DNA from: an uncultured Gammaproteobacteria bacterium
GTDB taxonomy: Bacteria; Patescibacteriota; Microgenomatia; Levybacterales; GWA1-39-11
Assembly: GCA_964531275.1 (NCBI GenBank)
Contig: CAZHDZ010000001.1
Span: 10,556 to 66,881, forward strand
Direction of reading: 5' to 3'
Length of the DNA stretch: 56,326 bases
The translations under genes were made by a program, and so were the position numbers. The notes beneath the pieces were generated by a model, which was given only the letters and a program-made list of their open reading frames with translations, was not told where the DNA came from and did not search any database. Of the stretch, positions 1 to 56,326 are shown piece by piece. Each line of letters starts with the position of its first letter. Positions within the stretch are counted from its first letter, which is position 1.

Positions 1-93
1 TTCCATTACGTTGTATATGTAATTTGATCAAGCTCAAATTCCATTACGTTGTATATGTAATTTGATCAAGCTCAAATTCCATTACGTTGTATA
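1..93. repeat. 38-bp perfect tandem direct repeat: copies at 1-38 and 39-76, plus a 17-nt partial third copy at 77-93. The array touches the window edge.
   Basis: Unit ttccattacgttgtatatgtaatttgatcaagctcaaa read directly; both full copies are identical. Confidence 0.95.
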
Positions 94-104
94 ATACGTT
101 GAGT

Positions 105-413
105 ATGATCATTGTTTATTTGACATGCGCAGATGATAAGGAAGCCGACGTAATCGTCGAAGCGCTTCTTAATAAAAGACTTGTAGCATGCGCTAAAAGA
201 CTTCCAATAGAATCTGCATTTTGGTGGGAAGGTAAAAAAGATGCTGTGGATGAAGTTCTTGTATTATTCGAAACTATCGAGGAAAAGTTTGACGAGATAG
301 AAGAAGTGGTTAGGGAGCTGCACAGCTACGAAACTCCAATGCTTTTTTCTGTCCAAGTGCATAGAGCCACTAACGAAGTAAATATTTGGTTGCGTGATGA
401 GCTGAAAAAATAA
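105..413 (+). CDS. cutA: Divalent-cation tolerance protein CutA
   Basis: MIIVYLTCADDKEADVIVEALLNKRLVACAKR...SYETPMLF is typical of the CutA1 family. The ORF track starts at TTG 87; ATG 105 is preferred. Confidence 0.8.
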   Translation: MIIVYLTCADDKEADVIVEALLNKRLVACAKRLPIESAFWWEGKKDAVDEVLVLFETIEEKFDEIEEVVRELHSYETPMLFSVQVHRATNEVNIWLRDELKK

Positions 414-419
414 AAAACT

Positions 420-1427
420 ATGGATGATTTAAAAAAAAGAGCTGAAATTGTTCTTGATAAACTTAATATAGTAGAAAAGGGAAAACGTTTTAAAGAAATT
501 GAGGCTGAGTCTATGAACCCCGGTTTTTGGCAAGATAACGAGCGTGCGACAAAACTTATGCAGGAGATGGCACTTTTGCAAAAAGAAACTGATAGTTACG
601 AAAAGATAAAGGAAATTCTTGCCTCGGGTCAGTATGAATTTCTTGAAGAACCTCTCAAAAATATTGAAAACTACCTCTACTTATCCGGTCCATTGGATAA
701 GTCGAATGCAATTGTAAGTATTCATGCGGGACAAGGTGGAGTTGATGCAATGGATTGGGCCGAGATGCTACAACGCATGTATCAACGGTACTTTGAGAGG
801 AAAGGCTTTAAGTATGAAGTAATAGATCAGGCTTCTGGTGAGGAAGCAGGAATAAAATACATAGATTTTTTGGTTGAAGGAGATTTTGCATACGGATATT
901 TAAAAGGAGAAAATGGTACACATCGTCTTGTGAGACTCTCACCCTTTAACGCTAATAACCTTCGACAAACATCTTTTGCATTAGTTGAAATTTTGCCACA
1001 GACGGACGACGATACAGCTATAAAGATTGAGGAGGACGACCTTGAGTGGGATTTCTATAGAGCATCATCTCATGGAGGTCAAAATGTACAAAAAGTTTCT
1101 AGTGCTGTGAGAGTTACCCACAAGCCAACAGGGCTTATTGTTACTTGCCAGACTGAAAGATATCAGGCGCAGAATAGAGAGTATGCTCTAAAGCTTTTAA
1201 GAGCAAAGCTTCTGGCACTAGCTGAGCAAAAACGAATCGATGAAGAAAAGAAAATGAAGGGGGAGTATAAAGCAGCATCTTGGGGTAACCAAATTAGAAA
1301 TTACGTCCTGCATCCCTACAAAATGGTGAAGGATGTAAGAACTCAGGTTGAGACTAGTGATACAGAGGCAGTTTTGGATGGGGATATAGATATATTTATC
1401 CAGGCCGGACTGAAGGAATTAAGTTGA
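420..1427 (+). CDS. prfB: Peptide chain release factor 2, with no programmed frameshift
   Basis: SPF tripeptide (SPFNANNLRQTSF) and GGQ motif (SSHGGQNVQKV). A single uninterrupted 335-aa ORF. Confidence 0.9.
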   Translation: MDDLKKRAEIVLDKLNIVEKGKRFKEIEAESMNPGFWQDNERATKLMQEMALLQKETDSYEKIKEILASGQYEFLEEPLKNIENYLYLSGPLDKSNAIVSIHAGQGGVDAMDWAEMLQRMYQRYFERKGFKYEVIDQASGEEAGIKYIDFLVEGDFAYGYLKGENGTHRLVRLSPFNANNLRQTSFALVEILPQTDDDTAIKIEEDDLEWDFYRASSHGGQNVQKVSSAVRVTHKPTGLIVTCQTERYQAQNREYALKLLRAKLLALAEQKRIDEEKKMKGEYKAASWGNQIRNYVLHPYKMVKDVRTQVETSDTEAVLDGDIDIFIQAGLKELS

Positions 1428-1442
1428 TAGTATTAAACTCCA

Positions 1443-1531
1443 TTTAGGTTGATTCTAAATTCAAAATATGGTTACGCCAGAATGGTGCAACCATATCACT
1501 TTAGGTTGATTCTAAATTCAAAATATGGTTA
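1443..1531. repeat. 32-bp perfect direct repeat (1443-1474 and 1500-1531) separated by a 25-nt spacer. An embedded 8-bp inverted repeat pairs atatggtt (1466-1473) with aaccatat (1489-1496).
   Basis: tttaggttgattctaaattcaaaatatggtta read twice, in the prfB-downstream intergenic region. Confidence 0.9.
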
Positions 1532-1543
1532 GATAGAGATTGC

Positions 1544-2023
1544 ATGGAAGATAAAAAAATGCCCAAAAAAGAGTTGATTCACGACCTTGAGTCTCCACGT
1601 CGAAAGAGAAATTCTTCGAGCCCAGCCAGAAATACCCTTATTTTTACTATTGTTATAGTGCTCATACTGGGAGTAGGGACAGGGTATATTGCCTCTAATG
1701 TATCTGGGGCAAGCAAAAAGGGACCACTTTCAATTAATAAGAACGATTCTTCAGGGGAGATTAAGAAAGGCTTTACAACAGGAGTAACCGATACGAAGAC
1801 ATTTCCAGATACTGCTGAAGGAATTGTCAGGGAAGGTGGAATTGAGGGTGAAGGAGAATACCATCTTGAGCGTCCAGGAGGAGATTCGCAAAATGTGTAC
1901 ATGACTTCATCAGCAGTAGATTTATCTCAATTTATTGGCAAAAAAGTAAAAGTTTGGGGACAAACCCAGACTGCTCAGACAGCTGGCTGGCTTATGGATG
2001 TTGGAAAAGTAGAGGTGTTGTAA
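1544..2023 (+). CDS. Hypothetical membrane-anchored protein (one N-terminal TM, extracytoplasmic C-terminus)
   Basis: TM segment LIFTIVIVLILGVGTGYIASNV; no recognisable domain. Confidence 0.55.
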   Translation: MEDKKMPKKELIHDLESPRRKRNSSSPARNTLIFTIVIVLILGVGTGYIASNVSGASKKGPLSINKNDSSGEIKKGFTTGVTDTKTFPDTAEGIVREGGIEGEGEYHLERPGGDSQNVYMTSSAVDLSQFIGKKVKVWGQTQTAQTAGWLMDVGKVEVL

Positions 2024-2093
2024 TAACAGTTCACTAGAAGATATCATGGGCCTAGGCATGTGGGGCTTCATAATAAGATATTCATGAAATCAA

Positions 2094-2924
2094 ATGATAC
2101 ATTTTCAAGACGTATCCAAACAATACTACTCTGATCTCGCCCTTGACGGGCTATCTTTCACGATTGAAAAGGGTGACTTCGTATTTTTAGTGGGTCCAAC
2201 GGGAAGCGGTAAAACAACAATTTTTCGGATGATCATTCGCGACCTTACCCCTACTAGTGGAAAAATCGCTATTGGAGATATTGATCTTAAAAAACTTCCT
2301 ACAGGAAAAATAAGGCAGTTAAGGCGAAATGTGGGAGTGATATTTCAAGATCTTAAATTACTTCATGATAGAACCGTTGGTGAGAATGTCATGTTGCCAC
2401 TTCAATTTTCAGGAGTAAACGAGAAAGATGCCAACGTACGCGCCAGTGAAGTTCTAGAAAGCGTCGGTTTGAAAGAAGCGTTTGAAAAATTTCCCCAGCA
2501 ATTATCCGGAGGAGAGAGACAACGAGTAGCAATTGCTCGTGCTTTAGTTTTTGACCCCGAAGTAATCCTTGCAGATGAGCCTACAGGAAATCTAGATATA
2601 GATACAAGTATGCAGATTTTGGATCTTTTAGATTCTATAAATAGAAAAGGTACTACAATATTTATGGCTACCCATAACGATAGAATTATTGATGCAACCA
2701 AAAAAAGGGTACTTGTGATTGAGAAAGGGAAATTAAAGGAAGATCGTAAGAGAAAGGGTGGAGACATAAAGCCAGAACCTAAAGAAGAAGTTAAAATGCA
2801 CACAGAGGTAAAAGAAGAACCTAATGTAGAAGAAGCACACACAAAAATAGAAGAAATAGAAAAGAAAGAAAAGTCAGAAGAGGGAAAGATTTCTCTTGAT
2901 CAGCTAAAGCAAGTTAACTCATAA
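2094..2924 (+). CDS. ftsE: Cell-division ABC ATPase FtsE with a ~60-aa Lys/Glu-rich C-terminal extension
   Basis: Walker [10 protein letters not shown], signature LSGGERQR, Walker [12 protein letters not shown]; directly upstream of ftsX. Confidence 0.85.
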
Positions 2925-2927
2925 AAT

Positions 2928-3791
2928 ATGCACGTTCAAACAGTTTCTAAATATATACGAAGATCGCCTTATCAATCAATTGCGGCTATCATGATCATGT
3001 CATTAACATTTTTTGCTATAGGCGTCTTTTCTCTTATTACGATTATTTCTGTGCGTGCTATTAATCATCTAGAATCTCAACCCCAGCTATCTATTTTCTT
3101 TAGAGAAGGGGTTTCCTCAGAAGAGATTGGAGCTTTGAGGAAGCAGCTTACAGAGACCGGAAAAATAAAATCAATAAAATACATCAGCAAGGAGGAAGCT
3201 TTCGCAATCTACAAGAATTTAAATAAAGAAGACCCATTATTATTGGATTTAGTCACCTCAGATATACTACCGTCTTCATTTGATGTTCAGGCGAATGAAG
3301 CTAGTGACCTAACAGCTCTTGCTCAAATAGCTAAGTCTTCTAAGGCAGTCGAGCAAATAAATTATCAAAAAGATGTAATCGACAAACTTGTAAGAATTAC
3401 AGAGGGACTAAGACAGATTGGAATATTAATAATTGGAGTGCTTTTAGCTGTAAGTATCTTCGTAATACTAACAATTATTGGAATTAAAATTACCGTTAGA
3501 AAAGATGAGATAGAAATAATGAAACTTATTGGAGCTTCTAATTGGTTTATCAGAACTCCATTCCTTTTAGAGGGGATGTTCTATGGTGCAGTCGGAGCAA
3601 TAGTTGGATGGGGTATAACTTATGGAATTCTTTATTTCAACTCATCAACGATTTCATATTTCTTTGGAAGCATTCAAGTCCTTCCTCTCGCCCCAATCCT
3701 AATGGTGCAAGTATTGGGAATTTTATTCGTTTCTGCTGTGGTTCTAGGAGCATTTTCAAGTTTTCTGGCAGTTCTCCGATATCTTAAGTAG
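2928..3791 (+). CDS. ftsX: Cell-division permease FtsX
   Basis: Four-TM FtsX-like topology with a large first extracytoplasmic loop; 3 nt after ftsE. Confidence 0.85.
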   Translation: MHVQTVSKYIRRSPYQSIAAIMIMSLTFFAIGVFSLITIISVRAINHLESQPQLSIFFREGVSSEEIGALRKQLTETGKIKSIKYISKEEAFAIYKNLNKEDPLLLDLVTSDILPSSFDVQANEASDLTALAQIAKSSKAVEQINYQKDVIDKLVRITEGLRQIGILIIGVLLAVSIFVILTIIGIKITVRKDEIEIMKLIGASNWFIRTPFLLEGMFYGAVGAIVGWGITYGILYFNSSTISYFFGSIQVLPLAPILMVQVLGILFVSAVVLGAFSSFLAVLRYLK

Positions 3792-3792
3792 T

Positions 3793-5067
3793 ATGAATTT
3801 TTTTCGGTATTCAAAAAAAGGGTTGTTTGCCTTGATGCTCATTGGAGCATTTTTTTTGCCGGCAATTCAAGGTTATGCTGAGGATGTCACACCAACTCCC
3901 ACTCCCACATCCCAGCCGTCATCGGCTCAGTCTACGAGTAATGTCGGAGATTGCGCCAGCAATAATATAACTGTTGCTGATTGTCCAAGTTATCTTCAGA
4001 AGAAAATTTCAGAGCTTCAAGGTCAAGACAAAACTTTATCTTCTCAAATCGCAATTGCAAATAGCCAAATTAATTTGACTGAAGCAAAGATTGCAAAAAC
4101 GGCCGATGAGGTAAAGTCTTTAGAAGATGATATTGATATTACAAGAACAAAGATATCAAGTTCTGAAGGTACCTTGGAGAATACATCGGTTGCATTTATG
4201 GGAAGAGCAAAGGCTGTGTACCAGGTTGGTGCTGCAAGCCCATGGCAAGTCCTTCTAACATCAAATACTCTTGAAAATTTCTTTACACGACTTAAATATT
4301 TAAAGATCGTTCAGTTATATGACAAGAAGAATATTTATGCTGCAGAACAAGCAAAAGTAAATTATGCGAATCAGCAAGACATCCTAGAGGGAAAGAAAAA
4401 GCAACAGCAAGAATTAAGTGAAAAACTCCAAGCGTATACTGATCAGTTGAATCAAGACAAAGAAGCAAAAAAGAAATTGCTAGCAGAAACCCAGGGAAAT
4501 GAGGTAACTTATCAAAAGCTTTTGTCAGCAGCCAAAGCACAGCTTGCTGGGTTTTCAAATTTCGTTGCAGCACAAGGTGGTGCTTCATTACTTTCTGGGC
4601 AAACATCATGCGACTCTTGGGGGTGTTATTATAACCAGAGAGACTCGAATTGGGGCGGGCTTGCTCTTAATGGTACCCAGTATTCCCTCGCGAGCGATGG
4701 ATGTCTTGTTACTTCAATGGCAATGATATTTACACATTATGGAAGGAAAATTACTCCGGTAGACATAAATTCAAATTCTTCAAATTTTGCGTCTTACTAT
4801 CCAGCTTATTTACTATTTACTATTTCTGCGGGAGGTTCTACTGCTTCAAGAGTTGGCCAGTCTCTTGATTCTGTATTGTCTGGTGGAGACCCTGCTGTTG
4901 TAGGAGTAAATGCGTACGGAGGCACACATTTCGTAGTAGTGAAAAGTGGATCAAATGGTAATTACATAATGCATGATCCATATTTACCAAATGGACATGA
5001 TGTTAATTTCACAGATCACTATTCTGTAGGCAGCATCTTCTCCGTACAAAAAGTTGTGTTTCTATGA
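3793..5067 (+). CDS. Secreted coiled-coil protein with a C-terminal C39-like cysteine peptidase domain (candidate FtsEX-controlled cell-wall hydrolase, PcsB/EnvC analogue)
   Basis: Signal peptide, PT-rich linker and a long heptad-like region. C-terminus reads YYNQRDSNWGG...DGCLVTSMAMIFTHYG...GGTHFVVV...HDP (Cys-His-Asp pattern). Confidence 0.6.
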   Translation: MNFFRYSKKGLFALMLIGAFFLPAIQGYAEDVTPTPTPTSQPSSAQSTSNVGDCASNNITVADCPSYLQKKISELQGQDKTLSSQIAIANSQINLTEAKIAKTADEVKSLEDDIDITRTKISSSEGTLENTSVAFMGRAKAVYQVGAASPWQVLLTSNTLENFFTRLKYLKIVQLYDKKNIYAAEQAKVNYANQQDILEGKKKQQQELSEKLQAYTDQLNQDKEAKKKLLAETQGNEVTYQKLLSAAKAQLAGFSNFVAAQGGASLLSGQTSCDSWGCYYNQRDSNWGGLALNGTQYSLASDGCLVTSMAMIFTHYGRKITPVDINSNSSNFASYYPAYLLFTISAGGSTASRVGQSLDSVLSGGDPAVVGVNAYGGTHFVVVKSGSNGNYIMHDPYLPNGHDVNFTDHYSVGSIFSVQKVVFL

Positions 5068-5078
5068 TTTTAGTTTGT

Positions 5079-5239
5079 GCTGCAACTTAAGCTATATTGC
5101 AAGTGACGTTCAGTGTGCTTTTTCTATATGCGGGCACTCACCCAACTTCACAAAATGAACGTCTCCAATAGCGGTTTTGATTTCGAAAAATGAGGGTAGT
5201 CGACGTTCAGTTCACTTGCAAAAAAGCACAAGTCGCAGC
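5079..5239. other. 161-bp element bounded by 28-nt imperfect inverted arms (5079-5106 / 5212-5239); candidate structured ncRNA or MITE-like element
   Basis: 23 of 28 arm positions are complementary, including a perfect 10-bp block ttgcaagtga/tcacttgcaa. The interior has alternative pairings (see findings). Confidence 0.5.
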
Positions 5240-5241
5240 CC

Positions 5242-5261
5242 TCAAATCATTTGATTTTTTT
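5242..5261 (+). terminator. Weak intrinsic-terminator-like hairpin (tcaaa-tca-tttga) followed by T7
   Basis: Read directly. The stem is short and AT-rich. Confidence 0.3.
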
Positions 5262-5365
5262 ATTAATAACTTGCAAGTTAGCTCTCTTTGCTTTTAAATC
5301 AGAATACAAATTATCATGAAAAAAGTCTTTATCGTGAATGAAAAGATTTTTTTCTTTCTTACGTT

Positions 5366-6220
5366 ATGAAAAAAGTCTTTATCTTTGTTCTTTTTTTATT
5401 GCTTATTCCTACAAAAGTATACGCAGCTAATTCAGATATAGTCATTAATGAAGTGTTACCTGACCCAGATAGCGCAGAATCTGGAGAATTTATTGAGCTT
5501 TACAATAAAGGTTCAGAACCTGTAATTGTTACAGGTTGGAAACTTGCAGACACAAGTGGATCAACGCATACATATTTAATTCCAGAAACACAGCCAATAC
5601 CTGCAGGTGGCTACAAATCGTTTACGAGAGGCACAACGGGAATAACTCTCAACAATGATAGTGATGGTGATGGTGTAATACTAAAAGATAGTACCGATCA
5701 GCAGATAGACTCTATGTCATATGGGTCTGCAGTTAAAGGGAAATCTTGGTCAAGAAATCCTAACGGTACTGGAGATTTCTCTAATAATACATCTCCTTCT
5801 CAAGATGGTTCTAATAATGCGCCTCCAACACCAACCAATACTCCCACACCAACTTCGTCTCCAACCAATACTCCCACACCCACACCTGCGCCTACCAATA
5901 CTCCAACACCTACCCCAACTAAGGCGCTCACCCCAACGCCTACGAAGGCAAAAACTACACCTTCTCCTTCTCCATCACCTCAGATGATGACGGCAATGAA
6001 TACAAATACGACAGCTCCTCAGAACCAGCAACCTAAGGAAGATGTTCTGGGAGGTGTTGCTATGGGGGGAAAACTTGATGAATTGGAGGCTCCAAAGCAA
6101 ACGTACAATTGGTGGAGACTACTCATTGTTATGGGAACAGTAATAGTAACCGGTACATGCGGTGTATTCTTATATAATAATCATATAAAGGAGAGAAGCG
6201 AAGAGCTTAATGGAGAATGA
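5366..6220 (+). CDS. Lamin-tail-domain (LTD) surface protein with a Pro/Thr-rich repeat linker and a C-terminal TM anchor
   Basis: Signal peptide; IVINEVLPDPDSAESGEFIELYNKGSEPVIVTGWKLAD is LTD-like; NTPTPT repeats; C-terminal TM LLIVMGTVIVTGTCGVFLY. Confidence 0.75.
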   Translation: MKKVFIFVLFLLLIPTKVYAANSDIVINEVLPDPDSAESGEFIELYNKGSEPVIVTGWKLADTSGSTHTYLIPETQPIPAGGYKSFTRGTTGITLNNDSDGDGVILKDSTDQQIDSMSYGSAVKGKSWSRNPNGTGDFSNNTSPSQDGSNNAPPTPTNTPTPTSSPTNTPTPTPAPTNTPTPTPTKALTPTPTKAKTTPSPSPSPQMMTAMNTNTTAPQNQQPKEDVLGGVAMGGKLDELEAPKQTYNWWRLLIVMGTVIVTGTCGVFLYNNHIKERSEELNGE

Positions 6221-6660
6221 GCCAAGATATTATTCAATCACATTCAGCAGAACAAACCCAAAAAGCAGGATTTGATTTCGCATCAAAACTTAAGCCTCAT
6301 GATGTTGTTTTTCTCATTGGAGATTTAGGTGCTGGTAAGACAACTTTTGTTCAGGGCTTGGCATCCGGGCTTGGTATTTCAACAAGGATTATTTCTCCTA
6401 CTTTTGTTCTGATGCGTCAGTATAATGTAGCTGGCAGGCCAATTAAAACCTTATATCACCTGGACCTATATAGGTTAAAAGACGAGAAGGAAGTAGTAGA
6501 TATCGATATGCATGACTATCTAAATGATAAAGAAGGGATTGTGATTATTGAGTGGCCAGAAATAGGTCAAAACCTTCTCAACAGAGCAGTATGGGAAATA
6601 AAGATAAAGATGACTTCTGAAAATTCTAGAATGATTGAATTTAACCATGGAAATAAATGA
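6217..6660 (+). CDS. tsaE: tRNA t6A37 biosynthesis ATPase TsaE
   Basis: P-loop GDLGAGKTTFVQGLA and a small YjeE-like size; 4-nt overlap with the upstream stop. Confidence 0.8.
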   Translation: MSQDIIQSHSAEQTQKAGFDFASKLKPHDVVFLIGDLGAGKTTFVQGLASGLGISTRIISPTFVLMRQYNVAGRPIKTLYHLDLYRLKDEKEVVDIDMHDYLNDKEGIVIIEWPEIGQNLLNRAVWEIKIKMTSENSRMIEFNHGNK

Positions 6661-7219
6661 TCCAAAAGTAGTTGACCTATTTAAAGAAGGAAAAGTAGGA
6701 ATTTTCCCAACAGATACAGCTTACGGTATTGGATGTCGTATGGATGACGAAAGTGCTCTTAGAAAGGTTTTTGAAATCAGAAATAGGCCTCTGGAGAAAG
6801 CGCTTCTTGTATTGGTATCTTCAATTGATATGGCTAAGGAATACGTTGAAATATCTGAAGATTTGGAAAAAAATATATTAGAAAAATATTGGCCGGGAGG
6901 ATTAACTGTTATTTTGAAATGTTATCAAAATAGGGTACCAGGAATTATTAGGGCTGAAGGGGACACTCTTGCTGTTAGGCTTCCTAATAATAATGAGCTT
7001 GTTGATGTTATTAAAAAAGTTGGAGTTCCTATTGCAGCTCCTTCTGCAAATTACTCTGGAAGTTCTACCCCATTACGATTAAGTCAGGTTGAGGAATCGC
7101 TGACTGAAAAAGTTGACTTTGTAATTAATGGTGTGTGTACAATGGAAGGAGTTTCGACCATTGTTGATGCTACGGGAGATCAGCTAAAAGTGATTAGACA
7201 AGGAGTTATTACATTATGA
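6635..7219 (+). CDS. tsaC: L-threonylcarbamoyladenylate synthase (TsaC/YrdC type, single domain)
   Basis: FPTDTAYGIGC, LPNNN...PIAAPSAN and STIVD motifs. An alternative ATG lies at 6647. Confidence 0.8.
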   Translation: MNLTMEINDPKVVDLFKEGKVGIFPTDTAYGIGCRMDDESALRKVFEIRNRPLEKALLVLVSSIDMAKEYVEISEDLEKNILEKYWPGGLTVILKCYQNRVPGIIRAEGDTLAVRLPNNNELVDVIKKVGVPIAAPSANYSGSSTPLRLSQVEESLTEKVDFVINGVCTMEGVSTIVDATGDQLKVIRQGVITL

Positions 7220-7530
7220 TCGTTCTTCATATAGACACAAGGGATAGTAGTAGAATCGTGGCAAAAATAGATAAGGACGGGCAAATTTTCGAGAAAATAT
7301 CAACCACAGAGACAAGACGCCCCGAGTCGATACTTCTGCTTGTAGAGGCAGTGCGTCAAGATGCAGAGATCGACATAGATGAAATAGACGAAATACGAGC
7401 GGAAGAGGGCCCCGGTTCTTATACCGGACTTAAGGTTGGGGTAAGCGTGGCAAACGCTCTCTCTTTTTCTCTTGAAAAAAAAGTTAATGGACATCTTTTA
7501 GGTGAATTCGCCGAGCCAAAATATCAGTAA
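7216..7530 (+). CDS. tsaB: Truncated TsaB-like protein (N-terminal ASKHA half only, 104 aa)
   Basis: GPGSYTGLKVGVSVANALS motif; overlaps the tsaC stop by 4 nt. Confidence 0.6.
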   Translation: MIVLHIDTRDSSRIVAKIDKDGQIFEKISTTETRRPESILLLVEAVRQDAEIDIDEIDEIRAEEGPGSYTGLKVGVSVANALSFSLEKKVNGHLLGEFAEPKYQ

Positions 7531-7544
7531 TATTCTTCTGCCCT

Positions 7545-8435
7545 ATGCATATATTTCATTTTTTTGTTCCTCACAAAAAAAATAATCATAGAGCCGCTCT
7601 CCTTCATAATCTAACTTTAGTAATCTTAATACTGACAGTAACGCTTACGAGTTCACTTGCGGTGCTTATTCATAAAACTCATCCTGAAGTGCTTGGGGTT
7701 AGCTATCAAATTACCGATCGTGAGCTCCTTAATCTTACTAATTTTGAAAGAGCACAAGTTGGTCTACCACCATTGAGTCTGAATAGTAAGCTTACGGAAG
7801 CGGCCAAAAAGAAGGGCAATCATATGATTAAAAACGATTACTGGGCGCATTTTGCACCAGATGGTACATCCCCATGGGATTTTATTAAAGGAGAAGGCTA
7901 CGACTATACCTATGCGGGTGAAAATTTAGCAAAAGGATATACAACTTCATTTGGGGCCATGAAGGGGTGGATGGAGTCACCAACGCATAAAGCAAATATC
8001 TTATCAAAGCAATATTCAGAAGTAGGTTTTGCGATAGTACAAGGACGTTTGACGGGAGAAGATACGGTTCTCGTGGTCCAGGAGCTGGGTTCTACTGATA
8101 ATCTTGCAGGATCTGATAAAGGAACGCTTGATGGCTCAAATATTGTAAGTGGAAGTGTGCCGCAGGTGAACGGGTCATATCAGGTGAGTTTGCCTCAGGG
8201 CAATTTAGGCCAGGAACAAGGAGTAATAAGTACTCCTGTCATAGATATTTCACTTATAGCAAAAGTTTTGACGTTTCTATTACTGTCAGCACTGCTTATT
8301 GCACTTATATTGGACTTCATAATAATAGAAAAGAAGAAGATTCCACGAAAAGTCGGGAACAATCTAGATCATTTAATTTTGGTAACTGTATTTATAGTAT
8401 TCGTTGTAATGGCGAAATTAGGTCATGTAATATAA
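7545..8435 (+). CDS. CAP/SCP (YkwD-like) domain protein with N- and C-terminal TM segments
   Basis: NFERAQVGLPPL...YWAHFAPDG...GENLAKGY...SPTHKANIL...EVGFA. Confidence 0.7.
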   Translation: MHIFHFFVPHKKNNHRAALLHNLTLVILILTVTLTSSLAVLIHKTHPEVLGVSYQITDRELLNLTNFERAQVGLPPLSLNSKLTEAAKKKGNHMIKNDYWAHFAPDGTSPWDFIKGEGYDYTYAGENLAKGYTTSFGAMKGWMESPTHKANILSKQYSEVGFAIVQGRLTGEDTVLVVQELGSTDNLAGSDKGTLDGSNIVSGSVPQVNGSYQVSLPQGNLGQEQGVISTPVIDISLIAKVLTFLLLSALLIALILDFIIIEKKKIPRKVGNNLDHLILVTVFIVFVVMAKLGHVI

Positions 8436-8436
8436 T
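8431..8436 (+). promoter_or_regulatory. -10 box TATAAT, 7 nt upstream of ATG 8444
   Basis: Read directly; no SD between. Confidence 0.35.
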
Positions 8437-8443
8437 TTGAATC

Positions 8444-8701
8444 ATGTGTAAAAATCACACTATTCTTTATTTTTTTGAATTTGCACTTATTGGCGGAGGG
8501 TTTGCATTCCTACTTGCTGTTAAGCTTTCCCTCTATACGCAGTCGTGGATTTTGGCTCTGATACTGCTTTCATATATTGTTTTGGGATTAGTGCACCATG
8601 GGAAAGATCATGATATAACTACACATGTTGTGTTAGAATATATTTTGGTAAGCGTGCTGATATTTGCACTATTTGTATTCTTGAATATAGTAAGAATTTA
8701 A
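8444..8701 (+). CDS. Small hydrophobic membrane protein (3 TM), unknown function
   Basis: Hydrophobic throughout; codon-plausible ORF between neighbouring genes. Confidence 0.5.
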   Translation: MCKNHTILYFFEFALIGGGFAFLLAVKLSLYTQSWILALILLSYIVLGLVHHGKDHDITTHVVLEYILVSVLIFALFVFLNIVRI

Positions 8702-8702
8702 T

Positions 8703-9443
8703 ATGAAGGGAATGATTTTAGCGGGGGGAATGGCCACTAGGTTACGACCTCTTACTCTTGTTACCAATAAGCATCTACTACCGGTTTATAACAAGCCGAT
8801 GATTTATTATCCAATTGAGGCACTAAAAAATGCAGGGGTTAGAGAGGTGCTTATTTCAACATCTGCGGATCATGCAGGTGAATTCGCAAATTTGCTCGGA
8901 TCAGGTGAAGAGTTTGGGCTTAGATTCTATTATGCAGTTCAAAAGAATGCCAAGGGAGGAATAGCCGACGCAATAACCCTATCTAAAGAATTTGTAGGTA
9001 AAGAAAAACTTTTGGTTATTTTAGGTGACAATATTTTTGGCCATGATTTGCATGATTCAGTAAAAAGTTTTGAGGAAAAACTAACTGGTGCACGGATTTT
9101 CGGGGTAAAAATGCCTACAGAATCAAAGCAATATGGAGTAATTGAGCTAGGTGAAAATGGACAAGTTCTATCGATTGAAGAGAAACCAGAAAATCCAAAG
9201 TCGGATATAGCGCAGACAGGAATTTACATGTATGACAATAGGGTTTTTGATTTTATTTCTCAGCTTTCACCATCAGCTAGGGACGAGCTTGAGGTAACCG
9301 ATCTTAATAATTTTTATGTTAAAGAAGGGTCGATGGAGTGTGAAATAATTGATTGGTGGATTGATGCAGGAACTTCGCATGACGAACTATTAAAAGCAGG
9401 CACAATGGTAAAAGAGATGGTTGCAAAAAATGCGTTAACCTAG
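8703..9443 (+). CDS. rmlA: Sugar-1-phosphate nucleotidyltransferase (glucose-1-phosphate thymidylyltransferase, short form)
   Basis: MILAGGMATRLRPLTLVTNKHLLPVYNKPMIYYPIE and the GDNIF motif. Confidence 0.75.
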   Translation: MKGMILAGGMATRLRPLTLVTNKHLLPVYNKPMIYYPIEALKNAGVREVLISTSADHAGEFANLLGSGEEFGLRFYYAVQKNAKGGIADAITLSKEFVGKEKLLVILGDNIFGHDLHDSVKSFEEKLTGARIFGVKMPTESKQYGVIELGENGQVLSIEEKPENPKSDIAQTGIYMYDNRVFDFISQLSPSARDELEVTDLNNFYVKEGSMECEIIDWWIDAGTSHDELLKAGTMVKEMVAKNALT

Positions 9444-9449
9444 TATAAA
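9444..9449 (+). promoter_or_regulatory. -10-like TATAAA, exactly 6 nt upstream of ATG 9456
   Basis: Read directly. The gene could also be co-transcribed with rmlA. Confidence 0.3.
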
Positions 9450-9455
9450 TTCTAT

Positions 9456-9896
9456 ATGCCACTCGCAACTACAGAACCAGCAAAAAAAGTCCAGACGAAA
9501 GATCATCAAGGTGAGGGTAATGGATTTTTAATCGAACTTTTTAAAGATAAAGAAACAAATGGAAAGACAGAGGTATACCTAACCGCTGCAATCCCAGGTG
9601 CATTTAAGGGTTATCATCTTCATAGAGTGCGTGCCGCTCGGTACGTTGCTATTAAGGGCAAAATGAAAATCACCCTTTATTCTCCTGGAAATCCAGATTC
9701 AAAAGAAGAGCACATACTCGACTCAGAAAATCCCTCAAGACTATTTATTCCAAAAGATATCGCAACCGGACTTGAGAATATCGGTGATGAAGAGGCATGG
9801 TTGGTAAATTATCCCGATCCAGCTTATGACCCATCCTTAACAGACGAACAGGTAGAATACACTGAGGAAGAACTTCTTCAAGGAGTAGTTAAATAG
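9456..9896 (+). CDS. Cupin-fold nucleotide-sugar epimerase/isomerase (RmlC/FdtA-like)
   Basis: FKGYHLHRVRAARYVAIKGKMKITL...WLVNYPDPAYDP. Cannot be assigned to 3,5-epimerase versus 3,4-ketoisomerase by eye. Confidence 0.5.
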   Translation: MPLATTEPAKKVQTKDHQGEGNGFLIELFKDKETNGKTEVYLTAAIPGAFKGYHLHRVRAARYVAIKGKMKITLYSPGNPDSKEEHILDSENPSRLFIPKDIATGLENIGDEEAWLVNYPDPAYDPSLTDEQVEYTEEELLQGVVK

Positions 9897-9940
9897 CATC
9901 CCCTTTTCTCTTTTCCTATTACATAATTCTTGCATTATTA

Positions 9941-10306
9941 ATGTTTGGATCTTTTATTTCCGAGCTATACTTAAAAGGAATTATGACAACACGAAGCATA
10001 TTACTCACTCTTCTCAACATCCTAAGCTCAGTAGTGGGGATAATAATTGGTGCAAGAATCATCTTCCTATTAGTAGGAGCAAATCCCGCAACCCCAATTG
10101 TCGCATGGATAAATAATATGAGTAATGTTCTTATATATCCTTTCTCAGGTTTATTCCAAAACATGGTTTTGTCATCCCAATCGGTCATTGACATAACGGC
10201 CATATTAGCACTAATAGTCTATGCAATTGTATTTTCGATTATTCACCACTTGGTTACAATGACAACTCATGACGAGTACGTAACTGAGGTCCACTCGCAC
10301 ATTTAA
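9941..10306 (+). CDS. YggT-like small integral membrane protein
   Basis: Two-TM repeat pattern, with ...IIFLLVGANPATPIVAWINNMSNVLIYPF. Confidence 0.4.
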   Translation: MFGSFISELYLKGIMTTRSILLTLLNILSSVVGIIIGARIIFLLVGANPATPIVAWINNMSNVLIYPFSGLFQNMVLSSQSVIDITAILALIVYAIVFSIIHHLVTMTTHDEYVTEVHSHI

Positions 10307-10351
10307 CCCTAAGATCTATAAAAGTGATATGCTGGTAAATGCAGGGCGCAT

Positions 10352-10801
10352 ATGGATCTTCGAAAGATTATTCAAGAATACTTAACAACAGCCCAAATGA
10401 TGCATCTCGGGACTTCGCATGGCAATAAGCCATGGGTTACGACTGTGTATTTTGCTGCAGATATAGAACTCAATTTTTATTGGCTATCAAGAAAAAGTAG
10501 GAGGCATTCTTCCGAGATCTCAAAAAATTCACACGTTGCAGGAGCAATAGTTCTTCCTCATAATTATGGTGATAAAGTTAGAGGTATCCAGTTTGAAGGT
10601 GAAGCCCGTGAACTTTCTGATGAAGACGCCAATGCTGGGCGCACAATATATAAAAGTAAATACTGGATAGTTGAGGATCCAGTAATGTCGGCTGTCGAGG
10701 GGGGAGATCCACAAATATGCTATCAGGTTAAACCTAGCAAAATTCTACTTTATGACGAAGTGAATTTTCCCCAAAATCCTTCCCAAGAATTAAAGATTTG
10801 A
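10352..10801 (+). CDS. Pyridoxamine 5'-phosphate oxidase-family (FMN-binding split-barrel) protein, copy 1
   Basis: MHLGTSHGNKPWVTTVYFA...GIQFEGEAREL pattern. Confidence 0.65.
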   Translation: MDLRKIIQEYLTTAQMMHLGTSHGNKPWVTTVYFAADIELNFYWLSRKSRRHSSEISKNSHVAGAIVLPHNYGDKVRGIQFEGEARELSDEDANAGRTIYKSKYWIVEDPVMSAVEGGDPQICYQVKPSKILLYDEVNFPQNPSQELKI

Positions 10802-10809
10802 TTGTGTTT

Positions 10810-10818
10810 TGATATACT
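10810..10818 (+). promoter_or_regulatory. Extended -10 TGaTATACT, exactly 6 nt upstream of ATG 10825 (predicted leaderless)
   Basis: Read directly; no SD. Confidence 0.55.
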
Positions 10819-10824
10819 ACTCAC

Positions 10825-11385
10825 ATGGCAGAAGGAGAAAATAGTCAGACAGTTCCACTCAATATTGTTTTACGCCCTGATTCTACAGTGGCTAACTGGG
10901 CTATGACATATAGCTACCGAGTGACGAGGCATTTTCCGGCAGAATTTAATTTAGATACAGATTTATATAAAGCTCATTTGTCATTGGTCCATGGAGAGTA
11001 TTCTCCCGAAGCGATACCGAAGCTCACTATGTTGCTTGAGGGTATAGCCGCTGAGACTGAGCCATTTCAGGTTGAAGTAGATCAATTTGTTGTTTCACCA
11101 AAAGATTTTTTACACTGGAAGGCAACTCAAAGCAAGGATCTTATGATTCTTCAAAGGCGGGTACTTGAAGCTGCATCTTCCGCGGGAACTATAATAGACC
11201 AAGGTGAGTACAATCCCCACATCACATTAACGAAATTAAAAGATCCTAGTACTGTAAAACCTGTTTTGGCAAGTCTAGGAAAGGGTGATCTTAAATTATT
11301 TCAAGCAGACTCAATGGCGGTAATGGATTTGGGTTCTTATGGGACTGTATCAACATTAAGGGTAGACATCCCATTTTTGCTTTAA
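10825..11385 (+). CDS. 2H phosphoesterase (LigT / 2',5'-RNA ligase-like)
   Basis: Two HxS/T motifs: AHLSLV and PHITLT. Confidence 0.65.
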   Translation: MAEGENSQTVPLNIVLRPDSTVANWAMTYSYRVTRHFPAEFNLDTDLYKAHLSLVHGEYSPEAIPKLTMLLEGIAAETEPFQVEVDQFVVSPKDFLHWKATQSKDLMILQRRVLEAASSAGTIIDQGEYNPHITLTKLKDPSTVKPVLASLGKGDLKLFQADSMAVMDLGSYGTVSTLRVDIPFLL

Positions 11386-11387
11386 AT

Positions 11388-11804
11388 ATGGTTACTAAAA
11401 ATGAGCTATACGAATTTTTAAATTCTCAAAACCATGCGGTAATTTCGACTGTTAGTAGTGAGGGAAAACCGCAAGCTGCACTTGTAGGATTTGGGCAGAC
11501 CCAAGACTTAGAACTCATCTTTGGGACAGATATGACAACAAGAAAGGCTCAGAATCTTTCTAAAAATAAAATTGTTGCATTGGTTATTAACGGGCCTGAT
11601 TCCTGCGTTCAGTATGAGGGTCGTGCACGACAGGTTGAAAAAGATGAGCTGGAAAAATACTTTGACCTTTTCTTTAAAAAAATACCTGGATTAGAAAAAT
11701 ATTCTCAGCTTAAAAATCAAATATATTTTGTTGTGACTCCTTCCTGGATACGTTACATTGACCATACCACCTCTCCAGGAACAGTGAGTGAGGTAAGATT
11801 TTAA
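11388..11804 (+). CDS. Pyridoxamine 5'-phosphate oxidase-family protein, copy 2
   Basis: AVISTVSSEGKPQAALVGFG...VQYEGRARQV pattern. Confidence 0.65.
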   Translation: MVTKNELYEFLNSQNHAVISTVSSEGKPQAALVGFGQTQDLELIFGTDMTTRKAQNLSKNKIVALVINGPDSCVQYEGRARQVEKDELEKYFDLFFKKIPGLEKYSQLKNQIYFVVTPSWIRYIDHTTSPGTVSEVRF

Positions 11805-11805
11805 G

Positions 11806-12501
11806 ATGCAATCCTATCAAAAATTACAGTTTGATCTAATAGAAAAAATTGAGTGTGACTTTAGAGAGGGAAAAGAACCCTCCACTATTGTTGAGCCAGT
11901 GCCAGACTATATCCATGATGACAGGATTTGCCTAACAGCAATTTCTTTTTTACCGCAGGAAGTTGAAGATGAAATCATTACTAAGATCATAAAGCCGTTG
12001 CGCGAAGCGGATAGTCGTCAATACTTTTATGTACCAAGTTCCTTTCATGTAACTATTCAAAATGTGAGAACTATAGCAAATCCTCCTCTTTTTAATGATC
12101 GAGACATTGAAAAAACTAAGGACGTTTTTGAAAGAATGGTGCCTCAATTTAATGCACCCCAATTTAGCTTGGAGGGAATTTTTATTCTTCCCACGAGTCT
12201 CTCGGTTTGTGCTTTTACCTCCCAAGAATTCGGATCTATGGTTAAGAGGTTAAGAATAGAGCTTGAAAAAAACGGTGTAGAGGACAACAAGAAATATGCT
12301 GATGAGAATATTATTCTTGCAAATTCAACCTTTTGCCGATTTACAACTGATCCAAATGAAGATTTTATGGAAAAAGTTAAGGACTTAAAGAAAGTAAAAG
12401 TTGGTCAATTCACGCCTGCATCTCTGAGTCTTGTTGAGACAAATTGTGTTTGCTTGCCGGAAAAAACTAATGTAATTGCTTCATATTCCTTCCGTAAATA
12501 A
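11806..12501 (+). CDS. 2H-phosphoesterase-like protein with a degenerate second motif
   Basis: First motif SFHVTIQ is present. The second motif position reads ANSTF (His replaced). Confidence 0.35.
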   Translation: MQSYQKLQFDLIEKIECDFREGKEPSTIVEPVPDYIHDDRICLTAISFLPQEVEDEIITKIIKPLREADSRQYFYVPSSFHVTIQNVRTIANPPLFNDRDIEKTKDVFERMVPQFNAPQFSLEGIFILPTSLSVCAFTSQEFGSMVKRLRIELEKNGVEDNKKYADENIILANSTFCRFTTDPNEDFMEKVKDLKKVKVGQFTPASLSLVETNCVCLPEKTNVIASYSFRK

Positions 12502-12503
12502 TC

Positions 12504-12512
12504 TGCTATATT
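12504..12512 (+). promoter_or_regulatory. Extended -10 TGcTATATT, exactly 6 nt upstream of ATG 12519
   Basis: Read directly; no SD. Confidence 0.5.
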
Positions 12513-12518
12513 TAATGC

Positions 12519-13079
12519 ATGTCTAAGAAAAAAGAAAGTAAGACGACTCAAATTTTTTTGATTGCAGTAATTGCTCTAATTCTTGCAGGAGCAAGCTTTT
12601 TCTTTTTCGTAAAGCTTTCTGAGCAGCAAAAACTATCAAAAATAAATTCTTTTGATGAATGTCAAAGAGCCGGTTTTCCAATAATGGAAAGCTACCCCCC
12701 ACAATGTCGTGCAAACAACAAAACATTCACACAGGATATTGGAAATGAGTTGTCTTACTCCGATGAGATCCTAGTATCAAGTCCTCGCCCAAATCAGAAG
12801 ATATCTTCACCTATTACAATCGAGGGTAAAGCGCGAGGAACATGGTTCTTTGAGGGGACGATGAATGCTAAGCTTTATGATTCATCAAATAAGCATTTAG
12901 CTGATATTATTTTGACCGCAAGAGACGAATGGATGACTGAAAATTTTGTACCATTCTCCGGATCTGCTGAATTTTCTATACCAGAAAATCCAAAAGGTCG
13001 ACTTATTATTCACAATGATAATCCATCAGGACTGCCTGAAAATCAAAAAGAACTTGTTATCCCAGTTGTTTTTGAATAA
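12519..13079 (+). CDS. Membrane-anchored Gmad2 immunoglobulin-like domain protein
   Basis: N-terminal TM; SSPITIEGKARGTWFFEGTMNAKLYD...FSGSAEF. Confidence 0.55.
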   Translation: MSKKKESKTTQIFLIAVIALILAGASFFFFVKLSEQQKLSKINSFDECQRAGFPIMESYPPQCRANNKTFTQDIGNELSYSDEILVSSPRPNQKISSPITIEGKARGTWFFEGTMNAKLYDSSNKHLADIILTARDEWMTENFVPFSGSAEFSIPENPKGRLIIHNDNPSGLPENQKELVIPVVFE

Positions 13080-13087
13080 ATATTTTT

Positions 13088-13096
13088 TGATATACT
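13088..13096 (+). promoter_or_regulatory. Extended -10 TGaTATACT, 10 nt upstream of ATG 13107
   Basis: Read directly; shares the ttttgatatactcac motif with sites near 10810 and 48458. Confidence 0.5.
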
Positions 13097-13106
13097 CACC
13101 ATACAC

Positions 13107-14120
13107 ATGGCAAAAGTTTTAGTTACCGGAGGTGCCGGATTTATAGGTTCTAACTTCGTTCTCTATTGGGTGAATCAGCATCCAGATGATACTGTTATTG
13201 TTTTTGACAAGCTTACGTATGCAGGAAATTTAGAAAATCTTGTCTCAATTGAAGGAAAGAAGAACTATCTTTTTGTTCAGGGAGATATTACCAATCCAGA
13301 CATGGTAGACAGTGTAATGAAGGGTGTTGACGTTGTTGTCCATTTTGCAGCCGAGTCACACGTGGATAGAAGTATTAAGACTCCAGCTGCATTCGTTCAG
13401 ACAAATGTAGTCGGAACTCAGGTCCTTCTTGATGCTGCTGTTAAGCATCAGGTAAAAAGATTTCATCACATATCAACAGATGAAGTATTTGGAGCCCTAA
13501 GTCTTGATACTACGGAAAGATTTAATGAGAATACTCCCTATGATCCTCATAGTCCATATTCAGCCAGTAAAGCCGGATCTGACCATCTGGTAAGAGCGTA
13601 TCACGATACATACGGGCTACCAATATCAATAACTAATTGTGCTAATAATTACGGACCATTTCACTTTCCAGAAAAATTAATACCTCTTGCAATAACGAAT
13701 TTACTTGAAGGGAAAAAAGTTCCCGTGTATGGAGACGGTAAATATGTAAGAGATTGGTTGTATGTTGAAGATCATGTCAGAGCTATAGAGCTTGTTTTGG
13801 AAAAAGGAAAAATAGGTGAGACTTATTGCGTTGGGAGTATGACTCAAGATGTAAATAACTTAGAAGTTGTAAGAAAAATTTTAGCTATTATGGGGAAAGA
13901 TGATTCAGAAATTGAATTTGTAAAAGACAGGCCTGGACATGATAGAAGATATGCAATTGATTGGTCAAAAATTCAAAGAGAGCTTGGCTGGAAACCATTG
14001 AACGATTTTGATACCTGGCTTGAAAAAACAATTGCATGGTATAAAGATAATGAGAAGTGGTGGAGGGATATTAAATCAGGAGACTACAAAAATTACTACA
14101 GCGAGCAGTACAATAAATAG
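13107..14120 (+). CDS. rmlB: dTDP-glucose 4,6-dehydratase
   Basis: VTGGAGFIGSNF, HFAAESHVDRS, YSASKAGSDHL and GDGKYVRDWLYVEDH. Confidence 0.9.
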   Translation: MAKVLVTGGAGFIGSNFVLYWVNQHPDDTVIVFDKLTYAGNLENLVSIEGKKNYLFVQGDITNPDMVDSVMKGVDVVVHFAAESHVDRSIKTPAAFVQTNVVGTQVLLDAAVKHQVKRFHHISTDEVFGALSLDTTERFNENTPYDPHSPYSASKAGSDHLVRAYHDTYGLPISITNCANNYGPFHFPEKLIPLAITNLLEGKKVPVYGDGKYVRDWLYVEDHVRAIELVLEKGKIGETYCVGSMTQDVNNLEVVRKILAIMGKDDSEIEFVKDRPGHDRRYAIDWSKIQRELGWKPLNDFDTWLEKTIAWYKDNEKWWRDIKSGDYKNYYSEQYNK

Positions 14121-14143
14121 CGAGATGCCAAGCTTGCTAATGA

Positions 14144-14163
14144 AAAATCTGAATAGATTTTTT
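14144..14163 (+). terminator. Weak AT-rich hairpin (aaaatct-gaat-agatttt) followed by a T-run, after rmlB
   Basis: Read directly. Confidence 0.3.
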
Positions 14164-14190
14164 GCAGCGTTGTGAAAATGAACAAAACAC

Positions 14191-14196
14191 TATAAA
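14191..14196 (+). promoter_or_regulatory. -10-like TATAAA, exactly 6 nt upstream of ATG 14203
   Basis: Read directly; no SD. Confidence 0.4.
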
Positions 14197-14202
14197 ACAT
14201 AA

Positions 14203-15123
14203 ATGAAAATTATACTAACCGGTGCTACCGGACTAATCGGATCAAGATTTGAGGAGCTCCTTTTTGAGAAGCATGAAATTATTCCCCTCTCTTCCTCAAA
14301 GGGTGTTGATATAACGGATAGAGAGTCTCTTGACCACTTTCTAAAAGATAAATCTTACGATGCAATTGTTCACCTGGCAGCAAAGACAGACGTAGATGGG
14401 TCTGAGCTCGATCGAGAACATGACCTTACGTTGCTGGGAATAGGGGAAGATGAATTAATTGATCTGGACATTAATTCCATCGACGTTGAAAAATGGAAAG
14501 GGAGTAAAACCGCTGTTGGAATAAATGCGATTGGGACAAAAAATCTTAAGAATCTAGCATATGAAGCAGGTGCTAAATTTATCTATATATCTACAGACTT
14601 TGTTTTTTCGGGCAAAGAAAATGAGAACACTGAAGAGTCAAAGCCCAGTCCAGTTGACTGGTATGGTATGAGCAAATACCTTGGAGAGCGTACTATTGAT
14701 CAATCAACGGATCTAATCACGAGAATATCCTTTCCCTACGGACATCTTAGTCCTGTCAAGAAAGACTTTGTTTGGCGACTCCATGACCTGATTTCTTCCC
14801 GAGATGAGGTCTCACTGATTTCTGACCAAATCATTACACCAACTTTTATTGATGATGTTGTAATGGGAATAGATTTCCTATTGGAAAGTGATCAAAAGGG
14901 CGTAATCCACTTGGCTGGTTCAAGTTATCATACACCTAAGGAAATAGCTGAAATGATCAAGCAACAATTTGGCCTCTCAACAACAATTGGTGAATCTAAA
15001 TTAGCCGATGTATATGCAGGTAAAGCGCCTCGCCCCTTCCATTCAATCATGAAAAATGATAAGCTCAAGACCCTTGGATTTATACCGAAAACCTTCAGCC
15101 AGGGCTTAGAATTGATTAAATAA
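14203..15123 (+). CDS. rmlD: SDR-family dTDP-4-dehydrorhamnose reductase-like protein, with a ~30-aa insertion
   Basis: ILTGATGLIGS, HLAAKTDVD, YGMSKYLGE. The insertion reads DREHDLTLLGIGEDELIDLDINSIDVEKW. Confidence 0.55.
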   Translation: MKIILTGATGLIGSRFEELLFEKHEIIPLSSSKGVDITDRESLDHFLKDKSYDAIVHLAAKTDVDGSELDREHDLTLLGIGEDELIDLDINSIDVEKWKGSKTAVGINAIGTKNLKNLAYEAGAKFIYISTDFVFSGKENENTEESKPSPVDWYGMSKYLGERTIDQSTDLITRISFPYGHLSPVKKDFVWRLHDLISSRDEVSLISDQIITPTFIDDVVMGIDFLLESDQKGVIHLAGSSYHTPKEIAEMIKQQFGLSTTIGESKLADVYAGKAPRPFHSIMKNDKLKTLGFIPKTFSQGLELIK

Positions 15124-15182
15124 TATAGTATAATCATTATGAGTCTAAGGTGTTGCCTTGGAAGCAGTCTACAATTTTATTT

Positions 15183-16481
15183 ATGAAAATCACATTTATT
15201 GGACACGGATATGTTGGCCTAGTTTCTGCATCAATATTTGCAGATTTAGGTAATGACGTAACCGTAATTGGACATACCCCAGAAACTGTTGAGAACCTAA
15301 ATAAGGGCAATGTCCACATCTACGAACCTGGCCTTACAGAGCTAGCTCAGAAAAATATTGCCGCTGGACGTCTTAGATTTACTCTTGATTACGATTCGGT
15401 AAAGGATGCGGATATAGTATTTACCGCAGTTGGGACTCCTCCTAAAGAGACAGGTGAGGCGGATCTATCTACGGTACTTGCAGTTGTTGAAAAAATTGCA
15501 AAACACCTATCGGGGTATACCGTTGTTGTAACCAAAAGCACAGTGCCAATAGGTACTAATAAAAAAGTAAAAGAGCTGATTCTTAGCGTTAAAGATGACA
15601 AGGCAGAATTTGATGTAGCCTCTTGTCCAGAATTTTTAAGACAAGGGTCGGCTATTGCTGATACTCTCAACCCGGACAGAATTGTTATTGGAACCGAGAC
15701 AAAAAGAGCCCAAGATTTATTGATAGAGCTGCATAAGCCATTGCAAGAAAATACAAATTGTCCTTATGTTCTAACTAACCTAGAAACAGCAGAGATGATT
15801 AAGTATGCTGCTAACTCTTTCTTGGCAATGAAAATTTCATTTGCAAATTCTATAGCTCAACTGTCTGAAGTGACTGGAGCTGATGCATTGAAAGCACTAG
15901 AGGGTATAGGCTTTGATAAGAGAATTGGAAATTACTTTCTGCAACCTGGCCCCGGATATGGGGGAAGTTGTTTCCCTAAAGATGTAAAAGCTTTAATATC
16001 AATTGCAAAAGACTATAATTTTGATTTCGAGTTATTAAAGGAAGTTGAAAACGTAAATGATTCAGCAAAACGCTCGATTGTTAAGAAAGCTGAAAACTTA
16101 CTTGGTGATCTAACCGGAAAAAGAATTGGCGTTTTGGGTCTTGCTTTCAAGCCAAATACTGATGATATGAGATACGCTCCGTCTATCGAAATCATAGATT
16201 GGTTGAAAGAAAGAGGAGCTAGTATTATTGCCTATGATCCTCAATCAATGGAAAAAGCAAAGAAGATAATTTCAGACATAACATTTACGGAAGATATGTA
16301 TGAAGTTGCCAAGGATGCAGATCTATTGATGATAATCACAGACTGGAACGAATTTAAAGAGATGGATCTAGATAAGGTAAAGGAACTCTTAAAAAGCCCG
16401 AATATAATTGATGCACGAAATATTTATGACCCGGAAAAAATGAAAGATGCCGGTTTTACCTATCTCGGAGTAGGACGGTAA
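15183..16481 (+). CDS. ugd: UDP-glucose 6-dehydrogenase
   Basis: MKITFIGHGYVGLV...GGSCFPKD...GLAFKPNTDDMR. The ORF-track GTG 15150 start was rejected in favour of ATG 15183. Confidence 0.85.
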   Translation: MKITFIGHGYVGLVSASIFADLGNDVTVIGHTPETVENLNKGNVHIYEPGLTELAQKNIAAGRLRFTLDYDSVKDADIVFTAVGTPPKETGEADLSTVLAVVEKIAKHLSGYTVVVTKSTVPIGTNKKVKELILSVKDDKAEFDVASCPEFLRQGSAIADTLNPDRIVIGTETKRAQDLLIELHKPLQENTNCPYVLTNLETAEMIKYAANSFLAMKISFANSIAQLSEVTGADALKALEGIGFDKRIGNYFLQPGPGYGGSCFPKDVKALISIAKDYNFDFELLKEVENVNDSAKRSIVKKAENLLGDLTGKRIGVLGLAFKPNTDDMRYAPSIEIIDWLKERGASIIAYDPQSMEKAKKIISDITFTEDMYEVAKDADLLMIITDWNEFKEMDLDKVKELLKSPNIIDARNIYDPEKMKDAGFTYLGVGR

Positions 16482-16489
16482 AAATCACT

Positions 16490-17428
16490 ATGCCAAAAGT
16501 ATTTGTAACCGGAATTAATGGTTTTGCCGGAACCCACCTCAATAACCTACTTGTTTCTAAAGGATATGAAATATTTGGTTCTGTTAAGCCTGGATCTGAA
16601 CATTCACATGATGACCATCTTTTTTCTGTAGATATACAAGATTTTGAGTCATTAAAGAGCGCAATTGAGAAAGCCAATCCCGATTATATCTATCATTTAG
16701 CAGCACTTACTAGCCCAGCTGAAAGCTTTAAGGACCCATCGAGAACAATCACAAACAATATTAGCGGTCAACTCAATATTCTTGAAGCAGTTAAGCAGCT
16801 AAATCTTGTGAATACACGGGTTCTCGTTGTGTCTTCTGCTGAGGTGTATGGAGCGGCTAAAGAAACCGATCTGCCACTTACTGAACGTGCTCCTCTTAAG
16901 CCGTTGTCTCCCTATGCAGTAAGTAAAATTGCTCAAGACTTTTTGGGATATCAATACTTCCATTCACAAAGTGTAAAAACAATAATTGTACGACCCTTCA
17001 ATAACATCGGTCCTTATCAGGCTCCATTTTTTGTAATTCCATCCTTTGCAAAGCAAATCGCTGAAATTGAGAAAGGCATAAAAGAACCTATTTTACGCGT
17101 AGGAAATTTAGAAGCAAAAAGAGACTTTACAGACGTTAGAGATATGGTAAGAGCTTATGAAATGTTGATGAATACGGGTGAAGAGGGAGAAGTCTACAAT
17201 ATTGGTTCTGGAAAATCCCACAGAATACAAGAAATTCTTGATATTTTTCTTTCACTTTCAACGAGTAATATCATCGTTGAGAACGATCCTGCATTAATGC
17301 GACCCGGCGATATACCTGAGTTGCGATGTGATTACGATAAGCTCCATAAAGCAACTGGATGGAAGCCAGAAATTGATATCCACACCTCGCTAAAAGATAC
17401 CTTGGACTATTGGAGGAGTGTTATTTAG
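16490..17428 (+). CDS. rmd: Extended-SDR GDP-4-dehydro-6-deoxy-D-mannose reductase-like protein (Rmd-like)
   Basis: VTGINGFAGTHL, SSAEVYG, YAVSKIAQD; lies next to gmd. Confidence 0.5.
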   Translation: MPKVFVTGINGFAGTHLNNLLVSKGYEIFGSVKPGSEHSHDDHLFSVDIQDFESLKSAIEKANPDYIYHLAALTSPAESFKDPSRTITNNISGQLNILEAVKQLNLVNTRVLVVSSAEVYGAAKETDLPLTERAPLKPLSPYAVSKIAQDFLGYQYFHSQSVKTIIVRPFNNIGPYQAPFFVIPSFAKQIAEIEKGIKEPILRVGNLEAKRDFTDVRDMVRAYEMLMNTGEEGEVYNIGSGKSHRIQEILDIFLSLSTSNIIVENDPALMRPGDIPELRCDYDKLHKATGWKPEIDIHTSLKDTLDYWRSVI

Positions 17429-17467
17429 TTACCCAGTTGCAAAGTGCTAGTGCTTTGCATATATTGA

Positions 17468-18466
<999 letters not shown>

Positions 18467-18501
18467 TAATATCCCTTCATATCACTTTTCATCCCTGATT
18501 T

Positions 18502-18510
18502 TGTTACAAT
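18502..18510 (+). promoter_or_regulatory. Extended -10 TGtTACAAT, 9 nt upstream of ATG 18520
   Basis: Read directly. Confidence 0.4.
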
Positions 18511-18519
18511 AAAATTCCT

Positions 18520-19476
18520 ATGAGTAAAATTTTAATTGCTGGAGGAGCTGGTTTTATAGGTTCTAACCTAACAAAAAAATTACTAAATGATGGTCATGAC
18601 GTATTAATTCTGGATAATTTGCTTACCAGCACAAGAGAAAACGTTGCAGAATTTGAAGATAATCCACAATTTACACTATTTGAACATGATGTTATAAATC
18701 CAATTCCCGAAGAATTTACAGCTGAGTATGTTTTCCATTTAGCTTCTCCTGCCTCGCCAAATCATCATAGTCATATCTCATATCACACTCTTGCTATGGA
18801 GACTATGTTAGTTAATACGACTGGTACGCTTAATCTTCTCAATTTTGCAAAGAACAATAACGCTCATTTTCTATTTGCATCAACGTCAGAAATCTATGGT
18901 GACCCAAAAGAGCATCCTCAAAAAGAAGAATATAGAGGAAATGTGTCAACAACCGGTCCGAGAGCAGTTTATGACGAGGCAAAACGTTTTGGAGAGACAT
19001 TGGCATCCTATTTTTTACGAGTAGAGAATGTAGACGTTAGAATAGCGAGAATATTTAATACGTATGGCCCAAAAATGCACAGAGATGACCTTCGAATGGT
19101 CGCTCAATTTATCTTGCAGGCTTCACACAACGAACCTATAACGATTTTTGGTGATGGTCAACAGACGCGTTCTCTTTGTTTTGTGGACGACCTCGTTGAG
19201 GGGCTTACAAAGCTAATGTTCTATGACAATTGCCGAGGTGAGGTTGTAAATATTGGCAATCCCGAAGAGCACACAGTAAAGGAATATGCTGAAATTATTA
19301 AAAGACTTACGGGATCGTCAAGCGAAATAGTCTATTCGGAAGATCTGCCACAAGATGATCCTTTAAGACGCTGTCCCGACATAACAAAGGCTCGCGAATT
19401 GTTATCCTGGGAGCCACAGGTATCACTAGAGGATGGGCTTACGAAGATGATTGAATACATAAAAACCTTTGACTAA
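18520..19476 (+). CDS. uxs: UDP-glucuronate decarboxylase (UDP-xylose synthase)
   Basis: IAGGAGFIGSNL, STSEIYGDP, YDEAKRFGE, RIFNTYGP. Confidence 0.8.
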   Translation: MSKILIAGGAGFIGSNLTKKLLNDGHDVLILDNLLTSTRENVAEFEDNPQFTLFEHDVINPIPEEFTAEYVFHLASPASPNHHSHISYHTLAMETMLVNTTGTLNLLNFAKNNNAHFLFASTSEIYGDPKEHPQKEEYRGNVSTTGPRAVYDEAKRFGETLASYFLRVENVDVRIARIFNTYGPKMHRDDLRMVAQFILQASHNEPITIFGDGQQTRSLCFVDDLVEGLTKLMFYDNCRGEVVNIGNPEEHTVKEYAEIIKRLTGSSSEIVYSEDLPQDDPLRRCPDITKARELLSWEPQVSLEDGLTKMIEYIKTFD

Positions 19477-20607
19477 ATGAAAATATTTGTAGTTACTGCC
19501 GCGTATAACGAGAAAGATAACGTAGAGGAGATGATCACAATCCTTGAGGATGAAGTATTCCCGAAGATAAAAGGGCATGACATGCACCTTCTGATAGCCG
19601 ACGATAAATCTCCCGATGGAACAGGAGATGTTGTAAGGCGGCTAATGAAAAAATATTCCAATCTTTACATTAATGAGGGAGAAAAAAAGGGTTTAGGAGC
19701 CGCTTATGTTAGATCTATGAGCTATGCAATAGTTGAAAAGAAGGCAGATCTTGTTATTAGTATTGATTGTGACCTACAACATGATCCAAGAAGCGTCCCT
19801 CTTTTCATTAAAAAAATTGAGGAAGGATACGATGTTGTTAGCGGTACAAGGTACAGCGATGGTGGAAGTATGCCTGAAAAATGGCCAATTCATAGAAAAT
19901 TCTTTTCTGTTTTTGGGAATCTTCTTTTACGCACTATAACCGGGCGATTTTATCTTCATGATTGGACAGGTGGATACAGGGCAATTAAGGCTGAAGTATT
20001 TATGAAAGAACGAGAGAAAGTGAGGGAGTTCACAGGATACACTTTTCAGGCAGCTTTCTTATATAAAGCGTTGCTTGATGGATATAAAGCAGGAGAGGTA
20101 CCAATTCATTTTAGAATAAGACGGGCTGGAGATTCTAAGATTGCCCCTCTTCAATATATTATGAAAGTTCTTAGATATGTCATATTGGAGAGAATTCAAG
20201 AAGTTGCGATGGGGAGGTTTGGTAAATTTATTGTTGTAGGGGGTGTCGGGTTCATTATGAATGCTATAATTCTTCGGATTTTAGTGGGTCAATTCGACTG
20301 GATACCCTATCAAGCCAATTTAGTAGGTGCTGTTGTTGCAATTTTTTCAAATTACAATCTTAATAATCTGTGGACTTTTAGACATCATAGGGCAACAAGT
20401 TTTAGAAAATATCTTATCAAAATGTTGCAGTTCTACCTCACGTCTGCGTTTGGAGTAATTGTTATTCAGACCGGTACAATATTCATCGGTACCCACTACA
20501 TATCGCACCATGGGGATTATTTCCCATACTTCTTGCTAGGTACCGCATTTCTCCTTGTGTGGAATTTTTCAGTGTACTCACGAGTTATTTGGAAGAAAAA
20601 GCATTAA
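19477..20607 (+). CDS. Polyprenol-phosphate glycosyltransferase (GT2, Dpm1-like) fused to a C-terminal GtrA-like 4-TM domain
   Basis: VVTAAYNEKDN...ADDKSPDGTG...DCDLQHDP, then FIVVGGVGFIMN...NYNLNNLWTFR. Confidence 0.8.
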   Translation: MKIFVVTAAYNEKDNVEEMITILEDEVFPKIKGHDMHLLIADDKSPDGTGDVVRRLMKKYSNLYINEGEKKGLGAAYVRSMSYAIVEKKADLVISIDCDLQHDPRSVPLFIKKIEEGYDVVSGTRYSDGGSMPEKWPIHRKFFSVFGNLLLRTITGRFYLHDWTGGYRAIKAEVFMKEREKVREFTGYTFQAAFLYKALLDGYKAGEVPIHFRIRRAGDSKIAPLQYIMKVLRYVILERIQEVAMGRFGKFIVVGGVGFIMNAIILRILVGQFDWIPYQANLVGAVVAIFSNYNLNNLWTFRHHRATSFRKYLIKMLQFYLTSAFGVIVIQTGTIFIGTHYISHHGDYFPYFLLGTAFLLVWNFSVYSRVIWKKKH

Positions 20608-20614
20608 CGCTACT

Positions 20615-22735
20615 ATGCTAAAAAAAATCCAGGAATATGTTTTATCCAACAAGGTAGAGATAGTTTGTCTTTTATTCATCCTGCTGATAGGGGCGTTTTT
20701 CAGGCTTTATAAGATCTCCGATTACATGACCTTTTTAGGAGATGAGGGTAGGGATGTTATGGTTGCAAAAGGAATATTGCAGGGAGACCTAACATTACTA
20801 GGACCGCGTGCATCCGCTGGTGATTTTTTCTTGGGGCCAATTTATTACTATATGATTGCCCCATTCCTTTTCATAACGCGACTTGATCCTGTGGGACCTG
20901 CAATCATGGTTGCATTGTTTGGGGTAGCGACTGTTGGACTGGTGTATTTTGTCGGTAAAAGATTTTTTGGACGAAAAGCTGGGATGATCGCATCAAGTCT
21001 CTATGCAGTGTCCCCTCTCGTTGTTGCATACTCAAGATCTTCCTGGAATCCGAATCTTATGCCTTTTTTCTCATTGTTGCTATTATATTTACTATTAAGA
21101 GCAGTGAAGAATCAATCTCTGCGTCTGTTTTTATTCGTAGGTTTTTTGCTTGGAATAGCGATACAGCTTCATTATCTTACCGTATTTCTTGGCGTTACGG
21201 TATTTTTCTTTACAGTCATTGGTGAGCCAATCATTGAGAAGAAAAATTTAGTCTCGCGCTATATAAGACACGGATTGGGCTTGTTGTGCGGGTTCTTAAT
21301 AGGGCTATCACCATTCTTATTATTTGAAATTCGTCATGGTTTTCCAAATATAATTACAATCTTTAAATTTATCTTTGAGGATAATACAGCTAAGGTTTAT
21401 TCTCCTGGACAGTCTTTTTTAGGTAATATTTGGGACGTATTGTTTAGACTATTTGGGAGGCTTATAACTAAATTTCCGCCACCAGAACAAATAAATGTTA
21501 CAGAGCATCTCGATTTAAGAGTTTGGCAAATAGCAACTGTTGTATTGGCAGCTCTTTCGATAGCAGTATTCTTTAAGACGAAAGATAAGCTTAAAGTTCT
21601 CCTTATTACACTTTGGCTTTTCTTTGGAGTATTGTTATTCGGAGTATATAAGAAGCCAATATATGATTATTATCTTGGTTTTATGTTCCCATTGCCATTT
21701 TTGTTAGTAGGAAATTTTTTGTCCCAAACATACACACTAAAAAAATATCGAAAAATTGGAATGATTGTAAGCGCTTTAGTTTTTGGAGTTATTCTAATTT
21801 TTAACTTAACTGGTGCGCCATTCCTTTTTCCCGGTAATAAGCAAAAAGACCAAGCAAAACGAATTGCAATGGCCGTTTTATCGAAAACAGAAGGAAAGCC
21901 ATACAATTTCGCATTGCTTACAAGAGGGAATTCAGATCACGTATATAGATACTTTCTCGAGGCAGCTAACAGAGCCCCGGTTGCCATCCTTAATCAAGCC
22001 GCAGATCCCCAACGAAAAAGTGTAACTGAACAGCTGATGGTAGTCTGTGAATATCAGGATTGTCAACCGCTCGGAAATTCATTGTGGGAAGTAGCAGGCT
22101 TTGGTAAGGCGGAGATTACGGGAGTTTGGGATGTACCGTTTGTCAAAATCTATAGACTTGTTCATTACCATAGACCTTTAGACTTTAGTCTTAAGAATCA
22201 GGAGCTTGTTACAACGTTCGAAAATTCTGGCCTTGGTTTCTCCTTTAAATACCCAGACTCTTTTGTGCTTGCTGATCGTACAGCGGACCCTAATTATAAA
22301 AATAGTAATGCTGAGCTGCGGCTTGCCCTTACAACACCTGATGTAGTAGATGGAGCAAAAGCAAAAAAGGGATTTGATTTCAAAAACTATTCTGATAATA
22401 CAGTCACAATTTATGTAGATGTCTTAAAAAATCCTGAGGCTCTTTCAATTGAAGATTTTATGAATAAAGAATACTCAAAGCTTGGGATAGATGGTAGGAC
22501 GCCGGTAATACAAACACTCAACCGTAATATTAAATCCTCAAGTATTCCGAAAGAAAACACATTGGTTTATGAAGGTACTGGCGGTGGAGAAAGTCCGCGA
22601 AAAACATATTTCTTTATTAATCAAAATAACTTTTATGTAGTGAGTATGATCGGAGGTACAGATACGGGCGCGTCATATACTCAGGATGCTGAAGATTTGT
22701 TTGATAGGATAGTAGAAAGTATATCCTTCAAGTAA
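20615..22735 (+). CDS. GT-C fold (GT39/ArnT/PMT_2-like) polytopic glycosyltransferase with a ~190-aa C-terminal soluble domain
   Basis: Loop-1 acidic motif FLGDEGRDVMVAKG, more than 10 TM segments, and a hydrophilic tail from about residue 515. ATG 20615 is preferred over the ORF-track 20555. Confidence 0.7.
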   Translation: MLKKIQEYVLSNKVEIVCLLFILLIGAFFRLYKISDYMTFLGDEGRDVMVAKGILQGDLTLLGPRASAGDFFLGPIYYYMIAPFLFITRLDPVGPAIMVALFGVATVGLVYFVGKRFFGRKAGMIASSLYAVSPLVVAYSRSSWNPNLMPFFSLLLLYLLLRAVKNQSLRLFLFVGFLLGIAIQLHYLTVFLGVTVFFFTVIGEPIIEKKNLVSRYIRHGLGLLCGFLIGLSPFLLFEIRHGFPNIITIFKFIFEDNTAKVYSPGQSFLGNIWDVLFRLFGRLITKFPPPEQINVTEHLDLRVWQIATVVLAALSIAVFFKTKDKLKVLLITLWLFFGVLLFGVYKKPIYDYYLGFMFPLPFLLVGNFLSQTYTLKKYRKIGMIVSALVFGVILIFNLTGAPFLFPGNKQKDQAKRIAMAVLSKTEGKPYNFALLTRGNSDHVYRYFLEAANRAPVAILNQAADPQRKSVTEQLMVVCEYQDCQPLGNSLWEVAGFGKAEITGVWDVPFVKIYRLVHYHRPLDFSLKNQELVTTFENSGLGFSFKYPDSFVLADRTADPNYKNSNAELRLALTTPDVVDGAKAKKGFDFKNYSDNTVTIYVDVLKNPEALSIEDFMNKEYSKLGIDGRTPVIQTLNRNIKSSSIPKENTLVYEGTGGGESPRKTYFFINQNNFYVVSMIGGTDTGASYTQDAEDLFDRIVESISFK

Positions 22736-23077
22736 TTAATATCCTAAGAAATTTAGATGAAGAGTGTTGCTCAATAAAAGAATTAAAAGCAAAGCGTCAA
22801 AAGCTAAAATTATTCCAGAAGCTGCAGTAATAGATACTATATCTTTTTTGAGGTAGGCTGCATCTGCTTGCTCAATCGCAACCCTTGTGTTTTGAGGGGT
22901 ATTTATAACAGTTTTTTTTGTCGGAAGACTAGTAACAGAATAGGTAGGTGAATCTACCCGAAGATGTGCATGTTGAGTCTGAATGGCTTTTCTTTTTGCT
23001 GACTCTTCTTTTTGTTTTCTTGTTTTTCTTGTCTTTGTCATGAGCTCAAAGTTATCATATTGACTCTCAATTTTCAA
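22736..23077 (-). CDS. Hypothetical basic protein with a C-terminal TM anchor. Start uncertain: TTG 23077 or ATG 23041.
   Basis: Lys/Arg-rich N-terminus and the TM segment AASGIILAFDALLLILLL. The stop abuts the stop of the GT-C gene. Confidence 0.4.
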   Translation of the reverse strand: MKIESQYDNFELMTKTRKTRKQKEESAKRKAIQTQHAHLRVDSPTYSVTSLPTKKTVINTPQNTRVAIEQADAAYLKKDIVSITAASGIILAFDALLLILLLSNTLHLNFLGY

Positions 23078-23100
23078 GATACTAAAATGGTAAGACCTTT

Positions 23101-23571
23101 ATGGATCAACTTCCCCTGATACTCTTTGGTGCTGCTTTAGTTGTTTGGAATGGACTCCTTACTTTCCTTTTGTTGCAGCAAAGAGGATCAAGTCAAAAAA
23201 TTTTGAGAGGTAGTAAAAAAGAAAATGTTATTGATCTTCTTGCAGAGGTACTTGAAAAAGAAAAAAAGTTAATGCGTGAGCTCATAGAAACTAATAAAAA
23301 AGTTGAGGGCTTGCTATTTCATTCGCAATTTTATATACAAAAGATAGGGCTAGTTCGCTTTAATCCATTCAACGATACCGGTGGAGACCAAAGCTTTATA
23401 CTGTCTCTAATTGATGAGCAAGACTCAGGTGTGGTAATTTCTGGCCTACATACAAGGAATGGTACAAGATGGTATGCTAAGAAGGTCCAAAATGGTACTG
23501 GAGTAGAACATGAGCTTTCTACAGACGAAATAAAGGCCATTAGGGCTGCAACTAAAAGAACAAAGAAGTAA
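23101..23571 (+). CDS. DUF4446-family protein
   Basis: N-terminal TM plus RFNPFNDTGGDQSFILSLIDEQDSGVVISGLHTR. Confidence 0.6.
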   Translation: MDQLPLILFGAALVVWNGLLTFLLLQQRGSSQKILRGSKKENVIDLLAEVLEKEKKLMRELIETNKKVEGLLFHSQFYIQKIGLVRFNPFNDTGGDQSFILSLIDEQDSGVVISGLHTRNGTRWYAKKVQNGTGVEHELSTDEIKAIRAATKRTKK

Positions 23572-23573
23572 AT

Positions 23574-24764
23574 ATGAGAGAAGAAGTGGCTACAAAAAAA
23601 CCCATGAATGCAAAGATCCTTATAGTTGCCGCTGTTGTTTATGTGGCAAGTGCATTAATTTCATTTTTAGTATTTAACAATCTTAATACGGGTTCAGTGA
23701 CTGGACCTGTTGCTCAGCCTAAGAAAACAGCTAGTGGTAAGCTACTCTTTGATCCAGAGCTTCCGAAGACTGAAAGTTGTCCAATAAATGGTGCAATGTA
23801 TTCAAAGCAACAAAAGGCGTGGTGGGAAAAGCACGCACCTTTGGGAGTAATGATTGAAAATCATCTTGAAGCAAGACCTCAAAGTGGTCTTTCATCAGCA
23901 GACATTGTTTATGAAGCAGTTGCAGAAGGTGGAATTACTAGGTTCTTAGCATTGTTCTACTGCCAAGATGCTGAATTTGTTGGTCCTGTAAGATCTGCAA
24001 GAACATATTTTGTAGATATGATATCAGAGTATGGACCTTCTCCTTTATATGCACATGTGGGAGGTGCAAATACGCCAGGTCCTGCAAATGCATTGGGACA
24101 AATCTCTGACTATGGATGGGCTGGCGTGAATGATCTTAACCAGTTCTCTATAGGATTTCCTGTTTATGTGAGAGATTATGACCGACTTGGAAGAACTGTA
24201 GCAACCGAGCACACCGTGTATTCATCGACAACAAAGCTGTGGGACTATGCATCTAAAAATAGAGATATAACTAATAAGAATCCTGATGGGGATGAATGGA
24301 GCGAAGGATATACTCCATACACCTTTAAAGACGATGCAAGTGCTAGTACAAGACCGAAGTCTCAAAATATCAGCTTTGATTTCTGGGAGGGATATGGAGA
24401 TTATTCCGTTTCATATGCATACGATTCTGCATCTAACACATATAAAAGAAGCAATGGCGGGACAGCTCACAAAGACCTTAATACTAAGGGTCAGCTTTCA
24501 CCCAAGAATATAGTGATTTTATATATGAAAGAAAGCAGGGCAAATGACGGTTATGAGGGGAACCTTCATATGCTATATGGTACAAAAGGCACAGGTAATG
24601 CAACTGTATTCATGGATGGAGAGGAAATTGATGCAACGTGGTCAAAGAAGAATAGAACTTCGCATCTTTTTGTAAAAGACAAAAGAGGAAAAGACATAGA
24701 ATTTAACAAAGGGCAAATCTGGTTTGAAATTGTAGCTCCCGACACAACAGTCGTAGTAAAATAG
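23574..24764 (+). CDS. DUF3048 (YerB-like) extracytoplasmic protein
   Basis: VMIENHLEARPQSGLSSADIVYEAVAEGGITRFLALF. Confidence 0.7.
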   Translation: MREEVATKKPMNAKILIVAAVVYVASALISFLVFNNLNTGSVTGPVAQPKKTASGKLLFDPELPKTESCPINGAMYSKQQKAWWEKHAPLGVMIENHLEARPQSGLSSADIVYEAVAEGGITRFLALFYCQDAEFVGPVRSARTYFVDMISEYGPSPLYAHVGGANTPGPANALGQISDYGWAGVNDLNQFSIGFPVYVRDYDRLGRTVATEHTVYSSTTKLWDYASKNRDITNKNPDGDEWSEGYTPYTFKDDASASTRPKSQNISFDFWEGYGDYSVSYAYDSASNTYKRSNGGTAHKDLNTKGQLSPKNIVILYMKESRANDGYEGNLHMLYGTKGTGNATVFMDGEEIDATWSKKNRTSHLFVKDKRGKDIEFNKGQIWFEIVAPDTTVVVK

Positions 24765-24785
24765 ATTTTCCTCCCCTTTTTACTG

Positions 24786-24814
24786 TTGAATGTTCTTCTT
24801 CTGTAGTATAATAT
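24786..24814 (+). promoter_or_regulatory. Candidate promoter TTGAAT-N17-TAATAT, 16 nt upstream of ATG 24831
   Basis: Read directly. Confidence 0.4.
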
Positions 24815-24830
24815 ATGTACTCAGATTAGT

Positions 24831-25409
24831 ATGTTTGAAGATCTCATTACTTCCAAAACCCGCATAAAAATCCTGCATCTTTTCCTGGGTCACCTTGGTG
24901 AAATGTTCCATGTCCGAGAGATTGTTCGCCGTGTTGATGAGGAAATAAACGCTGTGAGGCGAGAGTTAATGCTTCTTGAGAAAAAAGGTATTCTTAATCG
25001 TGAAGCTCGTGCCAACAGAGTTTACTATTCATTGGATTCTTCCTACCCATTCTATTACGATTTGATAAAGGTATATGCAAAAGAATCTGGGTTGGGGCGA
25101 GATATCCTAAAAAATAGAGCAAAACTAGGGAGAATAAAGTATGCAATGTTGTCAGGTGACTTTGCGAGAAACCTTGAAAATAATGGTGAGAGTGTTGATC
25201 TGTTAGTCGTTGGAGTTGTAGTGTTACCGGAATTGTCTCTTATTATTAAAAAAGAAGAAGAGGTGAAGAAAAGAGAAATTAATTATACAATTATGAATGA
25301 GGATGAATTTAATTTCCGAAAGTCTAGGCGTGATCCGTTCATATCTTCCATTATCTACGGCTCTCGAGTTATGCTTATTGGAGACGAAGAGTCGCTAGTC
25401 AAAGAATAA
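24831..25409 (+). CDS. Winged-helix (ArsR-like N-terminus) transcriptional regulator
   Basis: KTRIKILHLF...VREIVRRVDEEINAVRRELMLLEKKGIL. Confidence 0.5.
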   Translation: MFEDLITSKTRIKILHLFLGHLGEMFHVREIVRRVDEEINAVRRELMLLEKKGILNREARANRVYYSLDSSYPFYYDLIKVYAKESGLGRDILKNRAKLGRIKYAMLSGDFARNLENNGESVDLLVVGVVVLPELSLIIKKEEEVKKREINYTIMNEDEFNFRKSRRDPFISSIIYGSRVMLIGDEESLVKE

Positions 25410-25415
25410 TTTTCC

Positions 25416-26822
25416 ATGAGAAGACCAAAAGTATTTGTAATTATTATATTCGTTATTTCGTTCTTGTTATTGATCTTGGATCTTCCAGGAAAGATAGACT
25501 TGAGATCTGTTAAGATCCCTTTTATTGAAAAAGAGAAAGAAATTGCTAACTTCGTTTTTGATCCAGCTAAAATTTCTATTCCATTGGGTGCTCTGAGAAT
25601 CGAAAAAGATCTCTCTTATCGTCTGGGGCTTGATCTGCAAGGGGGTACTCAGCTTACTTATAGAGTAATAATGAAAGACGTTGCCAAGGGACAGGAGAAA
25701 GAGGCATTTGAATCAGCACGCGACGTTATAGAAAGACGTATCAACTACCTTGGCGTGTCAGAACCTCAAATTCAGACGCTTAAAATCGGAGATGAGTACC
25801 GAATTATAGTTGACCTTCCCGGCATGTCCAATGTAAGTCAGGCAATAAACTTAATTGGCCAAACAGCACAGCTTTCATTTTGGGAGGGCGGAGGCACGAA
25901 ATTCGAAGCAACTGATTCTATTCCTGATAATTCCATTATTGCAGTCTTGGGGCAGCTACTTGGGGAAAACCCAGTGCCGACGAAGTTAACGGGTAAGGAT
26001 TTGCAGAAGGCAACAGTAGTATTCGATCAAACAACGGGTAAGCCCCAAGTTCAAATTCAATTTACTGGTCAGGGGACAAGATACTTTGATGAAATAACCA
26101 AAAGAAACATTGGAAAAGTTGTTGCGATCGTTTTGGATAGCCAAGTAATTAGTGCGCCTGTAGTCCAGACAGAAATTGCTAATGGTACAGCAGTTATTAC
26201 TGGATCTTTTACAACTGATGTGGCAAAGAACTTAAGCATTGCTTTAAATGCTGGTGCGCTACCTGCTCCATTAGAAGTTATTGCCCAAAAATCAGTTGGT
26301 CCCTCATTGGGAATAGACTCTTTGCATAAAAGCATTTTCGCTGCGCTTATTGGATTTGCATCTATCATCTTTTTTATGACATATATCTACAGAAAAGAAG
26401 GAGTTATCGCATGTGTAGCTTTGGCGGTTTATACAATAGTAACGTTATTTGTTTATAAATTAATTCCAGTAACACTGACCCTTGCTGGTATTGCAGGATT
26501 TATCCTATCAATAGGAATGGCAGTGGACGCTAACATCTTAATCTTTGAGAGGATGAAAGAGGAATTGCGACGAGGTAAGCCCCGCGATATCGCGCTTAGA
26601 AATGGATTCTCAAGAGCATGGACATCAATTAGGGACTCAAATGTTACAAGTATAATTACGTGCATAATTCTTTTCTATTTTGGTAGCGGTTTGGTTCGGG
26701 GGTTTGCTCTTACTCTTTTTATCGGTATTATAATTTCTATGTTCTCAGCAATCACAATTACAAGGAATCTACTAAGTGTTTTTGATACAAAAGAAAAAAA
26801 GATTAAAGCAATAAAAAAATAA
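25416..26822 (+). CDS. secD: Protein translocase subunit SecD
   Basis: LGLDLQGGT..., GPSLG, and the SIGMAVDANILIFERMKEE motifs. Confidence 0.9.
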   Translation: MRRPKVFVIIIFVISFLLLILDLPGKIDLRSVKIPFIEKEKEIANFVFDPAKISIPLGALRIEKDLSYRLGLDLQGGTQLTYRVIMKDVAKGQEKEAFESARDVIERRINYLGVSEPQIQTLKIGDEYRIIVDLPGMSNVSQAINLIGQTAQLSFWEGGGTKFEATDSIPDNSIIAVLGQLLGENPVPTKLTGKDLQKATVVFDQTTGKPQVQIQFTGQGTRYFDEITKRNIGKVVAIVLDSQVISAPVVQTEIANGTAVITGSFTTDVAKNLSIALNAGALPAPLEVIAQKSVGPSLGIDSLHKSIFAALIGFASIIFFMTYIYRKEGVIACVALAVYTIVTLFVYKLIPVTLTLAGIAGFILSIGMAVDANILIFERMKEELRRGKPRDIALRNGFSRAWTSIRDSNVTSIITCIILFYFGSGLVRGFALTLFIGIIISMFSAITITRNLLSVFDTKEKKIKAIKK

Positions 26823-26823
26823 T

Positions 26824-27762
26824 ATGGATATTGTCGGACGAAGAAGAATATTTTTAACCGTATCAGGTCTATTGAGCTTACTGTGTATTGTCTCAATCAT
26901 TCTTTTTGGCTTTAAGCTCTCAATAGAATTTACAGGGGGATCAAAGCTTGAAGTAGTATCGATTGATCATACTGCAATTGATACAGAGAGGGTTAAGACT
27001 ATTATAGAGCGCCAGAAGGTTGATGTAGTGTCAATAACAAAGAATTCTACTGAAGACATTGTTATAAGAACCAATACAATAACCGACGCAACAAAAAATA
27101 ATCTCCTTGCAAAGCTTTCTGATGATAAGATCGCCTTGAAAGAGAAAAGTTTTGATACGCTCGGTCCAATAATAGGGAGCGAGGCAAAGGCAAACGCCCT
27201 AAAAGCGGTATTAATAGCTATTGTTGCAATTACTCTCTATATCGCTTTTGCTTTTCGAAAAGTCTCAAAGCCTGTATCTTCTTGGAAATTTGGAATAAGC
27301 GCAATAATTGCTCTTATGCATGACGTTGTCATTGTTCTAGGTGCTTTTTCTTTGTTTGGGTTACTGCTAAATGTAGAAATCGATTCATTATTTATAACAG
27401 CAGTTCTTACAATAATGGGATTTTCTGTTCATGATACGATTGTTGTTTTTGATAGGATTCGAGAGAACTTATTAAAGAACGTCCATGATCATTCATTTGA
27501 TCGGGTTGTAAACGACAGTTTTAACGAGACTCTTGCTAGATCTCTTAACACGTCACTAACAGTAATCTTAGTGTTAATTGCCTTAATACTTTTTGGTGGA
27601 GAGTCTATTAGATGGTTTATCGCTGCCTTCTTAATTGGTCTTATCACCGGAACATACTCCTCAATTTTCATTGCATCTGCGGTTCTTGTTGAGTGGCATA
27701 AGCTAGATGAGAAAGGCTTTAAGCTCTCAAAGCTTTTTAGAATAAAGAAAAAGAAAAAGTGA
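26824..27762 (+). CDS. secF: Protein translocase subunit SecF
   Basis: EFTGGS..., [17 protein letters not shown]. Confidence 0.9.
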
Positions 27763-28181
27763 AATCTACGAATCGTCAAATAACTGTTTTTGTGGGACTG
27801 GTTGTAAGGGAAGATAAAATCCTCATTGTAAAAAGATCAGAGCCAGAGCTTAAAGCAGTGCATCTAAAGTGGGAATTTCCAGGTGGTAAGGTCGATTTTG
27901 GTGAAACACCAGAAGAGGCAGTAGTGAGGGAAATAAAGGAAGAGACTGGTGTTACAGCTAGAGTTAAGAGACTTTTACCAATGGCTCAGACTGTGTATTG
28001 GGATTATGAATGGGGAACACAGCAAACTCTGCTATTTGCATACGAGTGTGAGTTTGTACATGAAGAGAAGAGAATTAGTGATCATCATGTTGAAGAAACA
28101 AGATGGGTTAATATTGAGGATTATATAAAGTATGAGAGTCTTCCAGGTGGTAAAGAGTTTCTTGAGGTGCTATTGTCCTAG
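27759..28181 (+). CDS. NUDIX hydrolase
   Basis: Nudix box [23 protein letters not shown]. The GTG start overlaps the secF stop (GTGA). Confidence 0.8.
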
Positions 28182-28622
28182 ACTTTCTCTAACAATTGAC
28201 GATACAAGTCCTCCATCAGCTTTTCCTTTGGTTTGTGAAGAAAGTATTCCCATAACCTTTCCCATATCAGACATTTGAGAAGCACCCGATGCAGTAATTG
28301 CTTCTGCTACTAATTTACGAATTGCGTCTTCAGTTAGTTGCTCTGGAAGGTACGCTGAAAGCATTTCTAGCTCACTTTTTTCCTTATCTGCGAGTTCTTG
28401 TCGACCACCTTTTTCATAGAGTTCAATTGACTCTTTCCTTTTCTTAATTTCTCGTCCAACAACTTCGATAACATCCTCATCTGTCGCTGTGTATCCTGCT
28501 CCGCCCTTCTGTATTTCAAAATATTGGAGTGCAGATTTTAGCATACGAATTGTGGAGAGTTTTTGCTCATCTTTTGCAAACATGGCATTCTTTAAATCAT
28601 TCTGAATAGTGTCCTTTAACAT
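28170..28622 (-). CDS. yqeY: GatB/YqeY-domain protein
   Basis: [23 protein letters not shown]...[15 protein letters not shown]. Confidence 0.8.
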
Positions 28623-28628
28623 ATTGTT

Positions 28629-28637
28629 ATTATATCA
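28629..28637 (-). promoter_or_regulatory. Extended -10 TGaTATAAT (minus strand), exactly 6 nt upstream of ATG 28622
   Basis: Reverse complement of 28623-28637 reads tgatataataacaat, followed by atg. Confidence 0.55.
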
Positions 28638-28670
28638 GATTGTCGCCGATCTTTATCGCAAAGAGGTTGT

Positions 28671-30119
28671 TTATATTTTTTTAACAATTTTGTACAGATA
28701 TGACGTGCCATTATTTTGGAGAAGTTTGATATTGCCATTTTTTTCAAGGTTATCTATTCCCTCAAGAAATTCTTCCCTAGTACCTAAGTAGTGTAGAATA
28801 TTCCAGCTGTCCCCACGATCGATTAAAAGGTAAGAGGGAGTGTCACCAACGCGGAACCACCGACAAGTGGTGGCTTTACATGGTGAATCAACAGTAAAAT
28901 CCTTTTGATTTGGAAATAGGAGGAATATTTGATCTCTATGAGCTATGTGAGGCGCAATGTTGTTTTGAGTGGCTACTGATGCATTTGAGGGTAAGAGAGC
29001 TATCATCTTGCTGATATTGGAAGCGTCGTTATTCTTTTCCCAAAACCAATTTTTTGTAAGATAAGAGAGTGGGAGGTGAAGATAATATTGAAAGAATGCT
29101 GCGCACAACAGAAGATATAGTCCAACCTTCCAATTATTAAGTTTTTTATGTCGAGAAATAAAAATAATAGTAGGTATAGTTAAAAATAACGCTGTAGTGC
29201 TTCTGTAATGAAGGAATATATTTTCAGTTCTTGTAACGCCATTGGCTATTACAAAGTAATGTGATAGATCGCCTAAGAACGGTAACAAATACAAAGGTGC
29301 TGCAAGGGGAATAAAACCAAACCATCCCAAAGAATAGAGAAATGACTTTTGCTTATCAGGGGTGTTTAGAAGGTATGTTGGATTAATGTCTGACAAGAGA
29401 CCACCAGAATTTGCAAATCTATAACCATCAGGAACTACTGTTGGAAAGTATATAAAAAAGAGGATGCCTAGATAAACTAACGATAGCGCTGAAAAGATAA
29501 GTGTCGTTCTGTCTTTTCTTTTTATAAAATATACGAAGCTGATTATTAGAGTGAGTAGAGCTATATCTTCCTTGCAAGCTATTGCAAGAACAAGAAAAAG
29601 CAATGAACTTTTTGTATACTTTTTCTCCAGAAAATATACGTACCAGGACATAAACACGAGTGCAAAAAGCAGGCTGTGTACATCAGACCAAATAGAAAAT
29701 TGGATTCCAAAGAAGGAAAGGAACGAAATTGTAATTGCATAACTTACAAATGTTGTTAGCTTATATATTTTACAAAGTAGTAGGATTGCTACTCCACTTC
29801 CAATTACGGCAATAACTTGAAGAACAATAAGTGTAAGAACTGTATTAAATAACCAGTACAATGGTGCAATCAGTATAAAAATTAACTCTAAGTGATCGAT
29901 GTAAATTGGTGTGTCATAGTAGACATGAGTTGTGGTGATGGGATTCTTAAATTGAGAATATTTCCAAATTGCTTGATCTATAATGGATAGATCGTATCCA
30001 GTTAGGTAATTGTTATGCTTAATAATCGCAAGCAAAAGATAAGAAATTGCAAAAATTCCAAAGATTATTATTGCTGGGTAGTAATCTTTTAGAAATTTAA
30101 TTATTCTTTGAGATCTCAT
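28671..30119 (-). CDS. DUF2079 polytopic membrane protein (predicted GT-C-like glycosyltransferase)
   Basis: GYDLSIIDQAIWKY motif and more than 10 TM segments. Confidence 0.65.
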   Translation of the reverse strand: MRSQRIIKFLKDYYPAIIIFGIFAISYLLLAIIKHNNYLTGYDLSIIDQAIWKYSQFKNPITTTHVYYDTPIYIDHLELIFILIAPLYWLFNTVLTLIVLQVIAVIGSGVAILLLCKIYKLTTFVSYAITISFLSFFGIQFSIWSDVHSLLFALVFMSWYVYFLEKKYTKSSLLFLVLAIACKEDIALLTLIISFVYFIKRKDRTTLIFSALSLVYLGILFFIYFPTVVPDGYRFANSGGLLSDINPTYLLNTPDKQKSFLYSLGWFGFIPLAAPLYLLPFLGDLSHYFVIANGVTRTENIFLHYRSTTALFLTIPTIIFISRHKKLNNWKVGLYLLLCAAFFQYYLHLPLSYLTKNWFWEKNNDASNISKMIALLPSNASVATQNNIAPHIAHRDQIFLLFPNQKDFTVDSPCKATTCRWFRVGDTPSYLLIDRGDSWNILHYLGTREEFLEGIDNLEKNGNIKLLQNNGTSYLYKIVKKI

Positions 30120-31464
30120 GGAGTCTTTGAATTAAATATTCTTTGTTATTTTTTGTAAGGTCTTCATCGACTTCTTCAAAAAGAATTCTAAGTATATCTC
30201 CAACTCCTTTTCCAGGACTCACATTTAATTCCTTCATAATATCATTTCCGTCAATTTCTAGATCATTTATAGAGAAGGGTGGGTGCAGTTGTTCTTCCAG
30301 CCGCTCTTTAAATTTCTTAAGACGCCAGCTTTCTGCTGTTTGGGTTCCGCCTCCCAAGCGGTCTCCTATTCTAAGATCCATCATGTCCTTAACATTCTCA
30401 AGACCAACCCTTCTTATGAAACGCCTTACTGCACTGTCGGTAATATGCTCATCAACTGTGAACATATGCCAACGAATCAAAGTATATATTTTTTCCTTTT
30501 GCATGTTTGAGAGTCTTAGGCGCACTGCAATATCTTTTGCAATTTTGCTACCAACTACTTCATGGTTGTAGAAAATTACAAATCCCTCATTATCTTCTGA
30601 AGCAACATATGGCTTTCCCACATCATGAAGAAGGGCGGCTAATTTTACAATTGGATTCGTTGTTGGACATTCTTTCATAGAAAGAACATTGTGTGTAAAA
30701 ACATCCGTTGTATGATGTCGGCCTGGTCTTGCTTGGGATACGCCTTTTCCTCGAAGAAGCTCGGGGAAAATTATGTCCAGTATCCCTATTTCATCCAACA
30801 GCATGATGCCATCATAAGACCTGGAGGTTGAAAGAATCTTGAGAAGTTCATCTCTAATTCTTTCACCAGAAATATGAGTTATGAGATGAGCATCTTTTTT
30901 TATTGCTTCAAAAGTATCTTTCTCAATCTCAAAGTCTAATTGGGAGCAAAACCTGACCGCTCTCATGAGTCGTAATGCATCTTCTTTAAATCGTTCGTCT
31001 GCATTTCCTACTGCTCGAAGAGTTCTATTGGCAAGGTCTTTTTGACCATCAACAAAGTCAATTATATTTGTCCTGCCATCTTCAATTTCAATTGCAAGAG
31101 CATTTACGGTAAAATCTCTTCTTACGATATCTTCCTTCAGAGTTTTACCCCATTCTACTTTTCCTGGATGTCTATGATCGCTATATCCTGCCTCAGTTCT
31201 GTATGTAGTTATTTCGACATATTTTTTCTCAGTACTTTCATCAGACAATTTGACTCCTACAGTGCCAAACTCATTGTCACAAAATGAATCAGGGAATATT
31301 TTTTGGATTTCCTCCGGTGTCGCATTTGTCGTCATATCCCAGTCAGCAATTGGGAGGTTCATTAGTAAATTTCTAACACACCCACCTACTAGGTATGCCT
31401 CAAAATTGGCCTTTTTCAGCGTTTCGTAGATAGCAACTACTTCGGGGTTAATGGAGTCGAGCAT
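30097..31464 (-). CDS. cca: CCA-adding tRNA nucleotidyltransferase with an HD domain
   Basis: YLVGGCVRNLL, DWDMTT, RDFTVNA, and the HD region HDVGK. Confidence 0.8.
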   Translation of the reverse strand: MLDSINPEVVAIYETLKKANFEAYLVGGCVRNLLMNLPIADWDMTTNATPEEIQKIFPDSFCDNEFGTVGVKLSDESTEKKYVEITTYRTEAGYSDHRHPGKVEWGKTLKEDIVRRDFTVNALAIEIEDGRTNIIDFVDGQKDLANRTLRAVGNADERFKEDALRLMRAVRFCSQLDFEIEKDTFEAIKKDAHLITHISGERIRDELLKILSTSRSYDGIMLLDEIGILDIIFPELLRGKGVSQARPGRHHTTDVFTHNVLSMKECPTTNPIVKLAALLHDVGKPYVASEDNEGFVIFYNHEVVGSKIAKDIAVRLRLSNMQKEKIYTLIRWHMFTVDEHITDSAVRRFIRRVGLENVKDMMDLRIGDRLGGGTQTAESWRLKKFKERLEEQLHPPFSINDLEIDGNDIMKELNVSPGKGVGDILRILFEEVDEDLTKNNKEYLIQRLHEISKNN

Positions 31465-31492
31465 GTGTTATTATTGTTAGGTTATTTACTTG

Positions 31493-31501
31493 AGTATATC
31501 A
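31493..31501 (-). promoter_or_regulatory. Extended -10 TGaTATACT (minus strand) for cca. It overlaps the recJ ATG and lies 28 nt upstream of the cca ATG.
   Basis: Reverse complement of 31491-31503 reads catgatatactca. Confidence 0.4.
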
Positions 31502-33150
31502 TGAAAACCTGGAAAGTTATTCACCCGCAAGACAAAAAAGATGTAGAATTAACGGCTTCAAAAGTGCTTTCTATACTACTTGAGAATAGAAGTATCGATA
31601 TAAAAAAAGATACAACATTTCTAAAGCCTTTATTAACAAACGTTACATTAGAATCTTCAAATATATCAGCAAAGGAATTTGCTGTGTTTAAGAAAAGGAT
31701 TCAAAAAGCAATTCAAGAAGACGAGACAGTAATTGTGTATGGCGACTATGATGTAGATGGAATTTGTGCCAGCGCTATTCTTTGGGAGACGCTCTATTCG
31801 AAGACAAAAAAAGTAATACCCTATATTCCTGATAGGGCCGATGAAGGGTATGGCCTTTCGATTAAGGGGATAGATAATATATTGACTAAAAATCCTGAAA
31901 CGAAATTAATAATAACAGTTGATAATGGAATTGTTGCTTATAGCGCAGTTGATTACGCCAACACAAAAGGAATTGATGTAATTGTTACTGATCACCATGT
32001 AGCGGAAAAAAAGAAACCAGCGTCCATTGCAACAATTCACACAACAAGTCTTTGTGGAGCGGGTATTGCATGGGTGTTAGCAAAAGAATTAGCATTCGAA
32101 ACAAAAGAAGTAATACATGAAAAACTTTCTTTGGCATGCCTTGCAACAGTTGCCGATCTAGTGCCATTGGTAGGTAACAATCGGGCAATCGTAAGTCATG
32201 GCCTGAAGCTTCTTCAATCAACAAAGAGAGTTGGAATAAAAGCGCTATTGCGTGAAGCATCAGTTGAAGAGAATACAGTTTCAACATATACGATAGGGCA
32301 TGTTATTGCACCAAGACTAAATGCTACTGGAAGAATTCAAAGCGCAATGAACGCGCTACGTCTTTTGTGCACGAAGGACAAGGAAAAGGCTCATGCACTT
32401 TCTCAAATGCTTGCAGGAGTTAATAAAGACAGACAAGACATGACTGAAGAAGCGGTTAGCCATGCAAAACTTCTTGCCGTACAAAATCTGTATAGCGAGC
32501 GAATAATCATCGTACAAAGTGATAATTACAATGCAGGTGTTGTTGGGCTTATAGCTTCCCGCTTAGTCGAAAGCAGTTATAAGCCGGCATTTGCAATATC
32601 AGTTGGTGAGGAAATTTCAAAAGGTTCTGCAAGATCGGTTGCTGGGGTTAATATAATCGAGTTGTTGCGCTCAATTGGTCACACATTGGTTGAAGCTGGT
32701 GGCCATCCTATGGCTGCAGGATTTAGCGTAGAGACCTCACGTCTTGAAGAATTTTCGAAAGCATTAGCAAAAGCATCAGAAGGTGTTGTCACTGATGATC
32801 TATTAAATAGAATTCTTAAAATCGATACGGTAATTCCCTTTAGTCTGATTACGGTAAAATTCATTGATGAGATTGGTGTGCTCGAACCATATGGAATGGG
32901 AAACCCTCAACCAACCTTTGCTTCTTACAATGTGGAGATAGTCGAAATTAGAAAAATTGGGAAAACCCAGAATCACTTAAAGATGAAAGTAAGAGAGGAC
33001 CAAAAAGTAATCGATGCTGTCGCTTTCAATTTTGCAGACAAATCAGATGTGGTAATCGGTGACAAGATCGATATCGCCTATACAGTGGATGTTAATGAAT
33101 GGAATGGAAAAATAACCCCACAGCTAAAAATAAAAGATATAAAAAACTAA
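31501..33150 (+). CDS. recJ: Single-stranded-DNA-specific exonuclease RecJ
   Basis: DHH motifs VYGDYDVDGI, TVDNG, VTDHH; DHHA1 motif GGHPMAAG. ATG 31501 is preferred over the ORF-track 31465. Confidence 0.85.
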   Translation: MKTWKVIHPQDKKDVELTASKVLSILLENRSIDIKKDTTFLKPLLTNVTLESSNISAKEFAVFKKRIQKAIQEDETVIVYGDYDVDGICASAILWETLYSKTKKVIPYIPDRADEGYGLSIKGIDNILTKNPETKLIITVDNGIVAYSAVDYANTKGIDVIVTDHHVAEKKKPASIATIHTTSLCGAGIAWVLAKELAFETKEVIHEKLSLACLATVADLVPLVGNNRAIVSHGLKLLQSTKRVGIKALLREASVEENTVSTYTIGHVIAPRLNATGRIQSAMNALRLLCTKDKEKAHALSQMLAGVNKDRQDMTEEAVSHAKLLAVQNLYSERIIIVQSDNYNAGVVGLIASRLVESSYKPAFAISVGEEISKGSARSVAGVNIIELLRSIGHTLVEAGGHPMAAGFSVETSRLEEFSKALAKASEGVVTDDLLNRILKIDTVIPFSLITVKFIDEIGVLEPYGMGNPQPTFASYNVEIVEIRKIGKTQNHLKMKVREDQKVIDAVAFNFADKSDVVIGDKIDIAYTVDVNEWNGKITPQLKIKDIKN

Positions 33151-33488
33151 CCGCAAACAGATTCTGCTTGACTAAGTTGTAAGGGGACTGCAATTGCCGA
33201 TTCACTTGAAGATAATTTAAGAAAGTATTCATGTGCATGATGTAATAAGTATTCGTTTCTCGATCTCTGGGTCTCTTCGCAAGCTAAAGGCTCTATGGGT
33301 TCTGAATACGAAAAACTCTCGTGGAAAGGTTTTGAGTCTGCTGATGGTGTTACCGTTATTACTTTTTCATCCCCTTCAATTTTTAGAGTAGCTCTGCCCC
33401 TATGAATCTTAGCCATAGCAAATAAATTATCAAACTCAAGTTGAGCTTCTGTTGCTGCGGCTATTCTATGTTCTAATTGTAATGGCAT
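33147..33488 (-). CDS. Hypothetical protein (113 aa), no recognisable family. Its 3' end overlaps the recJ stop by 4 nt.
   Basis: ATG 33488 (MPLQLEHRIAAATEAQ...). The ORF-track TTG 33500 lies inside the U-run of the terminator. Confidence 0.5.
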   Translation of the reverse strand: MPLQLEHRIAAATEAQLEFDNLFAMAKIHRGRATLKIEGDEKVITVTPSADSKPFHESFSYSEPIEPLACEETQRSRNEYLLHHAHEYFLKLSSSESAIAVPLQLSQAESVCG

Positions 33489-33498
33489 ATTTTTCCCC

Positions 33499-33528
33499 AA
33501 AAAAAACTCCCTTCTAGGAGGGAGTTTT
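33499..33528 (-). terminator. Intrinsic-terminator-like hairpin on the minus strand (actccct-cctaga-agggagt followed by a U7-8 run), ending 10 nt before ATG 33488
   Basis: Read directly. A 7-bp GC-containing stem followed by a T-run. Confidence 0.6.
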
Positions 33529-33541
33529 CCTGCAAAAGCGC

Positions 33542-33575
33542 AAAAAAGCCCCCTAGGTCGTAATGACCTTAAAGG
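33542..33575 (-). terminator. Second minus-strand hairpin (aggtc-attac-gacct, extended by cct/agg) followed by U6
   Basis: Read directly. Confidence 0.4.
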
Positions 33576-33622
33576 AGTTATTATTGGCGTGGTTTTGTCT
33601 AAATATTTTCACAACAGTAATT

Positions 33623-33651
33623 ATTCTATACATTAAAAAAGGAAGTGTCAA
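33623..33651 (-). promoter_or_regulatory. Minus-strand promoter TTGACA-N17-TAGAAT driving the ~128-nt leader of 33147..33488
   Basis: Plus strand reads tgtcaa at 33646-33651 and attcta at 33623-33628; the spacer is 17 nt. Confidence 0.55.
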
Positions 33652-33672
33652 GCGGCTTTTTGAAGCGAAATA

Positions 33673-33681
33673 TGGTATGAT
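33673..33681 (+). promoter_or_regulatory. Extended -10 TGgTATGAT, 9 nt upstream of the aspS ATG 33691
   Basis: Read directly; no SD. Confidence 0.45.
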
Positions 33682-33690
33682 ACAGCTATT

Positions 33691-35034
33691 ATGCAAAATC
33701 GTGTATTGGCAACTGATGCCCTTTCAAAAGTTGGGAGTACAGTAACATTATTTGGATTTATTGAGAGAGTAAGAAGCCACGGGAAAATTGCCTTCTTTGA
33801 TCTCCGGGACATGACAGGGATTATCCAAGTTGTTGCCGCGACTCCGGAGACAGTTGCCTCTTTAGAGAATGTATCAGCGCAGACTGTAGTAAAAATTGAA
33901 GGACTCATAAAAGAACGTGGTGAGCGTTATATTAATCACGAAATTCCTTTAGGAGGAATTGAGATGGAGCTAACGACTCCTTGTGAGATTGTGTCAAAGG
34001 CAAATGAAATGCCATTTGATATGGGTGGCACAGAACTTAATTTACAACTCCCCACTTTATTAGATTTTCGTACGTTAACGTTAAGAAACCAAAAGATTGC
34101 TGGTATTTTTAAAGTCCAGGCAGCAATATTAAAAGGTTTTAGAAATGCTGCAGAAAATGTAGGTGGGACAGAAATTGTGGTACCGACAATCTCTGCATCT
34201 GCAACAGAAGGAGGAGCAGAGGTATTTAGAGTCGCTTATTATGAATACAACGCATATCTTACGCAGAGCCCTCAATTATATAAGCAAATGATGGTACCCG
34301 TATTTGAGCGGGTTTATACAATATCACATGCATATCGCGCAGAGCCATCTGTTACAACTAGACATTTATCAGAAAATACCCAAATGGATATGGAAATTGG
34401 TTTTGTAGATTTTCCAGAGCTATTGGATATTTTGGAAGGTGTAATTACAGAAACATTAAAATTTGCGGAAAAGGAATCAGAGGGAATTCTTAAAGAGTAT
34501 GGAATTGAAAAAATCGCATTTGGAAAAATTCCAAGACTTACTTTGATTGAAGCACAGGAAATAATTACAAAAGAATACGGGCGAAATGTGATTGGCGAAA
34601 AAGATTTAGCACCGCAGGACGAAGTAGATATTTGTGCATGGGCACTTAAAAATCATGGATCCGATCTTGTGACAATAACACATTTTCCTACCAAGAAAAG
34701 GGCGTTCTACACCATGCCGGATCCCGAAAATCCAGAAGTAAGCCTTAGTTTTGACATACTTTTTAGAGGAGTTGAGATCTCAAGCGGGAGTCAACGAATT
34801 AATGACTACAAGCAACTTTTAGATGCAATTAAAGCTCGCGATATGGATCCTAAGAATTTTAAATTGTATCTTCAGGCATTTGAATTTGGTATGCCTCCTG
34901 AGGGTGGTTTCTCTTTTGGGCTGGAGAGAATCACAATGCATATGTTAAATTTGCAAAATGTCCGTGAAGCATCATTATTTCCAAGAGATATGGAGAGAAT
35001 AGATGAAAGACTCTCAACCCTCAGCCAAAAATAA
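33691..35034 (+). CDS. aspS: Aspartyl-tRNA synthetase, short archaeal/eukaryal-type class IIb (probably non-discriminating)
   Basis: OB-fold N-terminus (GKIAFFDLRD), QSPQLYKQ, class II motifs FRAE-like (AYRAEPS) and GGFSFGLERI; 447 aa. Confidence 0.85.
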   Translation: MQNRVLATDALSKVGSTVTLFGFIERVRSHGKIAFFDLRDMTGIIQVVAATPETVASLENVSAQTVVKIEGLIKERGERYINHEIPLGGIEMELTTPCEIVSKANEMPFDMGGTELNLQLPTLLDFRTLTLRNQKIAGIFKVQAAILKGFRNAAENVGGTEIVVPTISASATEGGAEVFRVAYYEYNAYLTQSPQLYKQMMVPVFERVYTISHAYRAEPSVTTRHLSENTQMDMEIGFVDFPELLDILEGVITETLKFAEKESEGILKEYGIEKIAFGKIPRLTLIEAQEIITKEYGRNVIGEKDLAPQDEVDICAWALKNHGSDLVTITHFPTKKRAFYTMPDPENPEVSLSFDILFRGVEISSGSQRINDYKQLLDAIKARDMDPKNFKLYLQAFEFGMPPEGGFSFGLERITMHMLNLQNVREASLFPRDMERIDERLSTLSQK

Positions 35035-35971
35035 CAAAAAATTTTCAAAAGCTCATTTTTTTGATACTGTAATAATCTTGCTGCTTTTGAATGTAGCTGC
35101 TGTCGCAGTTATTATTTTCTATTTTCAAAGAATATATTCCCTGTCATTGCCTACTTCTTCAAGTAAGTACATAGAGGTAAGCTCAGTCCCCTTGCCAAAA
35201 GATATTGATAGTATCAATGCTTCGGCTTCTGCTTACGTTGTCTACGATATGACTACAAGAACCGTCGTTGCAAGTAAGAATAAGAACTTAAGATTTTCCC
35301 CGGCATCTACTGCAAAAGTTATGAGCGCAATTCTTGTAATGGATTATTACGATATTAACTCATATCTAACCGTTCCTCTAAATATATATTCTATTGAAGG
35401 CTCAAAAATGCATCTTGCTCCTGGAGAGCAGGTTAGTGTCAAGAATTTACTATATGGTTTGATGCTCCCCTCAGGAAATGACGCAGCATACACACTCTCT
35501 TATTATTATAAGAATGGTACTGCTGATTTTGTTGCGGATATGAATAGGAAGGCAAAGGAGTTGGGCTTATTTAATACTTATTTTCTTGATCCTGCAGGAT
35601 ATGAGGATGGTAATTACACAACGGGAGAAGAGTTAGCTCGTTTGGGGGCATATGCAATGGAGAACAAAATGTTTGCTGAGATAGTTAAAACTAAAAGTAT
35701 CGTAGTGAATAATCGGACAAATACCCATGCATTCTTCTTAAAAAATCTTAATGAGCTTTTACAATACGATAATGTGTTAGGAATCAAAACCGGATTTACA
35801 AATGAAGCAGGAGGAGTGCTGCTTACTGCTATTAAAAAAGGGGATTCTACATTTGTAGTGTCAGTTCTTAAAAGTCAGGATAGATTTTATGATACAAAAG
35901 ACTTGATGAGTTTTATTGTTGAGAAGGTTGAGTTTGGACTGCCTCCGGAAGAGCATCCACGTACGCAGTAA
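35003..35971 (+). CDS. Serine-type D-Ala-D-Ala carboxypeptidase (S11, PBP5-like), membrane-anchored
   Basis: SxxK (SPASTAKV), SGN (LPSGND) and KTG (KTGFT). Confidence 0.75.
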   Translation: MKDSQPSAKNNKKFSKAHFFDTVIILLLLNVAAVAVIIFYFQRIYSLSLPTSSSKYIEVSSVPLPKDIDSINASASAYVVYDMTTRTVVASKNKNLRFSPASTAKVMSAILVMDYYDINSYLTVPLNIYSIEGSKMHLAPGEQVSVKNLLYGLMLPSGNDAAYTLSYYYKNGTADFVADMNRKAKELGLFNTYFLDPAGYEDGNYTTGEELARLGAYAMENKMFAEIVKTKSIVVNNRTNTHAFFLKNLNELLQYDNVLGIKTGFTNEAGGVLLTAIKKGDSTFVVSVLKSQDRFYDTKDLMSFIVEKVEFGLPPEEHPRTQ

Positions 35972-36968
35972 AGTTATTTCCAGAGAATACATATATCGGG
36001 AGAAGGAAATCGGTGGTGTCTTTTGTTAGGTAATATTTTAGTTCTACAGTTGTAATATCAATAGAAGTTAATTTATTAGGGTTTATAAGATATGCCTTTC
36101 CTGCTTTAAGATCTTCAAAAGCTTGTGTTGTATTTTTTATCCAATAGTCACTTTTTTCTTCTAAGTCCGCCTCTGGATTGAAGAATATACCTTCTAGTAC
36201 TTGAAGACTTGAGGAGGGGTAAGATACAAGGAAATTAAGAATTGATCCATTTGGTCCTCCAAATACAATTCCATATTCATCTATTGGCTTTTGAAGGAGT
36301 GTTACTCTCGCATAGCGCGCAGTCCCTAGGTTTTGTGCTGTTACAAGGACACCGTTCTGTTCTTCTAGATATTCAACTTTTGACTTCTCAAAATCAATAT
36401 TTTCAATATTTGCATCAATAGTATGTAGAAAAGATTCTATATCTGAAAGAATTGATTCTTCTGAAGGTAAGAGATTTGTTGCAACAAGCGATGGATTACC
36501 AAAATAATTTGAAGTAAGTGAGAAATTCTTACTCACAATATCATATTCAATGATTACTCCTGTCCTTGACTGGGTAAAACGATATAAAGTATCAGAAAGC
36601 TTTAGTTGATTCTCTACAAAATTTCCGGAATCTAGAGTATTCTTTGCATCCTGAAGGGCTAGGAGATTTGGTTTGTTCTGTTTTATCTTGTAAATATTTA
36701 CTCTATTATCTTTAGCAAGAACAGGAAGTAGTCCGTCAACGGTATTGAGCTTATATTCTAGAATCTCTGGAGATTGTTCTGGGAATTTTGGATGTGGTAG
36801 CTCTCCAAACGCTTGTTCTGGTGCTGGGGGAGGCTTTGGGAACATTGCATCCCGTATCATCGTTCCTCCCTGTACAAAAAGAAATAGGACAAAAAGAATA
36901 CCAAATATAATCCCACCTACTTTTAGAAGTAAACGTCCCTCTCGTGTTATCAAAACTAAGCTCGCCAT
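35913..36968 (-). CDS. Hypothetical N-terminally anchored extracytoplasmic protein (351 aa)
   Basis: TM segment VGGIIFGILFVLFLFV; no recognisable domain. 59-bp convergent overlap with the carboxypeptidase gene. Confidence 0.5.
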   Translation of the reverse strand: MASLVLITREGRLLLKVGGIIFGILFVLFLFVQGGTMIRDAMFPKPPPAPEQAFGELPHPKFPEQSPEILEYKLNTVDGLLPVLAKDNRVNIYKIKQNKPNLLALQDAKNTLDSGNFVENQLKLSDTLYRFTQSRTGVIIEYDIVSKNFSLTSNYFGNPSLVATNLLPSEESILSDIESFLHTIDANIENIDFEKSKVEYLEEQNGVLVTAQNLGTARYARVTLLQKPIDEYGIVFGGPNGSILNFLVSYPSSSLQVLEGIFFNPEADLEEKSDYWIKNTTQAFEDLKAGKAYLINPNKLTSIDITTVELKYYLTKDTTDFLLPIYVFSGNNFTAYVDALPEAVQTQPSQQ

Positions 36969-37005
36969 ATTTTGTGCTCATATTGAGTATAGGAGAAGAT
37001 TAGAT

Positions 37006-37011
37006 TAAAAT
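37006..37011 (+). promoter_or_regulatory. -10 TAAAAT, exactly 6 nt upstream of the gltX ATG 37018
   Basis: Read directly; no SD. Confidence 0.45.
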
Positions 37012-37017
37012 GCAAAT

Positions 37018-38232
37018 ATGGTGAAAGTTAGATTTGCTCCTAGTCCTACAGGAATTCCCCACGTTGGTAACGTTAGAACAGCCCTATTTGACTATTTTTT
37101 GGCAAAGTCTACCGGTGGAGAGTTCATTCTAAGACTTGAAGATACTGATCAAGCACGTAAGGTCGAGGGAGCAGAAGAGATAATAAAAGAAGGTCTTCTG
37201 TGGCTTGGAGCTCAGTGGGACGATTTTGTGATTCAGTCAGAAAGGTTAGGAGAATATAAAAAGTATGCAGAAGAGTTAGTAGAAAAGGAGCAAGCTCGAG
37301 TTGAGGAAGGTGCTATTCGCTTTATAGTAAGTAAAGAAGGGACGATCTCTTGGACTGATGCAATTGGAGATAAAGAAGTTACTTATGATTTATCAAATGT
37401 GGAGGACTTCATAATTCTTAAAGCTGATGGATTTCCTACTTATCACCTCGCAAATGTAGTTGATGACCATTTAATGGAAATAACCCATGTTATTCGTGGA
37501 GAAGATTGGATACCATCAACTCCAAAACACCTTCTTTTGTATAAAGCATTTGGTTGGGACGCACCAGTATTTGCACATGTGCCAAACGTTATGGGAACGG
37601 ATGGAAAAAAACTATCAAAAAGAAGGGGAGCAAAGGGAGTGTTGGATTTTAAAAAAGAGGGGTATTTATCTGAAGCATTACTTAACTATCTAATGCTGTT
37701 GGGTTGGTCTCCGAAAGATGATCGTGAGGTTTTGACTAAAGATGAAATTATAAAGAGTTTTTCATTAGATAAAGTGAATTCTTCTCCATCAATTTTTGAT
37801 GAAAGAAAACTTATGTGGATGAACGGGGAATATCTTCGCATGTTAAGCGTTGAGGAATTGGGGAGAAGACTTGTGGAATTTGATCCAGCTGTTAAAAACG
37901 GAATTGATGATAATGATTTTTTAAAATTTGTTGGCAGTGCCCAGACAAGAATCAAAACGCTTGCCGATTTTACTTCTATGGTTGCTCCCTTCCTAAGGCC
38001 TGTTGAGAAAAGAACTGATCTTCTGAAGAATTTTAGCTTGATGCTTGAAAGTATTTCAGAAGATCAATGGGTTAACAACGTAATAATAGAAAGAATTATA
38101 GAATTTATGAAGAACGGCAATATAAAATTTCCTCAAATCTATCAAGATTTGACTGGCAGTAAGGGGGGTTTGCCTTTGGGTGAAGTTTTTGAAATACTAG
38201 GACGGGAAAGAACTCTTGCCCTTCTTAGATAA
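37018..38232 (+). CDS. gltX: Glutamyl-tRNA synthetase (short, 404 aa)
   Basis: RFAPSPTGIPHVGNVRTAL (HIGH-type) and KLSKRR (KMSKS-type). Confidence 0.85.
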   Translation: MVKVRFAPSPTGIPHVGNVRTALFDYFLAKSTGGEFILRLEDTDQARKVEGAEEIIKEGLLWLGAQWDDFVIQSERLGEYKKYAEELVEKEQARVEEGAIRFIVSKEGTISWTDAIGDKEVTYDLSNVEDFIILKADGFPTYHLANVVDDHLMEITHVIRGEDWIPSTPKHLLLYKAFGWDAPVFAHVPNVMGTDGKKLSKRRGAKGVLDFKKEGYLSEALLNYLMLLGWSPKDDREVLTKDEIIKSFSLDKVNSSPSIFDERKLMWMNGEYLRMLSVEELGRRLVEFDPAVKNGIDDNDFLKFVGSAQTRIKTLADFTSMVAPFLRPVEKRTDLLKNFSLMLESISEDQWVNNVIIERIIEFMKNGNIKFPQIYQDLTGSKGGLPLGEVFEILGRERTLALLR

Positions 38233-38233
38233 T

Positions 38234-38812
38234 ATGAATCTGCCCAAACTAATAGGAATCATTCTTCATCCAATTCTCCTTGCAATCCCAGGAGTTTTTT
38301 TGATCGTCTTAAGCTCTACAAATGACTTGAGCAGCGCTGTTTATTGGACAATAATTTCGCTGATTTTCTCAGGAGTAATATCATTATTTGTCCTGTATGG
38401 TGTACGAAAGAAATTTTTCAATAACCTTGATGTTTCAAATCGAAAACAGCGTGTTATTTTATACCCATTTGCAGTGGTTGTAATATTAATTTTTGCATAT
38501 TACATTCATTCCCAGAATGGCCCTGACGCTCTTGTAGGTGCAAGCGTCCTATTCACAATTTCTCTTGTACTTCTGGACTTAATTAACAGAAAAATAAAGG
38601 CAAGTATTCATGTAGCATCTGTGGCTGCTATGGTTACTGGAATAATGTTGGTATACGGAGGCCCGTCATATTTTCTAATACTCCTAATTCCAATATCCGC
38701 TTGGGCACGTATTAAGCAGAAGCGTCATTCGTTGCCTGAGACAATTGTGGGTGCGGCAAGCGGTATACTGTTGACGTTAATTGGTGTGTTTGTAGTACAA
38801 TTATTTGTGTAA
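38234..38812 (+). CDS. Polytopic membrane protein, PAP2-like phosphatase candidate
   Basis: SIHVAS and ARIKQKRHSLPETIVGAASG resemble the PAP2 C2/C3 motifs. ATG 38234 lies 1 nt after the gltX stop. Confidence 0.4.
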   Translation: MNLPKLIGIILHPILLAIPGVFLIVLSSTNDLSSAVYWTIISLIFSGVISLFVLYGVRKKFFNNLDVSNRKQRVILYPFAVVVILIFAYYIHSQNGPDALVGASVLFTISLVLLDLINRKIKASIHVASVAAMVTGIMLVYGGPSYFLILLIPISAWARIKQKRHSLPETIVGAASGILLTLIGVFVVQLFV

Positions 38813-39177
38813 TGGACATCGCAAAATTTATTAGATCATTTGGATATGCATTTGATGGCCTGAAATTGTCAGTTACAGTTGACCAAAATGTACGATTCCA
38901 TTTAGTCGTTGGTTTTTTGGTTTTTATAATTAGTTTTTTTCTAAAAGTTCCAACCGCAGAACTCCTTTTTGTAATTTTTGCGATTTTCTTTGTAGTAATT
39001 TGTGAAATGCTCAATACTGCAATTGAGGAAATGACAAATTTAATCAAAATAGAACATAGCAAAGAAGCTCGTATCGCAAAGGATATCGCGGCCGCCGCAG
39101 TGCTGTTATCTGCTTTATTTGCTGTAGTTGTAGGGGTAATAGTTCTCGTTCCTCGTCTTCTCTCTCTATTCGCTTAA
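38812..39177 (+). CDS. dgkA: Diacylglycerol/undecaprenol kinase (DagK family)
   Basis: VRFHLVV...EMLNTAIEEM...AKDIAAAAVL; 3 TM segments, 121 aa. Confidence 0.8.
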   Translation: MDIAKFIRSFGYAFDGLKLSVTVDQNVRFHLVVGFLVFIISFFLKVPTAELLFVIFAIFFVVICEMLNTAIEEMTNLIKIEHSKEARIAKDIAAAAVLLSALFAVVVGVIVLVPRLLSLFA

Positions 39178-39204
39178 TCCTAAATCACTTAATCACTTAA
39201 TCAG

Positions 39205-39465
39205 TTAGTTTTTGTTTCTAGTATCCGAGTGGCCGTGGGTTAGCGCAAGTATTTCAGAAAGCTTTTTTACGAATTTATTTGCATGCTCACGACTCATGCC
39301 TATGCGTGATACTACCTGAAGTTGTGTTGAATTTCCAACCTTCTGACATATATCAAAAGTTACTCCATCATCATTCACGTTCATAAAAACGGTATCGGTA
39401 TATAAAATACTTACCTTCTCAGGATTAAGGTTAACTTGAAATTGTGCTTCGTCATTTTTTGCCAT
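39205..39465 (-). CDS. DUF3467-family small protein
   Basis: YTDTVFMNVNDDGVTFDICQ...VVSRIGMSREHANKFVKKL. Confidence 0.55.
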   Translation of the reverse strand: MAKNDEAQFQVNLNPEKVSILYTDTVFMNVNDDGVTFDICQKVGNSTQLQVVSRIGMSREHANKFVKKLSEILALTHGHSDTRNKN

Positions 39466-39468
39466 AGG

Positions 39469-39792
39469 TTATCGTACTTTTGATCCCGGTGCTACTTCTT
39501 TTGCTGGTTGCAGGAGGGTGATATTATCAAGATCGTCACCTGTTGCAAGTATCATGCCTTGGCTTTCTTCGCCCAACATCATCCTGGGTTCCAAATTGGT
39601 TATTGCTACTAGTTGCTTGCCTATTATGTCCTCTGGCTGGTAGCTTTTTCCTATGCCGGAAAGTATTTGTCTTTTCTCGTCTCCCAAATCAACAATTAAT
39701 TTTAAAAGCTTGTCAGAACCTTCCATTTGAGTAGCTTCAAGGACAGTAATTATTTTAAATTCTAACTTCGCGAAATCATCAATAGTTGCCAT
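39469..39792 (-). CDS. tRNA-binding (EMAP/CsaA-like OB) domain protein
   Basis: KLLKLIVDLGDEKRQILSGI...NLEPRMMLGEESQGMILA. Confidence 0.75.
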   Translation of the reverse strand: MATIDDFAKLEFKIITVLEATQMEGSDKLLKLIVDLGDEKRQILSGIGKSYQPEDIIGKQLVAITNLEPRMMLGEESQGMILATGDDLDNITLLQPAKEVAPGSKVR

Positions 39793-39798
39793 GAACTC

Positions 39799-39804
39799 AT
39801 ATTA
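39799..39804 (-). promoter_or_regulatory. -10 TAATAT (minus strand), exactly 6 nt upstream of ATG 39792
   Basis: Reverse complement of 39793-39804 reads taatatgagttc, followed by atg. Confidence 0.45.
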
Positions 39805-39823
39805 CTTTTAGCATGCTTATATG

Positions 39824-41260
39824 TCAAGGTTTTAGGTAGAGGTAATAATCTCCGATTTTCTTGATAAACGTATACTTTTCAATAACATGTTTTCTTAGTG
39901 ATGTGTTTGGATTTCTGTCAGTAAGAAATACAATCTTTACATCCTTTGCAACTAACGAATAAATAGAAAGTTGTTGATACTCTGCATCTGGAATAAATCC
40001 AGGGAAATCATATGGGTTGGGTTGAGGACGATCTAGTAGAAAGTAAAGTAGTGGAGCGTATGTATCAAAATAGATGTATTCTCCTTCTTGAGAGTAACTA
40101 GTAATAGCTGATTTTATATCGCTATATTCTGAAAGAAATTTCCTATTTGTATAGACATTCGCCTTGTCCGAAAGGAAGTAATTATTCTCAGAAAGCACTG
40201 TATCCCATCGATAATATCCCTTGAAAAGTGCAGTTTGAAATCCTGTCGCAATCATTGTTACAAGAAGCACATACATTGCTGCTTTGACAGATGGAAGGGG
40301 TAATTTATTAATTATAATTGCAGCTGGCAATCCGAGGAGTGACAAAAGAGGTACTAGGTGTACATAGTCACTGGTTGGGCGCATGCCAATGACGAAAAAC
40401 AAAAGCGTTATTGTAGGTACAAACACTAGTTGATATCGTTTCCTATATATGAGGATAAATATGCATAGAACGGAAAGTAGGGGGAGAACAAAATACAATC
40501 CTGCCCGAAAAATTGTCTGGATTGGGGTGTCTATAAAAAGTATCGAGGTTGTAATGTCTTGATTGATAAGAACCTTCTGTATGGTAAATGTATAAAAGTC
40601 GGAGATAAATCCAGGAAAGGACTGGGTTGTTAAAAGATATAGTACAAAAATTATAATTCCCCAGGCATATCCGTAGAAAAGTTCAAGTACCTTTTGAAAT
40701 TTATCCTTGTTAAAAATAATAAAGTGAATTGCTATTGGAAGAAAAATAATCCCAAAATTTTGTTTTGATAGAAAGACCATAAATGATAAAAAGCCGACTA
40801 AAAATGGCAGAAAATAAATCCTTGTTGTTGAATATAAAAGAGTTAAATAAATTGAGAGTAAAGCAAAAGGTATAACAAACATGACCGGCCATGAAAAATT
40901 TATATGGCTTGGTCCCCAAGAGATATAAAGAAGAACAGACAAGAATGCATAAAGATCTTTCTTGGCGGTAAGTTTTACTATTTTGTAAATGAGCAGGGTA
41001 GAGGCAACGCTTAGAATAAGCATCAAAATGCGTGAAGAAAAGATGCTTGATCCAAAAATTAGGAAAGATAGGGTTGTTAGAAATATGCTAATTGGGGTGT
41101 AGCTGAAGTGGAAATCTCTATAAGGAATAAGTCCTTGTAAAAATTTTTCAGCACTATTTAGTACATATCCCTCGTCATGAACTATTAAGCCACGAAAATG
41201 AAAGTAGATAAGAATGGGCAGTAGGATAATAAAGTATGCCTTATGGCGTGTGAACCGCAT
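39824..41260 (-). CDS. GT-C fold polytopic glycosyltransferase-like membrane protein
   Basis: Loop-1 motif IVHDEGYVLNSAEKF and more than 10 TM segments. Confidence 0.6.
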   Translation of the reverse strand: MRFTRHKAYFIILLPILIYFHFRGLIVHDEGYVLNSAEKFLQGLIPYRDFHFSYTPISIFLTTLSFLIFGSSIFSSRILMLILSVASTLLIYKIVKLTAKKDLYAFLSVLLYISWGPSHINFSWPVMFVIPFALLSIYLTLLYSTTRIYFLPFLVGFLSFMVFLSKQNFGIIFLPIAIHFIIFNKDKFQKVLELFYGYAWGIIIFVLYLLTTQSFPGFISDFYTFTIQKVLINQDITTSILFIDTPIQTIFRAGLYFVLPLLSVLCIFILIYRKRYQLVFVPTITLLFFVIGMRPTSDYVHLVPLLSLLGLPAAIIINKLPLPSVKAAMYVLLVTMIATGFQTALFKGYYRWDTVLSENNYFLSDKANVYTNRKFLSEYSDIKSAITSYSQEGEYIYFDTYAPLLYFLLDRPQPNPYDFPGFIPDAEYQQLSIYSLVAKDVKIVFLTDRNPNTSLRKHVIEKYTFIKKIGDYYLYLKP

Positions 41261-41318
41261 CCTGCCTGAATTTATTCATTATATCAAAGTTGAATAGCTT
41301 TCTATATAATGGATATTC

Positions 41319-42521
41319 ATGATAAAAAGACGCATTCAGTCAATTAAAGAAAATAAGAATTTAGCGATCATTGGGCTTATAGCTGTTGTAAATGCATTGG
41401 GTTACGGGATTATTATTCCGATTATTTATTCTTACTCTCAGAAATTTGGTCTTACAGATTTTCAAAACGGACTGCTTTTCGCCTTATTCTCGTTGTGCTC
41501 ATTTATAGCAACTCCATTCATTGGACGTCTTTCCGATAAGTATGGAAGAAAGCCGTTGCTTGTGGCATCAATTGTTGGCACAACAGTATCTTTCGTTATG
41601 GCTGCTTTTGCGCCAAGTGCGTTAATTTTATTTTTGGCTCGGGCATTGGATGGAATTACAGCCGGGAATATTCCGGTCGCTTCTGCTGTTATTTCAGATA
41701 CAACTCTTCCCAAGGATAGAGCAAAGGGATTCGGAATTATAGGAGCTGCGTTTGGATTCGGTTTTGTATTCGGACCAGCAATATCGGCTGCAACTGTAGG
41801 TTTTGGATTGCATGTGCCATTCTTGATAGCCGCTGGAATTTCGTTGCTTGCAGTTTTTATAACGTACTTTTTCCTACCAGAGACCAACAAACACATCGGT
41901 CAAGTAAGCGAGGGTAAGATTTTTGATTTTCCAAAAATGGCGCGTGCTGTTGTGGATCCAAATGTAGGGTTAACACTTCTCATATCCCTCATATATAACG
42001 TTGCTCTCGGGATGTTCATATTTGCGTTTCAACCATTCTCTGTAAAGGTTCTTCATATGAGTCCAAATCAAATTGCTCTATTATTTACACTTTTTGGAGT
42101 TATTGGTCTTATAACGCAATTATTTATTCTTCAACGAGCGGTAAGATTTTTTGGCGAGAAAAAAGCCTTCTCAATTGCGCTTGCCATTTCTGCCATCTCG
42201 TATCTTCTTATATTCTTTACGACAAGCATAAATATATTCTTAGCAATAATAGTGCTTTCTGGGCTTGCAAATTCTTTTGTTGCGCCCCTTGTGCAGACAC
42301 TACTTTCCAAAGAAACAGATGAAAAATCCCAAGGCTCTATTCAGGGAATTAACGCGTCTTATGTAAGCTTGGGAAATATCATGGGCCCAATAATAGCAGG
42401 AGTGTTAGCAACTGCATACCTTCCATTGCCTTTTCTCATAAGCTCTTTTGTAATACTCGTATGTCTTGTATTGTCTTTTAGCGTCATGAAGAAGAATGCT
42501 CCAAAAGAGCATCTATTCTAG
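41319..42521 (+). CDS. MFS transporter (drug/H+ antiporter-like)
   Basis: GRLSDKYGRKP motif; 12 TM segments. Confidence 0.8.
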   Translation: MIKRRIQSIKENKNLAIIGLIAVVNALGYGIIIPIIYSYSQKFGLTDFQNGLLFALFSLCSFIATPFIGRLSDKYGRKPLLVASIVGTTVSFVMAAFAPSALILFLARALDGITAGNIPVASAVISDTTLPKDRAKGFGIIGAAFGFGFVFGPAISAATVGFGLHVPFLIAAGISLLAVFITYFFLPETNKHIGQVSEGKIFDFPKMARAVVDPNVGLTLLISLIYNVALGMFIFAFQPFSVKVLHMSPNQIALLFTLFGVIGLITQLFILQRAVRFFGEKKAFSIALAISAISYLLIFFTTSINIFLAIIVLSGLANSFVAPLVQTLLSKETDEKSQGSIQGINASYVSLGNIMGPIIAGVLATAYLPLPFLISSFVILVCLVLSFSVMKKNAPKEHLF

Positions 42522-43828
42522 AGTGGATGAATGTAGTAATACGTTATATATATTGTCATAACAATAAATATATAAAAAAGCGTATTTGAAAAAACCTTCA
42601 AGAGAAATTCTTTCTTCAATAAGTAGAGTAATATTAATGGCCCAAACATTCCCAGAAGCATTAGCCTAAAAGCTATTGTGGGTAGACCAAACTTTGCTTC
42701 ATAGTAATAACGAATAACAAATAGCCCAACAAATACCGCGGTTGTAGCAATATACAGGCCACCTTTTTTAATACTTTCTGAAAGCAGATTTGCTGTAAGT
42801 AGTGCAAAGAACGGAAAGAGCGGGATCATATACCAACCCATCTCTCCGTGTTGCGTTAATGAGAAAATCATTAGGAAAAAGTAGGTAAACGCAGGAATTA
42901 AAATATATTGATGTTTCTTAAATTCAGAAAGTGCTGCAAAGAGCGACACAAATCCTAATAAGTACCAGCCATCAAAGTAGACTTTATTTACAATAATAGG
43001 ATTAAAAAGGAGAGTGTTTAGGACATTAGGGCCTAGCTCCCTAAAGCTTTGGACCTGTAGAATTGCCAAGAACAATTCCCAGTTATAAATATAACCATAC
43101 AATGCGTAAGTCGAAATAATAAGAATAGTAATAACTGAAAACATTACGATAAGTCTTAGTTTTACTTTTTCAAGAAGCATGAGTAGAAAAATTGATGCTC
43201 CCACAGTTATTCCTAACTCCTTTGCCCAGAAGGAAAACCCGGAAATAATAGCTAAGATTATTATGTGAAGTATGTTAATTTTCTTTCTGTATTTTAGAAA
43301 AATCAGAAGAGCACCAAGAGATAGAGGGGTTAATAAATTCTCAGCAAAAACAGTTCTTGTTTCCATGACAAAAAGAGTTGCTACGGAATAAATTAAAAGC
43401 CCCCAGGCAGCAGTTTTTTTGTCATAAATGATTTGGGCTATAAAGTGCAGAAGGATAGTAGAGATTACCCAAAGCGCTATTGGTACTTGCCGAATTGTGC
43501 CGATTGAGATTTTCTGAAATGTATTTTCACCGTTTATAAGTGCCCATCCTCCAACAAGTAACCCATTCAATGGGGGGTGATCAAAGTAGGGTGTAACGAT
43601 TGGAAATAGAATGCCATCTATTTTTATGTCATGTCTCTGCCCCAGTCCTGGATATGCAGGGAAATGTGACCAAGAAGTGGGTACTCCAGTTGTTAGAATG
43701 CTTAACCCTAAAAATGAATATGTGAATTCATCTGATGAAGCGCCTCTTGGTGGGTATTGAGTATAGTTATGAAATCTTAAAAAAAGTCCTAAAAGAATTA
43801 TTAGAGCAATTAGTATTTTAAATTTCAT
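42518..43828 (-). CDS. GT-C fold (GT39-like) polytopic glycosyltransferase
   Basis: PPRGASSDEFTYSFLGLSIL loop-1 motif; more than 10 TM segments. Confidence 0.6.
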   Translation of the reverse strand: MKFKILIALIILLGLFLRFHNYTQYPPRGASSDEFTYSFLGLSILTTGVPTSWSHFPAYPGLGQRHDIKIDGILFPIVTPYFDHPPLNGLLVGGWALINGENTFQKISIGTIRQVPIALWVISTILLHFIAQIIYDKKTAAWGLLIYSVATLFVMETRTVFAENLLTPLSLGALLIFLKYRKKINILHIIILAIISGFSFWAKELGITVGASIFLLMLLEKVKLRLIVMFSVITILIISTYALYGYIYNWELFLAILQVQSFRELGPNVLNTLLFNPIIVNKVYFDGWYLLGFVSLFAALSEFKKHQYILIPAFTYFFLMIFSLTQHGEMGWYMIPLFPFFALLTANLLSESIKKGGLYIATTAVFVGLFVIRYYYEAKFGLPTIAFRLMLLGMFGPLILLYLLKKEFLLKVFSNTLFYIFIVMTIYITYYYIHPL

Positions 43829-44329
43829 CTACTTTATATATAGGTATACGTCATTTTTCTTTTTTGTTACTTTCCAATTTTTAAATTTTAAGTGATTGCT
43901 TGCGACCTTTGCTCCTGGTTTTAATTCTTTAAGTAACTTTTTCTCAAGTCGACCCATCATTGGGGGCACACCCCACACCGTTACATAATCAAATTTGGAG
44001 AAATCTTCCTTCCAATAGTCCTTTAGAAGAATGGTACCCTTACTATTTGATTGCCTGATTTTAAATCGAGATATAAGAACAAGAAGTGGATTAATTTCAT
44101 AGCCATACGATTTAAGCCCTCTCATGCTTGCAGCAATTACAATGCGTCCGTCCCCTGATCCTAAATCAAGAAATTTCTTGCCCTTAACAGGTTGTAAAAG
44201 TTGGAACATTGTTGTTATGCGATTGGTAGATAGTGCGGCATAAGATGCTCCGAGGAACATGGAATAAGAAAGGATATAAATAACGTAAATTAAAAAAAAC
44301 AGAAGAATGAGATTGATAATAATATCCAC
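43829..44329 (-). CDS. Membrane-anchored class I SAM-dependent methyltransferase
   Basis: N-terminal TM plus motif I, FLDLGSGDGRIV. Confidence 0.7.
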   Translation of the reverse strand: MDIIINLILLFFLIYVIYILSYSMFLGASYAALSTNRITTMFQLLQPVKGKKFLDLGSGDGRIVIAASMRGLKSYGYEINPLLVLISRFKIRQSNSKGTILLKDYWKEDFSKFDYVTVWGVPPMMGRLEKKLLKELKPGAKVASNHLKFKNWKVTKKKNDVYLYIK

Positions 44330-44331
44330 GT

Positions 44332-44610
44332 CTATTTCACTTTTGTAAATCGATTAACCTTTTTACCATTAAATGTAGGTTTACTCAACCACACATCAAG
44401 GTCTCTAATAAATGTTATACCCTCAACATAGTCTGCTTTATAAATTACACAAACTTTATTAGTTGCTTCTTGTATGGCGAGGTCAAGGATAGTATATGTG
44501 TGTGATGGGTTTTTGTAATGGTAATACTGGGCACCAATTGAGATTTTCTTTTTCCCTTTTTCAATCTCCTTGGCTAGGTCCTTAGTTGTTAATTTGATTT
44601 CATTTTTCAT
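44332..44610 (-). CDS. DUF1653-family protein
   Basis: YYHYKNPSHTYTILDLAIQEATNKVCVIYKA. Confidence 0.55.
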   Translation of the reverse strand: MKNEIKLTTKDLAKEIEKGKKKISIGAQYYHYKNPSHTYTILDLAIQEATNKVCVIYKADYVEGITFIRDLDVWLSKPTFNGKKVNRFTKVK

Positions 44611-45121
44611 CGGGTACGAAGTAGAGGGCGGCTGAATTCATGCAGTATCTCTTACCCGTTGGTTCTGGACCATCGTCAAATACATGCCCTAAGTGGCCAC
44701 CACATTTATCCAATACCTCTATCCTTTCAACGCCCAATGTTGTATCGGATCTAAGCACCAGCGCGTCTTTTGAAATTGGTTCCCAAAAGCTGGGCCATCC
44801 CGTATTGCTTTCATATTTACTCTCAGATCTAAATACTGGCTCTTCACATCCGACACTATAAAATGTTCCCTTCCTTTTTTCATTTAAAAGCTCACCAGTA
44901 AAAGGTGTCTCAGTTCCTTCTTCTCGTAATATATTGTATTGCTGCGGTGTAAGTATTTTCTTCCATTCTTCATCTGTTTTAAATTTAGTTTTGTCAAAAG
45001 AACCTGAAATGAGTTTCTGAGCAGGAGGTTCCTTTTGAGTAATACTTGATTTTTGTCTAGAGAAGAAAAGCAAAAAACCGATTGCCAGAGCAAATAGAAC
45101 AACGGGAAGAACTCTTTTCAT
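44600..45121 (-). CDS. msrB: Peptide-methionine (R)-S-oxide reductase MsrB with an N-terminal signal/anchor
   Basis: GWPSFW, GHLGHVFDDGP and RYCMNS; N-terminus reads MKRVLPVVLFALAIGFLLFF. Confidence 0.9.
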   Translation of the reverse strand: MKRVLPVVLFALAIGFLLFFSRQKSSITQKEPPAQKLISGSFDKTKFKTDEEWKKILTPQQYNILREEGTETPFTGELLNEKRKGTFYSVGCEEPVFRSESKYESNTGWPSFWEPISKDALVLRSDTTLGVERIEVLDKCGGHLGHVFDDGPEPTGKRYCMNSAALYFVPDEK

Positions 45122-45127
45122 ACTGTT

Positions 45128-45136
45128 AGTATACCA
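45128..45136 (-). promoter_or_regulatory. Extended -10 TGgTATACT (minus strand), exactly 6 nt upstream of the msrB ATG 45121
   Basis: Reverse complement of 45122-45136 reads tggtatactaacagt, followed by atg. Confidence 0.55.
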
Positions 45137-45232
45137 AACGCTTATTACATGTCTCTTTCACTTTTCTTAATTAGTTCAGACGTCAGCATCCTATGATTTG
45201 ATAATTAATATGCAGAAAAGAGGTGATTCCAA

Positions 45233-45541
45233 TTGAATAAAAAAACACAAAAAGTTAACCCCGTTCTAAGTGCTGCTGCTGGCGCAGTGGTCGGTGCTGG
45301 ACTGGGCATGGCTGCTGGAGCTGCTGCAAACGATGCCAAGACAAGAAAACAAGTTGAGAACGTTGTTAAGACTGTCAAAAAGCAAGCAGAGGGCTACATA
45401 AAATCTATCGACACGAAAAAAAGTATGGAAGAAGTAGAACAAGTAGCTAGGGATGCTATTGCGAAAGCAAGCAAAAATAAAAAAGCTGCATCAGTAGTTA
45501 AAAAGGTGCAAGGTTCTACCAAGAAGGCAAATCATAAATAA
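45233..45541 (+). CDS. Small Lys/Ala-rich protein with a Gly/Ala-rich N-terminal segment (YtxH-like?). TTG start with an SD.
   Basis: agaggtga lies 6 nt upstream of TTG 45233; LSAAAGAVVGAGLGMAAGAAA. Confidence 0.4.
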   Translation: MNKKTQKVNPVLSAAAGAVVGAGLGMAAGAAANDAKTRKQVENVVKTVKKQAEGYIKSIDTKKSMEEVEQVARDAIAKASKNKKAASVVKKVQGSTKKANHK

Positions 45542-45542
45542 T

Positions 45543-45788
45543 ATGTCATTGCAGGATATTTTCTATTTGGTCGCTATAATTGCAATGTCTTTGTTAACGG
45601 TACTTTTCCTGACATTGGTTGTACTTACTTTTTATATAAAGTCTAAGCTGAGTGATATTTTCGATACGCTTTCACATCCGGGAAAAATTGTTTCATCTGT
45701 TGGAAATGCCATGGTCGATACTGCGATTGATCAAGTTTCTAAATTTACAAACCATAGAAAGAGAAAGTACGTAAAAAAGTTAGAATAA
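45543..45788 (+). CDS. Small single-TM protein
   Basis: TM segment IFYLVAIIAMSLLTVLFLTLVVLTFYI; starts 1 nt after the upstream stop. Confidence 0.45.
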   Translation: MSLQDIFYLVAIIAMSLLTVLFLTLVVLTFYIKSKLSDIFDTLSHPGKIVSSVGNAMVDTAIDQVSKFTNHRKRKYVKKLE

Positions 45789-45814
45789 ATAAGAACACGT
45801 TTTACTTTACATTG

Positions 45815-45843
45815 TTGACATAGGACGTATTGAGGAATAATAT
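45815..45843 (+). promoter_or_regulatory. Near-consensus promoter TTGACA-N17-TAATAT, 6 nt upstream of ATG 45850 (predicted leaderless)
   Basis: Read directly. The intervening ctcctc has no SD. Confidence 0.6.
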
Positions 45844-45849
45844 CTCCTC

Positions 45850-46803
45850 ATGGTTAATATAGAATGTGGATTTCAGCAGACACCTCAGCCTAATATATAT
45901 GGAGTAGAGGCAAAATTCCCTACACCTGAGCAAATGACAGCAAATCATGAGAGGTTGCTTGTTATGCTTTCTGGGCAAAGAAATAAAGATGGAAGTGCTG
46001 CGAATACTCCCGAATTTCTTGCAGGATTTTTTGGATACTCTGTTGACCATGTAAATAGTCTTATAGCAGAGGCAGTGAATCCGACTCTCAGAGAAGTTCC
46101 GATCCTTACGCCAACGATTTCCTCAACAGCTGAATTACAATCTGTTGGCCGATCTCTTTCCACAGTAGAAGTGTCCTTGTCAGAATTGCCCGCACAAGTG
46201 GTAGTAGCAGGCGGCGCTACAGAAAAAGCTAAGAAAGAAAAAGAGCTTGTGCCTGGGGAAAGGGCATATTTTATGGGGATGGCGAAAGGAAAATATCTTG
46301 GAAAAAGAGGGTCAAGATATGGGGTAGAAAATATAACCGTAAGATCAGACACAGAGAATGAGGAGGTTAGAAATTTTCTTGAGCAAACCTACGGTATTCA
46401 TGGAGAAACAACTTCAACTTCTCATAGGGTGGAATTTTTTCTCCCAAGCCCACAATTTGATTTTTTGCTAGATCCTAATCCGTCAATAAGTATGTTGGAG
46501 AACGCTTGGAGATTTGCCCCCTTCTTGCTTGGAGTGATGCATTCAAAGGGTGTTGATAAAGACGGTAGGCTTGTTCATCCAGATGAAGATTTACTAAGAA
46601 CAATTGAGACATTTTACAGTTTGCATTTTGATAAGCCGATCGGAGAAGTGCAACAAAACAAAAGGACGCAAAAGCGTTCACCCTTTTTGAAGATAAAAGA
46701 TATAGAGGGAGTATATAGCACATTATATGGAGTCCCTTCTGTGCAGCAAATTCCGTTTGTTGAAAAGTTACCGGGATACCCGCAAGAGGCTAATCAGAAA
46801 TAA
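45850..46803 (+). CDS. Orphan 317-aa protein; possible degenerate LAGLIDADG-like repeats (speculative)
   Basis: FLAGFFGYS, AYFMGMAKGKYLG...ITVRSDTENEEVRNFLEQTYGI, and FLLGVMHSKGV...DEDLLRTIETFYSL. Confidence 0.45.
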   Translation: MVNIECGFQQTPQPNIYGVEAKFPTPEQMTANHERLLVMLSGQRNKDGSAANTPEFLAGFFGYSVDHVNSLIAEAVNPTLREVPILTPTISSTAELQSVGRSLSTVEVSLSELPAQVVVAGGATEKAKKEKELVPGERAYFMGMAKGKYLGKRGSRYGVENITVRSDTENEEVRNFLEQTYGIHGETTSTSHRVEFFLPSPQFDFLLDPNPSISMLENAWRFAPFLLGVMHSKGVDKDGRLVHPDEDLLRTIETFYSLHFDKPIGEVQQNKRTQKRSPFLKIKDIEGVYSTLYGVPSVQQIPFVEKLPGYPQEANQK

Positions 46804-47368
46804 TTTTTGTAATCTTTATATTTTCCAATTGTTCTTTTGAATTCCTGATAGATTTTCTATACGCACTTCCTGAAACAACTTTCGTGTAATCCGAAACTTT
46901 TTGGATAAATTCAATTCCGTCCAAATGATCCACCTCATGCTGGATAACTCTTGCAAGAAGACCATTGCAATTTAGAGAAAAGATTTTCCCATTTTCATCA
47001 CATGCTTCAACTGTTATTTCAGAAGATCGTAAGACTGGTCCAAATAATTCGCCTTCAGCGACACTACCGCACCCTTCATATATAGATACTCTTTCTTTTG
47101 ACGATTTCGTAATAGTAGGATTTATAAAGACTCTAAAGATATCTTCTTTAAATAATTTTCTTGATTTTGTATTACGAGGATGTGTTATAAAAATTTGGAA
47201 ATTCTTTCCAATTTGCGTGGCAGCGATTCCTACGAGGCCAGTGTCATACATAGTGTCTTTCAGATCTTTGATCACCTTTTTAATTACTGGCGAAGAAAAG
47301 TCTCTGACTTTAAGGTTTTTTGCACGTAATGCTTTATCTCCGACCTGCGTAAGTTTTTTGATAGCCAT
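46790..47368 (-). CDS. def: Peptide deformylase
   Basis: GIAATQIG, EGCGS and HEVDHLDG. Confidence 0.9.
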   Translation of the reverse strand: MAIKKLTQVGDKALRAKNLKVRDFSSPVIKKVIKDLKDTMYDTGLVGIAATQIGKNFQIFITHPRNTKSRKLFKEDIFRVFINPTITKSSKERVSIYEGCGSVAEGELFGPVLRSSEITVEACDENGKIFSLNCNGLLARVIQHEVDHLDGIEFIQKVSDYTKVVSGSAYRKSIRNSKEQLENIKITKIISD

Positions 47369-47375
47369 ACAACGA

Positions 47376-47384
47376 ATTATATCA
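47376..47384 (-). promoter_or_regulatory. Extended -10 TGaTATAAT (minus strand), 7 nt upstream of the def ATG 47368
   Basis: Reverse complement of 47369-47384 reads tgatataattcgttgt, followed by atg. Confidence 0.5.
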
Positions 47385-47462
47385 GGTGTGGTTATTTATG
47401 CCTCAATTTAGTAAAATAAAGAGCTTCAAAAAGTGAATCAAGTAAATAATTGAAGGTTTTGT

Positions 47463-47533
47463 TGTCGTGTCGTCTAATGGTAGGACACGTCCCTCTGGAG
47501 GATGGTATTGGGGTTCAAATCCCTGCACGACAG
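47463..47533 (+). tRNA. tRNA-Gln (anticodon CTG); CCA not encoded
   Basis: Manual cloverleaf. Acceptor tgtcgtg/cacgaca (U1-A72), D arm gtct/ggac, anticodon stem cgtcc/ggatg with loop cTCTGga (CTG at 47495-47497). T arm tgggg-ttcaaat-ccctg, discriminator G. Confidence 0.85.
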
Positions 47534-47550
47534 CAAAGCCCTCAATCGAT

Positions 47551-47636
47551 TCGTCTAATGTAAGCGCAACTCCTTCGGAGTCGGAGGACACGTCCCTCTG
47601 GAGGACGGTATTGGGGTTCAAATCCCTGATCACCAG
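47551..47636 (+). pseudogene. tRNA-Gln-like second copy with a ~23-nt hairpin insertion in the D-loop and a non-pairing acceptor stem
   Basis: 47584-47628 matches 47481-47525 with one substitution at the position of tRNA nt 47503. The insertion at 47561-47583 contains actcc-ttc-ggagt. The 3' strand atcacca has no complementary 5' strand. Confidence 0.6.
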
Positions 47637-47645
47637 CAAAGTTTT

Positions 47646-48392
47646 TTACAGAATGAATTTCTCTATTACATCAGCTGCTCCGTTATCTTCGACGGATGGT
47701 GCTATATAATCAGCAAGTTCTTTTAATTCCGGTGCTGCATTACCCATCGCAACTTTTAATCCACATGCAGAAAGGAGGGGGAAGTCGTTATAGCTGTCTC
47801 CTACACCAATTATTTCTGAAGGTTGAATATTAAGCAATTTTGCAACTTCAATTATGCCATGTTGTTTGGTTGCCTCAGGGTGAGTAGCCATTACCCAACT
47901 AGAATTCTTCTCGTAACCGGCAGCTAATCTGATATCAACATTAGATATTTTGGATAATTTTAGAGCAAACTGTTCTGCTTTACTTTGTCGGAGTGCTGTC
48001 GTGGAAAAAACTGCAAATGGTTTTGCGTATTCTAAGGAGTCATCGAATGGTATAAGCTCGCCATCACTATCTACAGTAATAACAGCACCATCTTCATGTG
48101 CAATCTTTTGGATTTCATTTATGGTATCAGCAGAAAGCACTCTCTCATAGTATGGTATATGAGACCTTGAGTTAATTACCTGCGCACCACCACTAACAAT
48201 TGATGGACTATTGAGAGGAACAGTTTTAAAAATGCTCTCAATCTCCCTCCTGCTTCTTGAAGTTGCTATTCCCACATGTATAATTTTTTCAGCTTTTGTT
48301 ATGGTATCAATTACTTTTTGAGTAACCTGCAAATCATCAGATATTGTAAGTGTTCTGTCAACATCAAAAATAATTGCTTTGTATTTTGTCAT
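47646..48392 (-). CDS. HAD-superfamily hydrolase, Cof-type (IIB)
   Basis: IIFDVDRTL and GDSYNDFPLL. Confidence 0.8.
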   Translation of the reverse strand: MTKYKAIIFDVDRTLTISDDLQVTQKVIDTITKAEKIIHVGIATSRSRREIESIFKTVPLNSPSIVSGGAQVINSRSHIPYYERVLSADTINEIQKIAHEDGAVITVDSDGELIPFDDSLEYAKPFAVFSTTALRQSKAEQFALKLSKISNVDIRLAAGYEKNSSWVMATHPEATKQHGIIEVAKLLNIQPSEIIGVGDSYNDFPLLSACGLKVAMGNAAPELKELADYIAPSVEDNGAADVIEKFIL

Positions 48393-48399
48393 TGGCTAA

Positions 48400-48408
48400 A
48401 TTATACCA
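48400..48408 (-). promoter_or_regulatory. Extended -10 TGgTATAAT (minus strand), 7 nt upstream of ATG 48392
   Basis: Reverse complement of 48393-48408 reads tggtataatttagcca, followed by atg. Confidence 0.5.
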
Positions 48409-48457
48409 ATCAAAAGTTCGAAAATCGTCCAACATTTTCAGCAATGTTTCTGATTTT

Positions 48458-48466
48458 TGATATACT
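48458..48466 (+). promoter_or_regulatory. Extended -10 TGaTATACT, exactly 6 nt upstream of ATG 48473
   Basis: Read directly; no SD. Confidence 0.55.
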
Positions 48467-48472
48467 CACTTC

Positions 48473-49096
48473 ATGAAGTTGTTTCTTGCATCAGAAGCAA
48501 AAAATCCTCAGACAATTAAAAAACTGGATTCATATGTTGGCGGACTACGAGATAAGAGAATTGCATATATTCCGACCGCTGCGAATGGAGAGGCTTGGGG
48601 ATCTTGGAGGGATGGAGGCTCTTGGAATTTAGCCCAAACTCTAAATGCCCAAATAACATTACTTCAATTAGAGGACTCTTCACTCGAAGTAACCAGAGAG
48701 AAACTTCAACATCAAGACATTATTTGGGTGGCGGGTGGCCTTTGTGGTTACTTAATGTATTGGATGAGGAGAAGGAAGATGGATGTTGTGTTGCCTCAAA
48801 TTTTAGATGGCGGGACTTTATATGTTGGCTCTAGTGCAGGAAGTATGGTAACGTCAAAAACCCTGGACATCTCAGAATGGTATCCATCAGATCAAGAGTA
48901 CGGTGCACATTTTATTCCTGGGCTAGGGTTAGTGGATTTTGATATATACCCACATTTTGAAGAAGGACAACAGGAAGATATAAAAAGTTGGTATAGGGGT
49001 AAGAAATTGTATATGTTAAAAAATGGGGAAGAAATCATTGTTGAAGATAAAAAAGTCATTGTTGTCGGAGAAGAAAGATTACTTGTGAACGGCTGA
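48473..49096 (+). CDS. Peptidase S51 (dipeptidase E-like) family protein
   Basis: IAYIPTAANGE... and GSSAGSMV (nucleophile Ser context). Confidence 0.65.
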   Translation: MKLFLASEAKNPQTIKKLDSYVGGLRDKRIAYIPTAANGEAWGSWRDGGSWNLAQTLNAQITLLQLEDSSLEVTREKLQHQDIIWVAGGLCGYLMYWMRRRKMDVVLPQILDGGTLYVGSSAGSMVTSKTLDISEWYPSDQEYGAHFIPGLGLVDFDIYPHFEEGQQEDIKSWYRGKKLYMLKNGEEIIVEDKKVIVVGEERLLVNG

Positions 49097-49257
49097 AAGT
49101 GCTTTCTTTTTGCGTAAGGAATAAGAACATATTTTTGTATTAAAATTTGAAAGACATAAGTGCCTTCTTTCTTCCTCGAAATAAGAACTCTCATTGAATA
49201 TGAAGTTTGCTAAAGGAATTATGTTAAGAGTACTAAATCATGTAAAATACCGATATC

Positions 49258-49458
49258 ATGAATCAACATGTTAGTAATTGTGTTCAGGATTATCGCAACA
49301 AGAACAAGGTTACCCAGGAGGAACTTGGGAGAGCTGTAGGTGTTACTCGCCAGACTATTATTGCAATAGAAAAAGGAAATTATACTCCGTCAGTACTGCT
49401 TGCTCTAAAAATTGCAAAGTATTTTAATACTACAGTTGAGAAATTGTTTGTGATGTAG
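49258..49458 (+). CDS. Small XRE-family HTH transcriptional regulator (66 aa)
   Basis: [40 protein letters not shown]. Confidence 0.8.
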
Positions 49459-49490
49459 CAGCAAACATCCTATACAATATAGGAATAAAT

Positions 49491-49844
49491 ATGATTATCG
49501 AAACAATCAGTGCAACATTAATACTTGGAATAGTAATTCTATTCTTAAATCCAGGACATCTGGCGATGCCTGACACGATGGTGTCAATGTTGATTGTTGC
49601 ACTTATAATTTCGTATCTGACTTTCTCCGCATATCTCTTCCGGGAAAAGTCCTCAGATGAGAGAGAGGCAATGCATATATTGACTGCCGGAAGAATTTCA
49701 TATCTTGTTGGTGTCGGAGTTCTGATAATTGGAATTATTCTTCAAGCACTAAAGCATGAAATAGATCCGTGGCTTGTTATTGCACTTTGCGCGATGGTTT
49801 TTTCAAAGCTTCTCTCTCGAATCTACTCTCACTTCAAAATGTAA
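49491..49844 (+). CDS. Small 3-4 TM membrane protein partnered with the XRE regulator
   Basis: Hydrophobic; starts 32 nt after the regulator gene. Confidence 0.5.
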   Translation: MIIETISATLILGIVILFLNPGHLAMPDTMVSMLIVALIISYLTFSAYLFREKSSDEREAMHILTAGRISYLVGVGVLIIGIILQALKHEIDPWLVIALCAMVFSKLLSRIYSHFKM

Positions 49845-49887
49845 GTGAATCTTGCATTCTACAATGTAAGTGAATCTTGCATTCTAC
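49838..49887. repeat. Perfect 25-bp tandem duplication (49838-49862, 49863-49887). The first copy spans the stop codon of the upstream gene.
   Basis: aatgtaagtgaatcttgcattctac read twice; a partial third copy, aatgtaa, lies at 49895-49901. Confidence 0.95.
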
Positions 49888-49908
49888 TTTGTAAAATGTA
49901 AAGGATAC

Positions 49909-49937
49909 TTGACATTCATATCCTGATTTACTACGAT
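49909..49937 (+). promoter_or_regulatory. Promoter TTGACA-N17-TACGAT upstream of the thioredoxin-like gene. This gene has a classical SD (ggaggtg).
   Basis: Read directly. Confidence 0.5.
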
Positions 49938-49969
49938 GAATCTATAAAGATCGGAGGTGAATTAAATAG

Positions 49970-50530
49970 ATGAAAAATCCAATAATAATAGTTGCCATTA
50001 TTGTAGTTATAGCACTCGTTGGCTTAGGTGCATATGCTTTCTCTCAAAATTCTTCAAAGTCTCAATCGATGATGAAAGATGATGCAATGATGAAAGAAGA
50101 GACATCCATGGAGCCAAAAGATGCAATGATGAAAAAAGATGAAATGGCTATGGAAGGTGACAAGATGATGGATGATGGAAAAGACTCTTCTGCTAATAAA
50201 ATGGCGGATTCTCGATACATCCAGTACAGCAAGTCAGCTCTTGATAGCGCTTCAGACTCTCGTCGAGTGCTATTCTTCTATGCATCTTGGTGTCCGACAT
50301 GTAGACCTGCTGACCAAAACTTTACTCAGAATATAGATAAAATTCCTGAAGATGTAACGCTCATTCGGGTTAACTACAATGATCCAGACACAGATCAAGA
50401 AGAGAAAGATTTGGCGAAGAAATATACCGTCACATATCAGCATACATTTGTGCAGATTGATGGTACGGGAAAAGAAATAACGAAATGGAATGGAGGTCAA
50501 ATGGACGAACTGCTTTCTAATATTAAGTAA
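49970..50530 (+). CDS. Membrane-anchored thioredoxin-fold protein with a Met-rich N-terminal region
   Basis: N-terminal TM. 12 Met in about 50 residues (DAMMKEE / DAMMKKD repeat). WCPTC active site. Confidence 0.75.
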   Translation: MKNPIIIVAIIVVIALVGLGAYAFSQNSSKSQSMMKDDAMMKEETSMEPKDAMMKKDEMAMEGDKMMDDGKDSSANKMADSRYIQYSKSALDSASDSRRVLFFYASWCPTCRPADQNFTQNIDKIPEDVTLIRVNYNDPDTDQEEKDLAKKYTVTYQHTFVQIDGTGKEITKWNGGQMDELLSNIK

Positions 50531-50566
50531 GCGAAGCTTGTTATATCATAAGAGTAATCTGCGTTT

Positions 50567-50594
50567 CTGGTTTTTGATTTAATACAAAAACCAG
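50567..50594. terminator. Hairpin ctggttttt(g)-loop-(c)aaaaaccag between convergent genes, with no flanking U-run
   Basis: 9-10 bp stem read directly. Confidence 0.3.
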
Positions 50595-50671
50595 TATCAG
50601 AGATTATTTAAAGAATGATTTTACTTATCTTGCTTTAGCTGATTTGCCAGTCATTCAACCACCCCTATTTA

Positions 50672-50974
50672 TTAACTTCCAAGATTAGTAAAAATTCCTA
50701 CTGCAAGTTCTGCCCATATGTACATAAATCCTAAGAGAATTGTAATTCCTATTAGTATTCTTTTCTTTTTAGGAGCAACACGTGCAATTGCGATGAATAA
50801 GGATCCTGCGCCAAAAAGAAGAACTCCCATTATCAGAAAGTCAGAGAAACTCCATTCAACATCACTACTAAATTGCATAGCAGCAAGAGGAATTGTCAGG
50901 ATGAGTCCTGTAGCAAGGGCAAGCCATCCAAATACTTTATTTTGCATTATGATATCTGCTTTTTTTGTTTTCAT
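50672..50974 (-). CDS. Small 3-TM membrane protein, last gene of the DUF2975-HTH operon
   Basis: Hydrophobic; 4-nt overlap with the upstream HTH gene. Confidence 0.5.
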   Translation of the reverse strand: MKTKKADIIMQNKVFGWLALATGLILTIPLAAMQFSSDVEWSFSDFLIMGVLLFGAGSLFIAIARVAPKKKRILIGITILLGFMYIWAELAVGIFTNLGS

Positions 50975-51198
50975 ACTAATACCTCTTTTCTTATGTCATT
51001 TTGAAATTCAAGAATATCCCCGGGTTGGCAATCCAATGCTTTGCAGATTGCCTCTAGGGTTGAGAATCGAATAGCACGAGCCTTGCCATTTTTTAAGATA
51101 GAAAGGTTGGCCATAGTGATTCCTACTTTTTCTGTTAGTTCTGTGACGCTCATTTTTCTTTTTGCCAGCATCACATCAATGTTAATTATTATTCCCAT
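50971..51198 (-). CDS. Small HTH (XRE/HTH_26-like) transcriptional regulator
   Basis: MGIIINIDVMLAKRKMSVTELTEKVGITMANLSILKNGKARAIRFSTLEAICKALDCQPGDILEF. ATG 51198 is preferred over the ORF-track 51222. Confidence 0.75.
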   Translation of the reverse strand: MGIIINIDVMLAKRKMSVTELTEKVGITMANLSILKNGKARAIRFSTLEAICKALDCQPGDILEFQNDIRKEVLV

Positions 51199-51252
51199 AT
51201 TTTTCGTTAAGGAAAAATACAAGCTTTGCTTATATTATCCTGCCATTCTTTT

Positions 51253-51729
51253 TTATACGGTTAAATCATTCTCTGATTTGATGTCTACAGCATTTTGAAG
51301 AAGTCTTTGAAATACAGCAGCAGCTGTTGCTATGACAGAAGCAGCAAAAACTGCAAGAATTCCAAGCATGGTAGGTCCTGCAGGATCATCACCCTGTGCG
51401 AAGAAGCGGATGAAAATCATTGCCAATGCAATAAAGCCAATAAGACTTAGAGCGGCAAGCTTCATATTCTTAAGCTTATTTACAGCGCTTTGAGAAAAGG
51501 CTTTATTCGCATCAATTAAATTAAGTAACTTAAATGCCTGATAGAGTCCAACAAAAAATGGAATAGATGCTACATAGCTATAGATGATAAGTGGATCAGA
51601 ATAAATTCCGAGTAGATCAAGATTTGCAGCTCTCCCTTCGGTAGAAGGGAGCCAAATTAAGCCAACGGCTGCGCCGACAGCGATAAGGATTAATACAAAT
51701 TTTAAGAATAAAGTCGATTTAACTTTCAT
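51253..51729 (-). CDS. DUF2975-like 4-TM membrane protein
   Basis: Topology plus the ANKAFSQSAVNKLKNMKLAAL segment; typical partner of HTH_26 regulators. Confidence 0.45.
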   Translation of the reverse strand: MKVKSTLFLKFVLILIAVGAAVGLIWLPSTEGRAANLDLLGIYSDPLIIYSYVASIPFFVGLYQAFKLLNLIDANKAFSQSAVNKLKNMKLAALSLIGFIALAMIFIRFFAQGDDPAGPTMLGILAVFAASVIATAAAVFQRLLQNAVDIKSENDLTV

Positions 51730-51811
51730 AACTTAAATACATTATAACTATCCATTTATCGTTTGTCAATATATTATTATTGCTTAATGATATATATCTG
51801 GTATCCTATAA

Positions 51812-51840
51812 TTGGTTTTCACCTCAAGTTGTTATATAAT
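51812..51840 (+). promoter_or_regulatory. Promoter TTGGTT-N17-TATAAT, exactly 6 nt upstream of ATG 51847 (predicted leaderless)
   Basis: Read directly. Confidence 0.55.
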
Positions 51841-51846
51841 TTCCAA

Positions 51847-52542
51847 ATGTCTTTATCAGAAGTATCTATACCAGCTGAGGGTGGGCAAGAATGGTCGATG
51901 GAAAGTGCTATCGAAAGAATTGCTAATCTGCAAGGTAAAAAAGTTGATTTGGCAGGGGTCGGCATAACTCCTCACCACTTACATTTCGGTGACTTTGGTG
52001 ATTTAAGTCAGCGACCAATAGAACTAAGACCGCATATTGAAAAAGCACTTTTTGATAGCCAAGCTGCTGATGCCAAATTAGCATTAGCTGAGGAATACGA
52101 TCGATATATAGACTCACTTGGTGTGCCTGGTCAGTCAATGGTTAGGGGTATGAGAGCGAATTATGCCGAAGACATTTATCCCGATGCAGGTTTGGGAAAC
52201 TTGGAAGCCATAGCCAAGAATTTCAGAATGGCAGATTTTCTAATTCAATTTCAAATGAGGGAAGATGTAAAGGCTTTGATACCCAACTACTATCATCCAA
52301 CAACACCTGGGTTCTTTATAAACGGTACAAGAGTGGAGGGGGAAGGTTCTTTTTTGATTGACCTCGAAACTTCAAATGGCAGTATCAGAACTCATGAGGA
52401 ACTTCGAGAGTTTGTTTATACCTGTATTCCTTGGCATCGTGATTACGAAAGCTTAGGAATCTCAAATAAAATTGATGCATACTATTTGCCACAAGAGCAC
52501 CGCGCGGTAGTCAGCGCACTAGAGGCTTCTGTAATTGTATAA
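51847..52542 (+). CDS. Orphan soluble protein A (231 aa)
   Basis: MSLSEVSIPAEGGQEW... The ORF-track TTG 51763 start would add a hydrophobic, AT-driven extension that overlaps the promoter. Confidence 0.5.
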   Translation: MSLSEVSIPAEGGQEWSMESAIERIANLQGKKVDLAGVGITPHHLHFGDFGDLSQRPIELRPHIEKALFDSQAADAKLALAEEYDRYIDSLGVPGQSMVRGMRANYAEDIYPDAGLGNLEAIAKNFRMADFLIQFQMREDVKALIPNYYHPTTPGFFINGTRVEGEGSFLIDLETSNGSIRTHEELREFVYTCIPWHRDYESLGISNKIDAYYLPQEHRAVVSALEASVIV

Positions 52543-52549
52543 TTATTCC

Positions 52550-53416
52550 ATGGATCACCCGGAGGTTTCTATAGGCATGCCCAATGTTGATTCTGGAATG
52601 CAAATTCCATTAGAGCTTGCGGCTCACGTAACACCCACAAAAATTGCTGAGAACTTTTCAAACTACCCGGAAATGCAACAGATTCTTTCTCCGGAGCAAC
52701 AAAGAAGAGTAGGCTTAATTAAAGGAACTCTTTCTCAAATTCCTCTAATTCATGGTACTGGACATGATCTAGACGGTTTAGACATTTTGCCAATTGGTGA
52801 CTTGCCGGAAGGACACAGGGGGAGAACTCACGGGCTAGATAGAAGTTTAGGATTGCACAAATACACTTTTTTTAATTGGGGACTCCCGGAAAAAACAAGT
52901 GGAAGTACTATCATGTTAGTAAATCCCGAAATATTAAATAGTCCAAACACACTAGTTACAGGGTTTGATATTGGTGAGATACGAATGGTAGATGACACTC
53001 CGTATGATGATGTGAAGGATGATGTTAAAGAGTCATATCAAAGAGAATATTTTGACAAGGTGGTAACTGGCACACAGTGGGTTGAAATTGTTGCAAGAAG
53101 AGTACTTGCTGACGTTGAAGCAGGAAAGCCTTTTTATTCGTTGTGGAGTAAGGGAGCACTTGGTGAGATCAAGCATTTAGGGAAAGTAGATAAGGGTGCA
53201 ATTTTAGGGAAAATAACTGCAGATGATTTTAAGTCTTATTATAAATTCCTGTATGAGCATGGTTTTTCTTTTTCAAACATTGAGCATTATCGAGAGTTAG
53301 AAAAGAGAACGGGTGTTTGGCAGGGTGTAGATCCAACGCCAGAAGAATGTGGCATTGACTACGACGATGCAGCAAAGTATTGGCAAAGATTATTTGCGCA
53401 AGAATCCCTTTCTTGA
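52550..53416 (+). CDS. Orphan soluble protein B (288 aa)
   Basis: ATG 52550 lies 7 nt after the stop of protein A. No recognisable family. Confidence 0.5.
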   Translation: MDHPEVSIGMPNVDSGMQIPLELAAHVTPTKIAENFSNYPEMQQILSPEQQRRVGLIKGTLSQIPLIHGTGHDLDGLDILPIGDLPEGHRGRTHGLDRSLGLHKYTFFNWGLPEKTSGSTIMLVNPEILNSPNTLVTGFDIGEIRMVDDTPYDDVKDDVKESYQREYFDKVVTGTQWVEIVARRVLADVEAGKPFYSLWSKGALGEIKHLGKVDKGAILGKITADDFKSYYKFLYEHGFSFSNIEHYRELEKRTGVWQGVDPTPEECGIDYDDAAKYWQRLFAQESLS

Positions 53417-53452
53417 TTTATACTTAATTCATGAGTTGGCAGCGTCCTCTTC

Positions 53453-54037
53453 TTAGTAACACTTCATAAATGCAGGAAGGTGCTTTTGCTCAGAAGCATT
53501 CATGAGATTAGTGTATACCTGTGTGATGTCAGGATAGCCTGTTACTAGTGGTAGCAGCTTTTCTTTATACAATGCAACATTTTCTATCTCTGCAGAAACC
53601 CCAGTTGCGCAGGCACTTTTTATACTTTCAGGTGCAACAATTTTTCCAGCGTAGGGATTTTCAGGGATCTGAATCCCGTACTTCTCAAATAGTCCCTGTA
53701 GTGATGTGATGTGTTGTTGTTCAGCGCGAGCGATCATTATAAAAGGGCGGATGTTGCCGTGCTTTTCCATAACGGCTTGATACGTTGCATAAGCCTTATA
53801 TTCATCATCCAAACCTTTTAGAAGAGTGTCTTTGATGTTTTGTGGAAGTTCTTGAATCGGAAAATTTAACTCATCGATAAGACAATCGTCGCCAATACAA
53901 TTTTTTCTTGAAATCTCTTCAGCTGGTGTAGGTCTGGTTATAGTTGCCTTTTCTTTTTGGCTAGGATTGCTTATAAAATAACCAATTATTATTCCTGTAG
54001 TTATAAATAGTAATGCTAGAATCAATATTTTTTTCAT
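53453..54037 (-). CDS. DUF2202 (ferritin-like) protein with an N-terminal signal/anchor
   Basis: DDEYKAYATYQAVMEKHGNIRPFIMIARAEQQHITSL. Confidence 0.6.
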   Translation of the reverse strand: MKKILILALLFITTGIIIGYFISNPSQKEKATITRPTPAEEISRKNCIGDDCLIDELNFPIQELPQNIKDTLLKGLDDEYKAYATYQAVMEKHGNIRPFIMIARAEQQHITSLQGLFEKYGIQIPENPYAGKIVAPESIKSACATGVSAEIENVALYKEKLLPLVTGYPDITQVYTNLMNASEQKHLPAFMKCY

Positions 54038-54042
54038 AATTT

Positions 54043-54381
54043 TTATACAAGCGGGTACTTCATTCTCCAGGCAAGTAATCCGTTTGCGATATTTACAGCA
54101 TTTGAATATCCCATCTTGCTCAGTTGATCAACCGCTATAGCACTTCTTGATCCGCTTAGGCAATATACATACAGCCGCGCGTTTTTATCTTTAAGGTAAT
54201 CTTGTGCATTTTGGATTTGATCAAGTGGAATGTTGATACTGTTCTCAATTTTTCCACGGGAAATTTCTTGTGGCATTCTCACATCAACTATAGTTATTTT
54301 TTCTTTTCTATTGACAAGATCCATTAGCTCATCAGCAGAAATAGTTGGTACGTTTTTATTGAATCCAAACATATTAATCAA
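54043..54381 (-). CDS. Single-domain rhodanese (sulfurtransferase)
   Basis: Active-site loop YVYCLSGSRSAIA. Confidence 0.8.
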   Translation of the reverse strand: MINMFGFNKNVPTISADELMDLVNRKEKITIVDVRMPQEISRGKIENSINIPLDQIQNAQDYLKDKNARLYVYCLSGSRSAIAVDQLSKMGYSNAVNIANGLLAWRMKYPLV

Positions 54382-54637
54382 GTTCTAGAATATCTGATAA
54401 TTTTTTCTGATCATATCCTATTACGAATTCTGATTTGTCATCTTGATAAGTAATCTCAGTTACTGGTACCCCCATTTGTCCTGTCTTCTCAACCATTCTT
54501 TGCCCTTCATACGGATTCATATCTACCATTATTACTTTATGTGATATCTGTTTTTTGTCCAGCCATTCTTTTTCCATTTTGCAGTATGGACAAGTAAAAG
54601 TTGCATATAATTTTATTTCTTTAACCCTTTGATTCAT
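54374..54637 (-). CDS. Glutaredoxin/NrdH-like thiol-disulfide oxidoreductase
   Basis: CPYC motif (TCPYCKMEKEWL), 87 aa. Confidence 0.75.
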   Translation of the reverse strand: MNQRVKEIKLYATFTCPYCKMEKEWLDKKQISHKVIMVDMNPYEGQRMVEKTGQMGVPVTEITYQDDKSEFVIGYDQKKLSDILELD

Positions 54638-54896
54638 AGTTCTCGATAAATGATAGAAGATTGGAGCTTATGATAGCTACTTTTTTACTTGCGAGAGAGT
54701 AGAACATTTCTTTTCCTTCCTTTCTAGCACTAACAAGTTGGGCAGATCTTAGCTTTTCTAAGTGTTGTGAGACTGCAGATTGGGAAAGTCCGCAATTGCC
54801 GATAAGTTGGCTAACATTTTTCTCGCTTTCTGACAAACAAACAAGTAGTTTGAGTCGTGTATGGTTGGCGAGTGATGAAAGAATGTTTTGTTCCAC
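54621..54896 (-). CDS. ArsR/SmtB-family transcriptional regulator (GTG start)
   Basis: LANHTRLKLLVCLSESEKNVSQLIGNCGLSQSAVSQHLEKLRSAQLV. Confidence 0.85.
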   Translation of the reverse strand: MEQNILSSLANHTRLKLLVCLSESEKNVSQLIGNCGLSQSAVSQHLEKLRSAQLVSARKEGKEMFYSLASKKVAIISSNLLSFIENYESKG

Positions 54897-54901
54897 AATT
54901 T

Positions 54902-54925
54902 ATATATTAGCATACTCTAATATAT
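54902..54925. promoter_or_regulatory. Perfect 9-6-9 inverted repeat, atatattag-catact-ctaatatat; candidate ArsR operator
   Basis: Read directly. It lies between and over the -35 and -10 of the arsR promoter. Confidence 0.55.
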
Positions 54926-54931
54926 TGTCAA
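54904..54931 (-). promoter_or_regulatory. Minus-strand promoter TTGACA-N16-TAATAT, 7 nt upstream of the arsR GTG 54896
   Basis: Reverse complement of 54897-54931 reads ttgacaatatattagagtatgctaatatataaatt. Confidence 0.55.
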
Positions 54932-55045
54932 TAAGTCTCTTCGTGTTCTTGATCTAGTAAGTATTCATGCTTTCATGTATGAATGAATCAATTATGTAGC
55001 AACGTAATGCTTAGAAGAGTTATGTTGTTATAAAGATAGTTGCGC

Positions 55046-55051
55046 TATACT
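55046..55051 (+). promoter_or_regulatory. -10 TATACT, exactly 6 nt upstream of ATG 55058
   Basis: Read directly. Confidence 0.45.
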
Positions 55052-55057
55052 TACTTT

Positions 55058-55903
55058 ATGAGTTGGTTTGTCCTTATTTTACTAAGTACTTTTATTGTCT
55101 CTTTTGCCAATATCTTGCAGAAGTCCTTAATGAAGGATGATAAGAGTGATCCTATTTCCTATTCAATAATATTTGCCTTTTTGCTAGGAATAATAAATTT
55201 CATAATTGCTCTATTCTTCGGATTTCATTTTCCTGCAATAAGTCTAAATCTTATTTTCTTTCCAATTGCTGCAATTCTTTGGGGACTTGGGACTGTGCTT
55301 TTTTTCAAAGCTCTACAATTATTAGAATCATCAGAAGTTACAATTCTTGCATCAGTTAGATCTTTGGTCACCATTACAGCCGCACTTCTTTTTCTTGGTG
55401 AAACTTTCAGCATTCAAAAACTTTTTGGGACGATTATAATTTTAGTCTCAATATTCATTGTTACAAATTTAAAGGGTGGAATTAAATTCAACAAAGGAAT
55501 CTATTACACATTTGGAATGGCCTTCTGTTACGGATTGGCCATTGCCTGTGATGTTGTAAATCTTCGGTCAACCGACCCGCTTTCATATTTGGCCGTAATA
55601 AATATTCTGATTGGAATTATATTGTTGCTGATTTTTCCCAAGGCAATAACAAAAATGAAAGTTCTTAAGAGCAAAAGCTTTCTTAAGAAAATGTTAGCTA
55701 TAAGTGTGTTCACTTCTGCACAAGCAATTGCGTATTACTTCGCTTTGGCAAAAGGTCCAGCATCTCAAATCGCTCCAATCGGCCAGTCTCAAGTCATATT
55801 AACAATTTTACTTGCAGCAATTATTCTGAAGGAGCGTGATAATCTGCTGCGCAAGGTGTTCGCTGCAATTTTAGTAATGATTGGAGTACTTCTTCTAAGA
55901 TAG
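55058..55903 (+). CDS. EamA/DMT-family transporter
   Basis: 10-TM two-repeat architecture. ATG 55058 is preferred over the ORF-track TTG 55040. Confidence 0.8.
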   Translation: MSWFVLILLSTFIVSFANILQKSLMKDDKSDPISYSIIFAFLLGIINFIIALFFGFHFPAISLNLIFFPIAAILWGLGTVLFFKALQLLESSEVTILASVRSLVTITAALLFLGETFSIQKLFGTIIILVSIFIVTNLKGGIKFNKGIYYTFGMAFCYGLAIACDVVNLRSTDPLSYLAVINILIGIILLLIFPKAITKMKVLKSKSFLKKMLAISVFTSAQAIAYYFALAKGPASQIAPIGQSQVILTILLAAIILKERDNLLRKVFAAILVMIGVLLLR

Positions 55904-55905
55904 TT

Positions 55906-56326
55906 CTAAGCGGCTGCGAGTAGCGGACCATGAAGTTTGTCTTCTGTTGTTAGACCTGTTTGTAGTATTTGATCTTTTAAACTATCAAATCCCTGCAATT
56001 CATCTGGAATAGAAGGATCATATTTAGTAGGAGGAGAATCAGATCTTTTTAGTGGAATAGTGTTGTTGTCTTCTGCATCCTTCTTCTCACTTTCAATAAA
56101 CTCTTGCCATGCGTTAGGATTATTGATCCAATGATCCCCCGCAATTTTATTAATTTGTTCCATATTCTGAGCAATTCCTGGAGCCATTGATTCCAAGAAC
56201 GCCTTCGCGTCTTTATATGCAAGTTCATTACTTTTTTGAAGCTCGACTCCAAGATCTAGATAGAATTTTACTTGTTCTTGATAACGAAGCACTCCGCTAT
56301 CAGCAAGAAGTGCCGAGATATGTGTT
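55906..56326 (-). CDS. Hypothetical protein, 5'-truncated by the window edge
   Basis: The reading frame stays open from 56292 to the window end (no stop in frame). No recognisable family. Confidence 0.45.
   Translation of the reverse strand, partial: THISALLADSGVLRYQEQVKFYLDLGVELQKSNELAYKDAKAFLESMAPGIAQNMEQINKIAGDHWINNPNAWQEFIESEKKDAEDNNTIPLKRSDSPPTKYDPSIPDELQGFDSLKDQILQTGLTTEDKLHGPLLAAA

Follow-up and report, generated by a model that had tools for sequence, protein, structure and literature searches.

The window analysed here is a stretch of 56,326 nucleotides with a GC content of 38%, and it belongs to a Levybacteria-like lineage of the Patescibacteria/Microgenomates (Candidate Phyla Radiation, CPR; ultra-small bacteria). 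Many of its genes have a sigma-70-type -10 hexamer directly ahead of the start codon. The initial annotation had listed 22 such boxes, and all of them are present with the hexamer and spacer given there: 12 at six nucleotides from the start codon (N6), four at N7 and six at N8-10, two of them, both TATAAA, being weak. Genes without a name are denoted below by the position of their start. At N6, TGn-extended boxes precede the LigT-like gene 10825 (TGaTATACT-N6-ATG, 10810-10827, plus strand, PWM score 8.0 bits), the Gmad2-domain gene 12519 (TGcTATATT-N6-ATG, 12504-12521, plus strand, 7.5 bits), yqeY at 28622 (TGaTATAAT-N6-ATG, 28620-28637, minus strand), msrB at 45121 (TGgTATACT-N6-ATG, 45119-45136, minus strand) and the peptidase S51 gene 48473 (TGaTATACT-N6-ATG, 48458-48475, plus strand). 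The arrangement TTGACA-N17-TAATAT-N6-ATG is found at the tRNA-binding-domain gene 39792 (39790-39827, minus strand) and at gene 45850 (45815-45852, plus strand). Further plus-strand boxes at N6 lie before gltX at 37018 (a moderate box, TAAAAT-N6-ATG, 37006-37020), gene 51847 (TATAAT-N6-ATG, 51835-51849), the EamA transporter gene 55058 (TATACT-N6-ATG, 55046-55060) and, in addition to those listed initially, gene 52550 (TATAAT-N6-ATG, 52538-52552). The two weak TATAAA-N6-ATG boxes, at 9456 (9444-9458, plus strand, directly after the upstream TAG stop) and at rmlD 14203 (14191-14205, plus strand), do not have the invariant last T; each is individually uncertain and singly indistinguishable from chance.

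At N7, boxes precede an 85-aa ORF at 8444 (TATAAT-N7-ATG, 8431-8446, plus strand), def at 47368 (TGaTATAAT-N7-ATG, 47366-47384, minus strand), the HAD hydrolase gene 48392, which is divergent from 48473 (TGgTATAAT-N7-ATG, 48390-48408, minus strand), and the arsR-family gene 54896 (TTGACA-N16-TGcTAATAT-N7-GTG, 54894-54931, minus strand). The longer spacers, all on the plus strand, are those of the cutA-like gene 105 (TATAAT-N9-ATG, 90-107), rmlB at 13107 (TGaTATACT-N10-ATG, 13088-13109, predicted leader about 3-4 nt), the epimerase gene 18520 (TGtTACAAT-N9-ATG, 18502-18522), aspS at 33691 (TGgTATGAT-N9-ATG, 33673-33693), the MFS transporter gene 41319 (TATAAT-N8-ATG, 41305-41321) and the gene for a 66-aa HTH protein at 49258 (TAAAAT-N9-ATG, 49243-49260). 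Two more boxes on this strand were absent from the initial list: TACAAT-N7-ATG before the UDP-glucose 6-dehydrogenase gene (15170-15185), whose start is 15183 by homology and not GTG 15150, and the weak TATTAT-N8-ATG before a GDP-mannose dehydratase-like gene (17478-17494, probable start 17492). The DUF2975 gene 51729 has a 12/12 promoter match, TTGACA-N17-TATAAT-N11-ATG (51727-51769, minus strand), with a predicted leader of about 5 nt. At 105, 51847 and 55058 an earlier start codon exists in the same ORF, and for 55058 the choice between the given start and the alternative TTG 55040 is ambiguous.

When the first start codon of every ORF was mechanically accepted as the gene start, a strong -10 box was found at N6-10 before 14 of 73 starts, compared to about 0.6 expected from a background of 1881 other ATGs. 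Likewise, 13 of 76 starts have a strong box 5-10 nt upstream against 1.5 ± 1.2 (maximum 6) in 200 dinucleotide shuffles, which bears out the claim of a fixed phasing beyond chance. A lax threshold gives 24 matches among 76 genes where 9.2 are expected; the excess over chance is therefore about 15, and part of the weak cases are noise. Using curated starts, we counted 21 strong and 8 weaker cases among about 48 non-coupled genes, so that boxes before "most transcription-unit starts", as first proposed, is a slight overstatement of what is about half of the non-coupled genes. The TGn extension, described as frequent, occurs in 11 of the 22 listed boxes (TG frequency 5.5%, P = 5e-9), and a perfect TTGACA at 16-17 bp is found in three cases in the window (39792, 45850 and 54896; P = 4e-6). 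A general search for -35/-10 sites in the 36.4-56.3 kb part yielded no excess (63 sites versus 65.5 in shuffles) and terminator-like hairpins in the same part were at chance level (13 versus 13.4); transcription-unit boundaries therefore lack an independent definition.

The same arrangement is present in related genomes. In 53 Levybacteria-like loci we found 132 matches versus 13.6 ± 3.3 in dinucleotide shuffles, with the same sharp peak at N6, which also appears in 27 Parcubacteria/Saccharibacteria-like loci; the trait is common to the sampled Patescibacteria, Levybacteria relatives and others alike. -10 PWM matches were plotted against the distance to the start for the window plus some 1450 genes from related CPR loci, a check suggested in the initial annotation. 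The profile has a sharp N6 peak with a tail to N9-10: per 100 genes there are 0.2-0.7 matches at N5 or less (background), 6.2 at N6, about 2.5 at N7-9, 0.7 at N10 and about 0.3 at far offsets. This abrupt rise with a hard lower edge is expected if an AUG cannot lie upstream of the transcription start site (TSS). Shuffles are flat, and no N5-10 peak was found in the non-CPR controls, that is, in Bacteroidota-rich (499 genes), Firmicutes (604) and other-phyla (396) sets.

If the A of the ATG is +1, as had been proposed, the N6 hexamer occupies -12 to -7, the canonical sigma-70 register. An unbiased hexamer census at these positions returned TATAAT 27 times (1.15 expected), TAAAAT 16, TATACT 12 and TACAAT 10 times. 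In N6 cases chosen by the hexamer alone, TG is located at -15/-14 in 58% versus 5% in the background (P = 1e-60), and a weak TTG is seen at -35, T being enriched at exactly -35/-34. Hexamer, TGn and weak -35 TTG thus all fall in the sigma-70 register. A pyrimidine at -1 is only weakly enriched (76% versus 65%, P = 0.04). ATG is the start codon of 87% of box-positive versus 67% of box-negative genes. The context also matters: a box precedes just 4% of the coupled genes (gap of at most 5 nt), compared to 19-25% of divergent genes or genes after a 6-100-nt gap. Several boxes fall between co-directional genes that are 8-27 nt apart, or share bases with the preceding stop codon, which is a TAA at 8444 and 52550; all these genes must also be carried on read-through transcripts.

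Comparison with the related loci L114, L161 and L162 showed that the -10 (and -35) is kept while flanks or spacer diverge at seven genes. The yqeY box is TGgTATAAT-N7 with diverged flanks in L114, where the -35 and -10 of 39792 are also kept with a changed spacer sequence. In L161, msrB has TGaTATACT-N6 behind a diverged upstream sequence, 45850 has TTGACA-N17-TAACAT-N6, 55058 keeps TATACT-N6 in another upstream context, and the boxes of def and 48473 are conserved; def in L162 (59% aa identity) has TGcTATAAT-N7 with unrelated flanks. TATAAT-N6-ATG of 52550 is kept in L161, in which a stop codon replaces TTG 52535. The boxes of gltX and 41319 are identical in L114. In aspS orthologues, a -10 occurs at N5-11 in 31 of 50 upstream regions, and TTG(T/A)CA lies upstream in 21. 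The promoter of rmlB shows no conservation in CPR relatives.

Shine-Dalgarno (SD) sequences are rare, as noted initially. SD-like 4-mers barely exceed background (15.8% versus 10.5%), and an SD peak is small in Levybacteria-like loci, absent in the Parcubacteria-like set and strong in Firmicutes. The two SD sites cited as exceptions are present and conserved in the closest relative, L161: the classical GGAGGTGA-N9-ATG (cited as GGAGGTG) of the thioredoxin-like gene 49970 (49953-49972, plus strand) and GAGGTGA-N6-TTG of gene 45233 (45220-45235, plus strand). Their conservation implies that the 16S anti-SD should be intact. Three genes that appear to be leadered are also SD-less: 24831 (TATAAT-N18-ATG, 24807-24833, plus strand, identical in L114), 41260 (TGaTATAAT-N17-ATG, 41258-41286, minus strand) and cca at 31464 (TGaTATACT-N28-ATG, 31462-31501, minus strand). 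Since SD is hardly used, another initiation signal is needed, and the TATAAT-like word might be an AT-rich non-SD ribosome-binding or translation-enhancer element on leadered mRNAs, as in the Bacteroidota "group B", and no promoter. Its RBS-like distance and the many boxes between co-directional genes 8-27 nt apart fit this idea. However, internal genes should then carry the motif too, yet coupled genes mostly do not, and the TG and TTG in exact sigma-70 register, the three perfect TTGACA elements, the hard edge at N6 and the flat Bacteroidota-rich control make a ribosome-binding role improbable.

A somewhat less probable explanation is that the promoters are real but translation begins at a downstream in-frame start, which would give leadered mRNAs and make the phasing an artefact of how ORFs were called. 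In favour of this, the starts come from a mechanical call, the SelR domain of msrB is preceded by 56 N-terminal residues, and several ORFs are orphans without a domain to anchor the start. On the other side, the Pfam/NCBIfam domains of def (deformylase, residue 3), yqeY (residue 3), aspS, rmlB, the HAD hydrolase (residue 4) and the S51 peptidase (residue 7) all begin within residues 1-7, so these six start codons, backed by domain boundaries, are correct; the domain of the 18520 epimerase begins in the same range. N-termini also align with orthologues from residue 1, and an ORF-calling by-product would produce neither the exact N6 peak nor the ATG preference and would show in the controls. Chance in AT-rich intergenic DNA, with upstream TAA/TAG stops making TA-rich words before the next ATG, could draw on the low GC content, the roughly nine matches expected at the lax threshold, the stops within the hexamers of 8444 and 52550, the bare TATAAA at 9456 and 14203 and a real stop-codon artefact, but that artefact lies at spacer 0 (TANNNT 8.7%), separate from the N6 peak, and both shuffle comparisons, the TGn enrichment and the orthologue conservation refute this reading in aggregate, so that it is very improbable and concerns no more than a few single weak boxes.

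The best explanation, to which we assign a probability of about 0.8, is that these boxes are true promoters of the sigma-70 type, most of them extended -10 promoters (TGnTAtAaT, -35 weak or missing), giving leaderless or 1-4-nt-leader mRNAs. A box lies 6-10 nt before about one third of the gene starts in the window, and the mRNA would accordingly probably start at the AUG or within 4 nt of it. We infer from the motif and its position that RNA polymerase initiates on the A of the start codon or 1-4 nt ahead of it, that the mRNAs have no SD leader, and that ribosome and initiator tRNA may bind the 5'-terminal AUG like in other leaderless systems. Downstream genes of one unit (no more than 5 nt apart, or overlapping) would presumably be translated by termination-reinitiation, and a few genes retain a classical SD. 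The initial proposal of leaderless or near-leaderless mRNAs is thus supported by phasing, register, context, start codon and conservation footprints, with the restriction that the N8-10 class would imply 2-4-nt leaders and not strictly leaderless mRNAs. The arrangement is found in about 21-29 of about 48 non-coupled genes in the window, including def, yqeY, msrB, gltX, aspS and rmlB, and on the best reading roughly 45-60% of the non-coupled genes would have such mRNAs.

A promoter box at a fixed short distance from the start codon is also found in GeneMarkS-2 "group C" (Mycobacterium tuberculosis, Streptomyces, Deinococcus deserti), in which first operon genes have a Pribnow/TANNNT box 6-8 nt (about -10) ahead of the start codon, ATG/GTG is at the 5' end and the leaderless share of transcription units is estimated at 25-50% (PMC6028130). 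The group C genomes known with code 11 almost all have a high GC content (10.1101/2022.07.25.500264), in contrast to the 38% found here. Furthermore, the box here is a full TATAAT with frequent TGn and not a bare TANNNT, and SD is rare even for internal or leadered genes, which are modelled with SD in group C. For M. tuberculosis and D. deserti there are experimentally mapped TSSs, whereas leaderless mRNAs are predicted here from the sequence. The low-GC Mycoplasma/Mollicutes (genetic code 4) are classified as group C as well, with 30-60% of transcripts predicted to be leaderless (MetaGeneMark-2 preprint, 10.1101/2022.07.25.500264). They share small, AT-rich, reduced genomes and a promoter box adjoining the start codon with this lineage but belong to another phylum and use another genetic code; UGA is a stop here, and RF2 is encoded in the window (420-1427). 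Patescibacteria form a distinct radiation and have ribosome reductions of their own (PMC9297842).

Bacteroidota group B (PMC6028130) resembles this lineage in that SD is almost unused, and the anti-SD tail here is probably intact, judging by the conserved GGAGGTGA sites. Group B has a single AT-rich motif before all genes, internal ones included, on leadered mRNAs (PMC6028130), whereas the motif here is promoter-shaped and avoids coupled genes, and the Bacteroidota-rich controls have no N6 peak. Extended -10 sigma-70 promoters of E. coli and Gram-positives likewise have TG one base upstream of the hexamer and a dispensable -35, but they normally stand ahead of leadered mRNAs and are not fused to the start codon as here. 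Archaeal leaderless transcripts (group D; Haloferax, Sulfolobus), which account for most first genes, share the fixed promoter-start distance, yet they depend on a TATA/BRE box at about -26 and an archaeal RNA polymerase instead of a bacterial -10 at -12 to -7. We found no paper describing leaderless initiation for the Candidate Phyla Radiation. The window would represent a known leaderless architecture, that of group C, in a lineage new to it, one that is low in GC, has genetic code 11 and contains few SD sequences.

All 22 sigma-70-type -10 hexamers that the initial annotation had reported upstream of start codons are present at the positions and with the spacers described (N6 to N10, given as the number of nucleotides between hexamer and start codon), and 11 of them carry a TGn extension, compared to a TG frequency of 5.5% (P = 5e-9). 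Two of the hexamers, TATAAA at 9456 and 14203, have no T at the invariant last position and, taken singly, are indistinguishable from chance. Three of the 22 are accompanied by a perfect TTGACA with a spacing of 16-17 bp (P = 4e-6). Since a choice of starts by eye was to be avoided, genes were called mechanically, taking ORFs greedily by length and the first ATG, GTG or TTG of each as start, and every spacer was scored with an E. coli-type -10 matrix and a bonus for TGn. The 76 genes called automatically contain 13 strong matches at N5-10; when their upstream regions were shuffled 200 times with dinucleotides preserved, 1.5±1.2 (maximum 6) remained. For the 73-gene list, 14 strong matches at N6-10 were found, with approximately 0.6 expected from 1881 other ATGs of the window. 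At a lax threshold the same 76 genes yielded 24 matches with 9.2 expected, thus about 15 are in excess and some of the weak matches are noise. The observation of phased boxes is confirmed. A generic two-hexamer -35/-10 scan of 36.4-56.3 kb, which is not phased to start codons, stayed at chance level (63 versus 65.5) and was uninformative, because the enrichment exists solely in phase with start codons.

According to curated starts, 21 genes have a strong box at N5-10 and eight a weaker one, including two perfect -35 promoters with TAATAT. Six genes have a -10 box at N11-28 without a Shine-Dalgarno (SD) site, three have a clear SD, and ten are unassigned. Coupled genes, which overlap the preceding gene or follow it with a gap of at most 5 nt, number 24 in this classification (24-28 of approximately 73 overall).

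The window (56 kb, GC 38%) is very compact. Its AspS shares 82% identity with a protein of Candidatus Levybacteria and 91% with a JGI metagenome protein; further named AspS matches are from Daviesbacteria and Curtissbacteria. Genome contigs matching the window belong to Levyibacteriota, Daviesbacteria, Woesebacteria and other Patescibacteria, and the nearest genome is the MAG CAZEEU01 (AspS 92%, GltX 81%). Because the nearest relatives of the conserved proteins and contigs belong there, the window is assigned to the Microgenomates group of the CPR/Patescibacteria and is Levybacteria-like. Dozens of Levybacteria-like MAGs (loci L081-L133) bear the title "uncultured Gammaproteobacteria", as CAZEEU01 does, or else "Pseudomonadales" or "Saccharibacteria", a systematic labelling artefact.

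For comparison, 80 loci of approximately 20 kb around aspS were taken from GTDB species representatives and processed with the identical mechanical pipeline. Plotting -10 matches against the distance to the start revealed a peak at N6 in the CPR sets, while the controls were flat. In 53 Levybacteria-like loci (973 genes), strong matches per 100 genes amounted to 6.2 at N6, to 2.6, 2.3 and 2.5 at N7, N8 and N9, and to 0.7 at N10; values were 0.2-0.7 at N0-5 and about 0.3 beyond N10. Altogether, this set contained 132 matches compared to 13.6±3.3 in shuffles. The 27 Parcubacteria/Saccharibacteria-like loci (474 genes) reached 9.1 per 100 genes at N6. Control loci that were Bacteroidota-rich (499 genes), from Firmicutes (604 genes) or from other phyla (396 genes) were flat at N5-10. 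A box at N5-10 precedes 10-24% of the mechanically called genes in each named CPR sub-lineage sampled. A matrix-free census of the hexamers at -12 to -7 was led by TATAAT (27, with 1.15 expected), TAAAAT (16, 1.25), TATACT (12, 1.15) and TACAAT (10, 0.7); an artefact caused by upstream stop codons exists at spacer 0, not at N6.

Upstream of aspS itself, a -10 box at N5-11 was found in 31 of 50 orthologues and TTG(T/A)CA in 21. In about 21 of 50 Levybacteria relatives, the -35 position of this promoter is taken by a near-palindromic cTTGTCAAg (loci L085-L132, approximately -45 to -25 of aspS), which in the window's own clade is displaced 7 nt further upstream; this motif may double as an operator. 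The rmlB promoter is not conserved among CPR relatives, because the gene context differs.

An AT-rich hexamer close to the start codon could also be a ribosome-binding word, like the non-SD sites of Bacteroidota (group B of GeneMarkS-2). Five lines of evidence point to a promoter instead. The first is the register: in 126 N6 cases picked by the hexamer alone and numbered from the start codon (A = +1), the hexamer spans -12 to -7, and 73 of the cases have TG at -15/-14, separated from it by a single base (58% versus 5% expected, P = 1e-60). T is modestly enriched at exactly -35 (56%) and at -34 (44%), as in extended -10 promoters, whose -35 element at approximately 17 bp is weak or dispensable. 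The register of the box is that of canonical sigma-70. Secondly, the box precedes 4% of coupled genes versus 19-25% of divergent genes or genes behind gaps of 6-100 nt. This favours a promoter, since a ribosome-binding motif would be expected at internal genes too; together with the lack of an N6 peak in the Bacteroidota-rich control it argues against a site of the group B type. Thirdly, the spacer distribution has an abrupt lower edge at N6, which is expected if the AUG cannot precede the transcription start. Fourthly, ATG makes up 87% of box-positive starts versus 67% of other starts (125 ATG, 15 GTG and 3 TTG for 143 box-positive Levybacteria-like genes; ATG in 12 of 13 cases in the window). 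Finally, comparison with relatives revealed footprints: at 39792 (minus strand) the closest relative has unchanged -35 and -10 elements with the sequence of the 17-bp spacer replaced, the boxes of yqeY, msrB and 55058 are conserved despite unrelated upstream DNA, and TGnTATAAT-N7 of def persists even in a relative whose protein is 59% identical. A pyrimidine at -1 followed by a purine at +1, evaluated as an independent signature of transcription start sites (TSSs), was found in 76% versus 65% (P = 0.04) in the Levybacteria-like loci and was not significant elsewhere; it was not relied on.

As for the start codons themselves, in most box cases the ORF has no start codon ahead of the ATG. In def, yqeY, aspS, rmlB, the epimerase at 18520, the HAD hydrolase and the S51 peptidase, the Pfam or NCBIfam domains begin at residues 1-7. 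Correction of starts by homology exposed three boxes missed in the initial annotation: TATAAT-N6 at 52550, where a relative carries a stop codon in place of the window's TTG 52535; TACAAT-N7 at 15183, where the Rossmann motif of UDP-glucose dehydrogenase begins; and, probably, TATTAT-N8 at 17492. The start at 55058 is ambiguous, with TTG 55040 as alternative. Another strong box, TAGTATAAT (hexamer 15127-15132), is located 50 nt before the start of UDP-glucose dehydrogenase and is followed by an out-of-frame mini-ORF of 15 codons (ATG 15139), the TGA of which overlaps ATG 15183 (region 15127-15185); this may be a leaderless uORF or due to chance. The genes cca (31464, minus strand) and recJ are located back to back (31462-31503), and ATG 31501 of recJ overlaps the TGn that belongs to the extended -10 of cca on the other strand. 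ATG 31501 is probably the recJ start and the mechanically called GTG 31465 wrong.

The Levybacteria-like loci have a small peak of SD 4-mers at spacers 6-7 (3-4 per 100 genes, with a background of 1), and the Parcubacteria-like set has none; in Firmicutes the peak is strong (7-14 per 100 genes at spacers 6-11). Two long SDs of the window, GGAGGTGA and GAGGTGA, are conserved in a relative. Judging from these conserved sites, an intact anti-SD tail of the 16S rRNA is implied; rRNA genes were found neither in the window nor in any of 249 fetched loci. Both SD patterns, the small Levybacteria-like peak and the missing Parcubacteria-like one, fit the report that anti-SD loss is restricted to a subgroup of Parcubacteria (Tsurumaki et al., PMC9297842).

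Group C of GeneMarkS-2, the class with leaderless transcription, is defined by operon-first genes that have a Pribnow box 6-8 nt before their start; according to PMC6028130, it comprises 90% of the genomes in Actinobacteria and 97% of those in Deinococcus-Thermus. The window and its relatives have a -10 box localised 6-8(-10) nt upstream of AUG or GUG starts, mostly of first genes, and on these sequence features the architecture is that of group C. It differs from the known cases in its lineage, the Patescibacteria, and in its box, a complete extended -10. Group C is also predicted for low-GC Mycoplasma with code 4, and with code 11 almost all cases are high-GC (MetaGeneMark-2 preprint), whereas here low GC is combined with the standard genetic code. 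Internal and leadered genes of known group C genomes are modelled with SD, but here SD sites are scarce even at non-leaderless genes (about three clear SD genes in the window). A full-text literature search for "leaderless" together with CPR, Patescibacteria, Microgenomates, Parcubacteria or Saccharibacteria returned no paper describing this architecture. N. lyticus, the sole CPR species with TSSs deduced from RNA-seq coverage, was noted just for variable -10-to-TSS distances.

The gene names of the initial annotation (gltX, def, msrB with a SelR domain, yqeY, aspS and an arsR-family gene) hold according to Pfam and NCBIfam domains. AspS is of the non-discriminating type. A split GltX was suspected and ruled out, since the complete 404-aa protein has the catalytic and the anticodon-binding domain; an exact-protein look-up with it returned no record. 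The ORF after gltX has a sub-threshold PAP2 match only (E = 7e-4, below Pfam's cut-off). Likewise ruled out was a frameshift or recoded stop in RF2 at 411-413, since 105-413 forms a cutA-like gene of its own and prfB does not begin before 420. At the window edge (1-93), a 38-bp unit is repeated in tandem without mismatch (2.4 copies, 100% identity), and the repeat extends into the cutA-like promoter (TATAAT 90-95). Short tandem repeats are located at 5831-5910, 49838-49894 and 50069-50146 (periods 30, 25 and 18), the first within ORF 5366-6220, which has no NCBIfam match. An Rfam search of the window matched one tRNA-Gln and nothing else. Without a match in the syntenic locus of the closest relative (L161) are 50718-51074, 51253-51729 (DUF2975), 51847-52542, 53453-54896 (including the ArsR-family regulator) and the HAD hydrolase 47646-48392; in this locus the homologues of 52550 and 55058 are directly adjacent. 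These genes, in the region of approximately 50.7-55.0 kb and at 47646-48392, look like small strain-specific insertions. The neighbours 51847-52542 and 52550-53416 have similar N-termini (MSLSEVSI and MDHPEVSI), no Pfam match and TATAAT-N6-ATG each; they are probably tandem paralogues.

The leaderless mRNAs proposed in the initial annotation are thus supported computationally. RNA polymerase with the housekeeping sigma factor would bind TGnTATAAT and, according to the register, start transcription 7 nt downstream of the last T of the hexamer, which at N6 is the A of AUG. The resulting 5′-AUG mRNA would be translated in the leaderless mode and downstream cistrons (overlap or gap of at most 5 nt) by reinitiation, while a minority of genes would use an SD or short SD-less leaders. 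Some promoters lie in gaps of 8-27 nt and two share bases with the upstream gene's TAA stop: the TATAAT at 8431-8436 (for 8444) includes the stop at 8433-8435, and the one at 52538-52543 (for 52550) the stop at 52540-52542. Such promoters imply nested transcription units, in a genome that would lack detectable intrinsic terminators. Terminator-like hairpins in 36.4-56.3 kb are at chance level (13 versus 13.4). Outside this segment, one of the few terminator-like structures of the window is a GC-rich hairpin with a T-run (aaaactccctcctagaagggagtttttt) at 33505-33535, in the 190-bp gap before aspS; the adjoining ORF 33147-33500 (minus strand) may be spurious.

CPR bacteria, which have minimal cells and trimmed ribosomes, represent a major, largely uncultured share of the diversity of bacteria. 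We give roughly even odds that leaderless, SD-independent initiation is the dominant mode of gene expression CPR-wide (in Microgenomates, Parcubacteria and Saccharibacteria-like lineages) and not a quirk of this contig; the basis is the N6 peak in every sampled sub-lineage, with approximately 20 kb per genome around one or two marker genes. The finding would matter more if this wider reading holds: Patescibacteria would then provide the first example of group C architecture in a large bacterial radiation with low GC and the standard code. Reductions of CPR ribosomes include a shorter bS1 and the loss of bS21 and bL9, and some Parcubacteria have also lost the anti-SD (PMC9297842); the leaderless trait may have co-evolved with these reductions. 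Start scoring based on ribosome-binding sites will misplace CPR gene starts, with three corrections needed in this window alone, and a TGnTATAAT-N6-ATG cassette should suffice for expression in Patescibacteria. Leaderless initiation is often considered the ancestral mode. If the wider reading is true, a large fraction of CPR genes would be expressed from mRNAs without a 5′ leader or SD site. Genes with no leader would offer no space for riboswitches or sRNA sites.
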